Source: Candidatus Eiseniibacteriota bacterium (GTDB lineage: Bacteria; Eisenbacteria; RBG-16-71-46; CAIMUX01; VGJL01). From it: a stretch of 64,000 bases of DNA. A model generated the notes under the pieces. That model was not told the DNA's origin. It made no database searches and saw nothing but the letters and a program-made list of their open reading frames with translations. The DNA lies in the NCBI GenBank assembly GCA_963792585.1, contig CAWBWI010000006.1, positions 1,006,009-1,070,008 on the forward strand, read 5' to 3'. This document shows positions 1-64,000 of this stretch, piece by piece (positions within the stretch are counted from its first letter, which is position 1; the number at the start of each line of letters is the position of its first letter). The position numbers were made by a program, and so were the translations under genes.

Positions 1-804
1 CCCCAAGAGCAGCTGCACGCCGCCGCCGGGCGGGGGAACGCTCACGATCCGGTACCCTTGGTGATCGATCGACAGCCCCTCCCTCGTGACGGGGAGGCGG
101 CAGCCGGACAGATCTTCCCTGGTGATCAGCCCATCCTGCTCGCGCATGTCGGCGACGATGTCGTCCGCGATCGCTCCACGGTAAAAATCATCGACCCCGA
201 ATTCGGAGATTCGTTCCAGCGCGCGCCCCAACTCCGGCTGGCGCAGAATCGAGCCGGTCTTGAGCGGCTTTCCATCGGGCATGAAGCGACGACGTGCGAG
301 CGGGGACGCCTCGAGCGCCGTTCCGCACCACTGGATTTGCTTCCGAAGCAACCGCGTCACCGCGAAGCCCTCGTTGGCAAGAGCGGTGGCCGGTCCCAGT
401 ACCGCCGATAGCGGGAGTCTTCCGAATCGCTCCGATGCCGCGCCCAGGGTTGCGGGAGTGGACGGAATCGTGCACGCGCGCGCTCCGCGCCTCTGCTCGC
501 TCCGGCTGATGCTCTTTCGGCCGGCCCCGGCCGGGCCGTGAGAATGACCGTCCAAGATCACGTTCTTCCCGTCCGGAAGGTGGATGAGCATGGTCGTCTG
601 CCCGCCGAGACCGGAGCCGCTCGGTTCGCATACCGAGAGGGCCCAGGCGGCTGCGACCGCTGCGTCCACCGCGTTCCCGCCGGACCGAAGGATCTCCATC
701 GCCGCCTCGCTGGCGGCGGGGAACGCGGTGGCAACGACGCAACTGGGACCACGCGCGACGCGATCGGTCGGCCGTGCCTTGATCCCACTCCCGATTTCGG
801 TCAC
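1..804 (-). CDS. ggt: Gamma-glutamyltransferase (3' part runs off the window)
   Basis: Manual translation from GTG at 804 gives ...ASEAAMEILRSGGNAVDAAVAAAWALSVCEPSGSGLGGQ...FYRGAIADDIVADMREQDGLITREDL...PPPGGG, which are typical GGT motifs. Not in the ORF track because it is truncated. Confidence 0.9.
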   Translation of the reverse strand, partial: MTEIGSGIKARPTDRVARGPSCVVATAFPAASEAAMEILRSGGNAVDAAVAAAWALSVCEPSGSGLGGQTTMLIHLPDGKNVILDGHSHGPAGAGRKSISRSEQRRGARACTIPSTPATLGAASERFGRLPLSAVLGPATALANEGFAVTRLLRKQIQWCGTALEASPLARRRFMPDGKPLKTGSILRQPELGRALERISEFGVDDFYRGAIADDIVADMREQDGLITREDLSGCRLPVTREGLSIDHQGYRIVSVPPPGGGVQLLLG

Positions 805-884
805 GGCTACCCCCGGATGCGCAGGGTCGTTCATCGGACCCGGCGCCAGTTCCGTCGATGGACCGCCCGGCGGATGTCCCCGCA

Positions 885-2180
885 TCACAGGGAGCGCCCG
901 TACGCGGCGGTGGCTTCCTCGGACCGCGAATTCGTTTCCATCTCCGCGGATTCGGATCGCCCCGAAAATGCCGCCGGCTTCAGTTGATCGAGCCAGATCG
1001 CCCGGTCGTCGCGGTGGAAGATCATCACACGGCCGACATTCTCCTCGTCCTTGGCCCGGTGATAGCGGGTGTATATGAAGTCGGCGTCGACGCCGATCAC
1101 CTCGACCTTGCCGGTCGCGTGAGACATGCAGAATCGCGCGCGGCGCGACAGACCCGAAGACAGTTCCTGAGCCTGACTGAAGATCCTCCAGCTCTCCACG
1201 ATCGGGATGTCGAAGGGCTCGTTTCCCGCAGTGGGTCTGCACTGAAAGACGTAGTATTGGGGCGCGCCCAGATTCGTCATCGTGTTGAAGAGCGCCGCCA
1301 GGGTTTCCGGTTTGTCGTTGATCCCCCGGATCATGGGGCACTGGTTCACGACGCGCGCGCCACTGCGCATCGCGCAGGTGACCGCCTCGCGCGCCTCGGC
1401 GGTGAGTTCCCGGGGATGATCGAAGTGCGCCATGATGTAGAGCGCTCTCTCGGGTGTGGCGATCTCCCGTATGAGGCGCTGCAATTCAGGGTCGTCGAGC
1501 AGGCGGAATGGATTGAACGCGAGCATCTTGCTGCCCGTGCGGATCGTGCGGACGTGCGGGATGGCCGCCAGGCGCTCGAGGATGGGCCGCAGTTTGCCGG
1601 TGCTCATGATCAAGGGGTCCCCGCCGGTCAGGAGCACGTCCGTGATTTCCGAGTGCGAAGCGATGTAGGCGAACGCGGGCTCGAGTTCGTGTACGGCTTC
1701 GTCGTGGTCGTTCATGAAGAGCCGCTTCCGAAAGCAGTAACGGCAGTAAGCGCCGCAGACGTTGTTGACCAGCACCAGCGCCGTGTCCCGGTACTTGTGC
1801 TGGACGCCCTGCGCCACCGTCACGGCAGCCTCGTTGCTGGCGTCGAGCTTTCCCCACTCGGTCATCTCCCCGCTCGTGGGGATGACGAGCCTTCGGATCG
1901 GGTCTTCGGGATCGTTCCAGTCGATCAGGTTGAGGTAGTAGTCATTCGCCCGGAAGACGTACCGCTTCGACACTTCCTCGAGCGCTTTCTTGGCTTCCTC
2001 GGACAGGCCCTCGACCTGTTGCAGGGAGCGGATGTACTTGACCTTCCTCGACTGCGAACCGGTGGAGGGAACCTCCACGCTGGCCGGCGTGCGCGACGGG
2101 CTCTGTCCAACGTATCCCGAATCTATCCCGGTGGTCTGGATGTCATAGCTGCTGGCCTGGGGTTCGTAATCGTTGTTCAC
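885..2180 (-). CDS. KamA-family radical SAM protein (lysine/glutamate 2,3-aminomutase-like)
   Basis: CGAYCRYCFRKR (CxxxCxxC), HKYRD, VLLTGGDPL, HFDHPRELT, RGINDKPETL, and the ATGK PLP-lysine region. Confidence 0.9.
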   Translation of the reverse strand: MNNDYEPQASSYDIQTTGIDSGYVGQSPSRTPASVEVPSTGSQSRKVKYIRSLQQVEGLSEEAKKALEEVSKRYVFRANDYYLNLIDWNDPEDPIRRLVIPTSGEMTEWGKLDASNEAAVTVAQGVQHKYRDTALVLVNNVCGAYCRYCFRKRLFMNDHDEAVHELEPAFAYIASHSEITDVLLTGGDPLIMSTGKLRPILERLAAIPHVRTIRTGSKMLAFNPFRLLDDPELQRLIREIATPERALYIMAHFDHPRELTAEAREAVTCAMRSGARVVNQCPMIRGINDKPETLAALFNTMTNLGAPQYYVFQCRPTAGNEPFDIPIVESWRIFSQAQELSSGLSRRARFCMSHATGKVEVIGVDADFIYTRYHRAKDEENVGRVMIFHRDDRAIWLDQLKPAAFSGRSESAEMETNSRSEEATAAYGRSL

Positions 2181-2250
2181 GGCGTTGCTCCTCGTGCAAG
2201 GGACCGAATCTCAACTTCGACGGACCGGATTGAGACCGCGACCGGGTCTT

Positions 2251-2285
2251 CTCCTTGCAGTGCGACTCCACGCCGATTCGATACA
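2251..2285 (-). promoter_or_regulatory. Putative ECF-sigma promoter, copy upstream of kamA-ggt
   Basis: Minus strand TGTATC-N18-ACTGCAAGGAG, matching the copies at 4071-4106 and 4752-4787. Confidence 0.65.
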
Positions 2286-2485
2286 TCGATTTCGGGGAAT
2301 TGAAGGAATGTCCTTCCGATGTGCAGAGTGGATCACGGGCGGATCAAGCCGTCGCGCACACACGCACGCATCCAGAGACGATGCGACCGCGCTAGAGAGC
2401 CGCGATGGTGGATGCAGCTACGGCTTGGTAACTGCGGATCGGGGGCGCGGATCCATCCGGCGGGGTGGACGAGGCTCGTCGCGAT

Positions 2486-3985
2486 CTATCGTGGAAGGAT
2501 GCTCACGCGGGAACCCAGCGCTTCTCCTTCCGTCCCGATGCGAACGAAGTAGGTTCCCGGGGAAACGAGACGGGCCGCCTGATCTCTGCCGTCCCACACG
2601 GGCCGGTTCGACCGGCCGAGAACGCGCACGAGCCTTCCCGCGGAATCGAAGATCCGCACATCGAGCTCTCCGAGACTCTCGGGGGCAACGATGCGTACAT
2701 CGCCGGCGCTTGGATTCGGAACGGCGCGGAGATGCTCTCGAGCAAGGACCCCATCGCCCACCGCCGCAATCCCTTCGAGAGCCGCGGGGAGATAGATCCG
2801 TCCGCTGCCGAGCTTGCCCTGGTATGGATCATTGCCCGGAATCTGGTCGATCGGATCGACGGCGGACTCGATCCGCAGTCGGACGACCTCGGGAATCTCC
2901 AGTGGAAGGAGACTTCGTATCAGGGCGGCCTCGCCGGCAACAAAGGGCGTGGCGAAGGAGCATCCGGCCCCCATGGCCCATAGCCCGCCCGGATAGGAAC
3001 TCCGAACGCCGGTACCGGGGGCGGCTACCAGGACCTTGGAATGCCAGTCGGCAAAGGCGGCTTTCGTGTCCAGCGAGTCGACGGCGGTCACCATTTCCGC
3101 CTCTTCCGTCCCGGCGGGATAGTAGAGTTGCTCCAGATTGTCGTTGCCGGCCCCGGCGACGACGATGATGCCGTGTTCCCGGGCCAGCTCGAGCTGATGG
3201 CGAATGATCGCGACCCCGCGGGGAACTCCGAAGCTCATATTGAGCACATGGGCCCCTTGATTCACCGCGTAGCTGATTCCCTTTGCGATCTGGTATGCGT
3301 CGCCGTTGCCCTCGTCGCTGAGGACGCGAATGGGAAGGAGCGTGGCCTCCGGGGCGACCAGAGCCACGATGCCGGCGACCATGGTCCCGTGACCGTAACC
3401 CTCGTCCGCGACGCCGTCCTGATCTTCATCCAGTCCGTTGGCGATCTCCCAGGGACTGCTGTCATCGTCGACGAAGTCGTATCCGAACGGGGAGAGCTTC
3501 GCTTGGATCGCTTCATGGCCGGGATCCACGCCCGTGTCCAGAACGGCAACGGTGACGCCGGCGCCTCGGCTCATCAGGTGCGCGGCATCGAGACCGATTC
3601 GAGGGCCGATGCTCTGATCTTCGTAGTCGACGTAGCCTCCGCCGACGATGACGATCACCATCTGACGGATGGTCTCCGGCGTGTCGTGGAAGTAGTTGGC
3701 CTCGGCCTCCAGGATTGCCGGATCGGTTTCCATCTGCGATGCCAACCCTTCGACGTCACCCAAATCGGTCGCATCGAGAAGGTACAGGTTCCCTTCCGGG
3801 TAGGCGTCCAGTGTGGTGGTCCCCCAAACGGAGTTGACCTCCTCGATGACATGCCCAGGCTGCAGGTTCACAACCACCTGAGCGGCCTCGTAGTCATCGG
3901 CGATCGCCAGGGCGGGCAGGAGCAGCCCGATCGCGCAGAGGACCCGGCCCATCAGCGGTTGCAGAAGCTTCACGTTGCTCCTCAT
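2486..3985 (-). CDS. Secreted S8 subtilase #1 with C-terminal FlgD-Ig/T9SS-like sorting domain
   Basis: Signal peptide after ATG 3985. Catalytic triad VLDTG / HGTMVAG / GCSFATP. C-terminus PNP...DSAGRLVR...WDGRD...GTYFVR. Confidence 0.9.
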   Translation of the reverse strand: MRSNVKLLQPLMGRVLCAIGLLLPALAIADDYEAAQVVVNLQPGHVIEEVNSVWGTTTLDAYPEGNLYLLDATDLGDVEGLASQMETDPAILEAEANYFHDTPETIRQMVIVIVGGGYVDYEDQSIGPRIGLDAAHLMSRGAGVTVAVLDTGVDPGHEAIQAKLSPFGYDFVDDDSSPWEIANGLDEDQDGVADEGYGHGTMVAGIVALVAPEATLLPIRVLSDEGNGDAYQIAKGISYAVNQGAHVLNMSFGVPRGVAIIRHQLELAREHGIIVVAGAGNDNLEQLYYPAGTEEAEMVTAVDSLDTKAAFADWHSKVLVAAPGTGVRSSYPGGLWAMGAGCSFATPFVAGEAALIRSLLPLEIPEVVRLRIESAVDPIDQIPGNDPYQGKLGSGRIYLPAALEGIAAVGDGVLAREHLRAVPNPSAGDVRIVAPESLGELDVRIFDSAGRLVRVLGRSNRPVWDGRDQAARLVSPGTYFVRIGTEGEALGSRVSILPR

Positions 3986-4070
3986 CTCTCTCGGCCCCTG
4001 CCCGGGCGCAGGAACGGCGGGTAACACCCTCGTCGGCCCGGCCCTCGACCATCGGGGGCGACCTGAACGA

Positions 4071-4106
4071 CTCCTTGCAGTCGTCCATATTTCGGCGATT
4101 GATACA
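4071..4106 (-). promoter_or_regulatory. Putative ECF-sigma promoter, copy upstream of S8 #1
   Basis: Minus strand TGTATC-N19-ACTGCAAGGAG. Confidence 0.65.
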
Positions 4107-4206
4107 AAAGGATACCATTCCCCCGTTCCCAGCTTCCATCCCCCGTACCCCAGGGGTGCGCCCGGGGTTTGCGGGCCCGGCGGTCTATCGTGGTAGGATG
4201 CTGACC

Positions 4207-4770
4207 ATGCGTGAGTTGCACGGTTGGGTGGCGGATCTCCAGGCTGGTGACGACGGGGCCTGGAGGGAGTTCATTCGGGTCTTCTCTCGATTCGTCCCCC
4301 TCGTTGCCGGCCGGCTCGGCCTCACGGCGGAAGAAAAGGAGGAAGTCCTCCAGGAGATGACCCTGACCGCCTACCGATCGATCCGGAATCTCCGCGATCC
4401 GGAACGGCTGAGTTCCTGGACGTACACCATCGCCCGCCGGGCGGCCATCACCATGTGGCGCTCCAAGAAACGGCATCCGGGCTCCGAGCATGACGAGGAG
4501 GCGGAATTCGACAGGCTTCCCTCCGGGGAGCCCGCGGTCGATACGATCTTGATCGATCACGAGGAAGGTCAGAAGCTGCGCGAGGCGGTCGCCACGCTTC
4601 GCCCTCTATGCCGTGGGCTCATCGATGACCTCTTCCTGAAGGAACCGCGGCGAAGCTACCAGGAGGTCTCGCAGGAACGGAGCATGCCGATCGGGAGCAT
4701 CGGTCCGACCCTGGCCCGTTGCCTTCAGACCCTTCGCCAGGCATGGAAATCGGTATCAAATACAGGATGA
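4207..4770 (+). CDS. ECF-type RNA polymerase sigma factor #1
   Basis: Region 2 (AWREFIRVF...EEVLQEMTLTAYRSIRNLRDPERLSSWTYTIARR) and region 4 (SYQEVSQERSMPIGSIGPTLARCL). Start is 4198 or 4207. Confidence 0.9.
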   Translation: MRELHGWVADLQAGDDGAWREFIRVFSRFVPLVAGRLGLTAEEKEEVLQEMTLTAYRSIRNLRDPERLSSWTYTIARRAAITMWRSKKRHPGSEHDEEAEFDRLPSGEPAVDTILIDHEEGQKLREAVATLRPLCRGLIDDLFLKEPRRSYQEVSQERSMPIGSIGPTLARCLQTLRQAWKSVSNTG

Positions 4771-4787
4771 GGGTCCTCTGCAATGAG
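4752..4787 (+). promoter_or_regulatory. Putative ECF-sigma promoter overlapping the sigma #1 stop, upstream of anti-sigma-like gene #1
   Basis: GGTATC-N19-TCTGCAATGAG. Confidence 0.6.
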
Positions 4788-4835
4788 TGACCAGTCGTTT
4801 GGGAACCATGTCGAGCCGTTACTAGAGGAGCAACC

Positions 4836-5432
4836 GTGTCGGAGATAACCCGTCCGCAAGATGATCCGCTCCTGCAGGCACCCGAGCTGCGTGAGATGAT
4901 CTGGGCGTTGGAACTTACCTCGGCTCCCGAGTTGAGCCCGCAGAAGGTCGCCACCCTCTGGCGGGAAGTCCGATCGAGGGCATCCGCCGGCGCGGCGCCG
5001 GGCGTTGCAGGAATCCTGAATCAGATGCGCGATGGCTTGGCGCACGCCTTGCGCGAGATTGCCGCGACCCTCGTCCAGGAGTCGCTCGTCCCGTCACCGG
5101 CCGTCCGCAGCACCGAGACGGCCCTGCCGAGGCTCCTGGTTTACGAGACCGATGAGTATGCGATCTCTCTCACGTTTCAGGCGCCCCCCGAGGCGACGCT
5201 TCTGAAGCTCATCGGTCAAGTGGTTCCAAAGCTCGCGCCCGACCTCCCCCCGGGAGGCGAGATCGCCGTGTGGAGCGAGTCCGAGACGAAGTTCGGCCGG
5301 CTTGACACGAACGGCGAATTCTCCGTGGAAGGCGTCCAGAGCGGCGATCTCCACATCGACATCCTGCTCGGGACCGACTCGATTCAGCTTTCTCCGATCC
5401 ACACCGGGGCCTTCCGGGCCAGGGAGGACTAG
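4836..5432 (+). CDS. Soluble putative anti-sigma / CHAT partner #1 (N-terminal helical part plus C-terminal Ig/carboxypeptidase-regulatory-like beta domain)
   Basis: SD GAGGAG before GTG. Lies between the sigma and CHAT genes. Homologous to 23401-24057 (RLLVYE/RQLMFE, IGQVVP/IGQLVP, GRLDTNGEF/GRLSETGEF). No transmembrane segment. Confidence 0.7.
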   Translation: MSEITRPQDDPLLQAPELREMIWALELTSAPELSPQKVATLWREVRSRASAGAAPGVAGILNQMRDGLAHALREIAATLVQESLVPSPAVRSTETALPRLLVYETDEYAISLTFQAPPEATLLKLIGQVVPKLAPDLPPGGEIAVWSESETKFGRLDTNGEFSVEGVQSGDLHIDILLGTDSIQLSPIHTGAFRARED

Positions 5433-5435
5433 AAA

Positions 5436-8246
5436 ATCCCGGACGATCCTGACGAATCGGGCGCCCCGTCTTCCGACGCTCCCCAACTTCTGCGATCGCT
5501 CGAGGATCCGCACTGGGTCCCGAGCTTCCGTGAGGCAACGATCCTGCGAGATCATGTCGCCTCTCTCCTCCAGGCCGACCCGCGACTCGCCGGTCGGATC
5601 GCCATGGATCTCCTGCGCTCCGTTCAGGGCAAGACCTCGGCATCCATCGGCGCGCAAGCCGTCGGATGGAGGGCGCGGGCCGAGTCCCTGCTGTATGCCG
5701 GCGAGTACAAAGCCGCCCGATCCGCTTACGAGAAGGCATGCTCTTGCGCCGGCGCCGCCTCGGAGCATCGTCTTCTCGGCCAAATCCTCGTAGGCAGGAT
5801 CGGCACCCTCCTCGTGATGGGCGATTTCCGCTCGATCCACGCGATGACCCGCCAAGCGGAGGCCTTGCTGCGAAGGAACGACGATCAGGAGTATCTCCGG
5901 CGTCTCCACATCAATCTGGGGAGCGGTCTCTACCATCGCGAGAAGTACGCCGAAGCCTACGCCTCCTTCGCCGAGGCCCTTCGACTGATGGAGGAGGCGG
6001 GCCAGCACGACGATCTGTGGGCGTCCCTGACGCTCAACTTCGGGATCGCGTGCAGCCAGCTCGCGCGCGTGCAGGAGGCGCGCGAGGCGTTCGCGAAGGC
6101 GGAGGCGTACGGCCGCGCCCACGCGCAGGACCGCATGGTGGCCCAGGCGGTGTTCAATCTGGGGGCCCTCGAGGGGCTCCGCGGCGGTTACCGCGCGGCC
6201 CTTCGGTCGCTCACCGAAGCCGAGGAAGCGTTCGTCCGTCAGGGAGTGCAGGAGCTCCTCGCGGCCACCCACCTCGAGCAGGCCCAGATCTATCTCGATC
6301 TATCCATGGCCACCGAGGGCAAGGAGCTTGCCCAGAGGGCGGCCTCCGCATTCACCTCGGAAGGGATGCTCCTCGACGCGCAGCTGGCGCGGATCGCGGA
6401 GGCGCGAAGCCTCGTGATGTTGGGACGGCCCAAGGAGGCGGAGGGGCTTCTGCGCGATGCCGAGCGCTTCTACCGGGCGCAGCACATCGCGGCAAGAAGA
6501 GCGCAGGCCCTGCTGGACATCGCGCTGGCGATGTCGGCCCGCGACGAGACGGCAGCCGCGATGCAAACGGCCCGCAGCGCGCTCAGCGTGGCCGAGCGAT
6601 TGCACCTGGGAAGCCTGACCTGCGCTTGCCGTTGTCTCATCGCAGAGCTGCTCCTCCGAACTGGTGCCGGGCCCAAGGCTGAACGCGCCCTGGCGGGCAT
6701 CGTCCCGGGGCTTTCGAAATTGCCGATGCGCGATCGCCTCGAATACTGGAGCACGGCCGCGCGGGTCGCGGCGTTCCGAGGAATGACCGCGCTGGCCGGA
6801 CGCCGCTACCGCAGGGCAACGCAGTGTTTGGAAGCTCAGAGGGCACTGATTCCGGGTCTCGAACTCCGCACGAAGTCGTTCGAACAGAACGTCCGCGTCT
6901 ACCACGAGAAGATCGCGCTCCTGGCGGGGTCTCGACGCCCCCAACTCGATCGCATCCTGCTCCTGATGGAGCGGGCGCGGGGTAGAACGTTCCGGGAGCT
7001 CGTGGCCGCGCGGGGCCGGCAGTCGCAGGGGGAGATTGCGGAGCTCCGAGCCGTGCTCGGCTCCCTGGTGCGGCGCCTCGACCACCTCGTGATGGGAGAG
7101 CGTCCGGCGGCGCCCCAGGAGGTAGAGCCCCTCCGACGGCAGGTCGTGCAGCTCGAACACCAGATCACCTCGCGCGTGCGCCGGATCGAGACGACGGAGG
7201 GGTCCGTCACCGGAAGCGGTTCGTTCCGAAGGTCATCCCAGATCGTCCCCCTTCTCGCCGCCGACGAGGTGATGATCGAGTACTTCGTAGCGAAGGATCG
7301 AATTCTGGCGGCGGTGGTGGGAAAGCAGGAGCGTTTCCTGCGGACGCTCGAGGCACCACTGCCCAGGCTACGGGATCTCCTCGACCATTTCGGCCTCCAA
7401 CTGGAATCGCTCGCCGCCACCGCGAGCCGACCCTTGGGGGGCCAGGCGTTCCTGCGACGGAGCGCGGAAGCGAAACTGGAGGAGTTCTACTCGTTGCTCC
7501 TCCGACCCATCCTCGGGGATCTTCCCCCCTGCGGACGGCTCACGATCATTCCGCACGACATCCTGCACCAGATCCCGTTCGAGTGTCTTCACGACGGAAC
7601 TCAGTACCTCGATCGTTCTTGGCAGATCACGCGGTGCCCGACGGCAGATTTCCTGATCGAGCGCAGAAGTCGGTCACGGGGGGCCCCCGTAGGGAATACG
7701 GTGGTCATCGCCGGAACTCGCCCCGGATCCCCATTCATCGAGGTGGAAGCACGGCGGGTGCTGGATTCCTGGGAGCCGTCCGGCAGCCGGTTGTTGGTCG
7801 ATCCATCCTCTGCCGATGCTCTGGCCGCCATGAAGGGGGCCCGGGTCATTCACGTGAGCGCCCACGGCAACTTCCGCGGCGACAACCCCCTATTCTCGAC
7901 GCTGCACCTCGGTCGTGAGGTGCTCTTTCTGGCCGATATCCTGGAGACGCCCCTCACCGCCGACCTGGCCGTTCTGAGTTCCTGCGACAGCGGACAAACA
8001 TTCAGTGGCCGAGGGGACGCCCTACTGGGCGTCGCACATGCATTCCTCGCCGCCGGCACGGACCGCCTGGTGGCCTCCCTCTGGCGCGTCCACGATCAAG
8101 CCACGGCTTCCTGGATGGAGGCCTTTCACCGCGCCTTGCGGGAGAGCGGGGACGCCCCGGCGGCCCGCCTTCACGCTTGCCAGGTGGTTCGGGAAGAGTG
8201 GCCGCATCCCTTCTACTGGGGCGGATTCAGCGTTCTCGGAGGCTAG
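5436..8246 (+). CDS. TPR-CHAT (caspase HetF-associated) protease #1; start probably upstream of ATG 5604
   Basis: Long TPR region, LTIIPHDILHQIPFECL, catalytic His (IHVSAHG) and Cys (LSSCDSG), VASLWRVHD, HPFYWGGF. The frame is open back to 5433 and homology with the paralog extends upstream of Met 5604. Confidence 0.9.
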   Translation: MPDDPDESGAPSSDAPQLLRSLEDPHWVPSFREATILRDHVASLLQADPRLAGRIAMDLLRSVQGKTSASIGAQAVGWRARAESLLYAGEYKAARSAYEKACSCAGAASEHRLLGQILVGRIGTLLVMGDFRSIHAMTRQAEALLRRNDDQEYLRRLHINLGSGLYHREKYAEAYASFAEALRLMEEAGQHDDLWASLTLNFGIACSQLARVQEAREAFAKAEAYGRAHAQDRMVAQAVFNLGALEGLRGGYRAALRSLTEAEEAFVRQGVQELLAATHLEQAQIYLDLSMATEGKELAQRAASAFTSEGMLLDAQLARIAEARSLVMLGRPKEAEGLLRDAERFYRAQHIAARRAQALLDIALAMSARDETAAAMQTARSALSVAERLHLGSLTCACRCLIAELLLRTGAGPKAERALAGIVPGLSKLPMRDRLEYWSTAARVAAFRGMTALAGRRYRRATQCLEAQRALIPGLELRTKSFEQNVRVYHEKIALLAGSRRPQLDRILLLMERARGRTFRELVAARGRQSQGEIAELRAVLGSLVRRLDHLVMGERPAAPQEVEPLRRQVVQLEHQITSRVRRIETTEGSVTGSGSFRRSSQIVPLLAADEVMIEYFVAKDRILAAVVGKQERFLRTLEAPLPRLRDLLDHFGLQLESLAATASRPLGGQAFLRRSAEAKLEEFYSLLLRPILGDLPPCGRLTIIPHDILHQIPFECLHDGTQYLDRSWQITRCPTADFLIERRSRSRGAPVGNTVVIAGTRPGSPFIEVEARRVLDSWEPSGSRLLVDPSSADALAAMKGARVIHVSAHGNFRGDNPLFSTLHLGREVLFLADILETPLTADLAVLSSCDSGQTFSGRGDALLGVAHAFLAAGTDRLVASLWRVHDQATASWMEAFHRALRESGDAPAARLHACQVVREEWPHPFYWGGFSVLGG

Positions 8247-8279
8247 GGCGCCTCGCCTCCTCTTCGGGTTCCTCCTCCC

Positions 8280-9365
8280 TCACTTCCCCCCGTACTTCAT
8301 CCGCATGATGTCCTGTGTCGACCGACTGATGCGCTTCCACCGGGCCTGCTCTTCGAGTCGCAGGCGAATGTCCTGCTTCCTCTCGAGGAAGCGCAGCTCG
8401 CGCCGGAGCTTCACGTAGCTCGCGTAGCGCGCCTCCTGCAGGGTGCCGTCCTCGAGCGCCCGGCGCACCGCGCAATCGGGCTCGCTCTGGTGTTGGCAGT
8501 CGGCGAAGCGACACTCCGCAGCGATCTCCTCGATGTCGTGGAACGCCGCGTCCAGACTCTCCTCGTCGGCCCAGAGCTGGACCTCGCGCATCCCCGGCGT
8601 ATCGATGACAATTCCCCCACCCGGCAGCAGGAGAAGCTGCCGCCAGGTCGTGGTGTGCCGGCCGCGGCCGTCGGAGTCTCGAATCTGCGTGGTCTTCAGC
8701 CGCTCTTCGCCAAGGAGACGGTTGATGATCGTGGACTTTCCGACTCCCGACGAACCGATGAGGGCGACCGTGTCTCCCTCACCGACGTACGAGCCGAGCG
8801 CATCGAGGCCGTTGCCGTCGAGCGCGCTCACCGCAAGCACGGTTGCGCCGCCGGCGACGACCTCGATCTCGCGCACCAGAGACGCGGCGTGGGCATTCAG
8901 ATCCGCCTTGTTGAGCACGACCACCGGCCGCACGCCGCTCTCGCGCGCGATGGTGAGGTAGCGCTCGAGCCGCCGCGGATTAAAATCCTTGTCCACGTCG
9001 GTGACGATGAAGAGCGTGTCGAGATTCGCCGCGATGACCTGTGCTTCGGTCAACATCCCGGCCGCCTTTCGCAAGAGCAGCGTCCGGCGTGGCAGCACCG
9101 CGTGGATGATGGCCGTCGAATCGCCGTTCAACTGCAGCGCCACCCAATCCCCGACGGCCGGAAAGTCGAGACGCGATGCGGCCGTGTACCGCAACCGGCC
9201 GGTCACCTCGGCGTCGCGCACTCCCTCGACACAGAAAACCGCGTAACGATCCCGATGTTCTTCCGCGACCCGCGCCGGGATGAACCCGGCGTCATGATGT
9301 GGCTGGAAACTCTGTTCGAAAGATGCCTGCCATCCCAGTTGATGGAGGTCGAATTCGATACCCAT
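8280..9365 (-). CDS. rsgA: Ribosome small subunit-dependent GTPase A
   Basis: Circularly permuted GTPase motifs NKAD, GSSGVGKST, GRHTTT, DTPG, plus the zinc finger CRFADCQHQSEPDC. Confidence 0.95.
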   Translation of the reverse strand: MGIEFDLHQLGWQASFEQSFQPHHDAGFIPARVAEEHRDRYAVFCVEGVRDAEVTGRLRYTAASRLDFPAVGDWVALQLNGDSTAIIHAVLPRRTLLLRKAAGMLTEAQVIAANLDTLFIVTDVDKDFNPRRLERYLTIARESGVRPVVVLNKADLNAHAASLVREIEVVAGGATVLAVSALDGNGLDALGSYVGEGDTVALIGSSGVGKSTIINRLLGEERLKTTQIRDSDGRGRHTTTWRQLLLLPGGGIVIDTPGMREVQLWADEESLDAAFHDIEEIAAECRFADCQHQSEPDCAVRRALEDGTLQEARYASYVKLRRELRFLERKQDIRLRLEEQARWKRISRSTQDIMRMKYGGK

Positions 9366-9483
9366 GACGATTGCACCTCTGATTCTCGGTGAGCCAATGA
9401 TTGCCGAACCCGCTACGCGCGGGAACGGAATATCCGGGTGGAATCGAGGTGTGTTCGGAGAGCGGACTCAGCGGGCCGAGAAA

Positions 9484-9543
9484 CTAGGCGCCGAAAGCGC
9501 CCCCGAGGCACACCGCGACGAGATCAAGAACATGGGCAGTCAT
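9484..9543 (-). CDS. Putative 19-aa leader peptide (MTAHVLDLVAVCLGGAFGA) upstream of rsgA
   Basis: Strong SD AAAGGAGG 9 nt before the ATG, located between a sigma70-like promoter and rsgA. Confidence 0.5.
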   Translation of the reverse strand: MTAHVLDLVAVCLGGAFGA

Positions 9544-9595
9544 TTGGCTGTGCCTCCTTTCGAGTCTTGCGGCAACGGACCTGTTGACTTGAAAA

Positions 9596-9623
9596 ATAGT
9601 AGCGCGTTTGTCGGCGATGTCAA
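9596..9623 (-). promoter_or_regulatory. Sigma70-like promoter for the leader-rsgA transcript
   Basis: TTGACA-N16-TACTAT on the minus strand, in an AT-rich patch. Confidence 0.55.
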
Positions 9624-9652
9624 GCAGTCCGGCCTCCGGCGGTCCCCGATCG

Positions 9653-10483
9653 TCAGACCGATCGGACCCGAACTTCCCTCCGGGGCCGCACGGCCGGTCG
9701 CTCCGCGGGCCATCCCAGCGGCGTCACCGTGACCAGGTAGCGCTCCTTCGGAATCCCGAGGACTTCTTTCGCGTCCTCGCGATTCAGCGCGCCGATCCAG
9801 CAAGTGCCGAGGCCGCGCGCCCACGCGGCGAGCATCAGATGATAGGCCGCGATGCAGCCGTCCTCGATCGGCAGAGGCGAGGCTCCGGGGTCGCTCACGA
9901 TCGCCACGGCCATGGGCGCGCCCCCGATCGGATCGGACGAGCCGGGACGCACCAGGGCCAGGCGATCGAGGATTGCGCGGTCCCTGACCACAACGTACTC
10001 CACCGGCTGCGAGTTGCGCGCCGACGGCGCGAACCGGCAGCTCTCGAGCACGGCCGTCAACGTGGCCTCGTCGACCGCGCGTCCGGTGAACTGCCGCACG
10101 CTCCGGCGGGTGTGGAGCAGTTGCTCGCCGTCCAGGTACGGATCGAGATCGTGCTCGAAGGACTGGAACTCGAGCCGCCTTCCCTCCGGATCGCGACCGA
10201 AGAAGTGGTAGATCCGGTACTTCTCGTCGAGCCTGGGAGCTGCATCCGCGATCGGAGCAAGGCGAGCATGGGCCGCATCGACGCCCGTGCGGTCGGGATA
10301 GAAGACCGTGATCATCGCATCGACATCCGCCTTGCCCGTCGCGTGGAAGCCGACCTTGAGATTGCCGTGGGACAGGATCAGGCAGTCTGCCTGGTCGAGC
10401 CACTCACGCATCCCGACTTCGTCCGTGTAGAAGCGCCGGAGCTTCTCGAGTTCGTTCGTCGCGAAGAAGACGATTCCCGACAT
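9653..10483 (-). CDS. VOC/glyoxalase-like plus nitroreductase fusion protein
   Basis: N-terminal FYTDEVG...FFGRDPEGRRLEF (VOC). C-terminal RRSVRQF, APSARNSQP, LMLAAWARGLGTCW (nitroreductase). Confidence 0.85.
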   Translation of the reverse strand: MSGIVFFATNELEKLRRFYTDEVGMREWLDQADCLILSHGNLKVGFHATGKADVDAMITVFYPDRTGVDAAHARLAPIADAAPRLDEKYRIYHFFGRDPEGRRLEFQSFEHDLDPYLDGEQLLHTRRSVRQFTGRAVDEATLTAVLESCRFAPSARNSQPVEYVVVRDRAILDRLALVRPGSSDPIGGAPMAVAIVSDPGASPLPIEDGCIAAYHLMLAAWARGLGTCWIGALNREDAKEVLGIPKERYLVTVTPLGWPAERPAVRPRREVRVRSV

Positions 10484-10504
10484 CGTTCCCTTCCTCCCGG
10501 AGGC

Positions 10505-10699
10505 TCAGTCCTTGTTCTGGTTCCGCTCCTTCCGCGCAGGCGGCCCCTCCCGCTTCAGGCGCCCCTCGTCCTCGAGAACGCGGCGCAGGACGAACTCGAT
10601 CTGGCCGTTCAGGCTTCTGAGATCGGCATCCGCCCACCGCTGCAGCGCCTCGAGGATCGAGGGATCGATCCGCAGCAGGAAACTCTTCCGCGCCGCCAC
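10505..10699 (-). CDS. Arc/ribbon-helix-helix DNA-binding protein
   Basis: KSFLLRIDPSILEALQRWADADLRSLNGQIEFVL, typical of the RHH genes that follow SPFH genes. Confidence 0.85.
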   Translation of the reverse strand: MAARKSFLLRIDPSILEALQRWADADLRSLNGQIEFVLRRVLEDEGRLKREGPPARKERNQNKD

Positions 10700-10711
10700 G
10701 TCCGTTCCCTT

Positions 10712-11581
10712 CTATGTGTAGAGGGTGCCGGTGTTGACGACAGGCTGGGTGTGGGCGTTGCTGCAGAGCACGACGAGCAGATTGGAGACCATCGCCGCCT
10801 TGCGCTCCTCGTCGAGTTCCACGACCTTCCGCTCCGACAGCTTGTCGAGGGCCATCTCGACCATCCCGACCGCCCCTTCGACGATCTTCTGCCGCGCGGC
10901 GATGATCGCCGTGGCCTGCTGGCGCTGGAGCATCGCGCTCGCGATTTCGGGCGCGTAGGCCAGATGGCTGATCCGCGCCTCGATCACCTCGACGCCGGCC
11001 TTGGACAATCGCGTCTGCACCTCCACCTTGAGCTGCTCGGCAATCTCGGCCGGATTCGCCCGCAGCGACGGCTCCCCTTCGGCGTGCGAGTCGTAGGGGT
11101 GGGTCGTCGCGAGATTTCGCACGGCGGCTTCGGTCTGCACCTTGATGAAGTTCTCGTAACTGTCGACCTCGAACATCGCCTCGGCCGTGTCGACGACCCT
11201 CCAGACGACGATCGCGCCGATCTCGATCGGGTTGCCGATCGAGTCGTTGACCTTCAACTTGGCGCTCTCGAAGTTCCGGATCCGAAGGCTCAGCGTCCGT
11301 CGCGTGAAGAACGGACTCATCCAGCGCAGTCCCGCCGTTTTCGACGTGCCCACGTAACTGCCGAAGAGCTGCGCAACCGCGCCTTCGTTCGGGTTCAGGA
11401 CAAAGAGCCCCGCCATGAGGAAAAGAACGACGAACATTGCGATGACGCCGATGACCCCCATTACCGGATGCGAGGACTTCGCCGCGGTGACGATCCAGTA
11501 GATCGTTCCGGCCAGAGCGGCGAGCAACACGAACAGAACCGGATAGCCGGAAACCGTCTTCAACTCACGTTCACGGACCAT
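10712..11581 (-). CDS. SPFH (band 7) domain membrane protein
   Basis: Two N-terminal TM helices, [46 protein letters not shown]. Confidence 0.9.
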
Positions 11582-11600
11582 GGGAACCCTCCTTTACTGA

Positions 11601-11639
11601 GATATCAATATGATATCACTGCGATATCATTCCAGTCAA
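11601..11639 (-). promoter_or_regulatory. Sigma70 promoter with triple GATATC operator for the SPFH-RHH operon
   Basis: TTGACT-N18-TATCAT with an extended TG. GATATC at 11601, 11612 and 11623 (exact 11-bp period). Confidence 0.7.
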
Positions 11640-11650
11640 GAGGGATAACA

Positions 11651-11678
11651 GGAAGGGGCGGCCGGAGCCGCCCCTTCC
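11651..11678 (-). terminator. GC-rich hairpin, probable terminator after the FG-GAP gene
   Basis: GGAAGGGGCGGC-CGGA-GCCGCCCCTTCC perfect 12-bp stem, followed by TGTTAT on the minus strand. Confidence 0.55.
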
Positions 11679-11709
11679 GGGCTGCGCAATCTGTGAGACC
11701 TGCTCGCCG

Positions 11710-13443
11710 TCAGGGTAGCCGCAGTAACCGACCTCCCGCGCTGCGCTCAACACCTTGCGTCTGAAACAGATAGACTCCTGGGGCAGCCGGACGACCGGCC
11801 CGGGTCCGGCCGTCCCAGACCGCGGCGGCCCCGCCATCGGAGCCGATCTCGAGAGGGATTGTTCGGATGAGCGCCCCGTTCACCGCGTAGATCGATACCT
11901 CCCTGCCGGGGGAGACGCCCGGGGCGAGCTCGATCCGCGCCCCATCGCGCGTTGGATTCGGCCAGAGCCGAAGCCCCTGAGGCCGCGAGGTTGGATCCTC
12001 GACCCCTGCCGGGACGGCCTCATCCACGGTGATCCTCTGGGGAACCGGGACGTTCGGAATGCGCTGCACGATGTGGTTCCCGCCCGAGCCGGGCCACGTG
12101 ATCTGCAGATCGACCGCGGTCATGGCCCCGATGCCGAAGAAGGCTTCGATCGGGTTCTGCGAGGAAAACCCGCCGTGGGCCTCGATCTCCCTGAAGCCGA
12201 GCAGGTGAGCCGGCTGCCCGACGAAGCCGGCATCATAGATCGCGACCTTCGCGCCGACACCGTCGCGGTTCGAGTAGCCGAGTCCCCGATCATGGCGGTG
12301 GCCGACCAGTCGAACGCTCAGCGATCGGCCATCATTCAGGTTGTTCACGTATAGATAGTTCTGCCCGGGCGTGTGCTCGTTGCCGATCCCCGCATCGAGA
12401 TCGCCGTCGGCGTCGCAGTCGGCCCATGCGATCGAATCCGTGCTGCCCAGTCCCAATTCGGCCAGCTCCGTGAAGGTCCCGTCCCCGTTGTTCAGATAGA
12501 TGTAGTTCTGATCGGCGCTGGTGAAGTCCCCATTGCCGACGGAAACATCCAGGTCTCCGTCGTTGTCGACATCGGCCCAGACGATCGTATTCGTGTCCCG
12601 CGATCCGAACTGAGCCTGCCCCGTGAAGGTGCCGTCGCCGTTGTTCACGTACAGGGCACAACCGTGCGCGTCCCAGTTGCCGACGGCCATGTCGAGGTCC
12701 CCGTCGTTGTCGCAATCGCCCCAGGCAAGACTCGCCGTGTCACTCGACCCGAACTCCGCCCGCTCGGTGAACGTGCCGTTGCCGTTGTTGACATAGAGGT
12801 AGTTTTGTCCGATGAAGCCGAAGCCTCCGTTCCCGACGGCCATGTCCAGGTCGCCGTCATTGTCGAAGTCGCCCCAGACGAGCGAGTCGGTCTGCCCCAG
12901 CCCGAACTGCAGCTGCTGGGTGAAGGTCCCGTCGCCGTTGTTGATGTAGAGATAATTCTGTTCCGATACGCCGAGGATCCCGTTTCCGACCGCAAGATCC
13001 AGATCCCCGTCGTTGTCGGAATCCCCCCAGGCGACTGCGATCGTCCGCTTCAGACCGAATTGGGATTGCTGGGTGAACGTACCGCTCCCGTTGTTGACGA
13101 AGAGGTAGTTCTGCTGGTTGCTGCCGCGGCCGACGGCCATGTCCAGGTCACCGTCATTGTCGAAGTCCGCCCCGGCAACGGCGAAGGTGGCGCCGCTTCC
13201 GAACTGGGCCTGCTGGGTGTAGCTGCCGTCCCCGTTGTTGACGAAAAGGGCGTTCGCCCCACCGTTGTGCCCCACGGCAAGGTCGACCCTTCCGTCGTTG
13301 TTGAAGTCCCCCCACGCAATCGGGATCGTGGTGCCGCTCCCGAACTGGAGTTGCTGGGTGAAATCCGCAAACGCATCCGCCGGCGCGAGTATCGCCAACG
13401 CGCCGAGGCAGATGAGAGCCGCAACCGACCGGGATGCCTGCAT
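11710..13443 (-). CDS. Secreted FG-GAP/VCBS 7-repeat beta-propeller plus ASPIC/UnbV plus FlgD-Ig/T9SS-like domain (CRTAC1-like)
   Basis: Signal peptide, seven (W)GD(F)DNDGDLD repeats, NRDGVGAKV...GGFSSQN...ITWPGSG, and a C-terminal WPNP...WDGR...GVY. Confidence 0.85.
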   Translation of the reverse strand: MQASRSVAALICLGALAILAPADAFADFTQQLQFGSGTTIPIAWGDFNNDGRVDLAVGHNGGANALFVNNGDGSYTQQAQFGSGATFAVAGADFDNDGDLDMAVGRGSNQQNYLFVNNGSGTFTQQSQFGLKRTIAVAWGDSDNDGDLDLAVGNGILGVSEQNYLYINNGDGTFTQQLQFGLGQTDSLVWGDFDNDGDLDMAVGNGGFGFIGQNYLYVNNGNGTFTERAEFGSSDTASLAWGDCDNDGDLDMAVGNWDAHGCALYVNNGDGTFTGQAQFGSRDTNTIVWADVDNDGDLDVSVGNGDFTSADQNYIYLNNGDGTFTELAELGLGSTDSIAWADCDADGDLDAGIGNEHTPGQNYLYVNNLNDGRSLSVRLVGHRHDRGLGYSNRDGVGAKVAIYDAGFVGQPAHLLGFREIEAHGGFSSQNPIEAFFGIGAMTAVDLQITWPGSGGNHIVQRIPNVPVPQRITVDEAVPAGVEDPTSRPQGLRLWPNPTRDGARIELAPGVSPGREVSIYAVNGALIRTIPLEIGSDGGAAAVWDGRTRAGRPAAPGVYLFQTQGVERSAGGRLLRLP

Positions 13444-13502
13444 GATCGCCTCCTGCTTTCTTTCGGAAGTCCAGGCTCAACCCCGTCGAGCAATGGACAA
13501 CG

Positions 13503-13620
13503 ATTTCTAGAAATATAACATCGGGCATGAGCCGGATCAAGGCCCTCGTAATAGCCGGTGATGCAATATGTTATGAGCGTTCTATTGACGCCCGTCCTGT
13601 GTTATTATATTTCTAGAAAT
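13503..13620. promoter_or_regulatory. Two copies of the palindrome ATTTCTAGAAAT in a divergent promoter region
   Basis: 13503-13514 and 13609-13620. The two sites extend to a 16-bp inverted repeat (ATTTCTAGAAATATAA). TTGACG at 13585. Confidence 0.7.
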
Positions 13621-13703
13621 GGCCAAACTGACGGGGTTGCCCCCCTCAGGTGCGCGCTGGTAGGCTGCCCTGGCCGTCACTCCGGGATCATGGAGGTTCG
13701 TCC

Positions 13704-15281
13704 GTGAGTCTGCTTCGCCCGCCCGAGTCCCTGCCGCGGGACTACACCGAGATCTGGAAGGCCTTGCGCGACGCGGACGGCCGGGCGACTTCGCGACAGG
13801 CGCTCGCCGAGCAACTCGGCGTGTCGACACACACCCTGCAACGGATCCTGGTCCGCGGCGACGTACCGGTCTTCTCGGATGCGACAAGCACCCGCGTCGT
13901 CCACTCCTGGACCCGCACTCTCACCCGTGTCGCCTCGCGCCTCGGCTTCCAGCCTCGAGCGTGGATCGAGAGTGTCGGCATCCCATGGACCGCGGAGATC
14001 CGCAAGATCTCGGACCAATCGATCCAAGGCGCGCGCGCGACGCGCCTGCGCTCCGAGAAACGCGCTCCCGTCGGCGACACAACGGGCGGCGTGCTTCGCG
14101 TGGGCATCGTGGATCGTCCCACTTTCGGGGCCTTCCTGACCGACGCCGGCGGCTCCTTCCTCGAGGCCGCCATCCGGCGCATTCTCCATTCCATCGACCC
14201 GGCGGCGAGAATTCAGATCGAGCTGACACGGGAAGACGAGGCGCTCGCCGAGATGGAGCGCCCGACCTCCCGCTTCGACCTTGCGGCCGGCGTTCTCGAT
14301 ACGACCGCCCGGCGGCGGCGAGGACTCGACTTCGTCGCGATCCCAGGCTGGAATGTGCGTCTCGACGCAGTTTGCGTCGCTCGGCGAGAGCTCGCCTCGA
14401 GCCTCTCCCGCTGGAGCGCCTGGATCGGGCCGACCTGCACGGTTCCGATCCTCGCGGCGGATGGCAGCGCCGCCCACGCGTACATCTCCGGCGCTTCGGG
14501 CCTCCCCGAGCCGCGGCTGCGCATCCTCCCGTCGAGCGACGGAATTGCCAACGCACGCGCGCTCATCGAGGAAGCGCGGCACAGCCCCGAGGGAGCGGCC
14601 ATCCTCGTGTGTGACGGCGATTCGATCGGCGGTCCCCCAAGCGTGGGGGTGACGGAGATCCTCGAGGGGGACACGGAACTCGCCCGCGCGTTTGCGATCG
14701 TCTCGATGGGGGACGCCGCCGCGGCGCCCGCATTCCCCATCGCGATCGCCGCGATCGACAATGGTCCGATTCCCACACACCTCATGCGACGCGTCATGGA
14801 GCACGAGCTCTTCCGCGTCGGCGCCATCGCCACGGCCCATCTCTATGCGACATTGGCAGCGTCGTTCCACCGGGCGATCGAGGACTTCCCGCAGGCGAAT
14901 CCCGTCTTCCGTCAATCGGTCTGCGACTTCCTGGTGGCCCTCGTCCGCCCGCCCGAGTATGCACGCACCCTGATCCCGATCGCGTGGCATCCGCATCTCG
15001 ACGCGGCGCTGCGCGGGGAACTCGATCCGACGCGGCTTTCCGTTTCACCGCACCAGTGCCAGTCCTGCTCCGCGTCTCTCGACGACGGCGTGCACGGAGG
15101 TGTCTCGGACCACTACTGCCGGTTCTGTTCCGACGAGCAGGGACGCCTCCGGCCGCGCGAGCAGGTGCAGGGGGTGATCGCGCGCTGGCTGCAGGGCTGG
15201 CAGGGGGGAATCCCCGAGCAGGAGGCGATGCGGCGCGCAGCGGTCTTCATGCAGGCGATGCCCGCCTGGAGTCACAACTAG
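13704..15281 (+). CDS. Putative regulator: N-terminal HTH, substrate-binding-like middle, C-terminal zinc ribbon (Zn_ribbon_2-like)
   Basis: SD GGAGG before GTG 13704. SRQALAEQLGVSTHTLQRIL (HTH), LRVGIVDRPTF (PBP-like), CQSC...YCRFC...MPAW. Confidence 0.65.
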   Translation: MSLLRPPESLPRDYTEIWKALRDADGRATSRQALAEQLGVSTHTLQRILVRGDVPVFSDATSTRVVHSWTRTLTRVASRLGFQPRAWIESVGIPWTAEIRKISDQSIQGARATRLRSEKRAPVGDTTGGVLRVGIVDRPTFGAFLTDAGGSFLEAAIRRILHSIDPAARIQIELTREDEALAEMERPTSRFDLAAGVLDTTARRRRGLDFVAIPGWNVRLDAVCVARRELASSLSRWSAWIGPTCTVPILAADGSAAHAYISGASGLPEPRLRILPSSDGIANARALIEEARHSPEGAAILVCDGDSIGGPPSVGVTEILEGDTELARAFAIVSMGDAAAAPAFPIAIAAIDNGPIPTHLMRRVMEHELFRVGAIATAHLYATLAASFHRAIEDFPQANPVFRQSVCDFLVALVRPPEYARTLIPIAWHPHLDAALRGELDPTRLSVSPHQCQSCSASLDDGVHGGVSDHYCRFCSDEQGRLRPREQVQGVIARWLQGWQGGIPEQEAMRRAAVFMQAMPAWSHN

Positions 15282-15300
15282 ATCGAGGAACCTCCAAAGG

Positions 15301-15969
15301 TCAGATGGCGGTCGGCGGGAAGTAGGGAAGCAACACCGAAAGCTCCTCGGTATCGAGGGCGACGTCGCACACCCCGATCAACTCCTCGCAGCGCGAGTTC
15401 AGCGCGATCGCGAAACCCGCCTCCCGCGCAATCTCGACATCGTTGAACGCGTCGCCGACGAATGCGCACCGATCGAGCGGAATCCCCTCGCGCGCGGCGA
15501 TCTCCCGCAGGGCCCGGGCCTTTCCGTCGACGTCATACGGCGTGGCGGCCCACCCGGTCAGTCGTCCCGACGCATCGAAGTGGAGCCGGTTGACGAAGAC
15601 ATCGTCGAAGGGATGGTCCGGGAAGAGGGTGTCGAGCACGATGTCGAGGGTGCCCGAGACCACGGCGAGCTTGTAGCCGCGCCGCTTCAGCTCTGCGAGA
15701 CTCTCGCGGGCCCGGCCGATGAGGCGCAGATCGGTGATCGCCTCGAGGATTTCCGTCCGGGTGGCATGCACGCGCAGCCAGTCCCCGACGTCCAGAGCGA
15801 CCCACTCTGCGTAGGTGATCTCGCCGTCGCGGTACTTGAGGAAGCGGGAGTGGTTCGCCTCGTCCCCACCCGTGAAACGCGTGTTCAGGATCTCCCAGAC
15901 GATTCGCCCCTCGGGGTGGACCACCAAGGTCCCGTCGACATCGAAGCAGATGAGATCATACGGACGCAT
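15301..15969 (-). CDS. HAD-IB phosphoserine phosphatase-like hydrolase
   Basis: FDVDGTL, VVSG, K, and GDAFND motifs. Confidence 0.85.
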   Translation of the reverse strand: MRPYDLICFDVDGTLVVHPEGRIVWEILNTRFTGGDEANHSRFLKYRDGEITYAEWVALDVGDWLRVHATRTEILEAITDLRLIGRARESLAELKRRGYKLAVVSGTLDIVLDTLFPDHPFDDVFVNRLHFDASGRLTGWAATPYDVDGKARALREIAAREGIPLDRCAFVGDAFNDVEIAREAGFAIALNSRCEELIGVCDVALDTEELSVLLPYFPPTAI

Positions 15970-16134
15970 CGGCCCTCCCGGCGCCAGCATACCGATCGCC
16001 CCATGGCCCTGCACGATCGGCTTCTCTTCTGGTAACCATCTTGTGAATTTTGATATTCTTATAACGCTGTCGCATGAATGGCGGAGATGTCGGATCTCCC
16101 GCCCGGGCTCAACCACGCCGGAGGCAATTCCTAT

Positions 16135-18749
16135 ATGACGCGGCCCATGACGATCCTCACCCTCGTCCTAGCCCTGAGCACCATCGCCCTGGCTCCGCCG
16201 GCGGCGGCCGCCCCCGCCCCCGGGCTGGAGGTCTGGTCCCCCGGAGATCCCGACCCGACCATTCCCTTCTCGGATCGGTTTCCCGTCGCCGTCCAGACGA
16301 CGACGGAGTCCGACGCGAGGGTGATCGTCGCCACGGGGATCGACGTCGAGGACGTGCGGCGATACGAGGGCGGCTGGATCGTCCGGGCGAACATCGATGA
16401 GGCGGAGCTCGCCTCGCTCGCCGGCCCGAGCCGGGAGATCGTTCGGCTCCGGAATCTGGCGCTCGAGTCGGCGCGGGCGGAGGGCCGGGATCGTGCATGG
16501 CCGACCTGGGCGGAATACGAGGCGAGCCTCCAGCAGATTGCGCAGGATCATCCGACGATCGTCCGTCTGCTATCCATCGGCCAGACGGTGCAGGGTCGGC
16601 AGATGTGGATTCTCAAGATCACGGACAACCCCGACGTCAACGAGGACGAGCCCGAGTTCAAGTACACCTCCAGCCTTCACGGCGACGAGGTCACGGGGAT
16701 GGAGATGTGCCGCCGCCTGGCGGGCCTCCTGACCGACGGCTACGGCGTCGATCCGACGCTGACCGACTACGTCAACAACGCGGAGATCTGGATCCAGCCG
16801 ATGAGCAACCCCGACGGTTTCGTCGCGGTCTCCCGCTACAACGCGAGCGGCATCGATCTGAACCGCGACTTCCCCGATCCGGTCAACGACCCGGTGGACA
16901 ACCCTGCGGGGCGGGCGATCGAAACGCAAAATCTGATGAACTTCGGCTACGCCCACCGGTTCATTCTCTCGGCGAACTACCACGGCGGCGCGCTCGTCGT
17001 GAACTACCCATGGGACAGCTTCGTGGGATACACGCCGGACGACACCATGATCGAGAACTTCTCGCTCGGCTACGCCTTCCGGAACCCCCCGATGTGGAAC
17101 TCATCGGAGTTCCTCCACGGGGTCACCATCGGTTGGGCTTGGTACATCATCGACGGCGGGATGCAGGACTGGTGCTACAACTGGCGCAATGAGATCGACG
17201 TGACGATCGAGGTCTCGAACACGAAGCGCCCGAGCTGGACGCTGATGGACCAGTTCTGGACCGAGAACAAGGATGCGATGATCTGGTATCTCGCCCGCGT
17301 CTTCGTCGGCGTCCGTGGAATCGTGACCAACGCGGTGACCGGCCTGCCCGTCGACGCGACGGTCGATATCGTCCAGATCGGCAAGTCGATCCGCACCGAT
17401 GCATCGATCGGCGACTACCACCGGATGCTGGAGCCCGGGACCTACACCGTGAAGGTCGACGCGGCCGGGTACGTGTCGCAGCAGATCCCGAACGTGGTCG
17501 TCGTCGACGGCCCGGCAACGCGCCTGGACATCGCCCTCCAGCCGCTGCCGACCTACACGGTCAGCGGGACCGTGACGGAAGAGGGACCGGATCGCCGCTC
17601 GGCGGAACCGTCGAAGCGCGCCGCATCACCGACGGGCAGCTGGTCGGAACGGCGCCGACCGATCCCGCCACGGGCGCGTACGCGCTCTCCCTCCTGAGTT
17701 CGACCTATGACATCCGCGCGACGGCGCCGGGCCACGCTCCGGTGACGCGCCGCATGACCGTCGAACAGGATCGCACCGAGGACTTCGTGCTCGCGCTCAC
17801 CGCCAACAGGATCCTGATCGTGCGGGACGTGGTGGCGACCCGCATCGCGAGCGATCTCGCGAGTCTCGGGAACCTGACGACCGTCGAGGCCTCCAGCGTG
17901 ACCGATCCCGCATCCTGGTCCGGCTACCGCATGCTGGTCTGGAGCGCCGGATCCGCCGCGGACCCGGTCGCGGACGCCACGCGCCGGGCTGGATTGGAGA
18001 GCTATGTCGCAGCGGGCGGCACGCTGCTGATCGAGGGCGGACAGATCGGCTACGACGTCTTCCGCACGCCCGGCTATCCGACGTTCGGGGCGAATGTCCT
18101 GCACTGCTCGGCATGGGATGTGAGCAGCGCCGGACCGATCTCGATCGCGACAGGGCAGTCCGGGCACGCTCTGGTGACGACCCCGAATACGCTGCCGTCG
18201 CAGTACGCGATCAACTACACGGAAACCGGCGACGAGGACGCGGTTCGACCGCTCGCGAACGCCCTCATGATCTACAGGACCCAAGCCTATCCGAACGATG
18301 GCGGGATCATCGTCTATGACGACACGCCGGTCGATCCGGCCCGCGGCCAGATCGTCTACTATGCCTTCAACTACGACAGACTCACCGATACGGCGAACGC
18401 GGTGAGGCTTCTCGAGAACACGGTTGCCTACCTGAGCAGGACGAATCCGGCGGACGCCGGCGAGCCGGTTCCAACTCTCGCGGCGCTGCTCGGCCCGGCA
18501 TTCCCGAACCCAGCGCAGGGAACCGTCCGATTCCGGATCGATCCGCGGGCGGGGCGTTCGCTCCGAGCGGAGGTGATCGACCTGCAGGGGCGCGTGATTT
18601 GCGCGCTGGTCGTTGATGAGGCCGAAGGCGCGCTCACATGGGACGGGCGCACCGGTCTGGGCCGCGTGGCGCCGACGGGAATCTACTTCCTGAAAGCGCG
18701 CAGCGGCACGGAGGAGGCCGCCCGCAGCTTCCTCTGGATCCGTCCGTAG
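16135..18749 (+). CDS. Secreted M14 (N/E-type) zinc carboxypeptidase with regulatory-like repeats and FlgD-Ig domain; one frameshift near 17585
   Basis: HGDE, RYN, DLNRDFP, NYHGG, TIEVS. Adding one G at GAGGGACC (about 17583-17585) joins ORF 16078-17697 to 17742-18749 through TGSPLGGTVEARR...YDIRATAPGH. Confidence 0.85.
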
Positions 18750-18784
18750 GTGCGAGAGCACCAGCGGTCGACGACAAGCGGGGA

Positions 18785-20314
18785 CTAGCGGTCCAGGACG
18801 ATTCGTCCCTGGAGCGATCCTCCGTCGACGTGCACGAAGTAGACGCCGGGCGGGACCGCTCGACCCGAAGCGTCCCGTCCATTCCAGCGCGCCAGACCGG
18901 TGGGTCCGGGTTCGATCGTCCGGACGCGGCGACCCGCTGCGTCGACGACGACCATCCGGGAAAGCCCGCCGGTGTTGCCGAGCCTGAAGGAAACCCCCTG
19001 TCCGACCCGGGCGGGATTCGGGAAGAGTTCGAGGCGCCCTACCGTCAAGCCCGTGCCGTCGACGTCCGCAGTCTTGGGGCTCGCGACCCACGTCGCCATC
19101 CCGTCGAAGCGCCCGCTACCGAGTTGGCCCTCGTAGGGCCCATTCTCCGGGATTTGGTAGATCCCGACGACCCCGAGCCCGACGGTGCCGTAGACAGTCT
19201 GTACGCTTGCGTCGGGCTTCAGCGACAGGACGAGGGCGCACTGCCCGCTGACGAATGGCGCCGAGAAGGACGTCCCGGCTCCGATCGCATACTCCCCGTC
19301 GTAGAAGGGTGCCAGCACTCCATCCCCGGGCGCGGCGACGTCGACGGTCGATCCATAGCTCGTAAAGCTCGTCCGGACGTCGACGGAGTCGAGTGCCGCG
19401 ACGGAGACGACCTGAGGGTCGCTTGCGGGGTAGTAGACGGGATAGTCGGAACCGCCGTTGCCGGCCGCACCCACCATCGCGACCGACAAGTCGTAGGCCG
19501 CGCGGACCTCATGCCTGATGACCATGCACTCCTGGGTCAGCCCCAGGCTCAGGTTGATTACCTGCGCGCCATGCTCGACCGCATAGCGGATCCCCTTGGC
19601 GACATGGAAGGTCGTTCCACGACCTTCGTCGTCGAGGACCCGGATGGGCAGGATCCTCGCATTCGGGGCGACGAGGTGCACGATCCCGGCCACCATCGTT
19701 CCGTGGCCCGCCCCATCATCGGTCAAACCGTCGAGGTCATCATCGGCCCCGTTGGCCTCATCGAGTGGATCCGCGTCGTTATCCACGAAATCCCAGCCAT
19801 TCGGATCGATCGCGCCGTTGAAGGCCGGGTGATCGGGAAGCACCCCTGTGTCGATGACGGCGACCAGGACGCCGTCCCCCATCGTGTGGGACTGGATCTC
19901 GGCGAGACGGATCCGCGTGGTCAGGTGCTGGTCGAGATAATCCGTAATGGTCCCGCCTACGGCGGCGACCATCATCTGCCGCGTGCCCTCGGGGGTTTCG
20001 TTGTCCCACGAGTACTCGGCCTCGACCACGTTCGGATTCTGGCGGATCTGGTAGACATATTCGGCTTCGCTGCCGTCGGGGCACCGCAGCAGGTAGAGCG
20101 GCGGCAGAGAATCAAGCGTCGAGGTGCCATAGAGATCATTGATGACCGAAATCGGCGTCCCCGGAATGAGCTCCACCTGGAGTTGTCCGATTTCCCAGTC
20201 GTCCGCGAAGCTGCGCTTCGCCTCTGCGCCCATGAGCAATGCCACGAGTAAGGCGATGAGCGCGGGCACGAGGGTCAGGCGTCTGCGGCGAATGGAGATT
20301 GTCGAGCGATCCAT
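18785..20314 (-). CDS. Secreted S8 subtilase #2 with C-terminal FlgD-Ig/T9SS-like domain
   Basis: SD GGAGG, signal peptide, VIDTG / HGTMVAG / GTSFSAP. Closely parallels S8 #1 (TPE.RQM, PY.G.LGSGR). Confidence 0.9.
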   Translation of the reverse strand: MDRSTISIRRRRLTLVPALIALLVALLMGAEAKRSFADDWEIGQLQVELIPGTPISVINDLYGTSTLDSLPPLYLLRCPDGSEAEYVYQIRQNPNVVEAEYSWDNETPEGTRQMMVAAVGGTITDYLDQHLTTRIRLAEIQSHTMGDGVLVAVIDTGVLPDHPAFNGAIDPNGWDFVDNDADPLDEANGADDDLDGLTDDGAGHGTMVAGIVHLVAPNARILPIRVLDDEGRGTTFHVAKGIRYAVEHGAQVINLSLGLTQECMVIRHEVRAAYDLSVAMVGAAGNGGSDYPVYYPASDPQVVSVAALDSVDVRTSFTSYGSTVDVAAPGDGVLAPFYDGEYAIGAGTSFSAPFVSGQCALVLSLKPDASVQTVYGTVGLGVVGIYQIPENGPYEGQLGSGRFDGMATWVASPKTADVDGTGLTVGRLELFPNPARVGQGVSFRLGNTGGLSRMVVVDAAGRRVRTIEPGPTGLARWNGRDASGRAVPPGVYFVHVDGGSLQGRIVLDR

Positions 20315-20524
20315 GAACACCTCCAATAGATGCTCTGATTCATGATATGCGCAAACATCATAGCAGAGAGAGCGCGATTCGTTCAAAGCCGTTCCCAGTA
20401 CACCGATTCCCTCCGGGACCTGGAGCTGACCGAAGGGTCAGCAGCGGCCGTCGCGACAAATATCCAAGAAACTGATCTAATAATGATCATGCCATTAGGC
20501 CAACTCACGATTCGACCCGAGAGG

Positions 20525-23404
20525 CTATCTCCCGATGCCTCCGAGCGACGCGAATGAGGCCCAATGCCATGGATGGGGACGCCGGATCATGAGGGAACGC
20601 ATCGCGCGGCCCAGCGCGATCGCCGGGGCGTCCCCCGTCGCGAACGAATCGTAGAAGAACTCCATCAACTCGAGGGTCGGGTCGTCCTGGATCGGCCAGA
20701 GACTCGCAACGACCGAGGAGGCACCCGCCTGCAGAAAGCCTCGAGCAAGCCCGATCCACTCGTCCCCTACGGGAGCGGCGCCCCGGCCCGAAGAGCAAGC
20801 CGTCAGCACCACCGTGGACGAGGGAAGGCGAAAGTCCGCCAGGTCGTGAACGAAGAGCGGCCCATCCGCCAACTGGACGAAGGAGTAGGCAGGGTTGTCG
20901 CGACGCAGCATTCCGTGGGCCGCGATGTGGATGAGGTGCGCCCGTCGACCTTCCCGGCGCATGCTTTCGATCGTGGGCGCGAGGTCGGAGTGAATCTCCC
21001 AACCGGGCAGGTTTGCCTGAACGCGCTCCACCTCGACCGCCACCGAAGGCAGTAGATCCGAAGGGACCCCCGCGACGAAGGCGGCCCTCCCTGCGCGCGC
21101 CGGAGCGGGAGGAAGTGCGCGCCAGATACGCGCGCTGGGGACGATGGCGATGTCCGTCCGCTCGGCGATGTAGCCGTCGCGGCCCCGCAGAGCATGAAGC
21201 GGCACGCGATGGATCGCTCCGTGCGGAGAGACGATCCAGCGCAATGACGCATCCACGCCCATCTGCTCGAGAGGCTCCCAGAGGAGTCCGTGGAGCTCCG
21301 CGAGAATCGCGTCGGCGGAGGATTGAAGACGCCGCTCCGCGGCGCTCGGCGCACACGATTCGGTGGCGGCCAATTGCGCGCCGCGCACGCTCGTCATGGC
21401 CGCAGCGGTCCACTGGAAATCGAGTCGGTCGGTCAGACGGGCGAGCCGTGCGCCGAGATCGTTCGCCAGGCGGCGCCAGACGGAGCCATCGCGGGTCACG
21501 GCGAGCGCCACTGAGAAATCAGGCCCGATGTGGTAGGCGAGGAAGCCCCAACCCCGTGGGAGATCACGTTGGAGTTCCGGTAGCGAGGGGGGCTCTCCGC
21601 TTCCGATCCGGTCGCGACCGGATCGACGCTCTCGATCCTCGCGCAGGGCCTTGCTCCACTCCCCCTCCGTGGCGATCAAGCGCGGGCGGAGCTCGATTGC
21701 GCGCGCGCGATCCTCGGGCGAGCCGAGTTCCAGGCGGGAGATCCGCGCGTGCAGCCAGGCAAGCCGACGCCGCGCAGCGGTGAGGCGACGATCCCGCGGC
21801 CTCTCCCCCTCGAAGAGGTAGGCATCGGGGTCGCGCAGGCGATCCCAGAGGCTCTGGGCGCGGGCGCGTTCCGTCCACTCGAACAGCCGATCGATCGAAG
21901 GCCGCGGGCGATCGATCTCGATCGCGAGGAGACGGTCGTGGAGGTGGTTCTTGTCGCCGAGGAAGGCGATCTTCGAGTCTTCGGTCGGGATTCGAGAGCG
22001 CAGATCCTCGAGTCGGGTCAGGGCGTTTCGGTAGGAGCGGCTCGCCTCGCCGGACTTGCCGGCTTGCTCCTGCGCCCTACCGAGCGCCTCGAGCAACCGA
22101 TAGGCGGGGATCGGATAGACCTGCTGGGGCAGGCGACGGAGCAGCCGGCGAAGCCGGGGAATTCGCTCCTCTCCCGTCTCCCGCCGCTCGAGCAGCTCAT
22201 CCAGAAGAACGGTTGCCGTCGACTCCCATCGGATCAGACCGAGCCGCTCGAAGGCATCGATGGCGGCGCGCACGCGTCGCTCCGCCTCGGCGCGCCCCCC
22301 GCGCCGGCGCAGCGCCTCCCCTTTCAGCATGTCCATCAAGGCGACACGGGGCGCGTTCTTCTCCTTCCGGAAGAGTCTCTGGCCCCGCCGGATCCGATCG
22401 AGCGCCGTCGGGAGATCCCCGAGCGCCATGCTCGAGAGGGCCTCCTGGCTGAGAGCCAACGCCTCGTCGTATGCGAGCCCCTCTTCAGCGAACAAGGGGA
22501 TCGCCTGTCTCGAGAGATCGAGCGCCTCCTGATGGAGGTTCAACTGGTGGTAGATCTCGGCTCGGTTGAGAAGACACTCCGCTTCGAACGCAGGATGCTC
22601 TGTTTGGTGGAAATAGGTGGTCAAGAGGCTTATCTCTCGGAGTGCCTTGCCAAAATCCGCCCTTTGAGCGTGCACATAGGCGGCATTCATCCGAACTTGG
22701 GCCTGGAGAACCTCGAAACCGCGCTTGCCGGTTTCCTTCTCCAGCCGCTCGAAAAGGGCCAGCGCCTCTTCGTCTCGGTCGAGCTGGCTCAGGGCGACCC
22801 CTCGATTGACTTCCAATCCGAGGACCGTTTCGTCCCGGATGCGAAGCCTGCGAAAGATCTCCGAGGCCCGTTCGATCTCCTCGAGCGCCGGGCCGTAGCG
22901 GTCGTGCTGGAAGTGGCTCGAGCCGAGGTTCATGGCGAGCTTGGCCAGATAGGTCTGATCCCCCGCCTCCTCGAGATTGCGGCGGGCTTCGATCACGGCT
23001 TTCTCGGCGTCGCGATGGCGGCCGAGGAGCGAGAGGACATGGACGGCGCCGACGAGGAGTTGACCGAGAAGGCCCGGAGCACTCGCCCGCCGCCAGGCCT
23101 CGGCAGCCTGGGTGTAGGAGGCATTGGCATCACGCATCCGACCGGAGAAGAGGAGCGACTCGGCCACCGCGCGGTGGCCCCAACCGAGGGAGAGGGGATC
23201 GCCGAGAAGCTCGGCGAGTTCGAGGGCGCGCGAGGCGATCCGCCGGGCGGCGGAAGCATCGGTGTGGTAGAAAGGGACCGCCTCCATCCGGAGGGCCTGA
23301 ACCCAGCCGGCTCCGGTCCCAGGTAGTCCTTCCCGAACGCGCCTCCCTAGCTCCTGGGAGGAGGCATCAACCAGATCCTTCGTGCTCGGAGGACTACCGG
23401 TCAC
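20525..23404 (-). CDS. TPR-CHAT protease #2
   Basis: TPR region, SPHGAIHRVPLHAL, catalytic His (IHIAAHG) and Cys (LTACSSG), VASLWPIQD, HPWHWASF. Start overlaps the upstream stop (GTGA). Confidence 0.9.
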   Translation of the reverse strand: MTGSPPSTKDLVDASSQELGRRVREGLPGTGAGWVQALRMEAVPFYHTDASAARRIASRALELAELLGDPLSLGWGHRAVAESLLFSGRMRDANASYTQAAEAWRRASAPGLLGQLLVGAVHVLSLLGRHRDAEKAVIEARRNLEEAGDQTYLAKLAMNLGSSHFQHDRYGPALEEIERASEIFRRLRIRDETVLGLEVNRGVALSQLDRDEEALALFERLEKETGKRGFEVLQAQVRMNAAYVHAQRADFGKALREISLLTTYFHQTEHPAFEAECLLNRAEIYHQLNLHQEALDLSRQAIPLFAEEGLAYDEALALSQEALSSMALGDLPTALDRIRRGQRLFRKEKNAPRVALMDMLKGEALRRRGGRAEAERRVRAAIDAFERLGLIRWESTATVLLDELLERRETGEERIPRLRRLLRRLPQQVYPIPAYRLLEALGRAQEQAGKSGEASRSYRNALTRLEDLRSRIPTEDSKIAFLGDKNHLHDRLLAIEIDRPRPSIDRLFEWTERARAQSLWDRLRDPDAYLFEGERPRDRRLTAARRRLAWLHARISRLELGSPEDRARAIELRPRLIATEGEWSKALREDRERRSGRDRIGSGEPPSLPELQRDLPRGWGFLAYHIGPDFSVALAVTRDGSVWRRLANDLGARLARLTDRLDFQWTAAAMTSVRGAQLAATESCAPSAAERRLQSSADAILAELHGLLWEPLEQMGVDASLRWIVSPHGAIHRVPLHALRGRDGYIAERTDIAIVPSARIWRALPPAPARAGRAAFVAGVPSDLLPSVAVEVERVQANLPGWEIHSDLAPTIESMRREGRRAHLIHIAAHGMLRRDNPAYSFVQLADGPLFVHDLADFRLPSSTVVLTACSSGRGAAPVGDEWIGLARGFLQAGASSVVASLWPIQDDPTLELMEFFYDSFATGDAPAIALGRAMRSLMIRRPHPWHWASFASLGGIGR

Positions 23405-24057
23405 TCATCCAGGCCTGCTTCCAGGTCGATCGGATCGCTGACCAACTCCCGGCCGGCCCACGCAATCCGTATCCGGACCGGGCCACCGGGGATCCCATCG
23501 ATGCGGAACTCCCCCGTCTCGGAGAGGCGCCCCCGGGGCGATCCCTGCTCGACCTCGACACGAACCACCCCACCCCGGAGGCGATCCGCCGGGTTCGAGG
23601 GCACCAGTTGACCGATCACCGTATAGGATCCGGAACCGGCCTCCACCTGGAGGTGGAGACTCCCGAGTGGTGATTCGAACATGAGCTGCCGATGCTCGGA
23701 GACTGCGGAGCCCCGGATTCCCTGCATGGACGCGCCGATCGCCGTGTCGAGGACGAGTCCCAGGCGGACCTCCTCGAGGACCCGCCGGACCTTCTCCTTC
23801 ACCGCACCGATCGCGGTGCGGGACGTCTGCCCCTGCCGGAGCGCCGCGATCTTCTCGAGCGCGGAATGAACGAACGCCTCCGGGGCCACAGACAACGGCG
23901 GGACGCGCAGGGCGGCCAGGATCTCTCTGGTCGAGGCGACCCTCTCGGAACATCGCTCGCAGCCCGTCTCGAGATGGCGGCGGACCTGCTCCACGGCCGG
24001 CGCATCGTCCGACTCGCAATACTCCAACAGGTTCTCGTCGCTCGGATGCCGGTTCAT
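23401..24057 (-). CDS. Soluble putative anti-sigma #2 with zf-HC2-like motif and C-terminal beta domain
   Basis: MNRHPSDENLLEY...HLETGCERC (ZAS/zf-HC2-like). SD GGAGG. No transmembrane segment. Confidence 0.75.
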   Translation of the reverse strand: MNRHPSDENLLEYCESDDAPAVEQVRRHLETGCERCSERVASTREILAALRVPPLSVAPEAFVHSALEKIAALRQGQTSRTAIGAVKEKVRRVLEEVRLGLVLDTAIGASMQGIRGSAVSEHRQLMFESPLGSLHLQVEAGSGSYTVIGQLVPSNPADRLRGGVVRVEVEQGSPRGRLSETGEFRIDGIPGGPVRIRIAWAGRELVSDPIDLEAGLDE

Positions 24058-24124
24058 GGCTCGCCCCTCCAGGAAGGTGGTGTTCTGTTTGCTCGGCGGC
24101 TCCCTGTGAGATTGTCATTCGAGA

Positions 24125-24151
24125 AGTCGACCTAGGAGCTGGGCTGATACA
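24125..24151 (-). promoter_or_regulatory. Putative ECF-sigma promoter upstream of anti-sigma #2
   Basis: TGTATC-N18-ACT immediately after the sigma #2 stop, in the same position as the module 1 copy. Confidence 0.55.
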
Positions 24152-24156
24152 CGCCT

Positions 24157-24810
24157 CTAACCGGTCCACCCCCGTTCCTCGTAGATGCGGCGCATCTTCT
24201 CCAAGCAGCGGGCCCGGGTGGGACCGATGCTCCCGACCGGAAGCCCCTCCCGACGGGAGATCTCCCCATAGTCGGGGGAAGGATCTTCGTAGAAGAGAAT
24301 CTGAAGCAGGCGACGGCAACGCCCCGGCAGTCTCTCGAGCGCCTCCGCGATCTGCTGGGCCCGCTCGAGTTCCACCCGGCTGTGATCCGGCAGATCCCCC
24401 GAGTCGGGAGGATCGACCATGACGCGGCCCGAGCCCTCGTCCCCCTCTTCCAAGGCGGTCTCCCGCGCACGGGTCCGCGAGCGGATTCGGTTGATCGCCT
24501 GGCGGTAGGTGATCCCAACGATCCAGGAGGCAAGGCTCTCGCGGTTTCGTAGCCTGCCCAGGTCCGCGTAGATCACGAGCATCGACGATTGAAAGGCATC
24601 TTCCTGGTCTTCATCGGGCAGACCGACCTTCAGAATCGTCGAGTAAATTAGGTTCGCATAGCGCCGGAGGAACTCCTCCCATGACTCGGGTCGTTGGGCG
24701 ATGCAAGCGTCGATCAACTCGATCGCGGTGAGGGCGCGCAAGGCGGCGGAAGTTCCACCGGGCAGGAAGGATCGCTTCCGCCCTGGTCGCGACGAGGCCT
24801 CGTTCGGCAT
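24157..24810 (-). CDS. ECF-type sigma factor #2
   Basis: WEEFLRRYANLIY...EDAFQ...LRNRESLASW, and DYGEISRREGLPVGSIGPTRARCLEK. Same subfamily as #1 (shared GSIGPT.ARCL). Confidence 0.9.
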   Translation of the reverse strand: MPNEASSRPGRKRSFLPGGTSAALRALTAIELIDACIAQRPESWEEFLRRYANLIYSTILKVGLPDEDQEDAFQSSMLVIYADLGRLRNRESLASWIVGITYRQAINRIRSRTRARETALEEGDEGSGRVMVDPPDSGDLPDHSRVELERAQQIAEALERLPGRCRRLLQILFYEDPSPDYGEISRREGLPVGSIGPTRARCLEKMRRIYEERGWTG

Positions 24811-24920
24811 GCGGCTACAGTAGCATACGCAGGGCTCCAGAGGAGCCAAGGAGACAGCACCGCGCTTCCCCCTTCATGACCGGCCTGCTGGGGAAAGTGG
24901 CGCCTCGTGATCGGAACGCA

Positions 24921-25220
24921 TCATTCGTCGCCGTTGAAGGGCGGGTACTGGTCGGTCATGAAGCTCGTGTAGGCATGGACACGCGCGTGCCACCGATAGT
25001 ACTTCACCAGGATGTTGAAGAGATCTCGCGGGAAGACGCCCGTGAAGAGGACCGCGAACCAGGCGATCACCAAGATCACGAACGCCACGATGCCGTAGAC
25101 CGCCAGGCAGATTCCATGGGGGATCCCGACATAGAGGGGCGCGAAGAGGGTCCGCAGGATCAGGATTCCGCGCGAGAGCCGCTCGGGGTACTCGATCTCG
25201 AGGTGGACGGGATAGGGCAT
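24921..25220 (-). CDS. DUF4389-like small membrane protein
   Basis: YPERLSRG...IAWFAVLFTGVFP...RWHARVHAY...TDQYPPF. Confidence 0.8.
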   Translation of the reverse strand: MPYPVHLEIEYPERLSRGILILRTLFAPLYVGIPHGICLAVYGIVAFVILVIAWFAVLFTGVFPRDLFNILVKYYRWHARVHAYTSFMTDQYPPFNGDE

Positions 25221-25346
25221 GGTTCGAACCTCCTTGGGGCGTCATTCGTTCATGCGGCCGCGCGGGGATTGTCGGGTTCCGGCGACGGGCATGTCCACCG
25301 GGAAGTTGCGCCCGGCCACGTCCGGGTGAGAGATTCGATCCACGCC

Positions 25347-27539
25347 ATGAACTCGGAAGAGAGGACACCGCAAACGCTCGAGGGCGCTCTGGATCGGATC
25401 GTCTACGCGAGCGAGGAGAATGCTTGGAGCGTCGTCCGCGTCGCGGTGCCGGGGCGCCGTGAACCGGTCACCGCGGTCGGGAACCTGCTTGGCGTCCAGC
25501 CCGGAGAGAGCGTTCGGCTGCACGGGCACTGGATTCACGACCCGCGCTACGGTGAGCAGTTCCGCGTCGAGTCCTACGTCACCGTCGAACCGGCCACGCT
25601 GGTCGGAATCGAACGATATCTCGGCTCCGGTCTGGTTCCAGGGATCGGAAAGGTGATGGCCAAGCGGCTCGTCGAGCGGTTCGGCCTCGACACACTCGAG
25701 GTGATCGAGACCAAGCCCGCGCGGCTCACCGAAGTCGAGGGGATCGGCGCGGTGCGCAGCGAGCGCATCCGCAAGGCTTGGAGAGAGCAGCGCGGCATCA
25801 AGGAGGTCATGCTCTTCCTTCAGTCCCACGGCGTGACCACGGCACACGCGGTGCGGATCTACAGGGAATACGCCGAGCGAGCGATTGCGATCGTCAAGGA
25901 GGACCCCTACCGCCTCGCGATCGACATCTACGGGATCGGCTTTCGCACGGCCGACCGGATCGCCATGGACATGGGGATTCCGAAGGACGCGCCGCGTCGC
26001 GCGCAGGCGGGTCTGCTCCACCTGCTCGGGGAGTTCGCGGGCGAGGGACACCTCTACGTTCCGGCGGGAAGGCTCACGGCGGCGGCGACGGAAATGCTCG
26101 GGGTCGAGGCGTCCCTCGTCGAGGAGGCGATCGCCCGGCTCGAATCCTCGGGGTCGGTCATCGTGGAACCGCTGTCGGATGGCCCCGACCGGGCCATCTA
26201 CTTGAAGGCGCTCTACGCCGCGGAGGCCGGAGCCGCAAGACGTCTCGTCGACCTGATCCGGGCCCCCGCGCGGAGCGTTCCGATCGATGTCGAGCGGGCG
26301 CTGGCTTGGTTCGAAGATCAGGAGCGGATCTCCCTGGCCGCGGCACAGCGCGAAGCGATCCGGCTCGCGCTCTCCGAGAAGCTGCTGGTCGTCACCGGGG
26401 GCCCGGGCACGGGCAAGACGACCCTCGTGCGGGGGATCATCCGGATCCTCGAGAGGAAGCGGCAGCGGATCCTCCTGGCCGCGCCGACCGGCCGCGCGGC
26501 GAAGCGATTGAGTGAGTCGACGGGCCGGGATGCGAAGACGATCCATCGGTTGCTCGAGTTCAGCCCCAAGACGGGCGCTTTCGAGCGCAATGCGCAGCAC
26601 CCGCTCGAGGCGGACCTGGTCATCATCGACGAGGTCTCGATGGTCGATCAGGCGCTCGCGCACAACCTGCTGAAGGCCGTCCCCGACCCCACCCGCCTCA
26701 TCCTCGTCGGCGACGTTGATCAACTCCCATCGGTCGGACCGGGAGACTTCCTGCGCGAGGTGATCGACGCCTCGGTCGGCCCCGTCGTCCGGCTCGAGAC
26801 GATCTTCCGGCAAGCGGAGGACAGCCGGATCATCGTCAACGCCCATCGGGTCAATGCGGGGGAGATGCCGCTCCTCGGGGAGGAGGGGGACGCGAGCGAC
26901 TTCTACTTCATCGAGCGGGAGGAGCCGGAAGAGGCGCTGGCCACGATCACGGCCCTCGTGACCGAGAGGATCCCGCGCCGCTTCGGTCTCGACCCGATCG
27001 ACGACGTGCAGGTGTTGACCCCGATGCATCGGGGCGCGCTCGGCACGATCAACCTGAATGCGGCACTCCAAAAGCTGCTGAACCCCGCCGGTGAGGAGAT
27101 CGTTCGGGGCGCCCGGGTGTTCCGCGCGGGCGACAAGGTGATCCAGATGCGCAACAACTACGACCTCGAGGTCTTCAACGGCGACATCGGGCGGATCGTC
27201 TCGATCGACGACGTCGAGCGGGAGATGCGCGTCCGCTTCGACGAGCGGGTCGTCGTCTACGACGCCGCCGCGCTCGATGAGCTGTCGCTCGCCTACGCCT
27301 GCTCGATCCACAAGTCCCAGGGAAGCGAGTATCCCTGCGTCGTCATGCCGCTCCATACGCAGCACTACGTCATGTTGCGGCGCAATCTCCTGTACACGGG
27401 AATCACGCGGGCGAAGCGCCTTCTCGTCCTCGTCGGGACGCGCAAGGCGCTCGCGATTGCGGTGCGCAACCGGCACGTCGACGAGCGCCGGACGCGCCTC
27501 ACCGAGCGGTTGCGGGACGGTCACTTCATCAGCAGATAA
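25347..27539 (+). CDS. recD2: ATP-dependent RecD-like DNA helicase (RecD2/YrrC)
   Basis: HhH repeats, [63 protein letters not shown]. Confidence 0.95.
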   Translation: MNSEERTPQTLEGALDRIVYASEENAWSVVRVAVPGRREPVTAVGNLLGVQPGESVRLHGHWIHDPRYGEQFRVESYVTVEPATLVGIERYLGSGLVPGIGKVMAKRLVERFGLDTLEVIETKPARLTEVEGIGAVRSERIRKAWREQRGIKEVMLFLQSHGVTTAHAVRIYREYAERAIAIVKEDPYRLAIDIYGIGFRTADRIAMDMGIPKDAPRRAQAGLLHLLGEFAGEGHLYVPAGRLTAAATEMLGVEASLVEEAIARLESSGSVIVEPLSDGPDRAIYLKALYAAEAGAARRLVDLIRAPARSVPIDVERALAWFEDQERISLAAAQREAIRLALSEKLLVVTGGPGTGKTTLVRGIIRILERKRQRILLAAPTGRAAKRLSESTGRDAKTIHRLLEFSPKTGAFERNAQHPLEADLVIIDEVSMVDQALAHNLLKAVPDPTRLILVGDVDQLPSVGPGDFLREVIDASVGPVVRLETIFRQAEDSRIIVNAHRVNAGEMPLLGEEGDASDFYFIEREEPEEALATITALVTERIPRRFGLDPIDDVQVLTPMHRGALGTINLNAALQKLLNPAGEEIVRGARVFRAGDKVIQMRNNYDLEVFNGDIGRIVSIDDVEREMRVRFDERVVVYDAAALDELSLAYACSIHKSQGSEYPCVVMPLHTQHYVMLRRNLLYTGITRAKRLLVLVGTRKALAIAVRNRHVDERRTRLTERLRDGHFISR

Positions 27540-27880
27540 CGCATCGAGGCAAGCAGGAGGACCACGCCGAAGATCTTTTTCAGGGTCGCCTGAGGGAGGT
27601 CGAGGGCAAGCTTCGCGCCGAACACGGAGCCGATGAGGATTCCCGCCGCGATCAGGGCGGCCGCCTTCAGGTTCACGTCTCCCGCCTTGTAGTACTTCAG
27701 CATCGCCAGCAGGCCTACCGGCGGGATCAGGACGGCGAGAGAGGTCCCCTGCGCCATGTGTTGGGTGAAGCCGAAAGCGAAAACGAGCAGCGGCACGATG
27801 ATGATCCCGCCGCCGACTCCGGCCAGGCCGGCCAGCACGCCCGCGGCGAGCCCAAGCACGATGAATCCGACGATCTGCAT
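27521..27880 (-). CDS. TauE/SafE (TSUP) family small permease
   Basis: AGLAGVGGGIIIVP...QHMAQGTSL, hydrophobic throughout. Confidence 0.85.
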   Translation of the reverse strand: MQIVGFIVLGLAAGVLAGLAGVGGGIIIVPLLVFAFGFTQHMAQGTSLAVLIPPVGLLAMLKYYKAGDVNLKAAALIAAGILIGSVFGAKLALDLPQATLKKIFGVVLLLASMRYLLMK

Positions 27881-28073
27881 GACGGTTTCTCCTCTGTGCG
27901 GTGCGGAGGGTCCAAGAAGCAACCCGGGCGGAGTCTAGCACGCCCGCCGGCCCCCACGCCGCGCGGCTGCCGCGCGCGGCTGTCCTTCCAACCCCGCCCG
28001 CGTTCATGTATGCTGCATGGCGACATTCAGACGATCTGCATCGTGAATGGTCCAACCGTTCAGGAGGTTCGAG

Positions 28074-28718
28074 ATGGAATCGTTCCGAAAGTCGATCCTC
28101 GAAAGCTCCTCAGACCTGATCGATGGGCTGCTCGCCCACCCCTTCGTGGTCGAGACGGCGAACGGCACGATATCGGATGAGCGATTCCGTCGGTGGCTCG
28201 TGCAAGACTACCTCTGGATCAAGGAATTCGAGCGATTCCTGGCGGTCTTGGGCGCGAGGGCGCCCCAGGAGATCCGCCGCCCCCTCTTCGAGGCGATGAT
28301 GAACCTCCACGGCGAGATCGAGATCTTCGAGGAGATGGCGGCAAGAATCGATGTCGATCTCTTGCAGGCGCGGATGACGCTCGCCTGCAACGCATACTCG
28401 AGCTTCCTCCATGCGACCGTGAGCATGAAGACCTTCGCCGAGGCGCTCTCGGCTTGCTTTGGTTCCGAGTACTCCTACCTCGCCGCGTGGAGTCACGTGA
28501 AGCGGGAGTTGAGAGGGCCGAGCCCCTGGCAGGAGTTCATCGACCTCTGGTCGGGCGAGGAATACGCCGCATGGGTCGATTCCCTCGGCAAGATGATCGA
28601 CTCGATTCCGATTTCTTCGCCACCCATCCTTCTCGATCGCATGAAGGATACCTTCCGCCTCGCGATCCAATACGAGACGCATTTCTGGAACATGGCCTAC
28701 CAGGGATCCGAGTGCTGA
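28074..28718 (+). CDS. TenA-family thiamine salvage protein (possibly TenA_E type)
   Basis: HPFV, FRRWLVQDYLW, EFIDLWS, YETHFWNMAY. SD CAGGAGG. Confidence 0.85.
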   Translation: MESFRKSILESSSDLIDGLLAHPFVVETANGTISDERFRRWLVQDYLWIKEFERFLAVLGARAPQEIRRPLFEAMMNLHGEIEIFEEMAARIDVDLLQARMTLACNAYSSFLHATVSMKTFAEALSACFGSEYSYLAAWSHVKRELRGPSPWQEFIDLWSGEEYAAWVDSLGKMIDSIPISSPPILLDRMKDTFRLAIQYETHFWNMAYQGSEC

Positions 28719-28952
28719 ACGAGGGTGGGACGCGCGCGGCGTTAACGAAGCAGGGGGCCCACCGCATCCTCCACGTCGTCGAAACGATCGCAGAAGAATA
28801 GGCGGGGCCCCCGCAAGCTTCGGCGCAAAGTTTATCAAAGGCCACACATGACGCAAGCCCCTTCCTCACCGTAGCGATCGTAGGTACCATGGCCTCTTGA
28901 CAACCGAGCTCGAAGTGCATCCATGGCTCGAGGAATGGGAGGCAGGATCCGA

Positions 28953-29534
28953 ATGAACCCGACCCAACCAACCCGAGAGCAGGCATGGAACCTGCTCTGC
29001 GAGTACACCCAAACGGACAGCCTCCGAAAACATGCACTCGCTGTCGAGGCGGCCATGAGCGCGCACGCGATTCGTTGCGGAGAAGAGGTCGAGTCCTGGG
29101 GAATTGTTGGTCTTCTCCACGATTTCGACTACGAACGCTGGCCGGATGCGGAAAATCACCCCTTTCGCGGCGCGGAAATCCTCGCGGAGCGTGGGTATCC
29201 GGAAGCATGGCGGCGCGCGATCCTCGGGCATGCCTCCTACTCCGGCGTCCCCCGAGACACGGAAATGGCCCGAACATTGTTCGCCGTCGACGAACTCTGC
29301 GGATTCATCACGGCCGTCGCCCTCGTGCGCCCGACGAAACGCCTGGCGGACGTGGATCCCCGCGCCGTTCGGAAGAAGATGAAGGAGAAGGGGTTCGCTC
29401 GATCCGTCAATCGCGAGGAGATCCTTCAGGGCGCTGCGGAGTTGGGAGTCGATTTCGACGAGCACGTCGCCTTCGTGATCGACGCCCTCCTCCCGATCGC
29501 CGCAGCCCTCGGTCTCGAGGGTGCCGCCGTCTAG
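28953..29534 (+). CDS. HDIG-domain metal-dependent phosphohydrolase
   Basis: KHALAVEAAM, GLLHDFDYE, LFAVDELCGFI, ARSVNRE. Confidence 0.85.
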   Translation: MNPTQPTREQAWNLLCEYTQTDSLRKHALAVEAAMSAHAIRCGEEVESWGIVGLLHDFDYERWPDAENHPFRGAEILAERGYPEAWRRAILGHASYSGVPRDTEMARTLFAVDELCGFITAVALVRPTKRLADVDPRAVRKKMKEKGFARSVNREEILQGAAELGVDFDEHVAFVIDALLPIAAALGLEGAAV

Positions 29535-31417
29535 CCTTTCAGATACCGATCGAAGAATTCCACCATCTTCCTGTAGAGGACGAGTCGGTTGGGTTGTTTG
29601 CCGACGCCGTGCCCCTCGTCCGGGAAGATCAGGCTGTCGACCGGGGATCCTCGCCCCCGGAGCGCACGGATGATCTGTCGCGCTTCGCCCACGGGGACGC
29701 GGGGATCGTTTTCTCCGTGAACCACGAGGAGCGCGCCGCGGATCCGATCGACCTTGTGGATCGGAGAGATCGATCGGAGGAAGAGCGAGTCGCTGGGCGG
29801 GCCGTACTCCGAGGCCCGGAGGTCGCGCCGGTAGGCCGCGGTGCCGCCAAAGAAGGTCTCGAAGTTCGCGATCCCGACCTCATCGATGCCGGCCGCGAAC
29901 AGCTCGGGATACTCGGTCATTGCGGCCAGGGTCATGTAGCCCCCATAGGAGGAACCTTTCACCCCGATCTTGCCGGCGGCCGCGCGTCCGCTCGAGATCA
30001 GGTACTTCGCCCCCCAGGCGAGATCCTTCACCGAGTCGAGCCGCTTCTTGTAGTTGTCGGCCTCGGTGTATGCGCGCCCGTAGCCGGTGCTCCCGCGGAC
30101 GTTCGGCGCGAAGACCCCATATCCGTTCAGGAGCAGGTACTGGAAATGCCGGTTGAAATAGGGTCGGAACTGCCCTTCCGGTCCTCCGTGGACATCGATG
30201 ATGAACGGGATCGGTCCCGTGCGCGCGCCCGTGGGTAGGTACAGAAACGCGGGGATCTTCGTGCCGTCGAAGCTCTCGTAGTGGACCAGCTCGGGTGGCG
30301 CGAACCACTGCGGGTCGATTCCCGCATAGCTCGAGAAGGTCCGCTGGCGGAGCTGGCCGCCTTCCCCGCTCGCCGGCCAGTCCCAGGTCCAGATGTCGGC
30401 GGTCTGGAGCGGGCTGTTGAAACCAAAGGCCAAGCGACCGTTATCGGAGAGTGATAGTCCCGAGCAGATCCCATCGAGCTTCGGGACGGGCAACTCCCGA
30501 CTGCCGGCGATATCCCACAGATGAAGGCGGCCCCAGCCGTTCTCGTTGACGGTCCAGGCCAACGTCTTGAAGTCGGTCGACATGGTGATCGACTCGATCG
30601 ACCAAGGGGAATCCTCTTCGGGAAACAGCGGCGTGCGGGTCGGCGGGTCCCCCTCGATCTTCGCGAGACGGGCGGCCCCCTGAGGATTGTCATCCGCCGC
30701 GACAAAGACCGTCCGCGCATCCCCGACGAAGAATGCGGCGGAGAAGGAAATCCCCCCTTCATGGGGGGTGAGATGGCGCGTCCGCCCCGTTTCGATATCG
30801 AGCGTATAGATGTCGTTGTCCGTGTTCGATGTCGCGTGCGCGATGAGGAGGGTCTTGCCGTCCTCCGCGATGTCGATGACCGAGTTCAGCCCCTCGCGTT
30901 TGTAGACGATTCGCCGGACGCCCGATTCCATGTCCTGCTCGTAGAGGTAGAAGTCGGCGGGACTGTCCGGGTTGCCGCTGAAGTAGATCTTCCGATCATC
31001 GGGACCGAAGGACGGGGTGCCGAAGCGCGCCTTGGGATCGGCGACGACGGGCGTCAGGAGGCCGGTGACCGCGTCGAGTAGGTAGATCTGGTAGCGCTCG
31101 TTGCCATCCGGCGCGGCGGTGACGGCGATCCTCTTCTCGTCACGCGACAGGTTGATTCCGCTGATCCCGCTCGGGAAGAAGGTGAGCTGGTAGGGCCATC
31201 CCTCGGGGGTCAGCCGATAGAGCTGCCGCGTGCCCGTGACCGCCGTGGTGAAGTAGAGGGTCTGGCCGTCCCGGGTGAGCTTCGGGGTCGTGGCCGAGCC
31301 GATCTGCATGAACGTCTCGATGTCCGGGATCCGGGCGGGCAGGGCCTGATCTGCAACCGAAACCTCGGGTCCGCAGAGAACAAAAGCGGCGGAAAAAACG
31401 AGAAGCAACCGGCGCAC
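29531..31417 (-). CDS. Secreted S9 family peptidase (beta-propeller plus catalytic domain)
   Basis: SD AAGGAGG before GTG 31417, signal peptide, HGGPEGQ, GSSYGG, HGENDPRVP, DEGHG. Confidence 0.9.
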   Translation of the reverse strand: MRRLLLVFSAAFVLCGPEVSVADQALPARIPDIETFMQIGSATTPKLTRDGQTLYFTTAVTGTRQLYRLTPEGWPYQLTFFPSGISGINLSRDEKRIAVTAAPDGNERYQIYLLDAVTGLLTPVVADPKARFGTPSFGPDDRKIYFSGNPDSPADFYLYEQDMESGVRRIVYKREGLNSVIDIAEDGKTLLIAHATSNTDNDIYTLDIETGRTRHLTPHEGGISFSAAFFVGDARTVFVAADDNPQGAARLAKIEGDPPTRTPLFPEEDSPWSIESITMSTDFKTLAWTVNENGWGRLHLWDIAGSRELPVPKLDGICSGLSLSDNGRLAFGFNSPLQTADIWTWDWPASGEGGQLRQRTFSSYAGIDPQWFAPPELVHYESFDGTKIPAFLYLPTGARTGPIPFIIDVHGGPEGQFRPYFNRHFQYLLLNGYGVFAPNVRGSTGYGRAYTEADNYKKRLDSVKDLAWGAKYLISSGRAAAGKIGVKGSSYGGYMTLAAMTEYPELFAAGIDEVGIANFETFFGGTAAYRRDLRASEYGPPSDSLFLRSISPIHKVDRIRGALLVVHGENDPRVPVGEARQIIRALRGRGSPVDSLIFPDEGHGVGKQPNRLVLYRKMVEFFDRYLKG

Positions 31418-31546
31418 GGGTACCTCCTTGCGGGCTCGGGCCCGCGGGGCAAGACTAGCACTTTCGGTCCGCGGCGCGGCCGAGTGGAACCCGGCCGGCC
31501 CCCCCGACGTAGGGGGTCTAACGTGCCGTCCAAGAGGAGGACCCTC

Positions 31547-32146
31547 ATGCGCGCCATCCGTTCCCGCCAGCTCGTCTTCGTCGCCGTCATGCTCGCGATC
31601 CCCTTTGCCGCCCTTGCCGAGACGGGCACGGTCTGGTTGACCGGAACGATCGAGGGCAACGGCGATGCCGGGCGTTTCCGAATCCCGCTGGAGTGGCTCG
31701 CCGCCGTCAACGATCAGGAGGGAGACACCATCCGCGTCGAGGACGTGACCGTCGACGCGGCCAAGCTCTGGAGGACGTACCGGGATCTGCCCGCGGGCGA
31801 GTCCCGTCAGGTGGAGAAGGGGATCAGCAAGAAGGGGAGCGCCTACGATATCCACGTCGTCTCCGAGACGCCTGCCCAAACAAAGGCCAAAGGGAAGGTC
31901 CGGATCCTGAATCGTGATGAGAAGGGGAAGGTGACCGACATCGGCTTTCCTCTCGACATCCCCGGCTTGATCCAGTCGATCGCCAACTCTCTCGTGCACG
32001 TCGAGGGCGGAGAATCGAAGATCACCGTCAACAGCGTGAGCCTCAACAATCCGGCCGATCTCCGGAAGCTGGCGGATTACGGTCCGTTCACCTTCTTCGA
32101 GGGAAGTGAGAAGGACTCGAGCCGGGTCAAGATCTGGATCGAGTAG
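31547..32146 (+). CDS. Hypothetical secreted protein
   Basis: SD GAGGAGG, signal peptide ending ALA, normal codon usage. Confidence 0.7.
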   Translation: MRAIRSRQLVFVAVMLAIPFAALAETGTVWLTGTIEGNGDAGRFRIPLEWLAAVNDQEGDTIRVEDVTVDAAKLWRTYRDLPAGESRQVEKGISKKGSAYDIHVVSETPAQTKAKGKVRILNRDEKGKVTDIGFPLDIPGLIQSIANSLVHVEGGESKITVNSVSLNNPADLRKLADYGPFTFFEGSEKDSSRVKIWIE

Positions 32147-32167
32147 TCCCGGCCCGTCACCGCCGCG

Positions 32168-32893
32168 CTATTCGTTACCCAGGATACCCCCGAGGAGACC
32201 GCCCCCACGGCCGCCGCCCGACGCGCCGCCACGCGGCAGCTTCGGCATGAGCCAGCTCAGGAACGCCTGTGTGCTGCGCGTCTGCAGGTAGAGCGTTCCG
32301 TTTCCACGGAACTCGCAGACGAGCCCTTCCCCCGACAGCAGGGTCGATTTCATCCCGCCGACGGCGCGCACGTTGAAGTCGAGGCCGCTCGTAAATCCGA
32401 CGACGTGACCCGTGTCGACGACGTAGGGCTGCCCGGAGATCTGCACCGGATGGATCGCCCCGTAGCTCGAGAAGACCAGGGGGCCGCTTCCCGTCGCCTT
32501 CAGCAGGAAGAGTCCCTCACTGCCGAAGAACCCCTTTGCGCCGGCCCAGCTCGCGTCGACAGTCACCTCGGGGGGCGCGGCGAGGAACGAACCGGACTGG
32601 ATGAAGAAGGTGTCCCCGTTCAGGTGGACGACAGAGATGTCGCCGGGAAGGGCGGGGGCCAACGTGATCTCGCCGGGCCCGCCCCGCGGGGCAAAGGTAT
32701 TGAAGAACAGGGACTCCCCGCCCAGGACCGAGCGCTTCAGGGCTCCGAAGATGCCCCCCTTCATCCCGGTCCGGATCTCCAGGTTCGCGCTCATGCTGAC
32801 CATGGCGCCGCCTTCGGCCTGAATCGCCTCTTCGGCCGCAAGAGACACGATTGCAAGGGAATAGGACGGTTGGTACTTGATCTCTACGTTCAT
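32168..32893 (-). CDS. TIGR00266/AIM24 family protein
   Basis: AEGGAMVSMS, GGESLFFN, FGSEGLF, VDTGHVVGF, GEGLVCEF. Confidence 0.9.
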   Translation of the reverse strand: MNVEIKYQPSYSLAIVSLAAEEAIQAEGGAMVSMSANLEIRTGMKGGIFGALKRSVLGGESLFFNTFAPRGGPGEITLAPALPGDISVVHLNGDTFFIQSGSFLAAPPEVTVDASWAGAKGFFGSEGLFLLKATGSGPLVFSSYGAIHPVQISGQPYVVDTGHVVGFTSGLDFNVRAVGGMKSTLLSGEGLVCEFRGNGTLYLQTRSTQAFLSWLMPKLPRGGASGGGRGGGLLGGILGNE

Positions 32894-32927
32894 GGGTGAC
32901 CTCCTGGTGGGGAGCCTAACACAGCTC

Positions 32928-32962
32928 TTGACAGCACGGACCCTATAGCGTACATTTGTTTG
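32928..32962 (+). promoter_or_regulatory. Sigma70 promoter overlapped by a LexA-like box
   Basis: TTGACA-N17-TACATT. CGTAC-ATTT-GTTTG (32949-32962) resembles GAAC-N4-GTTC. Confidence 0.6.
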
Positions 32963-32964
32963 GT

Positions 32965-33975
32965 ATGAAGACGGAAGCGGTGCAGACCTTCTTCCCCCTC
33001 GAGCCGACCACTCAGGCGGCGCCCCCGCGGCGTCGCTTCCACGGGGAGCCGGTGGAGGAAACGCCCCGCGCCCAGTTCCGGCCGCTGGCCTGCAACACGA
33101 TCCTGAACGAGAACGCGAATCGCGCGCTCCCCTTCCGCTGGACGATCAATCCGTATCGCGGGTGCGAGTTCGGCTGCACCTACTGCTTCGCGCGCTACAC
33201 CCACGCATACCTCGATCATGCGGACCCCGCGAGCTTCGAGTCGAAGATCTACGTGAAGTTCCAGGCCGCGCAGGTCCTGGCCGAAACACTGAAACCGGAG
33301 ATGGTGCGCGGTCGCCCGATCGCGATTGGAACGGCGACCGATCCGTACCAGCCGGCCGAGAAGCGATTCCTCGTCACGCGGAGGCTGCTCGAGGTGCTCG
33401 CCCGTTGCCCGGACGTCGATCTCTCGATCACGACGAAGAGCCCCCTCATCGTCCGCGACGTTGCGCTCCTGCAGAGGATCGCCAGGAACGCGCGGCTCAC
33501 CGTTCACGTCAGCCTGATCACGCTGAACTCCGACCTGGCCCGGATCGTCGAGGGTCGCGCCCCCACCCCCCGCCGACGCCTCGATACGATCCGGGCCCTC
33601 CGCTCCGCGGGCATCGACGTCGGCGTCTTCGTGATGCCGATCCTGCCCGACATCACCGACGCGCGCGGCGATCTCCGCGGTCTTCTTCGCGCCGCGCGCG
33701 AGGCGGGCGCCGGGTTCGCGGTCCCCGGCGCCGTGCGCCTGCTCGGACCCGCTTGGCTCGCCTTCGAGCCGGTACTGCGCCGCCACTTCCCGCACCTCCT
33801 GGCGCGCTACCGCGCCTTGAGGGAGAGCGGCGGCGAGTTCTCCTCGGAGGTCGTGGGCGCCATCATGGATCGCTTCCGCGAGGCGCGGGAGGAAGTGGGG
33901 CTCGCGGGGAATTGCGGCGGGGGCGACGACGACTCATCGAGGCGCTCGGGAACCGGGTGGCTGTTCGAGGCGTGA
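32965..33975 (+). CDS. Radical SAM protein, Rv2578c/SplB-like DNA-repair family
   Basis: INPYRGCEFGCTYCFAR, GTATDPYQPAE, TKS, MPILPDITD. Confidence 0.9.
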   Translation: MKTEAVQTFFPLEPTTQAAPPRRRFHGEPVEETPRAQFRPLACNTILNENANRALPFRWTINPYRGCEFGCTYCFARYTHAYLDHADPASFESKIYVKFQAAQVLAETLKPEMVRGRPIAIGTATDPYQPAEKRFLVTRRLLEVLARCPDVDLSITTKSPLIVRDVALLQRIARNARLTVHVSLITLNSDLARIVEGRAPTPRRRLDTIRALRSAGIDVGVFVMPILPDITDARGDLRGLLRAAREAGAGFAVPGAVRLLGPAWLAFEPVLRRHFPHLLARYRALRESGGEFSSEVVGAIMDRFREAREEVGLAGNCGGGDDDSSRRSGTGWLFEA

Positions 33976-34016
33976 TTCGTCTCCCGGCGCGATCGGTCCG
34001 AGCCGGATTGCGGTCG

Positions 34017-35927
34017 CTAGCCACCAAGAAGATGATTCCGATACCACCGCACCATCGCGAGCAACGTGAAGATCGCCCGCGCGCGGTCGGCACGCCGCTC
34101 GAGGTGTTGCTCGACGATCCGGCCGACCGCCGCACCGTCGAGGAAGCCTTCCGCGTCGATTCTCATCGGGTCGAGATCCGCAAGCACCGTCGCCTTCAGA
34201 TCCCGCCGGAACATCCCCGCCAGGGGCACGGAGAGGCCGCGCTTGCGTCTCTTGAGCAGTTGGCGCGGCACGGTCAACATCGCCGCCCGGCGTAGGATTC
34301 GCTTCGTCTCCCACCCGTGGACCTTCATCTCGATCGGCAGGCGCGCGGCGAACTCGACAACCTCGCGGCTCAGATAGGGCGAGCGACTCTCGAGAGAGCA
34401 GGACATCGAGGCGCGATCGACCTTCGTGAGGAGCCCCTCGCCGAGGTAGGTGCGGAAATCGAGGTAGAGAACCTCCTCGAGGTCGGCACGGCTCCACTCA
34501 TCCTCCGGACCGAGCATCGCTCGGTAGATGGCGATCGGATCGGCCTCGGCGCGGGCGAGCCGCGGCCCGACCAGCGCGCCGACCTCTTCGGGGGGGAACG
34601 CCCCGAACCACGCGGCATGGCGATCGAGGAGCGGCCGCGCGGCGTGGCGTACGAACCGTTTCAGCAGGAACTCGAGCGAGACCTTGCCTTCCGAGGCCGG
34701 CCACGACTCGATCAACGGGCGCAGCAGGCGCTCCCGCAGCCATGAAGGCCAGCGAGCGTACCCGCGCGCGAGATGGTGTCCCAGATAGGTCGGGTACCCG
34801 CCGAAGAGCTCATCCGCCCCCTCGCCCCCGAGGATCACCTTCACGTGGCGGCGCGCTTCCTCTGCGAGGAGGAAGGTCGGCAGAACGGCGGGATCGCCCA
34901 GCGGTTCGTCCAGGTGACGGCCGAGGAGATCGAACGCGCGGGCGAGCGAGACCGTGTCGGCGGGCGCAATGTGATGGATCGTCCCCAAGCGCGCGGCAAG
35001 CCAGGCGGCGGCATCCCCTTCGTCGTACGACGCGTCGGCGAACGATACGGTGAACGTGTGAAGCCGCTCCTTCGATTCCTTCGCGGCGACCGTAGCGATC
35101 CAGCCCGAGTCCAGACCGCCGCTCAGCGCGACCCCGGCCGGCACATCCCCCATCAGCTGGCGGCGCACCGACGCGTCGATCCGCTCGCGCAGGTCGTGCG
35201 CGGCTTCGGCTTCGGTCATGCGGATGGGCCTAGTCGCGCCCTCGATCGCGTGCGACCGCAGCGACCAGTAGGTTCGCAGATCGAGCGATGCCATCCCCGA
35301 TACGGCGATCCCCATCGTTCCGGGAACCATCTTGCGGATGTCGCGATATGGGGAATACGGGGCCGGCAGGTAGCCAAAGGAGAGATAGAGGCGAAGCGCC
35401 TCGGCATCTTCCTCGCGTCCGATGCCGTCGACCACGCGCAACGCGGCCAGTTCGCTCGCGAAGTAGAGGGTGCGGTCCCGCCAGGCATAGAAGAGCGGCT
35501 TTTCGCCGGCCCGATCCCGCGCAAGCACGAGGCGCTGCGAGGTAGCGTCCCACAGGGCGATCGCGAACATCCCATCCACGGGCTCGAGAAAATCGAGTCC
35601 GCGGTCTTCATAGAGGTGGACGAGAACCTCGACATCGGAGTGGGTGCGGAAGGTGTGACGCCCCTCGAGGTCACGGCGCAACGCGGGTGCGTTGTAGATT
35701 TCGCCGTTGCACACGATGTGGATCGATCCGGTTTCGTTGTGCAGGGGTTGGCGGCCGGTCGCGAGGTCGACGATCGAGAGGCGGCGGCTGCCGAGCGCGA
35801 CGCATCCTTCCGCGAACACACCCCCCTCGTCCGGACCCCGGTGGAAGAGTGCGGTCCCCATCCGCTCGAGCGGCTCGCGCGCGGAGACCTGGTCCCCCGT
35901 CGCAAAGAATCCGTAGATGCCGCACAC
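34017..35927 (-). CDS. asnB: Asparagine synthase (glutamine-hydrolyzing)-family amidotransferase
   Basis: N-terminal MCGI, HRGPD, RLSIVDL, NGEIYN, LSGGLDS, GEGADELFGGY, KVDRASM. Confidence 0.95.
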   Translation of the reverse strand: MCGIYGFFATGDQVSAREPLERMGTALFHRGPDEGGVFAEGCVALGSRRLSIVDLATGRQPLHNETGSIHIVCNGEIYNAPALRRDLEGRHTFRTHSDVEVLVHLYEDRGLDFLEPVDGMFAIALWDATSQRLVLARDRAGEKPLFYAWRDRTLYFASELAALRVVDGIGREEDAEALRLYLSFGYLPAPYSPYRDIRKMVPGTMGIAVSGMASLDLRTYWSLRSHAIEGATRPIRMTEAEAAHDLRERIDASVRRQLMGDVPAGVALSGGLDSGWIATVAAKESKERLHTFTVSFADASYDEGDAAAWLAARLGTIHHIAPADTVSLARAFDLLGRHLDEPLGDPAVLPTFLLAEEARRHVKVILGGEGADELFGGYPTYLGHHLARGYARWPSWLRERLLRPLIESWPASEGKVSLEFLLKRFVRHAARPLLDRHAAWFGAFPPEEVGALVGPRLARAEADPIAIYRAMLGPEDEWSRADLEEVLYLDFRTYLGEGLLTKVDRASMSCSLESRSPYLSREVVEFAARLPIEMKVHGWETKRILRRAAMLTVPRQLLKRRKRGLSVPLAGMFRRDLKATVLADLDPMRIDAEGFLDGAAVGRIVEQHLERRADRARAIFTLLAMVRWYRNHLLGG

Positions 35928-35936
35928 GGTCGTATC

Positions 35937-37808
35937 TCAGCGCGGGGGAGGGGGAATCCCCTCGCGTGCCCAGATCCGATACTTGCGGACGCGCGAGGCT
36001 AGACGGAACTCGGGTCCCGGCGGGGTGTCGCTTCGCGTGATCAGGATTCCGACCGTCCCCGCGAGCAACGCCGCATCGAGATCCTGCGGCGACCAGAGCC
36101 CCGGCGCGCCCGCCGCCTTGAGGGCATCATGGTTGCGCGCGACATAGGTGCTCGTGATCTCCCTCCCCGTCTCGGTTACGACCGGCACGACCCGCCCCAG
36201 ATAGAAGTCGAGGCTCGTCGGGAAGCACCGCACCGTCGCCACCGTCAGCGTCTCCGCCCCCAGTCTCCTGAGTTCGGCGGCAAGCTGTCGAGAGGAGTTT
36301 TGATCGGCGTAACGGACCATCGGCGCGATCGCGACGACAAACACCATCGGGGCGACCAGCCCGAGAACGATGGGCGCCCATGCCGGGCGTCGCATCCGGT
36401 GGAGGACGAGCAGCCCGAGCCCGCACACGGTGAACACGATCCCGATCCCCGTGAGCAGATCCCCCGCCGCGCCCGCTAGAACCGCCGGTTGTCTCAGCCA
36501 TCGATCCAGCGGCAGCCCAACCCTTGCCCCGATGATCAGCACTGCGCCGAGCACCACCAGCACGATGCCGGGCACGAGAGTCCAGGCCCTGGTTGCGCTC
36601 GCCCACACGTCGGCGGAAGGAGCTGCGCTGCTGAGGTCCGCGCTGGATCGGGGGCCGGCGGAAGGAGCTGCGCTACTGGGGTCCGCGCTGGATCGGGGGT
36701 CGGCGGAAGGAGCTGCGCTACTGAGGTCCGCGCTGGATCGGGGGTCGGCGAAAGGAGCTGCGCTATGCGCCGACTGGAGCCGACCCCCGATCCAGCAGCC
36801 AGCCACAATCTCCCTACCAACAAGCACCGCGATCAACGGCACCACCGGCAGCACGTACCCCCCCAGCTTGCTGCTCGACGCCGAGAAGAACGCCACGATC
36901 GCCAACACCGCGAACAGCAGTCCCCGCTCCGCCGACGGCCGCAGGAAATCACGGTGGGAGCGGAAGTACGCCGGCAGCCTACCGACCGCGACGATGCTCC
37001 ACGGCAGCAACCCCATCAACAGGATCGGCACGTAGTAGTAGAACGGCCCCGTCCGCTGAAACGTCGGTCTCGTGAGCCGCTCGACCGTCTCGACCATGAG
37101 CGCATAGCGCAGGAATCCCGGCTGACGCAACTCGACCGCCAGCACCCAGGGCATGCACACGACCAGAAAGGCCGCGATCCCGACCGGGTGGAGCAGCCCC
37201 CGCAATCGCCACGGCCTTCCGAGTCCGATGGTCAGAGCAAGGAATCCCAGCAGGGGCAGGAGCAGTCCAACCGGTCCCTTGGTCAGCACGGCCAACGCGG
37301 TGCAGACCCAGAACAGGGGAAATCCCCATCGTCGACCCCCGCGCGCCTCCACCGCGAACCAGAGCGCGTAGGTGACGAAGCAGGTGAGCGCGATGTCGAA
37401 GATCACCGTGCGGGCGAAAACCAGGAAGAGCGGAGAACTCGCGAGCGCGATCACCGACGCCCACGCCGCCTGCGCCGAGAAGAGCCGCCGCGCCAGCGCC
37501 CACGTCGCGAGTCCTGTCGCGATCGCGAAGAGGAGCGACGGCAGACGGGCCGCGGCCTCGGTCGATCCGAACAGCGAAAGGCTCGACGCGACCGCTGCGA
37601 AGTAGAGGATCGGCTTGTCGAGATAGGGCATCCCGTGAAAGTGGGGCAGCACCCAGTCGCGCGAGGCGACGATCTCCTGGGCCACCCGGGCGTTGCGTCC
37701 TTCGTCGGGCTCCAGAAGTGGGATCCGGCTAATCCCAAGGAGGATAGAAAGTAACACGATTGCGGCGAGCCCGATACTGACCGATCTGGGAGCGAGCCGT
37801 CTCATCAC
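35937..37808 (-). CDS. GT39/ArnT-like membrane glycosyltransferase
   Basis: DEGRNARVAQE, YLDKP, ARLPS, LTKGPVG, KLGGYVLP, many TM helices. Confidence 0.9.
   Translation of the reverse strand: MMRRLAPRSVSIGLAAIVLLSILLGISRIPLLEPDEGRNARVAQEIVASRDWVLPHFHGMPYLDKPILYFAAVASSLSLFGSTEAAARLPSLLFAIATGLATWALARRLFSAQAAWASVIALASSPLFLVFARTVIFDIALTCFVTYALWFAVEARGGRRWGFPLFWVCTALAVLTKGPVGLLLPLLGFLALTIGLGRPWRLRGLLHPVGIAAFLVVCMPWVLAVELRQPGFLRYALMVETVERLTRPTFQRTGPFYYYVPILLMGLLPWSIVAVGRLPAYFRSHRDFLRPSAERGLLFAVLAIVAFFSASSSKLGGYVLPVVPLIAVLVGREIVAGCWIGGRLQSAHSAAPFADPRSSADLSSAAPSADPRSSADPSSAAPSAGPRSSADLSSAAPSADVWASATRAWTLVPGIVLVVLGAVLIIGARVGLPLDRWLRQPAVLAGAAGDLLTGIGIVFTVCGLGLLVLHRMRRPAWAPIVLGLVAPMVFVVAIAPMVRYADQNSSRQLAAELRRLGAETLTVATVRCFPTSLDFYLGRVVPVVTETGREITSTYVARNHDALKAAGAPGLWSPQDLDAALLAGTVGILITRSDTPPGPEFRLASRVRKYRIWAREGIPPPPR
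36610..36765. repeat. 45-bp tandem repeat, about 3.5 copies, in frame inside the ArnT-like gene
   Basis: Units start at 36610, 36655, 36700 and 36745 and encode SSAAPSADPRSSAD(L/P). Confidence 0.9.
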
Positions 37809-37864
37809 GATCGGGCGATCTTCGGCTTCCGCCGACCCCGAAGATCAGCATCGGAAAATCTCTC

Positions 37865-37893
37865 TTGACAACTATCGTCCACGCGAGTAGATT
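37865..37893 (+). promoter_or_regulatory. Orphan sigma70-like promoter with no downstream plus-strand CDS
   Basis: TTGACA-N17-TAGATT. Confidence 0.55.
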
Positions 37894-37898
37894 TCACT

Positions 37899-38050
37899 GG
37901 TTCGGCTGGAACCGCATCACAGACTTTGCTCCCCGAACCAGACTTTGCTGTGGTGGACTGTCCGACCCCTCGAGCGGGGCACGTTAGGTTCCCCCCTGGT
38001 GTCTTGCTGAGGATCGGCTGGTCTCACCCTTTGTGAACGGGCGGAAGCGA
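37899..38050 (+). ncRNA. Candidate structured small RNA (family not recognised)
   Basis: Follows the promoter. Possible stems GGTTCGG/CCGAACC, CATCACAG/CTGTGGTG, GGAACC/GGTTCC and CCCC/GGGG. Direct repeat CAGACTTTGCT occurs twice. Confidence 0.35.
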
Positions 38051-41000
38051 TCAATCCATGGTCGCCCCGCCCGTTCCCTTTCCGGCAATTCCTCCGTGCG
38101 CGCCGGCATCCCGTGGATCGATTGCAGAGATTCCACCTCGAAGTCCGATTCGCGCAGGGCCCGGATCGCATCACACGCGGCACGCGCGCCCTCGAGCGTC
38201 GTGATGCAGGCGACCCCGCGCTCGAGCGCTCGAGAGCGAATCGCGCGCTCGTCGAACATCGACGCCCGGCCAAGGGGCGTGTTGATGACGAGATCGCATT
38301 CCCCCAGACGAATCCGGTCGGCGATGTTGCGGGTGCCCCTCGTTCACCTTGAAAACCATCCCGCATGGGATTCCGCACGCCTCGAGCCAGGCGGCCGTGC
38401 CTCGCGTCGCTATGAGCCGGAACCCCATTCCGGAAAGGGAAGCGGCGATATCCTGCAATCCGCGCTTGTCCGCCTCGTTCACGCTTAGGAAGACGGTCCC
38501 CTCGACCGGCAGGCGGATGCCCGCCGCCATGCACGCTTTTGCGAACGCGGGGCCGAAGCCGTCGCCGATCCCGAGGACCTCGCCCGTCGAGCGCATTTCC
38601 GGCCCGAGGATCGTGTCGTTGTCCGGAAAGCGGCGAAACGGGAAGACCGGCATCTTGACGAACGACCGGGGAGGACGCGGCTCGGCGGGCAGGCCCAGAC
38701 TCTCGACCGTGGCGCCGAGGAGCAACCGCGTGGCGAGGCCCGCGAGCGGCAACCCGATCGCCCGGCTCACGAAGGGGATCGTGCGCGAGGCGCGCGGGTT
38801 CGCCTCGAGGACGTAGATGCGGCCATTTGAAATTGCGAACTGGATATTGAGCAGACCCACCACGCCGAGCGCGACGCCGAGCTTCTCGGTCGCCTCACGG
38901 ATTCCCGCGAGCAGCTCGGGGGCGATTCGATCGGGTGGCAGCACAGACGTCGAGTCGCCTGAGTGGATCCCCGCCATTTCGACATGCTGCTGGATCCCGG
39001 CGATCCAGACCGTCGCGCCGTCGCAGAGGGCATCGACATCGACCTCGGTGGCCGCCTCGAGGAACCGGTCGAGGAACAGAGGATGCTCCGCATCGACCCA
39101 AGCGGTCCTGTCGAGGTAGCCCGTGAGCGACGGCTCGTCGTAGACGCGGATCATCCGCTGTCCGCCGAGCACGTACGAGGGACGGACCATCAGCGGGAAA
39201 CCGATTTGGGCGGCGAGCTCGATCACCTCCTCGCGCGTGCGCGCGATCCCGTGCTCGGGGACGGGGATGGCGAGTTCGCTGCGCGAGGCGCGCCGAAGCG
39301 GAGCCGGTCCTCGGCGAGATCGATCGAGTCGGCCGACGTGCCGAGGACGGGAACGCCCGCTTCCTCGAGCGGCGCGCGCGAGAGCGAGCGGCGTCTGGCC
39401 GCCGAACTGGAGGATCACCCCCTCGGGCTTCTCCCGCTCGACGACCTCGAGAACGTCCTCGGCGGTGAGCGGCTCGAAGTAGAGACGGTCGGACGTGTCG
39501 TAGTCGGTCGAGACCGTCTCGGGGTTGCAGTTCATGAGGATCGACTCGATCCCCTCCTCGCGCAGGGCGGCCGCCGCCTCGCAGGCGCAGGCGTCGAACT
39601 CGATCCCCTGACCGATCCGGATCGGTCCCCCTCCGAGGACGAGCGACCTTGCGCCGCTCCGTCGGGTGCGCCTCGCAGCGGCTCTCCCAGGTCGAGAAGA
39701 GGTAGGGCGTGTGCGACTCGAACTCCCCGGCGCAGGTGTCGATCCGCTGGTAGACCGGACGGATCCCGAGCAGGCCCCGCGTCGCGCGAACTTCCTCCTC
39801 GCTCTCACCGACGAGAGCCGCGATCCGAGCGATCCGAGAACCCTTCCCGCTTCGCTTGAAGGAGGAACTCGCGCGGCATCCCGCGGAGGGCGTGCGCCGC
39901 GATCTCCTCCTCGAGGGCGAGGATCAGCGCGGATCTGGTGCAGGAACCAGGGATCGATCGCGGTCGAGTGCGCGACCGCGTCGACCGAGGCCCCGCGGCG
40001 CAGCGCCTCGGCAACGGCGAGCAGGCGCTCGGGACCGGGCTGGGTCAAGTGCGGTCTCGAGATCCTCGTCTCCGGTCCATGGGTCGAACCCCGCGAGCCC
40101 GACTCCAGGGAACGCAGTCCCTTCTGGATCGCCTCGCGGAAGGTGCGACCGATCGCCATCACCTCGCCGACCGAGCGCATCTCAGTCGAGAGATCGGGCG
40201 TGCGTGCCGGGGAACTTCTCGAAGTTCCAACGCGGGATCTTGACGACGACGTAGTCCAGAGCCGGCTCGAAGCAGGCCCTCGTCTTGCGCGTGATGTCGT
40301 TCGCGATCTCGGCGAGGTCGTAGCCGAGCGCCAGACGCGTTGCGATCTTGGCGATCGGAAATCCGGTCGCCTTGCTGGCGAGGGCGGAGGAGCGCGAGAC
40401 GCGGGGGTTCATCTCGATCACGACGCGGCGGCGCGTCTGCGGATGGACGGCGAACTGGATGTTGCTGCCGCCCGTCTCCACCCCGACGATCCGGATCACG
40501 CGGAACGCATCGTCCCGCATCGCCTGCAGCTCGCGGTCGGTCAGGGTCATCGCGGGGGCGACGGTGATCGAGTCACCCGTGTGGATCCCCATCGGATCCA
40601 GGTTCTCGATCGAGCAGACGACGACCGCCTGGTCCGACCGGTCGCGCATCACCTCGAGCTCGAACTCCTTCCAGCCGAGGAGCGACTCCTCGATCAGGAC
40701 CTCGCCCGACCGGCGAAAGCTCGATTCCACGGCGGACGATCCGGCGGAACTACTCGATGTCGTGCGCCACACCGCTTCCCGGTCCCTCCGAGCGTGAAGG
40801 AGGGACGGATGATCGCGGGAAGTCCGGTCGCCCGGAGGGTCTCCTCGGCTTCCTCGACGTCTTGCAGGTTCGGCCGCTTCGGAACATCCAGCCCGCCGTC
40901 CCGCATCGCCTTGCGGAAGGCGCTCGCGATCCTCGGCCAGGCGGAGCGCGTCGATCGAGGCGCCCGAGCAGCCGCACGCCGTATCGCTCCCAGAGCCCGT

Positions 41001-41317
41001 TCGTCGGCAAGGGCGACGGCGAGGTTCAGGGCGGTCTGGCCGCCGACGGTCGCGAGGACAGGCGTCGGGACGCTCCCTCGCGACGACCTTCTCGACGTAC
41101 TCGGGCGTGAGCGGCTCGATGTAGGTCGCATCGGCAAGGCCGGGATCGGTCATGATCGTCGCCGGGTTCGAGTTGACGAGGATCACCCGGCATCCCTTCC
41201 TCGCGGAGCGCCTTCACCGCCTGCGTTCCCGAGTAGTCGAACTCGCATCCCTGCCCGATCACGATCGGGCCCGGACCCGAGGACGAGGACCGAGCGTGAT
41301 CCCGCCCTACGGGGCAC
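37984..41317 (-). CDS. carB: Carbamoyl-phosphate synthase large subunit (multiple apparent frameshifts)
   Basis: Fragments across frames: [96 protein letters not shown]. The 3' end is uncertain. Confidence 0.85.
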
Positions 41318-41319
41318 CA

Positions 41320-42434
41320 GGCGGCCCCTCCGTGTCGCCGCGCGAACGAAGTGCGTCGAAAATCTCGCACGAGTCTCGTGCGGGCCGGGCGCTCCCTCCG
41401 GATGGAACTGGTACGGACCAGAGGCGCCGCGTCGTGATCGGCGAATCCCTCGATCGTGCCGTCGTTTACGTTCGATGGGTGAGCTCGACCGTCGCGGGGA
41501 TCCGGAGATGCCTCGACCGCGTAGTTGTGGTTCTGAGCGGTGATCGACACATGCCCCGTGCGGAGGTCCTTCACGGGATGGTTTCGCGCCGTGGTGGCCG
41601 AACGGGAGCGGTGCGTGACCGGCCGCCGAGCGCAAGGCCGGCCAGCTGGTGGCCGAGGCAGATCGCGAGCGTCGGGTAGCGATCGATGCAGTGGCGCACC
41701 GTTCCGAGCAGCGGCGATCGAGCGTCTCGCGGATCGCCGGGTCCGTTCGAGAGGACGACGCCGTCCGGCCGCAGATCGTCGATCGCCGCCGCATCGGCCT
41801 CGCCGGAAGGATCGTAAGCGTGCAACCGCGACGCGCCAGTTCGTCGACGATCGATCGTCTTGACGCCGATAGTCGATACGGCGAGGTGCGGCGACACGCG
41901 GGCCCGTTCGGCGCATGCTGTCGCGCGTTTCGATCCGTGGACCCACGGTTGGCGGCACGTCACCTCGGAGACGAGGTCGCGCTCGGACATCGAGGGAATC
42001 TGGCGCGCGCGGGCGACCGCTTCGTCCGGATCCTCGATGCCGGTCGTGAAGTAGCCGCGCATCACGCCGCCGCGCGCAGGTGGAGCGTGAGCGCGCGCGT
42101 GTCGACGTCCGTCATGCCGCGAAGGCGGTGCGCCGCACGAACTGACGGAGAGTCTCGACCGACCCCGGATGGGACGGCGTCTCGCAGAGATCGCGGCAGA
42201 TCGACCCCCGCGGCCCACGCCACGTCGATTCCTGGTCTCCGTCGTGGATTCCATAGTTGCCGATGTGCGGAGCGGTGAAGACGACGATCTGGCCGCGATA
42301 GGAGGGGTCGCTCAGGACTTCCTGATAGCCTGTCATCGCCGTGCAGAAGACGACCTCGCCGCCGATCTCGTTGGGATCACCGAAGGAGGTGCCGTAGAAG
42401 AGACGGCCGTCCTCCAGCGCGAGCAAGGCTGCAT
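41320..42434 (-). CDS. carA: Carbamoyl-phosphate synthase small subunit (multiple apparent frameshifts)
   Basis: [63 protein letters not shown]. Confidence 0.85.
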
Positions 42435-42572
42435 GGCGCCTCCGCGTGGCTCGGCGGGTAGAACGTATCCGCCGCGACGTCCTGGAAACCCGCGGCGGTC
42501 ATGGATAACCGAGCCTGTAGGAGCATACGTAGACGCAGAGTATTCCGCAAGATGGAATGATCGTTCGGGCGT

Positions 42573-43990
42573 CTATCCCTTATTCGCCGACTCGATGAAT
42601 CGCGCGATCGTCCTCGACGACCTCGCGGACGCGCAGCGGCCCGAGCCATCGCTCCGGGATCGACGCGGGACCCTGCCGCGCTCCGAGGATCGCGCCCGCG
42701 ATCGCGGCATGCGTGTCGGCATCCCCTCCGCGGTGGACCAGGTCGAGGAGGACCTCCTCGAGGCGCCGCTTCCTGCCGCGATGCCCAGAACGCGGAGCGG
42801 AGCGTGTGGAGCGAGTGTCCTCGCTCGTGGCCGTTCCATTCCGGTCCGCCGGGATTCCAACCCTCCGCGACGGAGTCGAGTGCGGCCGAGACGCGATCGT
42901 CCCATGCCGTGGAGCGCGCGGCCTCGAGGGGATCGGCGCCGCGGAGGGCGGCGGCGACTCCGTCGGCCACCGCGACGGCGCAACCGAGATCGACGGGGGC
43001 CGGGTGGGTCATCGCGGAGGCGGCGATTGCCGAAGTGCGGCGGAGGTCGTCGTCCCGGGACAGGGCGATGCCGACAGCGGCGGCGCGACTCAGAGCGGCG
43101 TTGAATTCGGGCCGGCGGTGCGCCCTCTCCCAGGCGGCGCGGGCGGCGGCAACGGGCGACTGCTCGAGGTAGTCGGAAAGGATGCCGCGGGTCAGGTGGC
43201 CGAAATCCCGCGGGCGGCCGAGCGCCCAGCGGGCGAGCGCCTGGCCGAGGCGCGTGCGGTCGTCCGCAGTGTGGACCGTGCGGCCGTCGGCGAACTCGCG
43301 GAACCAGAGGAGCGCGAGGGTGGTCTCGCGGGTCGGATGGCCGGGGCCCCACCCGCGACCGCTCACGTAGTCACGAAAGGGGCCGTGGATGCGGGCGATC
43401 TTCTCGGCGGGCCAGTTCTCGACGGGCGCGCCGAGGGCGTCGCCGACGGCGAGGCCGAGCAGCGCGCCGCGGAGCTTGTCTGCGGTGGGCGCCGATACCG
43501 GCGCAAGGCCTTGGGCCGGTTCCGTGGTGCCCGCTCCCCTTCGCAGCGCGTCATCTCGGTCCGAGCCGGGGTCGGAATGGACGCTTCTCGGAGCGCCGCG
43601 CCCCCCTGATGTAGCGGCGCGCAGGGAAGCGTCCTTCTCCGGCCCGCCTGCGGAGCTCAACGCAGCGAGCCCCGACGCCGCGATTCGGATCGCGTCGAGC
43701 GCCCCGCCGGTCAGGACATCGATCTCCTGCACTGCGGTGCGGGCCGCATCGACGTCGGCTCCCGTATCGATCGTGCAGGTCGCGACAAGCGGCCGAAGCC
43801 CGGCCAGACGCCAGCGCCACAGCGTTCCCACGAAATCGGGGGCGAGCGTGATCCCGCCCGGCGTCAACGTCCCCCCCGCCCGGAGGAGCGCTTCGTCGAG
43901 ATCGATCCAGCGGATCGCATCGGGCAGCGCCTCGTCCGGTGCGAGACGCGAGGAGATCAGCTCGCCGCGAAGCCAGATTCCGCCGGTCAC
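42573..43990 (-). CDS. ADP-ribosylglycohydrolase family protein with N-terminal extension (frameshifts near the 3' end)
   Basis: GALLGLAVGDALGAPVE and SAMTH. GGDADTHAAIAGAILGA reads in another frame after about 42770. Confidence 0.8.
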
Positions 43991-44511
43991 CGGCGCGTCC
44001 CCCCTTCTCCCATCGGCCTGAACAACTCGATCTCATCCCGCAGGGGTATCCCGTCCATACCGATCATCGGAATCGACGGCTTCAGCGCCCGCGAACGCTC
44101 GATCGCTCCGGCGTGGATGCGCCGCAGCAACCAACCCCGCTTCTGATAGAAGCCGATCGCGCGGAGGTTGTCGTTCGTCGTGACGAGCCATCCCTCGCGG
44201 CAACCGGCATTGCTGGCGGCGCGCTCCGCCGCCCGCAGCAGGCGCGTGCCGATGCCCCGGCCCTCGCGGAGGCTGTTCAGGGAGATGACCTCGCAACGCG
44301 CGCCCAGGATCCGGTAGGTCAGGAGTCCGACAATCCGCCCGCGCGCGACGGCGACGAATCCGGGGTAAGCGTGGGCCGGATGGACGCGCCCGCGCGTCAC
44401 CACGTCCCCGGAACCCCACGAGGCGGTGAGAATCCGCAACACCACCGGCCGATCGGCCTCACGAATAGCGCGGATGCGAATCGCCTCGGAAGCGGACGAC
44501 GTTGTCATCAT
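43987..44511 (-). CDS. GNAT N-acetyltransferase
   Basis: REGRGIGTRLL, TTNDNLRAIGFYQKRGW, IPLRDEIE. Confidence 0.9.
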   Translation of the reverse strand: MMTTSSASEAIRIRAIREADRPVVLRILTASWGSGDVVTRGRVHPAHAYPGFVAVARGRIVGLLTYRILGARCEVISLNSLREGRGIGTRLLRAAERAASNAGCREGWLVTTNDNLRAIGFYQKRGWLLRRIHAGAIERSRALKPSIPMIGMDGIPLRDEIELFRPMGEGGTRR

Positions 44512-44610
44512 CGCCGTAGCCTAGGAACGGGGAGGGGCCACGTCAACGTCCCCCCGCGGAACTCGGGGCTGTCGCGATCCGAGGCGGGCGATTCTTCTAT
44601 GCGGGGCGCG

Positions 44611-45374
44611 CTATTCCTCGGGCTCCGTGCAGTTCACGTCGACGAACTTCGTGGCCGTGGCCTCGTCGCCCGCGATCGTGGCGCGCGCACTGACCTTGGC
44701 TCCCGGCCTGTAGGAGCCGCCCGGCCCGACGACGACCGATCCGGTCGGGCAATCGTACGAATTCGTGGTGAATGTGAACGTGTCCGAGAGCATCGAACCC
44801 ACGGGGATCGTGACGTGCGCCTCCGGGAAGCCCCCGGTCGCCCCGTCCTCCCATTCCACGGTCAGGTCGACGAGCACCGCCGCCGACACCGGGCTCGGCG
44901 TACGTACCTGGCCTTGCGCGGTCGCTCCGCCGTCGATCTCGTCTGCGTTCATCGTGATCGTGATTGATGGCGGCGGGATCACGAAGCTCGCGAGAGCGGT
45001 CGACGTGGCGGCGTCGCCCATCCGCTGGTAGTCGAGCTTCCAGGTCAGATCGATCCGATCGTTCCCGCGGAAGGACGCGGTTCCTCCGAGCGGGTGGAGG
45101 ATTTGCACGCTCTTGAGATCCCCGACGGAGTTGACCACGACATCATGACCCGCGTCGGGCTGATTCGTCTCCCGCGGGGTGTAGACGTAGCGGGCGGTCG
45201 TCGTTCCTTGAGAGGCCCCCAGATACCGGTGGATCTTCGCCTGCGCCTCGAACTGCGCGGTGCCGGCGGGTGGATTGGGTCGATCGATCTTGCTGATGGT
45301 GGCCCCGCATCCGGAGAGCAGAACTCCTCCCAGAGGACGATCGGACCAAGGCCGAAACTGTTCGCGACTTTCAA
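44611..45374 (-). CDS. Hypothetical lipoprotein (probable 1-nt frameshift in the signal peptide)
   Basis: SD GGAGG before TTG 45374 (MKVANSFGLGPIVL). A one-base shift joins it to LGGVLLSGC (lipobox) in ORF 44611-45405. Beta-rich body. Confidence 0.55.
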
Positions 45375-45843
45375 TGCCCCTCCCCGTTGCGCGGCCGGCT
45401 GTCATTCGTCATTCGTGGAACCGAGATGATTCCAAACGAAACAGACGAGATAACCCCGACAACCGGCGAGCGTCAACGGAAAACTCCGGGTCCGCAGAAG
45501 TCCTCGTTCCTCGCGAGAGGGCTCCGCACGGGCATCGTCTCGGTGCCGCCGGCCGGATTCCGGCGGGCAATTCAATCTCACGAGAGTCGCACTATCTCAT
45601 TGTGTAACAATAAAGTACGCGATTGCACCGCTGCGATTCGATCCCGACCGACTCGCGCCTTCAGGTGGAGCTTTTCCGGGCCGATCCATGTATGATCGCC
45701 CGGATGAGGCAGGGACCTCGCCCACAAGCCCTCATCGATGAGATCCACCGACTTTCATTCTCAATAGAGAACCGGAACCTGGTTCCGGGCCCGTCGTACC
45801 ACTGTGCGGCGATGGGTGCTTGGATTGAAGGAGGACCCTAGAA

Positions 45844-46434
45844 GTGAAGCACGAGGCAAAGAACTTCGACCATCTCCTCGGAGCGGTCGATGGATTGAGC
45901 GATGCGCAATTGAAGGCCCACTTCGGCCTCTACCAGGGATATGTCAACAAGCTGAATGAGATCGAGGAGAAGTTGAAGACGGCCGACCCCGCAACGAGCA
46001 ACTACTCCTTCGGCGATTTCAGCGAGCTGAAGCGCCGCGAGGCGGTCGCCTTCAACGGCACCTACCTGCACCAGATGTACTTCGAGAACCTCGCCCCGAA
46101 CCGCGGCGAGATCTCCACGTCATTGAAGGGCGCCATCGACAGCGACTTCGGCTCTCAATCGGCGTTCGAGGCGAACATGAAGGGCGCGGCCGGCTCGACG
46201 CCGGGCTGGGTCCTCTTGACGCTCAGCCGCATCGACAAGAAGCTCCACAGCTACATCATGTACGAGCACCACATCGGCCTGCCCACCCATCAGGAGATCC
46301 TGCTCGCCCTCGATTGCTGGGAGCACGCCTTCATGATCGACTACGGCACGAAGAAGCCCGACTACCTCGCGGCCTTCTTCCGCAACGTCAACTGGAACGT
46401 CGTCAACGAGCGCTTCGCCAAGGCGAAGGCATAG
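45844..46434 (+). CDS. Fe/Mn superoxide dismutase family protein
   Basis: HFGLYQGYV, NGTYLHQMYFENL, DCWEHAF, FFRNVNW. SD AGGAGG. Confidence 0.9.
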   Translation: MKHEAKNFDHLLGAVDGLSDAQLKAHFGLYQGYVNKLNEIEEKLKTADPATSNYSFGDFSELKRREAVAFNGTYLHQMYFENLAPNRGEISTSLKGAIDSDFGSQSAFEANMKGAAGSTPGWVLLTLSRIDKKLHSYIMYEHHIGLPTHQEILLALDCWEHAFMIDYGTKKPDYLAAFFRNVNWNVVNERFAKAKA

Positions 46435-46536
46435 CAAACCCACGCGGCGGCACAATCGGCGCGGCAGGCGGCACGCCCGCCTGCGCCGAGCCCTGCGCCG
46501 AATTCCGATGAGTCGACCACGGGCAGCGAGGCCCGC

Positions 46537-48939
46537 TTGATGCACCTGACGCTCCACGGGCATTTCTATCAGCCGCCGCGCGAAGACCCCTGGACGGGAA
46601 AGATCCCGCTCCAGCCGAGCGCGGCGCCGTATCACGATTGGAACGAGCGGATCTCCGCCGAGTGCTACGCCCCGAATGCGCGAAGCCGCGTGCTGGACGA
46701 TCAGGGGCGAATCGAGGAAATCGTCAACAACTACGACTGGATCCATTTCGATTTCGGACCGACGTTGTTGCGGTGGCTCGAGACCGAGAATCCAACACTG
46801 TATGCCGAGATTCTGCGGGCCGACGCCCGCTCGCGTGAGCGTTTTGGCGGCCACGGGAATGCGATCGCGCAAGTCTACAACCATGTGATCCTGCCGCTCG
46901 CCAACGAACGTGACAAGCGAACCCAGGTTCTTTGGGGACTGCGCGATTTCGAGCACCGGTTCGGCCGGACGAGCGAGTCGATCTGGCTGTCGGAAACGGC
47001 GGTCGATCTCGACACGCTTCGGATCCTCATCGAGAAGGGCATTCGCTACTTGATCCTCGCTCCGCATCAGGCGAAGCGGATCCGGCCGATCGGCGGCGGC
47101 GCATGGAAGGACGTCTCGGGTGGACGGATCGATCCGCGCAGTGCCTACCGCTGGATTCAACCGGGCACCCGCGACGCGTCGAAGGGGATCGACGTCTTCT
47201 TCTACGACGGGCCTCTCTCGGTCGGGATCTCGTTCGAACACTTGCTGCGCAATGCGTCGACCTTCGCGGATCGGCTGTCCGCCGCAGCGCGCGGCGCGGC
47301 GCAGGAGGGGCTGATTCACGGCGCGACGGACGGCGAGGTCTACGGCCATCACGAACCGTTCGGCGACATGTGCCTGGGATACCTGATCGCCCGCGAAGGG
47401 CCATTACGGGGGATCCGTTTCACGAACTACGGGGCGCACCTCGACGCGCACCCGCCGCGCCATCAGGTCGACATCGACTTCGGCGAGGCGGGCGAAGGGA
47501 CATCCTGGTCATGCGCGCACGGCGTCGACCGCTGGAAGCGCGACTGCGGCTGCTCGGTCGGCGCGCCCGCCGGATGGAACCAGAAGTGGCGCGCCCCGCT
47601 GCGGCGCGGACTCGACGGGCTGCGCGATCGATTGGTCGACGTCTTCACATCCGGAACGGCCGACCTCTTGCACGACCCGTGGCGCGCACGGGACGCATAT
47701 ATCGATGTCCTGCTCGACCCGACGCGAAAGGCGTCGTTCCTCGAGACCCATGCGCGACGGCCGCTCGACGGCGCGGAGTCGCTGGCGGTTTGGCGTCTAC
47801 TCGAGTCTCAGCACAACGCGATGCTGATGTTCACCTCGTGCGCATGGTTCTTCAACGATGTCTCCGGAATCGAGGTGCAACAGAACCTCGCCTACGCCGC
47901 GCGCGCCTGCGAACTGGCGCAGCCGTACGCCCGACAGGACCTGGAAGGCGGATTGCAGGATTCGCTGATCTCCGCCAAGAGCAATATCCCCGAAGTGGGA
48001 AACGCTGCGGACGTCTTTAGGCGTTTCGTTCTGCCGATGCGCCGGCCGATGTCTCTGGTCGCCGTCGAGGCCGCCGCACTCCTCGCGGCGCGACAGAACG
48101 TCCAGCACGCGAGCAGCGCCGCCTTCGAGATCACGCCGCGCTCCTGTGCGAGCGACGCCGAGGACGGGGAGGTTCGGGGCGAAATCCTCGTGCGGGACCG
48201 AAGAACCGAGGAGACGGCCACATTCGCGTTCGAGGCGCGTCATGATCCGTCCACGCTGTTGACACTGGTCGTACGCGACCTCGCGGAGGGAGCGGAGACG
48301 ATCCGCAGGGTCGACGACTTGCCCGGGGACACGCGGCTCAAAGTCGTTCAGGCCTTGCTGTCCGATCAACGAGAGCGGGCGCATGAGCGGCTCGAGGACA
48401 TTTTTGATGCGGCGCTCCCCCTCATGGAGCGGTACCATGCCCTTGGGCTCGCCCTTCCGCCGATCTACCTGGCACTGGCCGGCGATGTGCTTCGGAGGCG
48501 CTGCGAGCAAGCGGCGGATGCGCTCGCGCGCGTCCCCATGGCGGAGATGAGCGGCGATCGTGTTCGATCATGTGCCGCGGGGCTTCAGTCGCTCGCCGCA
48601 GCGATCGGCATCTCTCCCGACATGGATCCGATCGTGAAGATCATCGATCGGACACTGGAAGACAGTCTGCGGAATACACGAGAATTCTCGAGCGAGGCGG
48701 CGCGGCAAGCCCTCGATCTCGTGGCGACCTGTGGCGCGATCGGCATACCGATCCGTCGAACAACGCTCGAAGAGAATGTTTATGCCCTGCTTGCACACAA
48801 TGAGGAAGCGATCGTAGCGAGGTTGGCCGGCCGATCGACGTCGGGATCCCCAGTCGATCCGGACGCATTGATCGCACTCGCAGAGCAGTCGAATTTGAGT
48901 CTACGCCCGTGGAAGCGGACGCCGGCGCTGTCCGCCTGA
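46537..48939 (+). CDS. GH57-related DUF3536 domain protein
   Basis: HGHFYQPPRE, WNERISAECY, FGPTLL, WLSETAVD, ATDGEVYGHH, SWSCAHG, MFTSCAWFF. Confidence 0.9.
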   Translation: MMHLTLHGHFYQPPREDPWTGKIPLQPSAAPYHDWNERISAECYAPNARSRVLDDQGRIEEIVNNYDWIHFDFGPTLLRWLETENPTLYAEILRADARSRERFGGHGNAIAQVYNHVILPLANERDKRTQVLWGLRDFEHRFGRTSESIWLSETAVDLDTLRILIEKGIRYLILAPHQAKRIRPIGGGAWKDVSGGRIDPRSAYRWIQPGTRDASKGIDVFFYDGPLSVGISFEHLLRNASTFADRLSAAARGAAQEGLIHGATDGEVYGHHEPFGDMCLGYLIAREGPLRGIRFTNYGAHLDAHPPRHQVDIDFGEAGEGTSWSCAHGVDRWKRDCGCSVGAPAGWNQKWRAPLRRGLDGLRDRLVDVFTSGTADLLHDPWRARDAYIDVLLDPTRKASFLETHARRPLDGAESLAVWRLLESQHNAMLMFTSCAWFFNDVSGIEVQQNLAYAARACELAQPYARQDLEGGLQDSLISAKSNIPEVGNAADVFRRFVLPMRRPMSLVAVEAAALLAARQNVQHASSAAFEITPRSCASDAEDGEVRGEILVRDRRTEETATFAFEARHDPSTLLTLVVRDLAEGAETIRRVDDLPGDTRLKVVQALLSDQRERAHERLEDIFDAALPLMERYHALGLALPPIYLALAGDVLRRRCEQAADALARVPMAEMSGDRVRSCAAGLQSLAAAIGISPDMDPIVKIIDRTLEDSLRNTREFSSEAARQALDLVATCGAIGIPIRRTTLEENVYALLAHNEEAIVARLAGRSTSGSPVDPDALIALAEQSNLSLRPWKRTPALSA

Positions 48940-48962
48940 CCCCAAGGAGAAGGAGCCTGTTG

Positions 48963-51032
48963 ATGAAACCGGAAGATCTGGCAGCCAAGCCGAAGAAGGA
49001 CCTGCTCGAGCTGGCGAAGAAGCATTCGATCGCGGGCCGCAGCGCGATGTCGAAGGAGGAGCTGGCCCGTGCGATCGCGCGATCCGCTGCCACGTCTGGC
49101 CATTCATCGAAGGCGGATGCGGTCAAGGGCGGTGTGAAGAAGCGCCCTACCGGCGCGAAACCGGCGACCACGGCCAAGCCGTCGGCGCAAGCCAAGCCGG
49201 CCGCGAAAGCGATCGCCAAGCCCTTGGCCAAGAAAGTGATGGGAAAGGGGCCGGAGAAGCCGGTCGCTGAACGCCCGCATGCCGAGAAGCAATCTGCGGA
49301 GAGATCAGCCGCGGAGAAGCCGCCGACGCACGAGCCTCGGCCTGCAGAGACGCCGCGGGCTCCGGAGCCTCCGCGCCACGAAGCGCCGCGCCCGCCGCAG
49401 CAGGCGCCGACCCATCGGCCCGAACCTCCGCGTGGAGATCGCCCGCAGAGACCGATGCCCCCGACGCAGGGGGGCAGCCGTCCCCCACAGCGCGGACCGA
49501 TGGACAAGCGCGGCGGACCGCACGATTCTCGCGGGCCGCGACGGGGTATGCCGCCGATCGACCCGGCCATGAAGCTCTCCCGTGTCGAGGAGATCCGCCG
49601 AGACTCGCCCGGGCGCGGCGGACGGCCCGGAGGCCCCGGAGGACGGTACCAGCGCGACCAAGGTGGGCCCCGTGGCCCTCATCCTCGAGGCCCGCTCGAC
49701 CGCGGACCCGGCGGGCGCGATGATCGTCGTCCACCAATGCGTGGGGATCGCTTTCCGCAGAGGGGCCCGAGCGGACCGCCGCCACCGCCGGCGCGTGGAA
49801 GCCTGGCCGAGGAGCGGGCGCACCAGGCGCGCGAGCACCTGAGGCGATCGGGAGAGGCGCGCCGAGAGAGTCCCTACACGCCGCAACACGATCGCCCGGT
49901 CGAGCGGCGGGACGACCGGATGCGCCACGATCGGCCTCAGCACGATCGGCCTCAACACGACCGGCCGCAGCATGACCGGCCGCAGCACGATCGGCCCCAG
50001 CACGACCGGCCGCAGCAGGGCCCGCGGGATCGGTCTCAGCGCGATCGTCGCGACCGCGGTCGGGGCGAGCCTCGACGCGGCGACCAGCATCGGATCGAAG
50101 CGCCGCGAACGGCGCCGATCCCCGAGCGGTTCACCCCGGCGCCCGAGAGGCGCCCCGAGCCGCCTCAAGCGCCGCCGACGCCGCGTCCCGCCGGGATCCA
50201 GGCGAATCGTCCGCCGGAGATGCCCGCGGCCTACGGCATCGATCGTCTCGCGATCATGGTGCGCGATCCCTACTGGCTCCACTCCTACTGGGAGGTCACG
50301 CCCGAGTCGATCGTTCGAGCGAAGGAGCAACTCGCCGATCGCTGGGAGGGACACCGCTGGATCCTTCGTGTCCACACCTACTCCGAGGGGAACGGCCAGG
50401 CGGGACCTGAGCTGTTCGACATCGACGTCCATCCGGAGGCGCACAACTGGTACTTCCGCGTCCCCCAGCCCGACTGCTCGTACGAGGGAATGATCGGCGT
50501 GTTGACGCGCGATGGCACCTTCTATCCCTTCGCCCGCTCGAACCGCGTGCGAACGCCCCGCGACACGATGTCGGATGTGACGGACGTCCAATGGGCCACG
50601 ACCCGGGAAGAGTTCGAGAAGATCTATGCGCTCTCGGGCGGTCACTCGGTGGGAGTCTCCTCGGGCGAGGTCGGCGAGGAGACGCGCCGCAAGGGCGAGG
50701 AGGCCTATTTCTCCGGAATGCTCGGAAGCATGGGCAGCGGAACGATGGGTCTGCCCAAGCACCGCGGATTCTGGTTCCAGGTCAACACGGAACTGATCCT
50801 CTATGGCGCGACCGAGCCGAACGCGAAGCTCAAGGTCCAGGGTCGCACGATCGAGTTGCGCCCGGACGGCACCTTCACCCTTCGCTTCCAGTTGCCCGAT
50901 GGCGTGCAGGAGCTGCCTTGCGTCGCACTGTCCGCCGACGGCATCTCCGAGAGGACGATCACACCGGTGGTGCGCAGGCAGACGACTTCGTCGGAGCGGG
51001 AGTTGAATCCGAATCCCGGCGACGCATCCTAG
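48963..51032 (+). CDS. Rho-N-like domain, long R/P/G-rich disordered linker and DUF4912 domain protein
   Basis: DLLELAKKHSIAGRSAMSKEELARAI, MVRDPYWLHSYWEV, ARSNRVRTP, FWFQVNTELILYGATEP, PDGTF. Confidence 0.85.
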   Translation: MKPEDLAAKPKKDLLELAKKHSIAGRSAMSKEELARAIARSAATSGHSSKADAVKGGVKKRPTGAKPATTAKPSAQAKPAAKAIAKPLAKKVMGKGPEKPVAERPHAEKQSAERSAAEKPPTHEPRPAETPRAPEPPRHEAPRPPQQAPTHRPEPPRGDRPQRPMPPTQGGSRPPQRGPMDKRGGPHDSRGPRRGMPPIDPAMKLSRVEEIRRDSPGRGGRPGGPGGRYQRDQGGPRGPHPRGPLDRGPGGRDDRRPPMRGDRFPQRGPSGPPPPPARGSLAEERAHQAREHLRRSGEARRESPYTPQHDRPVERRDDRMRHDRPQHDRPQHDRPQHDRPQHDRPQHDRPQQGPRDRSQRDRRDRGRGEPRRGDQHRIEAPRTAPIPERFTPAPERRPEPPQAPPTPRPAGIQANRPPEMPAAYGIDRLAIMVRDPYWLHSYWEVTPESIVRAKEQLADRWEGHRWILRVHTYSEGNGQAGPELFDIDVHPEAHNWYFRVPQPDCSYEGMIGVLTRDGTFYPFARSNRVRTPRDTMSDVTDVQWATTREEFEKIYALSGGHSVGVSSGEVGEETRRKGEEAYFSGMLGSMGSGTMGLPKHRGFWFQVNTELILYGATEPNAKLKVQGRTIELRPDGTFTLRFQLPDGVQELPCVALSADGISERTITPVVRRQTTSSERELNPNPGDAS
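49926..50015 (+). repeat. 15-bp coding tandem repeat, 6 copies (HDRPQ)
   Basis: CAYGAYCGGCCNCAR repeated six times. Confidence 0.9.
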
Positions 51033-51044
51033 GCCGCGACGCTC

Positions 51045-52655
51045 ATGAAAGAGGGAATGGAACAAGGGTATCTGTGTCTCGTCCTACACGCGCACCTGCC
51101 GCATGTGCGGCATCCGGAGTATGAGGACTTCCTCGAGGAGGACTGGCTCTACGAAGCGATCACGGAGACTTATGTTCCGCTGATCCAGGTCTTCGAGCGG
51201 CTCGTCCAGGATGGAGTGCCGTTTCGCATCACGATGTCGGTCAGCCCGCCTCTGGCGGCAATGCTGGCGGATCCTCTTCTGCAGGACCGATACCTCCGCC
51301 ATATCGAGAAGCTGATCGATCTCTCGGGACGCGAGATCGAGCGGACCCGTTGGTTGCCGGAGTTCCAGCCCCTCGCCCAGCGCTACCACGAAATGTTCAA
51401 GGCGACGCGCGAGGTCTTCGTCGACCACTACCACAGCAATCTGATCGAGGCGTTTCGCAAGTTCCAGGACGCGGGCGTGCTGGAGATCGTCACCTGCGGC
51501 GCAACGCACGGATTCCTGCCCTTGATGATGGGCAACCGAAACTGGTGGCGCGGACAGGTCATCACCGCCGCGCACGATTACCAGCGCCACTTCGGCCGTC
51601 CCCCGCGCGGGATCTGGCTCCCCGAATGCGGCTACGAGCCGGGGGTCGAGGAAGTCCTTCGCGAGGCGGGCATCCGTTACTTCTTCACCGACACGCACGG
51701 GATCCTGCACGCAACACCGCGGCCGAAGTTCGGCGTCTTCGCGCCGATCATCACGCCGTCGGGCGTCGCCGCCTTTGGGAGGGATCTCGAGTCCTCGAAG
51801 TCGGTCTGGAGCGCGAAGGAGGGATACCCGGGCGACTTCCACTACCGTGAGTTCTACCGCGACGTCGGCTGGGATCTCGAGTACGACTACGTGAAGCCGT
51901 ATCTCCACTCCGACGGCCACCGCTCGAACCTGGGGATCAAGTACTACCGGATCACGGGACCGGGAGACCAGAAGGAGCCGTACAACTTCGACTGGGCGCG
52001 CGAGAAGTCGGCCGAGCACGCGGGCAACTTCATGTTCAACCGCGAGCGGCAGGTGGAGCACCTGCATGGACTCCTGGGCCGTCCGCCGATGATCGTGGCG
52101 CCGTATGACGCCGAGTTGTTCGGGCACTGGTGGTTCGAGGGACCCCAATGGATCGAGTACTTGCTGCGCAAGACCGCCTACGACCAGAACACCTATGCCA
52201 CCATCACTCCGAGCGAGTACCTCGAACGCTATCCGACAAACCAGGTCGCGACGCCCTCGATGTCCTCCTGGGGATACCTCGGCTACGCCGAGGTCTGGCT
52301 GAATGCGTCGAACGACTGGATCTACCCTCACCTGCACATGGCGGCGGAGCGAATGGTGGAGCTCGCGAACCGATTCCGCGACTCCGCTGGGAGCGACGGT
52401 CTGCGGGATCGCGCACTTCGACAGGCGGCGCGCGAGTTGCTGCTCGCGCAGAGCAGCGATTGGGCCTTCATCATGAAGACGGGCACGATGGTCCCCTACG
52501 CGGAGCAACGAACCCGCGAGCACGTCGGCAACTTTACGAGGCTCTATCACGACCTCATGTCCGGACACGTCGATGAGGCGTGGCTTGCGACGGTGGAGCA
52601 GAAGAACAATGTCTTCCCGGACCTGGATTACACGGTTTTCGCGGATCCTCGCTGA
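51045..52655 (+). CDS. GH57 1,4-alpha-glucan branching enzyme (DUF1957)
   Basis: LHAHLP, EEDWLYEAITETY, THGFLP, WLPECGY, PYDAELFGHWWFEG, AQSSDWAFI. Confidence 0.92.
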   Translation: MKEGMEQGYLCLVLHAHLPHVRHPEYEDFLEEDWLYEAITETYVPLIQVFERLVQDGVPFRITMSVSPPLAAMLADPLLQDRYLRHIEKLIDLSGREIERTRWLPEFQPLAQRYHEMFKATREVFVDHYHSNLIEAFRKFQDAGVLEIVTCGATHGFLPLMMGNRNWWRGQVITAAHDYQRHFGRPPRGIWLPECGYEPGVEEVLREAGIRYFFTDTHGILHATPRPKFGVFAPIITPSGVAAFGRDLESSKSVWSAKEGYPGDFHYREFYRDVGWDLEYDYVKPYLHSDGHRSNLGIKYYRITGPGDQKEPYNFDWAREKSAEHAGNFMFNRERQVEHLHGLLGRPPMIVAPYDAELFGHWWFEGPQWIEYLLRKTAYDQNTYATITPSEYLERYPTNQVATPSMSSWGYLGYAEVWLNASNDWIYPHLHMAAERMVELANRFRDSAGSDGLRDRALRQAARELLLAQSSDWAFIMKTGTMVPYAEQRTREHVGNFTRLYHDLMSGHVDEAWLATVEQKNNVFPDLDYTVFADPR

Positions 52656-53910
52656 CAAGCGCCTTCGGCCGATCCTGGCGACTGCTTGCCTCCTGCCGTT
52701 CGCGTTCGGAGTCGCTCGAGCCGCGGATCCCCCGGAGGTCGACGGGAATCTCCCCGCCAGACAGGATTCGACCGTCCTGCAGCAGGTGATCTACTCGTTT
52801 CACGAGCGCTTTCACTACGACCTGTCGACCGATTCCACGCTGTATGGAACGGTTGAGCACTTCAAGAGCCTCTATCCCGAGTCCTACTGGACCGAACAGC
52901 TCGGAAAGCTCACGAACGAGGACGGCACCCTTGCGTGGCTCGTGAGCCAGGACATGCTCGCGCTTGTCGTCATGTACGATCTGACCGGCGACCCCTGGTT
53001 CCTCCGGATGCTGGGCCGCTACGCGGAAGGCGCGATGGCGGTACGGGACGACGTCCTTGGTAAGAAGGACGCCGATGGCCACACCGCGCCCGCATGGGGT
53101 AGCACGCGTTACGATCTGGGTGAACGGCGCGTGTACCTCGTTCACTCCGGCCTCATCGTGGAGCCGATCCTCGAGTATGCCGTGCGGGCTCCGAAGCTGG
53201 AAGGGTGGACTTCCGCCGACGAGGCACGGCGCAAAAAGCTGATCGAACGCTGTCGGTCGACCCTGCTGTACCACGACTATCAGATCGATCCCGAAACATC
53301 CGGTGACGAGACCGCATACATCGCGGGGCGCGAGGAGCGGGATCGCCGCAACGCCTACCAGCCGTTCAACCGGCAGAATCTCTTCGCGCGCGACTTCTAC
53401 CTCATGTACCAGTTGACCGACGATGCGAGCTATCTCGAGCGCAGCCGCAAGCTCTATACATTTTTCCGCAGGAACATCGAGCGCACTCCGTCGGACGCCT
53501 ACATCTGGGAGTACGAGCCGCTGCGCTGGGTGAGTGGTCCGATCCGAACGGCCGTCTGTGACGACATGTCGCACGCCTCCTACGCGATCCAGCCGGTCAT
53601 CCAGGCCTGCCGGGACGAGTTCATCTTCACCAAGGCCGATCTCGCGCGCTTCGCGAGGACCTTCATGAAATACGTCTACCTGGGTGACGGTGTGTTCCAG
53701 ACGAGCATCGGCTGCAGGGTCGACTTCACGCCGCGGATCCTGGATCGTCTGTACGGATGGCTGCCCCTGGCCCAGGCCGATCCGCAGATCTACTGGCTGA
53801 TCCGTCGCTTCCTGATGAAGAATGTGGAGAAGCCGCCGGCCCTCGCAGTCGCCTACATCATCTCCTACCGGCCCAAGGGCCTGACGGGGGTGGATACAAG
53901 GGCGCACTGA
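52609..53910 (+). CDS. Hypothetical secreted protein, possibly an alpha/alpha-toroid carbohydrate-active fold; start uncertain
   Basis: Signal-like KRLRPILATACLLPFAFGVARA and repeated MY(D/Q)LTxDxx(F/Y)L helices. Confidence 0.6.
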   Translation: MSSRTWITRFSRILADKRLRPILATACLLPFAFGVARAADPPEVDGNLPARQDSTVLQQVIYSFHERFHYDLSTDSTLYGTVEHFKSLYPESYWTEQLGKLTNEDGTLAWLVSQDMLALVVMYDLTGDPWFLRMLGRYAEGAMAVRDDVLGKKDADGHTAPAWGSTRYDLGERRVYLVHSGLIVEPILEYAVRAPKLEGWTSADEARRKKLIERCRSTLLYHDYQIDPETSGDETAYIAGREERDRRNAYQPFNRQNLFARDFYLMYQLTDDASYLERSRKLYTFFRRNIERTPSDAYIWEYEPLRWVSGPIRTAVCDDMSHASYAIQPVIQACRDEFIFTKADLARFARTFMKYVYLGDGVFQTSIGCRVDFTPRILDRLYGWLPLAQADPQIYWLIRRFLMKNVEKPPALAVAYIISYRPKGLTGVDTRAH

Positions 53911-53940
53911 CGGCGTCCCATCTGGTAACCTGACCTTGAC

Positions 53941-53971
53941 GAGGACGCCCGGGAACATCCGGGGCGTCCTC
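53941..53971. terminator. Intergenic hairpin
   Basis: GAGGACGCCC...GGGCGTCCTC 10-bp perfect stem with a weak T tail. Confidence 0.4.
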
Positions 53972-54014
53972 CGTGTTCTAGCGGCCGGCGCCCGGTCGGC
54001 GCAGGAGGATCGAG

Positions 54015-55027
<1,013 letters not shown>

Positions 55028-55069
55028 GCCCGCTCGGCGGAACCTGGCATAAGCGAAGGAGATCGGCAC

Positions 55070-56018
55070 GTGGCGCGCGGCGATCAGAGCGTCCGGATCC
55101 TCCTGGAACCTTCGTTTCTGTCGAAGCTCCAGGGACTCGACATGATCGCCCGCTCATCGTCGAGGGATTCCTGACCGGCCTCCACAAGAGCCCCTACCAC
55201 GGTTTCAGCGTCGAGTTCGCCGAGCACCGGCAGTACATGCCGGGCGACCCGATCCGCCACGTCGACTGGAAGGTCTACGCGAAGAGCGATCGCTTCTACA
55301 TCAAGGAGTACGAGCAGGAGACGAACCTCCGCGCGTACCTCCTGCTCGACGTGTCGAGCTCGACCCCGTTCGCCGAGGAGGGGCGGATCGAGAAGCTTCG
55401 CTACGGGACCTATCTCGGCGCCGCGCTCGCCTACCTGATGCTCCAGCAGCAGGACGCGGTCGGACTGCTGACCTTCTCCGACCAGATCCACCGGATCATC
55501 CCCGCGCGCAGCGCACGGACCCACCTGCGCGTGCTCTTCGGCGAGATGGAGACCGCGCTGCGCGGAGCGCTCGCATCGGAGCCGAAGGAGGACCCCGCGG
55601 AACAAGCACCGACGTCGGCCCGTGCCTCGAGCAGCTCGCCGACCGCACGCCCCGGCGCGGGCTCATGATCCTGATCTCGGACCTGTGGGACACGCTCGCC
55701 CGAGCGGGTGATGCGGCGCCTCAAGCATTTCCGCCACCGGCAGCACGAAGTGGTCGTCTTTCACCTGCGCGATCCGCGCGAAGAGCGGTTCGACTACCGC
55801 GACGAGACGATCTTCATCGATATGGAGACCGACGAGCGGTTGAGCCGTTCAGCCGTGGGAGATCCGTAAGGAGTACGCAGAAGATGGCAGCCGAGCGGGT
55901 CGAGTTCTACAAGCGCGAGTGCGGTGCGAACCTGATCGCCTACGAGCAGATCCTGACCGATACGCCCTTCGATGTGGCGCTCTTGCGCTACCTCGAGAAG
56001 CGCTCGCGGCTGCACTAG
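55070..56018 (+). CDS. DUF58 domain protein (frameshifted)
   Basis: GLHKSPYHGFSVEFAEHRQYMPGD, VDWKVYAK, ETNL, LISDLW. Confidence 0.85.
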
Positions 56019-56033
56019 GGCCGGCGCGCCGCG

Positions 56034-58254
56034 ATGACCTTCCTCAACTCCATCTGGGTCTGGCTCGCCGCCGGCACGCTCGCCGCGGCGATACCGATCC
56101 TGATCCATCTGATCCGCTGGCGGAGGCCGCGCGAGGTTCGCTTTCCATCGCTCGAGTTCCTGAAGGACGTCACCCAGGCGAAGGTGCGCCGGTTCCAGCT
56201 CCGGCAGTTGCTGCTGCTGATCCTCCGTGTGCTGATCGTCGCGCTCTTCGCGCTGGCGATGATGCGTCCCGCCATGCACGCGCGCGGCGCCCTCGGACGC
56301 GGGAGCACGACCGTGGGGATCATCCTCGACAACAGCTTCAGCATGTCCGCCCGCGATCCCGCGCAGAGCGGCGTGCCCGTCGGCGGCGGGGACCGAACCG
56401 GCGACTCGCCCGTGCCCGAGGAGGGAACCGTCTTTCGAGACGGCGAAGCGCCGCGCAGGCGAGGTCGTCGGCGTGATGCGGGAAGGCGATCGCGGGGTCT
56501 TCGCCCTCGCGTCGGCGCCGGTGCGAATCCCCTACGCGACCGCGATCACGGACCTGTCCCTCTTGAGGCAGGAGGTCGAACGCTCGACGCTCGAGGCGAC
56601 GCGGGCCGACCTGCCCCAGGCGTTCGAGCGGGTGGCCGGCGCGTTGGCCGCGAGCCGAACGCTGAATCGCGAGATCTACATCATCTCCGACTTCCAGCGG
56701 ATCGACGTGGAGGCATGGCAGGCGCTGCTCGGCAAGCGGGGCGACTCCACGGCGGTGGTGCGCGGGGGCCCGCGGGCGGGCGCCAGGGAAGGCGCGGCCG
56801 CGAACGTCCTCGAGGGCACACACGTCTATCTCATCCCCGCGAGGACGCTCCCCGTCGACAACCTCGCGATCGAGCGGGTGCGCTTGGATGCGTTGGCCGT
56901 CGGACCCGATGCCGCCGCGCGCCTGGTCGTCACGATCGTCAACGACTCCGAGGACGAAGCAAAGGACGTCGTCGTCCGCGCGCTGGAGGACGGAGAGAGC
57001 GGGGAGGCCCTGGGCGAGGCCTACGTCACCGCGCCGGCGATGGGTCGCGCCGAGGTGAGCCTGATGCTGCGGCGCATGCCGGCGAGCGGCTCGCTGCGGG
57101 TTGCGCTGACACCCGACGCTCTGCCATGGGACAACAATGCCTACCTCGTGACCGAACAGCCCGGCGTCCGGCGGGTCCTGATCGTATGCGGCGGCGATCC
57201 CGCGACCGATCCGGCCGCACGGTTCGTGCGCCTCGCACTCGACCCCTCGGACACGCACGAGTTCTTCCAGGTCGACGTCTTGGCCCCCGACGATCCGTCG
57301 CTCACGCGTCCCCTGCGCGCGGATCTGGTCTTGGTGCTGGACGTGGGACGCTTCCCCGACGCCGCGCTGGAGCAGATCGGACGCTTCCGCAGCGAGGGCG
57401 GCGGCGTTCTGGTCGTCCTCGGCGATCGTGTCGATCCTCGGTCCTACAACACGACGGTCCTCCCGAAGCTCGCCGCGATCGAGCTGATCGGATTGCAGGG
57501 CGACCCGAGCCGGCCCGAGGTCTATCGGAGTCTGCGCGTCGCATCGACCGGGCATCCGATCTTCGACGGATTCTCGGGTGTTGCGGGAGGGAACCTCACA
57601 TCGGCGCGGTTCCAGCGGGTTCTCGAGGCGAAGCCAGGGCCGGGCGTTCGTGTTCTGGCCGAGTTCTCCGGAGGGCTGCCGGCGCTGGTCGAGGACCGCG
57701 GGACGCTCGTGTTCACCTCATCGATGGACGGCATGTGGAACGACCTGCCCACGAGCGGCGCGTTCCTGCCGCTGCTCCACCGGATGGTGCTCTATCTCTG
57801 CGCCCAGGGAAGCGCGAGCGATCATCTCAAGGCGGGCGACCCGGTGGAGCGCGCCTATGCTCCGGAAGAGGTGGGTGGACAGGAGGCGGCATTCGTCGAT
57901 CCGCAGGGAATGCGAACGCCGGCGATGCGATCCGCGCTGGACGGACGGGTGCTGCTGAAGCTTCCCGCCGCTCGCCTGCCCGGCACCTATCAGCTGGTGC
58001 GCGCCGACGGCGCGCGGCTCGGCCTGTTCGCCGTCTCCTTGGACGCGCGCGAGTCGGATCTGCGCGTCGCGCCCGAAGGATGGTTGCCTCCGCTGTTTCG
58101 GCCGGCCGCGACGGTCCTGAAGCCGGAGGGCGCGATCACGCGCGCATCCGTCGAGGCGCGTTTCGGGCGGGAACTCTGGCCGCTGCTGCTCATGATCGTG
58201 CTCGGACTGATGGTCGTGGAGGGATTCGTGGCCAGGGGGAGGGTGGGAACGTAG
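56034..58254 (+). CDS. BatA/vWA domain membrane protein (frameshift near 56435)
   Basis: IPILIHLI..RRP.EVRFPSL, LDNSFSM (MIDAS), IISDFQ, WNDLP, ESDL, RELW plus a C-terminal TM helix. Confidence 0.85.
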
Positions 58255-58293
58255 CGTCCCGCACCTTGCCGATCGGACCCGGCGCATCGTCCC

Positions 58294-58749
58294 TCACGTC
58301 AATAGCCGCAATACTCCCGCCATGAGATGGTGTTTCGCCGCCTTCTGCGCCGCCTCCCTCACCAGATGGGGGTGGAGCCTCTCGAAGAACTGCTCCAGCA
58401 GATGGATCTCTCCCCCATCCAGCCAGACTCCAAGGCAGGAGGGACAGGTGTCGATCAACACCATCGAGCAATAGCCATACTCCCGGCGCGCCATCTCACC
58501 CGCACATCGTGGACACTTCAAGGGAGGATCGGCCTTGTGCTTGGCCATTGCCTCCGCGAGTTCTTCGGTTTCCATCGAGGAAGCCTCGAGCAGGGCCGTG
58601 TCGTAGATGGTGTTCTCGATCGCCTCCAGCTCATCCTCGTCAAGCCACATTCCCCGGCACTGCGGGCACCGGTCGACGCGAACGTTTCCCTCGTAGACAA
58701 CGTCTTCCAGGGTCCCCCGGTCTTTCGGGCACTCCATGTTCCCCTCCAT
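58294..58749 (-). CDS. Tandem zf-TFIIB-like zinc-ribbon protein
   Basis: CPKD...DRCPQCRGMWLD and CPRC...DTCPSCLGVWLDGGE. Confidence 0.85.
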   Translation of the reverse strand: MEGNMECPKDRGTLEDVVYEGNVRVDRCPQCRGMWLDEDELEAIENTIYDTALLEASSMETEELAEAMAKHKADPPLKCPRCAGEMARREYGYCSMVLIDTCPSCLGVWLDGGEIHLLEQFFERLHPHLVREAAQKAAKHHLMAGVLRLLT

Positions 58750-58826
58750 ACGGGAACTCTCGGGCCACCGAATCCGAAGGACCCCGGAGCTCCCAATGAA
58801 AGACGACTCCCCACTCCCAAGGGGCG

Positions 58827-59414
58827 TTACAGCGCCTTCGGCGCGTCCCCGCCCTTGCCCCCCTTCTTCTTCTTGATCTCCTCGAGCGCCTCACGCAGGC
58901 CGTCCGGCCCGACCTCTCCGAGCGCCTCGAGCAGTTTGGCCATCATGTCCTCCTCCTCGGGAGGGATCGCGAACTTCCCCTGGGTGACTGCCGTGCGGAT
59001 CATGCCGTCGTAACGATCGACCAACTGCGGCAGGGCCGAGAGGACGCGGAGGAACTGCTTCTTCGTGAGCTTCGCGTCCTCGAGCGGAAGCTCGATCATC
59101 GCCTGGATCTCGCCGTCCGACGGATCGTATTCGAACTGGAGCATCTTCGTGCGCCAGTGGACGTACATGAAGGATTGGAGGATCGCGAGGGCGTTGGGTC
59201 CGGCGGGGCACTTGTACGCACCGGGCGCAAACACCTTGACGAACTCGCCGTTCTCCTCGAGCTGGATTACCATCCGGATCCGTTTCTCGCCGTCCGCGTC
59301 CTTGTAGTTGTCCATCGCGAAGCCGGTGAGGATGAACCCCTTGTCCGGATGGGAATCGTACTTGAGCTTCTCGCTGTCCATGAACTTCTCGATCTCGTGA
59401 AGATCCGTCCCCAT
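58827..59414 (-). CDS. YbjN/T3SS-chaperone-like fold protein
   Basis: SD GAGGAGG. IQLEENGEFVKVFAP and FEYDPSDGEIQAMIELPLED resemble YbjN-like proteins (pattern-based call). Confidence 0.6.
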   Translation of the reverse strand: MGTDLHEIEKFMDSEKLKYDSHPDKGFILTGFAMDNYKDADGEKRIRMVIQLEENGEFVKVFAPGAYKCPAGPNALAILQSFMYVHWRTKMLQFEYDPSDGEIQAMIELPLEDAKLTKKQFLRVLSALPQLVDRYDGMIRTAVTQGKFAIPPEEEDMMAKLLEALGEVGPDGLREALEEIKKKKGGKGGDAPKAL

Positions 59415-59437
59415 GACGCACTCCCCTCCTCGTCCGG

Positions 59438-62400
59438 TCAGTCCAACAGCGCCGTCAGATCCGTTCCGGTCAGCGTCTCCCGCTTGACCAGTTCCTGCGC
59501 GAAGTTCCGCAGTTTCTCCCGCTTCGGCTCGAGCATCGCGCGGACCGCATCCCGTTGTTCCGCGAGCCAGGTTCTCGATGCGGCGATCGCGGCCTCCTGG
59601 CTGGCCGATTCGAAGGGCATCCCTTCGGCGACTTGGAGTCCGCGTTTGATCCCCCGGAGATTCAGCAGACCGATCCGCTCGTCCATTCCCCACGAGGAGA
59701 TCATCTGAACGGTCAGGGTCGTGGCCCGCTCGAGATCATCGGAGCAGCCGCTCGTGATCCCCTCTCCGCCGAGCAGCATCTCCTCGGCGACCCTTCCGGC
59801 GAGCAGGACGCGGACCTCCCCTCTGATGCGGGCGAGACTCTGGTCCGAGTAGTGCTTGCCGGGCACGTGCTCGGTGAAGCCGAGCGCGCGTCCCCGAGGG
59901 AGAATCGAGACCTGGCTCACCGCCTCGTCGGGGAAGATCACCCGATGGACAAGGGCGTGACCCGCCTCGTGCACGGCGGTGCTCCACTTGGTCGCCTCGT
60001 CCAGAAGCGCGCGTTCGGAGGCGAGACCGAAGCGGACGATGGTGATCGCTTCGTCCAAATCGGCCTGCGCGACCACCCCACGCCCTTGCCGGAGGGCCAG
60101 GAAGCCTGCCTCCTTGCAGACCTGCTTGATGTCGGCGCCGCTCAAGCCGGCCGTTCGTCCCGCGAGACGCGGGATGTCGACGTCGCCGGCGAGCTTCATC
60201 CCCTTCAGGTGGATCTTGAAGATCCCCTCGCGGCCCGGCGCGCTGGGGTTGGGCACTTCGATCTGCAGATCGAAGCGGCCGGAACGCACCAGCGCCGGGT
60301 CCAGGATGTCGGGTCGATTCGTCGCGGCCATGACGAAGATCGGCCGCGAACCCTGCTTGAAGCCGTCCATCTGCGCGAGGAGTTCGTTCAAGACCCCGGT
60401 CCGCCAGGCGGTCTCCTGCGAATCCCCGCGTGTCGAGCCGATCGAGTCGATCTCGTCGATGAAGATGACGGCGGGCGCGTAGCGCCGCGCGGCCGCGAAG
60501 AGCCCCCGGATCGCCCCCTCCGACTCGCCGACGTATTTGTTGTAGACCTCGGAGCCGGAGATCGCGAAGAAGGGCACGCTCGACTCGCCGGCGACCGCCC
60601 GCGCGAGCGTCGTCTTGCCGGTCCCCGGCGGGCCGGTCAGCAGGATCCCCTTCGGCATGTCGAGGCCGAGATCGAGGATCGGACGCGGGTCGCGCAGCCA
60701 GCGGACGATCTCCTGGAGACGATCCTTCGCCTGCTCCGCGCCGGCGACGTCCTCGAAGCGCTCGCGCGGCAGATCGACCCAGCCCATGGCGCCGCGATCG
60801 CGCGAGGCGACGGCCGTGACCTCCCGCAATCCGCGAAGCTCCAGCAGGAGGGCGCCATCGGCGGTCGCGGCGGGATTCGTGTGGAGATCGAACTCGATGA
60901 TCTTGAACCGCCCCTGGAACTGCTCGACCAGCCGTTGGCGGCGCTGGGCGACGTCGACTTCGCGAAGCTGGCGGAAGAAGCTGTCGCGCTCGAGGGCCTC
61001 CTGGTCGGCGCTCGTGTAGAAGCGCTTCTGCAGAATGCCAGCGGCGCCGCCCTCCTCGGAGACGCGCTGCAGCGCCTCGGCGGAGAGGCCGCGCTTCTCG
61101 GGAGATTCGGAGAAGAGATACACCGGGACCTGCGGGAATCGCGACCGCAACCAGCGCAGGAGCGCGAGCCCGTTTTCCATGACGCGCTCCTCGCGCCGCG
61201 TTCCGATGTGGAGATCGAGAAGGATCAGATTCGTGCGACCTTTGCGCAGGATCGCGTCAGCGTCCTCCTGTGCTCGCGCTTGCTCCCACCGGAAGGACGG
61301 ATCCTTCTCGACCTTCCAGTCGTCGTCGTCGAGGAGCAGGAGGTGGCTTTGCTCGGCGAGCGTCTCGGTCACCGCCTTCGGAATTCCGTCATTGCGCGGC
61401 GCCGTCAGCCGGATCGCCGTCAGCTTCGGCAGGAGCGGCTCGTCGCCGTCGAGGAGCAGATCCTTCTGATCGTGCAGGAGGTCCTTCACCGCCGTGTAGA
61501 GGAAGTTGCGCAGGCCCGTCGTCAGGCGGCGCGCGTCGCCGCCCGCGCCGAAGCGGAGGACGAGGAGCGTGAGGAGCAGCGGGTCGGTCGCTTCCAGACC
61601 GATCCCAATCCCCGCGCGCAGCTCGTCCGATACCTGTCGGACGGTCAGATCCGCGATTCGTTCGAGGGCGAGCCCGCCAAGGCGGTCGAAGAGGACGAGG
61701 TGGCCCTTGGCCATCCGCGAGAGGAGCTCCGGCGTGAGCCCGGATCCCTCGGGTCCGGTGTTCGTCGCCTCCTTGCCGAGCGCCTGGAGGATCGCGTCGT
61801 TCAGATACTGCGAGTCGCGCAGGAATCCCGAACGTTCGGGGGTGTCGTAGAGTTCACGGCCGAGGTTGGTCGTGAAGATCAGGGTCGTCCGGGAAAGGTC
61901 GACTTCCTGCCGGAGGTTGTTGTCGTAGAGGCGCCCGGAGTCGAGGATCTGGAGGAAGATGTTCTGCGTGTTGGGGTGCGCCTTCTCGATCTCGTCGATC
62001 AGGATGAAGCCGTCCGGGTGATCGATGGCGAAGCTCGTGAGCAGGCCCTTGCTCGAGCCGGTGTAGCTCGGATTGAAGCCGACGAGCTGCTCGTGCGCCT
62101 GGTGGGTCGAGTAGGCGCTCATGTCGAGCCGCAGGAGCGCGGCCGCGTCGCCGGTCTTCAGGTGATCGGCGATGATCTCGGCCATGTAGGTCTTGCCGAC
62201 GCCGGGAGGGCCGAGGAAGGTGAGGATCATCCTCGGTCCGGGGTGGAGGATGTCGTCCTGCGATCCGGCGCTGCGCTTGAGTTCGGTTGCGAAGGAGGCG
62301 TCGCAGACCATGTCGATGGCGCGCGACTGCCCGACGATTCTCTTGCCCAGCGCGGCGCGCAGAGTCTCGGTGCCGGTCATGATCTTCCTCAGGGCGACCA

Positions 62401-62824
62401 CGCCCGACTCCCCGGCCCCTTCTCGCTCGCCCGCGCTCTGCTCGATCAGCGTTCTGACCCAGGGTTCCTGGCCCTGCAACGCGCCCAGGACTCCCTTCAG
62501 GACCGTCTCGGCCTTCAGCTCGCCGTGCTGGCGCCAGACATCGTCAGTGATCGACTTCAGACGGGGCGCGAGGTTGAACCGCCGGTCGGGCACCGGCTCG
62601 GCGACGCGGGAGAGTTCGCCCTTGATCGCGGGTTCGAGCTTGCGTTCGGGATGCGCGTCGGAGTGGAGGAGGTCGATCAGGATCGCCCGCCCCTTCGGGC
62701 TCTTGAACGCGCCGAGGAGAATGTGTGTCGCGTCGAGTGCATCCGCACCTTCCGCGATCGCCACTCCCTTCGCCCAGCCAATGATGTCGGTGAAGACGGG
62801 ATCGAGAGGTGGTGTTTGCGGCAT
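59438..62824 (-). CDS. Soluble multidomain AAA+ metalloprotease: Clp-N-like, ClpB-D2-type AAA+, REC, FtsH-type AAA+, peptidase M41
   Basis: [17 protein letters not shown] / LIDEIEKAH / [16 protein letters not shown] / LLDLH / LFS / [10 protein letters not shown] / FIDEID / [37 protein letters not shown]. No TM helix. Confidence 0.9.
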
Positions 62825-62929
62825 TTCTCCATCCTGTTGTGTTGGGTGGCTCCGAGAGCGTCCACCGGGACAGTCACGTCGTCGACGAGCGTGATGATTC
62901 TATGCCCCGGGGTTTGGGGATGACAAGCT

Positions 62930-62981
62930 GGGGCCTCCGAATGGGGCTTCGAGACGGGGCTTCCAGATGGGACTTCGAACG
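62930..62981. repeat. Degenerate 13-bp tandem repeat, 4 copies, in the divergent intergenic region
   Basis: GGGGCCTCCGAAT, GGGGCTTCGAGAC, GGGGCTTCCAGAT, GGGACTTCGAACG. Confidence 0.6.
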
Positions 62982-63133
62982 GCGGCCTCCGGGCGGCGGC
63001 CGCTGAACAGCCGTCTCCGAGCGGCGCCCGGGAACGGCCTCAACGAAGAAGTCTTGAACGAACCGGATGTGGGTTCCGTCCAAGGAAGTCCCCCCCCGGC
63101 GGCGGTGCCGAGGGCCGGGACGGAGGGCTATCG

Positions 63134-64000
63134 ATGAACACGATCCAGAAAGACGATGGGGCATGCGTGGCCGGACACTTCAGGGGGCGCGTCGGGCCGC
63201 CGCGCGCGGGGCGCTTCGGACGGGCCGTCCGATCGGCGGTTCTGTGGTCGGTTCTCGCCGGTCTCGCCTGCGCGGCCGTTGGGGGGCTGCCGGCCTTCGC
63301 GGCCCCCACCGATCTCAAGTCGGCGCTCGAACCGATCTGCTCCCGGACCGGGATGCCCGGAATCGCGGCCGCGGCCGTCCGGGACGGGAGGATCGTCGCC
63401 CAGGGGGTGGTCGGCGTCCGCGCGCTGGGAGACCCGACGCCCGTCGATCCCGACGACTCGTTCCTGATTGGCTCCTGCGCGAAGTCGATGCTGCGCGTTC
63501 TCGTCGCGCGGCTGGCCGACGCAGGGACGCTCTCCTTCGACACGACGCTCGGGGAGGCGTTGAAGGACATTCCAATGCGGGACGCCTACCGCGCCGTGAC
63601 GATCCGGCAGGTCCTCGCCCACCGCGGCGGGATCCAACCGTACACGCAGATCGGTCCGAAGATGACCCCCTGGCTCTTCCAGCTCACGGGGACGCCGGTC
63701 GAACAGCGTGAAGCGTTCACCAGACATCTGCTGGACGAGCCTTTGGCCGCGACGCCGGGTACGGAGGAGGTCTATTCCAACGCGGGGTTCGGGATCGTCG
63801 CCCACGTCGCGGAGCGCCTCGCCGGGAAAGCGTGGGAAGAGCTGGTGCGCGAACAGGTCTTCACACCGCTCGGGATGACGACGGCGACGATCGGCCTGCC
63901 GACATCGGCGGAGCGGCCCGAGGGGGTTCGCGGCCATTTCCAGAGTGAGGGCGGCTATCAGCTCGTTCCTGGATGGCGGGAGCCGCTGCCGCCCATCGCG
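63134..64000 (+). CDS. Serine hydrolase, beta-lactamase/class C-like family (runs off the window)
   Basis: Manual translation from ATG 63134 (SD GGAGG): signal-like segment, MPGIAAA, FLIGSCAKSM (SxxK), VTIRQVLAHRGG, YSNAGF, LFTPLGM-like. Confidence 0.88.
   Translation, partial: MNTIQKDDGACVAGHFRGRVGPPRAGRFGRAVRSAVLWSVLAGLACAAVGGLPAFAAPTDLKSALEPICSRTGMPGIAAAAVRDGRIVAQGVVGVRALGDPTPVDPDDSFLIGSCAKSMLRVLVARLADAGTLSFDTTLGEALKDIPMRDAYRAVTIRQVLAHRGGIQPYTQIGPKMTPWLFQLTGTPVEQREAFTRHLLDEPLAATPGTEEVYSNAGFGIVAHVAERLAGKAWEELVREQVFTPLGMTTATIGLPTSAERPEGVRGHFQSEGGYQLVPGWREPLPPIA

Follow-up and report, generated by a model that had tools for sequence, protein, structure and literature searches.

A probable promoter motif at or just behind the genes of two ECF54-like, CHAT-linked sigma factors in Candidatus Eiseniibacteriota

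The window, a 64,000-nucleotide stretch of a Candidatus Eiseniibacteriota genome, carries two ECF sigma factor genes, two genes for putative anti-sigma proteins, two TPR-CHAT protease genes, two S8 subtilase genes and a gene for a KamA-family protein (Table 1). Both sigma factors score above the cut-offs of PF04542 and TIGR02937. No signal peptide was seen in either TPR-CHAT protein; the first ATG of CHAT #1 lies at 5604, with the frame open from 5433. The D/H/S motifs of S8 #1 are visible in its translation, and the KamA-like protein scores 195 bits against TIGR00238, slightly below the cut-off of 199.

Table 1. Genes and predicted promoter elements of the window discussed in the text.
Feature	Coordinates	Strand	Description
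KamA-family radical SAM protein	885..2180	minus	aminomutase-like; CxxxCxxC at residue 142
Site 1	2251..2285	minus	TGTATC-N18-ACTGCAAGGAG; TGTATC at 2285-2280, ACTGCA from 2261; predicted kamA-like promoter
S8 #1 subtilase	2486..3985	minus	PF00082, weak PF13860; signal-peptide-like N-terminus, FlgD-like C-terminal tail
Site 2	4071..4106	minus	TGTATC-N19-ACTGCAAGGAG, 19-nt spacer; predicted S8 #1 promoter, divergent from sigma #1
ECF sigma #1	4198..4770	plus	GSIGPxxARC type; PF04542, TIGR02937; start 4198 or 4207
Site 3	4752..4787	plus	GGTATC-N19-TCTGCAATGAG; predicted promoter of the anti-sigma #1/CHAT #1 operon; rank 4
Putative anti-sigma #1	4836..5432	plus	198 aa; N-terminal zinc finger lost; following helix, conserved Arg loop and beta-sandwich kept
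TPR-CHAT #1	5436..8246	plus	PF12770, PF13424; His810/Cys850 dyad motifs intact (counted from 5436)
S8 #2 subtilase	18785..20314	minus	FlgD-like tail
Sigma-70-like promoter match before S8 #2	20357..20386	minus	TTGAAC-18-TATGAT, TG extended; consensus match only
TPR-CHAT #2	20525..23404	minus	His830/Cys870 dyad motifs intact
Putative anti-sigma #2	23401..24057	minus	zinc-binding class I domain (H4, H28, C33, C36), sigma-binding helix 45-74, R115 loop, C-terminal beta-sandwich
Site 4	24122..24151	minus	TGTATC-N18-ACT(TCT) at 24151-24125; 18-nt spacer, CGACTTCT; predicted anti-sigma #2/CHAT #2 promoter; rank 9
ECF sigma #2	24157..24810	minus	PF04542, TIGR02937; 33% identical to sigma #1

The four strings that a preliminary description had proposed as -35/-10 elements are all present in the window sequence, with coordinates and strands as it gave them. 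They lie 70, 85 (ATG at 3985), 48 and 67 nt before the downstream start codons, within the 48-86 nt it had claimed. Site 3 overlaps the end of the sigma #1 coding sequence by 19 nt, its -35 box being the Val-Ser codons (GTA TCA) of the sigma #1 tail, and site 4 starts 6 nt after the sigma #2 stop; both placements had been missed. The loose pattern GTATC-N18/19-WCT shows a modest excess in the window, with 8 matches where 2.3 are expected and 8 attained in 2 of 100 shuffles, and the strict form KGTATC-N18/19-WCTGCAA, a pattern picked post hoc, occurs three times in the 5.4-Mb genome, always in the window. As an independent test, a matrix was built from 80 sites of other genomes only and genome matches of at least 12 bits were counted. 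The four sites rank 2, 4, 9 and 51 among 253 such matches, with site 2 at 20.4 bits (rank 2) and site 1 at 14.9 bits (rank 51). When 4152 predicted upstream regions are ordered by a 53-site matrix, those of the four downstream genes come at ranks 1, 2, 4 and 16, the kamA-like gene being 16th. A fifth window match at 53429 (16.9 bits) falls inside coding sequence, with the next start 586 nt away, and was treated as chance; an AGGAG extension, not conserved in related sites or in relatives, was dropped from the motif. In related strains, both substitutions listed within site 1 (2265 and 2269) fall at spacer positions. RNA contigs cross the divergent genes or run past the -35 box and, being contigs, are silent on starts and expression.

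The motif recurs behind homologous sigma genes. An unbiased count of 6-mers downstream of the GSIGP anchor of the sigma gene at 113 other loci gave GTATCA in 36 (1.3 expected) and GTATTT in 28 (1.2 expected). The bipartite pattern was present in sense, just past or inside the sigma 3' end, at 67/112 loci against 1.3 expected, with controls at 2/112 (antisense), 3/113 (internal) and 3/107 (further downstream), although loci counts overstate independence because the genomes are related. Sigma #1-clade loci carry the motif at a constant offset of +59 from GSIGP, and 30/37 write the -35 box as GTA/CTA-TCA (16 GTA-TCA, 14 CTA-TCA). These codons are rare in this genome, where GTA accounts for 3.3% of Val, CTA for 2.0% of Leu and TCA for 3.6% of Ser. 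The downstream score reaches at least 10 bits at 14/17 sigma #2-clade loci, and other clades place the motif beyond the stop codon at a variable distance. K-mer enumeration replaced a home-made Gibbs sampler, which settled on no motif in six short runs. Metagenomes scanned with the sigma #1 protein alone gave no match; a scan with the alignment found 13 loci.

Conservation of site 3 could in principle reflect nothing but the encoded Val-Ser, the other sites being chance matches or products of local promoter duplication. That explanation draws on the location of site 3 inside coding sequence, the modest enrichment of the loose pattern and an exact 11-mer common to sites 1 and 2 that has three copies in the genome. 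However, the rare codons stay fixed despite a Val/Leu change, other clades carry the motif past the stop at variable distance, and it also occurs at kamA homologues, apparently unlinked, in four other genomes. The downstream counts, kamA homologues and codon usage largely refute it, and its chance of being right is close to nil. Rather, in the sigma #1 clade rare codons at the end of the coding sequence appear to spell the promoter, a DNA word that outlives the Val/Leu change.

Two ECF54-like sigma factors very probably use the motif (K/S)GTATCA-N16/17-(G/C)(A/T)CT as their -35/-10 promoter. The ECF54 group is reportedly due to Huang et al. (2015). Phylogenetic footprinting, strand and position specificity, covariation with the sigma tree, genome-wide excess and agreement with ECF54 all argue for the promoter assignment; motif variants follow the sigma clades in a quick, midpoint-rooted tree. 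According to the excerpted ECF54 entry in PMC7826278, the predicted promoter of the group has -35 GTATCAG and -10 CTCC. The window elements share the -35 GTATCA, and their -10 boxes (ACT/TCT-GCA, -TAC or -TCT) share the CT core, followed by GCA, TAC or TCT. Since the -35 box matches this published prediction, the motif itself is largely known. Its downstream placement behind the sigma gene, its target genes and the one-base spacer difference between most members of the two sigma clades were not found in the literature searched, which covered few subscription papers; nor was any description of the promoter position, anti-sigma or regulon.

A different ECF, an activator or a repressor might instead bind the site and control the operons, and the genome does hold more distant ECF matches. 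We regard this as improbable, given that the motif varies with the phylogeny of the sigma across phyla, is strand-specific, matches the ECF54 prediction and is over-represented in genomes that carry the sigma #2 clade. Correctly spaced motifs outnumber those with a shifted spacer by 165 to 67 in 18 sigma #2-clade genomes, compared with 74 to 70 in 41 genomes of family f18, in which neither sigma query matched. Of the 30 best genome matches, 12 fall in the 250 nt preceding a start, compared with 8% of randomly chosen positions.

The sigma genes themselves lack such a site. Their best upstream scores are 4.5 and 5.3 bits, in line with the proposal that neither sigma drives its own gene, and an upstream sense motif is rare among the homologues (8/112 against 3.2 expected; 3/37, 1/18 and, for actinobacterial sigmas, 4/26). 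The added claim that this is unusual for ECFs did not hold: in the part of PMC7776599 consulted, about 50% of ECFs autoregulate. With about half lacking autoregulation, its absence here is unremarkable. A sigma-70 promoter scan found none before either sigma gene, so a housekeeping promoter for them is hypothetical. One weak sigma-70 match at 25297-25268 precedes a small upstream ORF rather than the sigma gene, and a TG-x-TAGGAT directly before 4207 (sigma #1) was spotted by eye only.

The targets named in the preliminary description, namely both anti-sigma/CHAT operons, S8 #1 and the kamA-like gene, are upheld on sequence grounds. The motif lies upstream of 11/32 S8 relatives at 10 bits or more and of 4/5 kamA homologues, and the kamA-like gene thus appears to be a conserved target. 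Between S8 #1 and kamA no terminator turned up, so kamA may also receive read-through from site 2. S8 #2, as had been missed, has no ECF54-type site upstream (best 0.4 bits); the sigma-70 scan that yielded the match before it returned 2 matches in 6.9 kb against 0.4 expected.

Do the two sigmas read separate sites? The two clades mostly differ by one spacer base, and the spacer may keep the two sigmas apart, to which we give slightly less than an even chance. Among the sites scored, nearly all of the sigma #1 clade have the longer spacer and most of the sigma #2 clade the shorter, with clade-specific -10 boxes. The split is unclean: several sigma #2-clade loci have the longer spacer, and site 1 pairs a CTGCA of the sigma #1 type with an 18-nt spacer. 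Alternatively, both sigmas would read all sites interchangeably as one shared regulon, the one-base difference being drift. This is somewhat unlikely; it can appeal to the identical -35 boxes, to site 1 joining the 18-nt spacer to the CTGCA tail of sites 2 and 3, and to the longer spacers at some sigma #2-clade loci, but spacers and -10 boxes are mostly clade-specific and both clades occur together in many genomes. Under separate reading, the targets of sigma #1 (19-nt spacer, CTGCA/CTAC -10) are likely those of its own locus, the divergent secreted S8 among them, and those of sigma #2 (mostly 18-nt spacer, CGACTWCT) likely form a small regulon scattered over the genome. For the kamA site, sigma #2 is the more likely reader, even though sigma #1 is the adjacent one.

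In the genome of the window the motif count peaks at the shorter spacer (9, other spacers 0-5), and a reversed-pattern control gave 11 matches against 13 real ones. At 13 bits, sense exceeds antisense by 24 to 10; with an excess of only about 2.4-fold, many regulon candidates are chance matches. Three off-locus candidates have the motif upstream in just 3/11 homologues. The sigma #2 regulon likely comprises the kamA-like gene together with some five to ten proteins, most of them secreted and several bearing FlgD-like tails; among the candidate targets no defence genes turned up.

The protein encoded directly after each sigma gene (+1 protein) is, with good though slightly lesser confidence than the promoter, the anti-sigma of its sigma. 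In the anti-sigma #2 model, H28/C33/C36, helices at 7-15, 20-30, 34-50 and 60-77 and an interface at 45-74 agree with a zinc-binding class I domain, in which a bundle of three helices holds an HxxxCxxC-type zinc site and a fourth helix binds the sigma. Profile matches include RsiW (E=2.5e-7), ChrR (1e-4) and RslA (3.7e-4), with a weak match to the DdvA N-terminus (E=0.03). The predicted sigma #2/anti-sigma #2 complex scores 0.79 against a best control of 0.00; runs share at least 84% of contacts, with partner pLDDT of at least 73. The pass mark is reached by 116/157 solved pairs and 2/215 mismatched pairs, and the pass may reflect likeness to solved sigma/anti-sigma structures. A Foldseek search of the anti-sigma #2 model against the PDB returned nothing at E<=0.001, the top rows being Ig-like sandwiches, with ChrR at E=0.02. 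PF13620 (carboxypeptidase-regulatory-like) matches 11/68 aligned family members; anti-sigma #2 by itself gives no match. The HxxxxCxxC residues are present in 47/68 members, and R115, in a low-confidence loop between strands, is invariant (68/68). Anti-sigma #1 lacks the zinc site; three homologues likewise measure 198 aa (59-93% identity), so its short form is real and a frameshift is ruled out as the cause. An ATG at 4783 gives 21 codons only, out of frame with anti-sigma #1. Actinobacterial +1 proteins likewise have no zinc finger and keep the Arg loop.

Taken together, we give about a three-in-four probability to the reading of a promoter at or behind the sigma 3' end, an anti-sigma and a CHAT switch. 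Each sigma would direct transcription of the predicted anti-sigma and the TPR-CHAT protease encoded behind it, though probably not of its own gene; the sigma would be made from a separate, probably housekeeping promoter and be held by the anti-sigma. A ligand would bind the cytoplasmic TPR-CHAT, which may then cut the anti-sigma, a step for and against which the odds are about even, with the invariant Arg of the LxxDS..GVRG loop as candidate cut site. The freed sigma would yield more anti-sigma (negative feedback), more protease (positive feedback) and effectors. A substantial, if less probable, competitor keeps the promoter and anti-sigma and has release bypass CHAT: the zinc site would sense oxidation or metal, or CHAT would cut another substrate as an output. 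Zinc ligands are kept in most members, the CHAT gene is itself downstream of the promoter, and DdvS is freed from DdvA by zinc-site disruption in the excerpts of PMC11506125. Against it, the zinc finger is missing from anti-sigma #1 and from the actinobacterial +1 proteins, all of which still keep the Arg loop, and CHAT linkage persists across phyla.

ECF54 and the window loci share a carboxypeptidase-regulatory-like +1 protein, a subtilase and a TPR-CHAT protein, and proteolytic control of ECF54 has been put forward as a proposal only (PMC7826278 and PMC8999054, in part). The excerpted entry in PMC7826278 lists the group as 100% actinobacterial with no putative anti-sigma. In contrast, the window sigmas group with non-actinobacterial sequences, separately from the actinobacterial homologues (SH-aLRT 98; quick tree with midpoint root), and named loci in or adjoining their clades bear the label Candidatus Eisenbacteria. 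In the window the site follows the sigma gene, compared with just 4/26 in the actinobacterial clade, and the window-type +1 protein mostly has a zinc finger, anti-sigma #2 matching RsiW/ChrR/RslA and passing the complex test. We file the window sigmas as ECF54-like, not ECF54.

The type III-E CRISPR system Csx29/Csx30/CASP-sigma likewise combines a TPR-CHAT protease, a soluble anti-sigma, an ECF sigma and in-locus sigma sites, as outlined in the excerpts of PMC10028731. Unlike Csx30, the window anti-sigma is RsiW/ChrR-like, and the outputs are secreted proteins and a KamA-like enzyme. No Cas7-11, CRISPR array or Cas domain was found among the 48 window ORFs scanned, and the window CHATs score 29-35 bits against NF041237 (cut-off 300), outside the Csx29 family. 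Myxococcus xanthus DdvS/DdvA likewise couples a zinc-binding class I anti-sigma domain to TPR-CHAT; in the available part of PMC11506125, DdvA is a single membrane protein whose CHAT is periplasmic, and expression of ddvS is driven by its own promoter. In the window, anti-sigma and CHAT are separate ORFs, neither with an evident membrane segment; the anti-sigma #2 model has no membrane helix, and the sigma has no upstream site. Anti-sigma #2 shares the N-terminal HxxxxCxxC three-helix domain of the SigW/RsiW, SigE/ChrR and SigL/RslA systems, with a C-terminal carboxypeptidase-regulatory-like beta-sandwich in place of their membrane anchor or cupin; anti-sigma #1, unlike them, has naturally lost the zinc part.

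All features combined would describe a widespread, CRISPR-independent cytoplasmic switch: a non-autoregulated sigma, a soluble zinc-finger anti-sigma holding it, a CHAT cut of that protein at the invariant Arg, an in-gene promoter, one-base insulation, a secretome regulon and an S8-made peptide signal possibly sensed by TPR. As a whole, this conjunction is unlikely. Its secretome regulon would consist of FlgD-tailed proteins and the KamA-like enzyme of a candidate phylum, run by one paralogue.

ECF54-like sigma/CHAT/subtilase cassettes are widespread, with 600 or more pattern matches across the genome collection and presence in 75/206 genomes of the Eisenbacteria phylum; no experimentally studied member was found in the literature searched. 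Promoter surveys covering upstream regions only, as in the methods of PMC7776599 (seen in part), can miss a promoter in this downstream or in-gene position. Now that a promoter is defined, an anti-sigma predicted and a cut site proposed, with a list of targets, the ECF54 proteolytic-control proposal becomes testable, and two paralogues with near-identical motifs offer a natural experiment on spacer-based insulation. Synthetic biology could also use a soluble CHAT-gated sigma as a compact protease-responsive switch.

The window carries two related cassettes (see table), whose sigma factors share 33% identity and are mutual closest relatives within the 5.4 Mb genome. The preliminary description had read four strings, each with a GTATC-type -35 and an ACT-type -10, as promoters. 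All four were recovered, lying 70, 85, 48 and 67 nt ahead of the next start for sites 1 to 4, respectively, in a geometry that we take to be similar to the sigma-E type -35/-10 arrangement. Site 3 overlaps the sigma #1 gene at its 3' end; site 4 begins 6 nt past the sigma #2 stop. Within the window a loose pattern showed no more than modest enrichment (8 matches versus 2.3 expected), so the motif was tested on other genomes.

Features of the two cassettes, motif sites and best off-locus candidates in the same genome (contigs C1 to C3)
Feature	Position	Strand	Location
kamA-like radical SAM gene	885-2180	minus	cassette 1
Site 1	2251-2285	minus	before kamA-like gene
S8 #1	2486-3985	minus	cassette 1, divergent from sigma #1
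Site 2	4071-4106	minus	before S8 #1
sigma #1	4198-4770	opposite to S8 #1	cassette 1
Site 3	4752-4787	plus	before anti-sigma #1
198-aa ORF (putative anti-sigma #1)	4836-5432		cassette 1
TPR-CHAT #1	ends 8246		cassette 1
S8 #2	20314-18785	minus	cassette 2
TPR-CHAT #2	23404-20525	minus	cassette 2
218-aa ORF (putative anti-sigma #2)	24057-23401	minus	cassette 2
Site 4	24125-24151	minus	before anti-sigma #2
sigma #2	24810-24157	minus	cassette 2
Candidate	C1:1296483		own genome
Candidate	C1:1299461		own genome
Candidate	C1:140142		own genome
Candidate	C1:1288321		own genome
Candidate	C2:237137		own genome
Candidate	C3:804973		own genome
Candidate	C1:118218		own genome

Within the phylum, 75 of 206 genomes have a sigma #1 homologue; beyond it, homologues were found, among the best 80 of 593 matches, in Actinomycetota, Chloroflexota, Acidobacteriota, Pseudomonadota and Armatimonadota. 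Removal of 6 loci lacking the GSIGP anchor, 3 duplicates and the window's own locus from 123 loci left 113, in which GTATCA (36 loci versus 1.3 expected) and GTATTT (28 versus 1.2) headed the list of 6-mers enriched behind the sigma gene. A bipartite pattern, formulated after data inspection, was present downstream in sense orientation at 67 of 112 loci and in antisense at 2; upstream it occurred at 8 in sense (3.2 expected) and at 14 in antisense, the direction of a divergent gene (2.8 expected), counts that overstate independence because the genomes are related. In the sigma #1 clade, GTA-TCA or CTA-TCA stands at the same position in 30 of 37 genes, and GTA, CTA and TCA each make up 2-4% of their codon families in the window's genome; in other clades the motif follows the sigma stop at a variable distance. 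Given these rare codons and the post-stop motif elsewhere, protein conservation does not account for site 3.

In a quick tree of 135 sigma rows, the 37-row clade of sigma #1 (SH-aLRT 96) has its site within the gene and nearly always a longer spacer (19 nt as originally counted); the 18-row clade of sigma #2 (SH-aLRT 99) has a post-stop site, mostly a shorter spacer and a CGACTWCT-like -10. The spacer split is not absolute. Acidobacterial and betaproteobacterial clades carry GTATTT with CTGT. Across these clades the motif varies along with the sigma, as expected for a cognate promoter. Downstream counts scored per clade with the matrix involve some circularity, since regions of this kind supplied its training sites. 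Named loci within or beside the window-sigma clades are labeled Candidatus Eisenbacteria, which makes this the likely phylum of the host.

Neither sigma gene has such a site upstream, as had been proposed: the best upstream scores are just 4.5 and 5.3 bits, and upstream-sense sites are rare across clades (3/37, 1/18, 5/54 and, in the actinobacterial clade, 4/26). About half of ECFs autoregulate, according to PMC7776599. Upstream of S8 #2 no motif site was found, and a sigma-70-like match is present there instead. Five further genomes of the order gave seven kamA homologue matches, of which two came without upstream DNA; the motif precedes 4 of the remaining 5 (11.9-18.5 bits). By comparison, 12 bits is attained by 0.7% of the upstream regions in the own genome. 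Three of these four homologues combine a sigma #2-type -10 with the shorter spacer, and all four genomes contain a sigma #2-clade gene, so the kamA-like gene likely answers mainly to sigma #2. GAGGAGCAAC stands directly ahead of GTG at kamA, S8 #1 and anti-sigma #1 (2181-2195, 3974-3985 and 4825-4836), and related strings precede kamA homologues (loci L125 and L128).

With a matrix of 80 sites behind sigma genes, none from the window's genome, the window sites ranked 2, 4, 9 and 51 among 253 hits in that genome. Among its 4155 genes (home-made calls), 24 upstream regions reached at least 13 bits in sense versus 10 antisense controls. A FlgD-like tail, similar to a secretion sorting domain, ends 269 of about 4150 predicted proteins; it was found in 6 of the 24, S8 #1 counted in, versus 269/4152 overall (Fisher p=0.003). 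The best off-locus candidates have signal-peptide-like starts and the shorter spacer, and, where Pfam names domains, these are SBBP, BNR, FG-GAP or IPT/TIG. In 18 sigma #2-clade genomes of the phylum a strict pattern occurred 165 times versus 67 at a shifted spacer, exceeding that control in 15 genomes, equalling it in 1 and falling below it in 2; in f18, a family of the phylum matching neither sigma query, the counts were 74 versus 70. A reversed-pattern control gave 11 versus 13 real matches in the own genome. For three off-locus candidates, just 3 of 11 homologues are preceded by a site, and among related S8 genes 11 of 32 are. The dispersed regulon is therefore a small one, specific to the lineage and uncertain for any individual gene. 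A DksA/TraR zinc-finger gene (C3:1082766-1083143; 13.9 bits) is a possible non-secreted target. Loci of close relatives of sigma #1 (L112:12231-12629, L132 ~12340, L133 ~4295) encode, after CHAT, a small secreted CarboxypepD_reg protein that has its own motif copy; none was seen at the corresponding place in the window. At L116 (~5966) and L136 (~7968) the motif precedes the same 800-aa gene, glycosyltransferase-like by eye, just past an S8 gene.

The profile of the family encoded next after sigma (56 members) matches RsiW (E=2.5e-7), ChrR and RslA; zf-HC2 was matched in 8 and CarboxypepD_reg in 11 of 68 members, and R115 is invariant (68/68). The anti-sigma #2 model (mean pLDDT 87) has a helical domain at its N-terminus, together with a beta-sandwich and a flexible loop that contains R115. 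Its complex with sigma #2 scored 0.79 versus 0.00 for the best control (at least 84% contact agreement between runs; partner pLDDT at least 73); the complex-score mark, reached by 116/157 solved and 2/215 mismatched pairs, is a rough guide here, the alignments being our own, and similarity to solved pairs may add to the score. The modeled interface centers on residues 45-74. Anti-sigma #1, like its close homologues, has no zinc finger, and the part corresponding to these residues is still there. The protein encoded next after sigma is predicted to bind it. At L163, L164 and L168 (sigma #2 clade) an unrelated-looking helical N-terminus replaces the zinc finger.

Both CHAT proteins keep the His/Cys dyad motifs, and no signal peptide was seen in either sequence. 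CHAT #1 shares one frame with anti-sigma #1, a single TAG (5430-5432) lying between (5421-5604); 57 open codons precede its first ATG, with a strong ribosome-binding site before ATC at 5436, making a non-canonical start there, or readthrough of the TAG, possible. A carB-like gene split across three overlapping ORFs (38171-41958), a MoxR-like gene split across two (54015-55668) and an ORF joining two AAA domains with an M41 peptidase (59438-62824) may reflect assembly indels. Elsewhere in the genome, another S8-like gene, a CHAT domain and a more distant ECF sigma lie together (C1:1654800-1663300), and there are at least four further CHAT genes.

PMC7826278 assigns ECF54 to Actinobacteria and lists a carboxypeptidase-regulatory-like protein at +1, a subtilase and TPR-CHAT nearby, GTATCAG/CTCC as the predicted promoter, and the lack of a putative anti-sigma; its proteolysis proposal recurs in PMC8999054. 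The window system appears to work alike and departs in the taxonomic and no-anti-sigma features, so, judged on these described features, we call it ECF54-like. It parallels Csx29/Csx30/CASP-sigma (PMC10028731) and DdvA/DdvS (PMC11506125), as far as these are described there, and is a member of neither. The core of the motif has already been published; the literature searched holds no mention of a downstream or in-gene promoter position, a clade-specific spacer, or kamA or secretome targets, and the motif search in PMC7776599 was confined to upstream DNA.

The in silico evidence supports well that the motif is a real promoter of an uncharacterised ECF54-like system. We infer a circuit in which ligand-activated TPR-CHAT would cut the anti-sigma, and the freed sigma would drive effectors as well as the anti-sigma/CHAT operon, the latter from a promoter at the sigma gene's own 3' end. 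How the secreted subtilase connects to the cytoplasmic protease can be guessed at: the TPR might sense its peptide product. The amount of sigma would be set elsewhere, not by this promoter.

Follow-up and report, generated by a model that had tools for sequence, protein, structure and literature searches.

TPR-CHAT proteases are widespread, and the few substrates known for them come mostly from CRISPR systems. What, then, is such a protease doing in a 64-kb window of a Candidatus Eiseniibacteriota genome (the window being the whole stretch of DNA analysed here), where it is encoded twice beside an ECF sigma factor, a small protein (termed +1 from its position after sigma) and an S8 subtilase? 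Two such four-gene modules were confirmed, and all eight open reading frames are real:

Module A
2486..3985, minus strand: S8 subtilase A, with a signal-peptide-like start, a propeptide, Peptidase_S8 and a weak C-terminal FlgD-Ig-like domain (Pfam S8 E 4e-38; ATG at 3985)
4080..4105, minus strand: predicted sigma-dependent promoter of S8 A, GTATCA-N16-CGAC (motif match)
4198..4770, plus strand: ECF sigma factor A (GSIGPTLARCL; TIGR02937 55.3 bits, cut-off 42.9)
4753..4779, plus strand: promoter-like site A over the sigma stop, with GTATCA at the conserved position and a deviating −10 part, about 2 nt short
4836..5432, plus strand: +1 protein A, predicted anti-sigma; by alignment, the zinc motif is lost, and the Arg loop (R91, AVR/S) and beta-sandwich are kept
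5433..8246, plus strand: TPR-CHAT protease A (Pfam CHAT E 2e-43; the reading frame is open right from the stop codon of +1, with its first ATG at 5604)

Module B
18785..20314, minus strand: S8 subtilase B, with a signal-peptide-like start and a weak FlgD-Ig-like tail (Pfam S8 E 5e-43)
20525..23404, minus strand: TPR-CHAT protease B (Pfam CHAT E 7e-50, TPR_12; start overlaps the +1 stop)
23401..24057, minus strand: +1 protein B, with a zinc motif (His4, His28, Cys33, Cys36), predicted sigma-binding helices, the Arg115 loop and a C-terminal Ig-like beta-sandwich
24126..24150, minus strand: predicted sigma-dependent promoter B, GTATCA-N15-CGAC, just past the sigma stop and facing +1/CHAT/S8
24157..24810, minus strand: ECF sigma factor B (GSIGPTRARCL; TIGR02937 60.9 bits; ATG at 24810)

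Layout, linkage and age of the modules

A preliminary description of this DNA had reported the same four genes twice in differing layouts, and the coordinates bear this out: in module A, the S8 gene is divergent from sigma, +1 and TPR-CHAT, while in module B sigma, +1, TPR-CHAT and S8 follow one another on the minus strand. Counted from sigma, CHAT takes position +2, and S8 takes −1 in module A and +3 in module B. The catalytic residues are also as described: the Asp/His/Ser triad is D164/H213/S357 in S8 A (513-aa frame, GCSF variant) and D179/H228/S373 in S8 B (533-aa frame), and the His/Cys dyad is His811/Cys851 in CHAT A (numbered from 5433) and His830/Cys870 in CHAT B, with the His and the Cys each found in 64/64 full-length CHAT sequences. 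This genome encodes many proteins with FlgD-Ig tails.

A neighbourhood survey, as proposed in the preliminary description, found all four genes at 54 of the 68 sigma-homologue loci with enough flanking DNA (24/33 and 30/35). This linkage is far above chance and supports the core of the claim that the genes form a functional unit. Some modules lack S8, and others lack both +1 and CHAT. Over the 54 modules, which as kin are not independent, the four genes correlate with one another in their pairwise identity (Spearman 0.52–0.72). The +1 proteins form more than 10,000 clusters at 50% identity. A search for related loci returned one ECF, which is unrelated, and metagenomes gave no match.

The two modules are, by their sequences, old and divergent copies. 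They had been called duplicated, with rearrangement in this genome; however, A and B are only 33% identical for sigma, 29% for +1, 28% for CHAT and 42% for S8. Local duplication was rejected on two grounds. In a quick tree, the two sigmas belong to different clades (SH-aLRT 97 and 95), and every gene of the two modules has closer kin in other genomes than its window paralogue.

In module A, the zinc motif is missing, the internal promoter is not canonical and the CHAT start is abnormal. There is no support for this module being a decaying relic or an assembly error: contigs of three other sequencing runs cover it at about 93–96% identity, and the indels listed all fall beyond the four coding regions; over the +1/CHAT junction, a fourth run is identical, and the contigs of all four runs are free of indels there. 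The CHAT A frame is conserved for about 55 codons upstream of ATG 5604, back to just past the +1 stop, and the start is possibly ATC 5436, after GGAGG. Nor is there support for read-through of the stop codon as a way of joining +1 A with CHAT A: in L101 and L102, the nearest relatives, the junction is different. In RNA run X11, cover of the contig is flat, genes of both strands included, and says nothing on expression.

The ECF54 context and the +1 protein

The preliminary description had implied that the gene set is new. This is unsupported because the set corresponds to the described genomic context of the ECF54 sigma group, for which Huang et al. 2015 is reportedly also a source; the gene set itself is no discovery, being already catalogued as that context. 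In the literature searched, which left out most subscription papers, no experimental work on an ECF54-type module turned up. The accessible part of the supplement of Casas-Pastor et al. (2021, PMC7826278) lists a “carboxypeptidase-regulatory” +1 protein, a subtilase and a TPR-CHAT protein around ECF54, and a subtilase and a TPR-CHAT gene adjoin sigma in both window modules. The likeness is weaker for a “carboxypeptidase regulatory-like” +1 protein: Pfam CarboxypepD_reg matches 6/32 members at E ≤ 0.1 and neither window +1 protein. In the accessible portions of PMC7826278 and PMC8999054, the predicted ECF54 promoter has −35 GTATCAG and −10 CTCC; site B matches the former, whereas the −10 here is CGAC, CGTC or CACC, depending on the subfamily.

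Two further differences concern the host and the anti-sigma. In the same portions of these two papers, ECF54 is 100% actinobacterial and has no putative anti-sigma, whereas the present host is a Candidatus Eiseniibacteriota and the +1 protein usually carries a zinc anti-sigma motif and is predicted to bind sigma. The motif and the predicted binding may revise the description of ECF54 rather than exclude membership. Actinobacterial sigmas with the GSIGP motif match the sigma profile of this analysis at E 6e-40 to 2e-37, and three of these group together as a separate branch at a fork that the quick tree leaves unresolved. Identity of actinobacterial sigmas to those here is only 30–34%. A Nonomuraea locus of the same layout carries a homologous sigma and a homologous +1 protein, which the +1 profile matches (E 1e-5; E 6e-10). 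One +1 homologue is labelled Ca. Eisenbacteria.

The +1 protein had been read as a soluble anti-sigma, and both its zinc motif and a complex prediction argue for this. Neither +1 protein has a transmembrane segment, as had been noted, while the S8 starts are signal-peptide-like, since the maximum 19-residue hydropathy is 0.83 and 1.14 in the former compared with 2.14 and 2.23 at the N-termini of the latter. The zinc motif, H-x(3-5)-CxxC, is found in 125/135 full-length +1 homologues and in 35/37 further +1 proteins; it is kept in +1 B and absent from +1 A. Profile matches are weak: +1 B matches the ChrR model at E 0.0017, far below the cut-off, and Pfam zf-HC2 matches 5/32 members at E ≤ 0.1. 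The structure model of +1 B has a mean pLDDT of 87.6; fold searches gave only generic Ig-like sandwiches (best Z 8.4; none by Foldseek at E ≤ 0.001), and Csx30 is not among the matches listed.

The sigma:anti-sigma prediction that the preliminary description had suggested gave 0.68 for sigma B with +1 B and 0.00 for the best of 3 controls (the mark for this score is reached by 116/157 solved pairs versus 2/215 mismatched pairs), a score that could stem from resemblance to zinc-anti-sigma/sigma complexes already solved, ChrR-SigE (a weak Foldseek row) being one. The runs share at least 73% of contacts, the partner pLDDT is at least 72, and the predicted interface is restricted to residues 6–73 of +1 B. 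Judged by motif and model, the +1 protein appears to be the anti-sigma missing from published accounts of ECF54.

The conserved arginine and the role of CHAT

The reading that we favour, and consider somewhat more probable than all others taken together, is that each module is a cytoplasmic proteolytic switch: the +1 protein holds sigma, TPR-CHAT cuts +1 at an arginine, and the freed sigma transcribes. The soluble +1 protein would hold the ECF sigma via its N-terminal helices, as the model predicts, and TPR-CHAT would cut it after the near-invariant R115. This residue (codon 23713–23715 in +1 B) is kept in 149/150 +1 cluster representatives, a conservation that is partly built in because the homologues were found by a profile containing R115. 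Its neighbours at 117–121 are variable, and 21 of the 22 other arginine positions score 1–81 of 150. R123 is also high (139/150), so a structural role for the arginine is possible. At further +1 loci, R115 is in its column in 33/37 and one column off in the other 4; it is also present in the Nonomuraea homologue. In the model of +1 B, it sits in a loop with a pLDDT of about 60.

Two characterised proteases offer analogies. Csx29 cleaves a small loop within the C-terminal domain of Csx30, which relieves the inhibition of sigma (PMC10028731, accessible text). In Anabaena, the accessible text of PMC9457339 describes a CRISPR-independent CHAT protease, HetF, which cuts PatU3, an inhibitor sequestering the transcription regulator HetZ, after Arg117. 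The proposed switch would share with this system a CRISPR-independent CHAT, an inhibitor of a transcription regulator and, as predicted here, a cut at arginine. Homology of +1 to cyanobacterial DUF1822, which we take to be linked to PatU3 and which served as its stand-in, was rejected (no alignment; probability 0.2% and 0.1%), and PF08852 has no match in the genome. By analogy, the R115 loop is likely the CHAT cut site, cleavage there being predicted.

All of the predicted sigma interface precedes R115 in the sequence, and a cut at R115 alone therefore does not explain release; we infer that +1 inhibits sigma and later lets it go, probably once the N-terminal piece has been degraded further. 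The location of R115 outside the interface also suits a different role, in which CHAT ends the response by degrading sigma or the sigma/+1 complex and +1 is an adaptor or co-factor. This comes near a suggestion in the accessible part of the review PMC8999054, where ECF54 sigmas are proposed to be controlled by proteolysis with no anti-sigma involved, and the predicted induction of CHAT by sigma is what negative feedback would lead one to expect. However, the zinc anti-sigma motif and the predicted contacts along sigma fit inhibition, and a sharply conserved loop arginine is present in +1, the protein in which arginine conservation was examined; we regard a shut-off role as distinctly unlikely.

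The zinc motif itself raises another possibility, namely, that +1 is an anti-sigma governed by zinc loss or redox, with CHAT as an output that has another substrate, for example, the S8 precursor in a protease cascade. The CHAT gene does lie downstream of the sigma promoter, the pattern E-x(1,2)-R occurs at the propeptide junction in 55/69 S8s, and SAVED-CHAT cuts a second protease that is neither a sigma nor its inhibitor (bioRxiv 2023.06.23.546230). Yet several +1 proteins without the zinc motif (window A, L031–L033 and Nonomuraea) retain the Arg loop, the S8s have signal-peptide-like starts and the CHATs have none, and S8 is absent near sigma more often (9/68 full-flank loci) than CHAT (4/68). 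This is, in our estimate, an unlikely explanation.

The trigger is the weakest step of the proteolytic switch. The best guess would be a peptide in the Asn-lined TPR groove, where Asn159/200/240 of CHAT B are conserved (64 sequences). Asp907 of CHAT B is found in 63/64 sequences and Glu791 in 64/64; one or the other might anchor the P1 arginine, a guess by analogy with separase.

Predicted regulon and relation to other TPR-CHAT systems

The freed sigma would act at promoters of the GTATCA-N15/16-CGAC type, before the +1/CHAT(/S8) genes and about seven other units. In this genome, 8/19 sites with this spacing are intergenic and upstream of a gene compared with 3/56 at other spacings. The sites preceding the roughly seven other transcription units mostly concern exported proteins. 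Across the loci surveyed, a [GC]TATC[AC] site lies at the 3′ end of sigma, within 300 nt, in 33/41 and 32/41 cases and upstream of sigma in 7/41 and 6/41 (background 8.9%). Counts for the motif versus its reversed control were 19 versus 3 (G005) and 31 versus 9 (G008), compared with 3 versus 3 and 7 versus 5 in two genomes without a sigma match; in G004, sigma is present and the motif is not enriched (8 versus 14). Two targets keep the site in relatives (L117 and L118; judged by eye). The strict CG[AT]C pattern was found out of sample in only 3/40, the largest family using CACC; only the −35 part of the predicted promoter is general. A CGTC-type regulon for sigma A was rejected (0/9 sites intergenic and upstream).

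It had been claimed that sigma induces the secreted protease. The promoter positions support this part, while the apparent targets are wider: sigma appears to control its own anti-sigma, CHAT and a broader exported set, beyond S8 alone. By the strict pattern, a separate S8 promoter is present at only 3 loci, and S8 B carries its own weak housekeeping-type site. Extra anti-sigma would feed back negatively and extra CHAT positively, a combination that fits a pulse or an on/off switch. The stand-alone unit that had been proposed, with a cytoplasmic CHAT and a sigma-driven secreted protease, thus draws support from linkage, the zinc motif, the complex prediction, the conserved arginine and the promoter positions.

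How does this compare with CRISPR-linked systems? In type III-E Craspase (Csx29/Csx30/CASP-sigma), according to the accessible text of PMC10028731, Csx29 is a TPR-CHAT protease and Csx30 a soluble two-domain anti-sigma, and sigma sites lie inside the locus itself; the modules share these features, the anti-sigma and the sites here being predicted. They differ in that there is no Cas7-11 or crRNA trigger, +1 has about 200 aa versus 565 for Csx30, and a secreted subtilase is added. As the preliminary description had said, no cas genes were recognised in the window (gene list by eye; Pfam on 14 ORFs of the first 25 kb), and Rfam gave no match over it; cas1 is present on another contig (C3).

The modules might nevertheless serve anti-phage defence or cell death, as a CRISPR-free analogue of Craspase with TPRs sensing a phage product, given that Csx29 proteins are the closest solved structures by sequence (E 1e-6) and that characterised CHAT/sigma systems are mostly linked to defence. 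Against this, the Csx29 model gives the window CHATs only 29.1 and 34.8 bits, its cut-off being 300, the targets predicted here are exported proteins of the FG-GAP, BNR-propeller, FlgD-Ig and cytochrome types, and the module, found in 84/201 genomes, is stable over many families of the phylum. We think a defence role very improbable; the proteolytic switch suits a secretion or cell-surface programme rather than anti-phage defence.

In Myxococcus, the DdvA/DdvS pathway (PMC11506125, accessible text) likewise unites an ECF sigma, a zinc anti-sigma motif (a CHCC domain) and a TPR-CHAT. However, DdvA is a single protein that spans the membrane, its CHAT being periplasmic and the active site incomplete, whereas the window modules, as read from their genes, have separate soluble parts and a full CHAT dyad. 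A wider proposal, which we offer tentatively and rather doubt, is that the ECF54-type cassette represents a very large, cross-phylum, CRISPR-independent signalling class. Its TPR-caspase would sense a peptide and cut a zinc anti-sigma at an invariant arginine to switch on a secretome regulon; the subtilase might make the activating peptide, which would close an autoinduction loop. On this view, Craspase and DdvA would have branched off from the design and been adapted to defence.

If the proteolytic switch is correct, ECF54-type sigmas would have a soluble anti-sigma, and a caspase-like protease would remove it by cutting at a residue that can be predicted. With a predicted cut site, promoter and targets named alongside the catalytic residues, a four-gene test is feasible.

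Composition and relatedness of the two modules

Two four-gene modules in different layouts had been noted in the window, and both were found in its sequence; +1 denotes the small soluble protein encoded after the ECF sigma factor, a predicted anti-sigma.

2486–8246: module A, subtilase S8 A (refined start 3985) divergent from sigma A, +1 A and TPR-CHAT A
4080–4105: predicted promoter site of S8 A
13650–15281, plus strand: 543-aa protein in which an N-terminal HTH and a C-terminal zinc ribbon flank a middle that looks periplasmic-binding-like by eye; Pfam matches weak only
16078–17697, plus strand: M14 zinc carboxypeptidase ORF
17742–18749, plus strand: ORF with a secretion-tail domain
18785–24810, minus strand: module B, sigma B (refined start 24810), +1 B, TPR-CHAT B and S8 B (refined start 20314) in tandem
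24126–24150: predicted full promoter site of module B

Both sigma factors lie above the ECF superfamily cut-off in the model search. The residues listed in the preliminary description were recovered: TPR and CHAT domains with the His and Cys of the dyad in both large proteins, and the Asp/His/Ser triad in both subtilases, which have a hydrophobic N-terminus and end in a weak FlgD-Ig-like tail common to many proteins of the same genome. Both +1 proteins indeed lack a membrane helix, and Pfam searches with the individual +1 sequences gave no match for either copy. The CHAT A reading frame runs open from the stop codon of +1, with conservation reaching about 55 codons 5' of the first ATG, and contigs from four other runs contain no indel at the +1/CHAT A junction; the CHAT A start codon is therefore probably non-canonical.

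Among the S8 genes of such modules, window S8 A and S8 B included, a PE-x(1,2)-R-Q motif is kept at the propeptide junction (55/69 by pattern), the catalytic Ser of the A type lies mostly in GCSF in place of GTSF, and the S8s of the largest family are lipoprotein-like and occur in tandem copies, up to three. The ORFs at 16078–18749, convergent with S8 B, look like a single gene split by a frameshift.

The idea of a local duplication was not borne out: the copies are 28–42% identical, the closest match of each window gene is a gene from another genome, and a quick tree built from 90 sigma rows places sigma A and sigma B in separate clades, each spanning several families. Relatives with both types carry A and B on separate contigs or, in G025, at a distance of 393 kb. 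One A-type module (L054, G017:C3) is seemingly fragmented in +1, CHAT and S8; its close copy, L056, is apparently intact.

Distribution, predicted promoter and candidate regulon

The sigma profile has matches in 84 of the 201 genomes of the phylum. Linkage was surveyed in 40 regions fetched around 69 sigma matches and in 40 further regions from the 84-genome search, hand-picked for long contigs and including a few from genomes already in the first set. The proposed linkage held up: +1, CHAT and S8 lie near sigma in 24/33 and 30/35 cases with enough flank. The +1 proteins form a very large family, with 10,261 clusters at E<=0.001; look-alike clusters come also from Armatimonadota, Chloroflexota and Acidobacteriota, and a Nonomuraea locus has all four gene types, with a homologous +1 protein.

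Other CHAT or CRISPR loci were also seen. The source genome holds a third CHAT/ECF sigma/anti-sigma-like set of another type (G000:C1:1659862-1666432), its CHAT start being signal-peptide-like, and, unlinked to the modules, cas1 with a cas7-like gene nearby, type I-E-like by eye (G000:C3:645909-649294). Cyanobacterial plasmids (L146, L151–L158) recurrently combine a hypothetical gene with genes for DUF1822 and CHAT/CHASE2 proteins, and in some cases S8; one hypothetical gene has a weak sigma-70 match, and the DUF1822 proteins, which often contain a PxMR/S-like loop motif, gave no alignment with +1.

A GTATCA element stands at the sigma 3' end, directed toward +1 and CHAT, in 33/41 and 32/41 loci, against 13/82 upstream of sigma and 8.9% of random windows. 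The -10 part differs among subfamilies: B has CGAC, A mostly has CGTC and the largest family has CACC. This variation explains why the first strict pattern matched only 3/40 of the second locus set; the promoter-like site inside module A deviates from the pattern.

Genome-wide, GTATCA-N15/16-CGAC occurs 19 times, and 8 of these sites are intergenic with a gene downstream, as judged from crude gene calls made for the analysis, compared with 3/56 at other spacings and 56/467 for GTATCA alone. Two of the eight are the modules' own; the other six, with one found by hand, give the following candidate targets, whose signal peptides were assessed by eye:

a 927-aa protein of no family
an FG-GAP/FlgD protein
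a lipoprotein-like protein containing FlgD
a protein with weak FlgD
a BNR propeller
a small operon including a cytochrome c' gene
a small lipoprotein-like protein

The motif is enriched over the reversed control in the genomes G005 and G008, but not in G004 or in two genomes lacking a sigma match; two candidate targets with the site were found again in relatives, and in G004 a site lies upstream of a +1 homologue, on a different contig from sigma. At L113 (G000:C6:747506, minus strand), a promoter-like site precedes an ORF that resembles a transposase by eye; the site may have been separated from its target by an insertion.

The +1 protein and a possible proteolytic switch

According to the alignment, the N-terminal part of +1 carries an HP...H-x3/4-C-x2-C zinc motif; helices, a variable linker, LxxDS...[GA][IVL]R[GSA] and a beta-sandwich follow in that order. 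Fold searches return the sandwich as a generic Ig-like fold. The zinc motif is present in 125 of 135 full-length representatives and lost from copy A and from a few further sequences. For the suggested sigma:anti-sigma pairing, complex prediction gave sigma B with +1 B a score of 0.68 and the best control 0.00 (contact agreement at least 73%, partner pLDDT at least 72), on a scale whose mark is met by 116/157 solved pairs and 2/215 mismatched pairs. The prediction, with its interface at +1 residues 6–73, supports binding of sigma B by +1 B, although the score may owe something to resemblance to solved zinc-anti-sigma complexes.

In the AlphaFold model of +1 (pLDDT 87.6), R115 lies in a loop of pLDDT ~60 that links the first strand to the remainder of the sandwich. 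It is kept in 149/150 representatives, with variable neighbouring positions, and an Arg occurs within one column in 37/37 further loci (33 in the exact column), a conservation partly favoured by the profile search, which prefers sequences with the residue; R123 is likewise well kept (139/150). HetF is reported to cleave after Arg117 (PMC9457339), and Csx29 to cleave Csx30 within its C-terminal domain, in a small loop apart from the sigma-binding part (PMC10028731). By analogy with these precedents, R115 is the likely CHAT cut site.

We lean, with some reserve, towards a switch in which +1 would hold sigma at rest, CHAT, once activated, would cut +1 after R115 and destabilise it, and sigma would then transcribe +1, CHAT, S8 and the genes for exported proteins. 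Within the TPRs, Asn159 (61/64), Asn200 (63/64) and Asn240 (55/64) are conserved. By what is generally known of TPR proteins, this suggests a groove for binding a peptide, either a ligand or +1 itself. Alternatively, CHAT could be the output, with the S8 precursor or some other protein as its substrate, which seems to us unlikely; that it serves as an off-switch we find more doubtful still.

Relation to known systems

The supplement of PMC7826278 describes the context of the sigma group ECF54: the +1 position is always taken by a carboxypeptidase-regulatory-like domain, a subtilase and proteins with CHAT and TPR also belong to it, and the promoter is GTATCAG / CTCC; its ECF54 description has no putative anti-sigma and is confined to Actinobacteria. 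The same description appears in PMC8999054, where proteolytic control is proposed. Both window modules share this genomic context and may belong to the group in the strict sense, but differ from its stated host range and, with +1 as a predicted anti-sigma, from its stated lack of one. The proposed switch would work like Craspase (the type III-E Csx29/Csx30 system) and HetF/PatU3, yet by the features tested the modules are members of neither, and a role of the modules in defence appears very improbable. A literature search for experimental work on such modules found no study. The gene set itself was already known, and the value of the present analysis lies in its testable additions.
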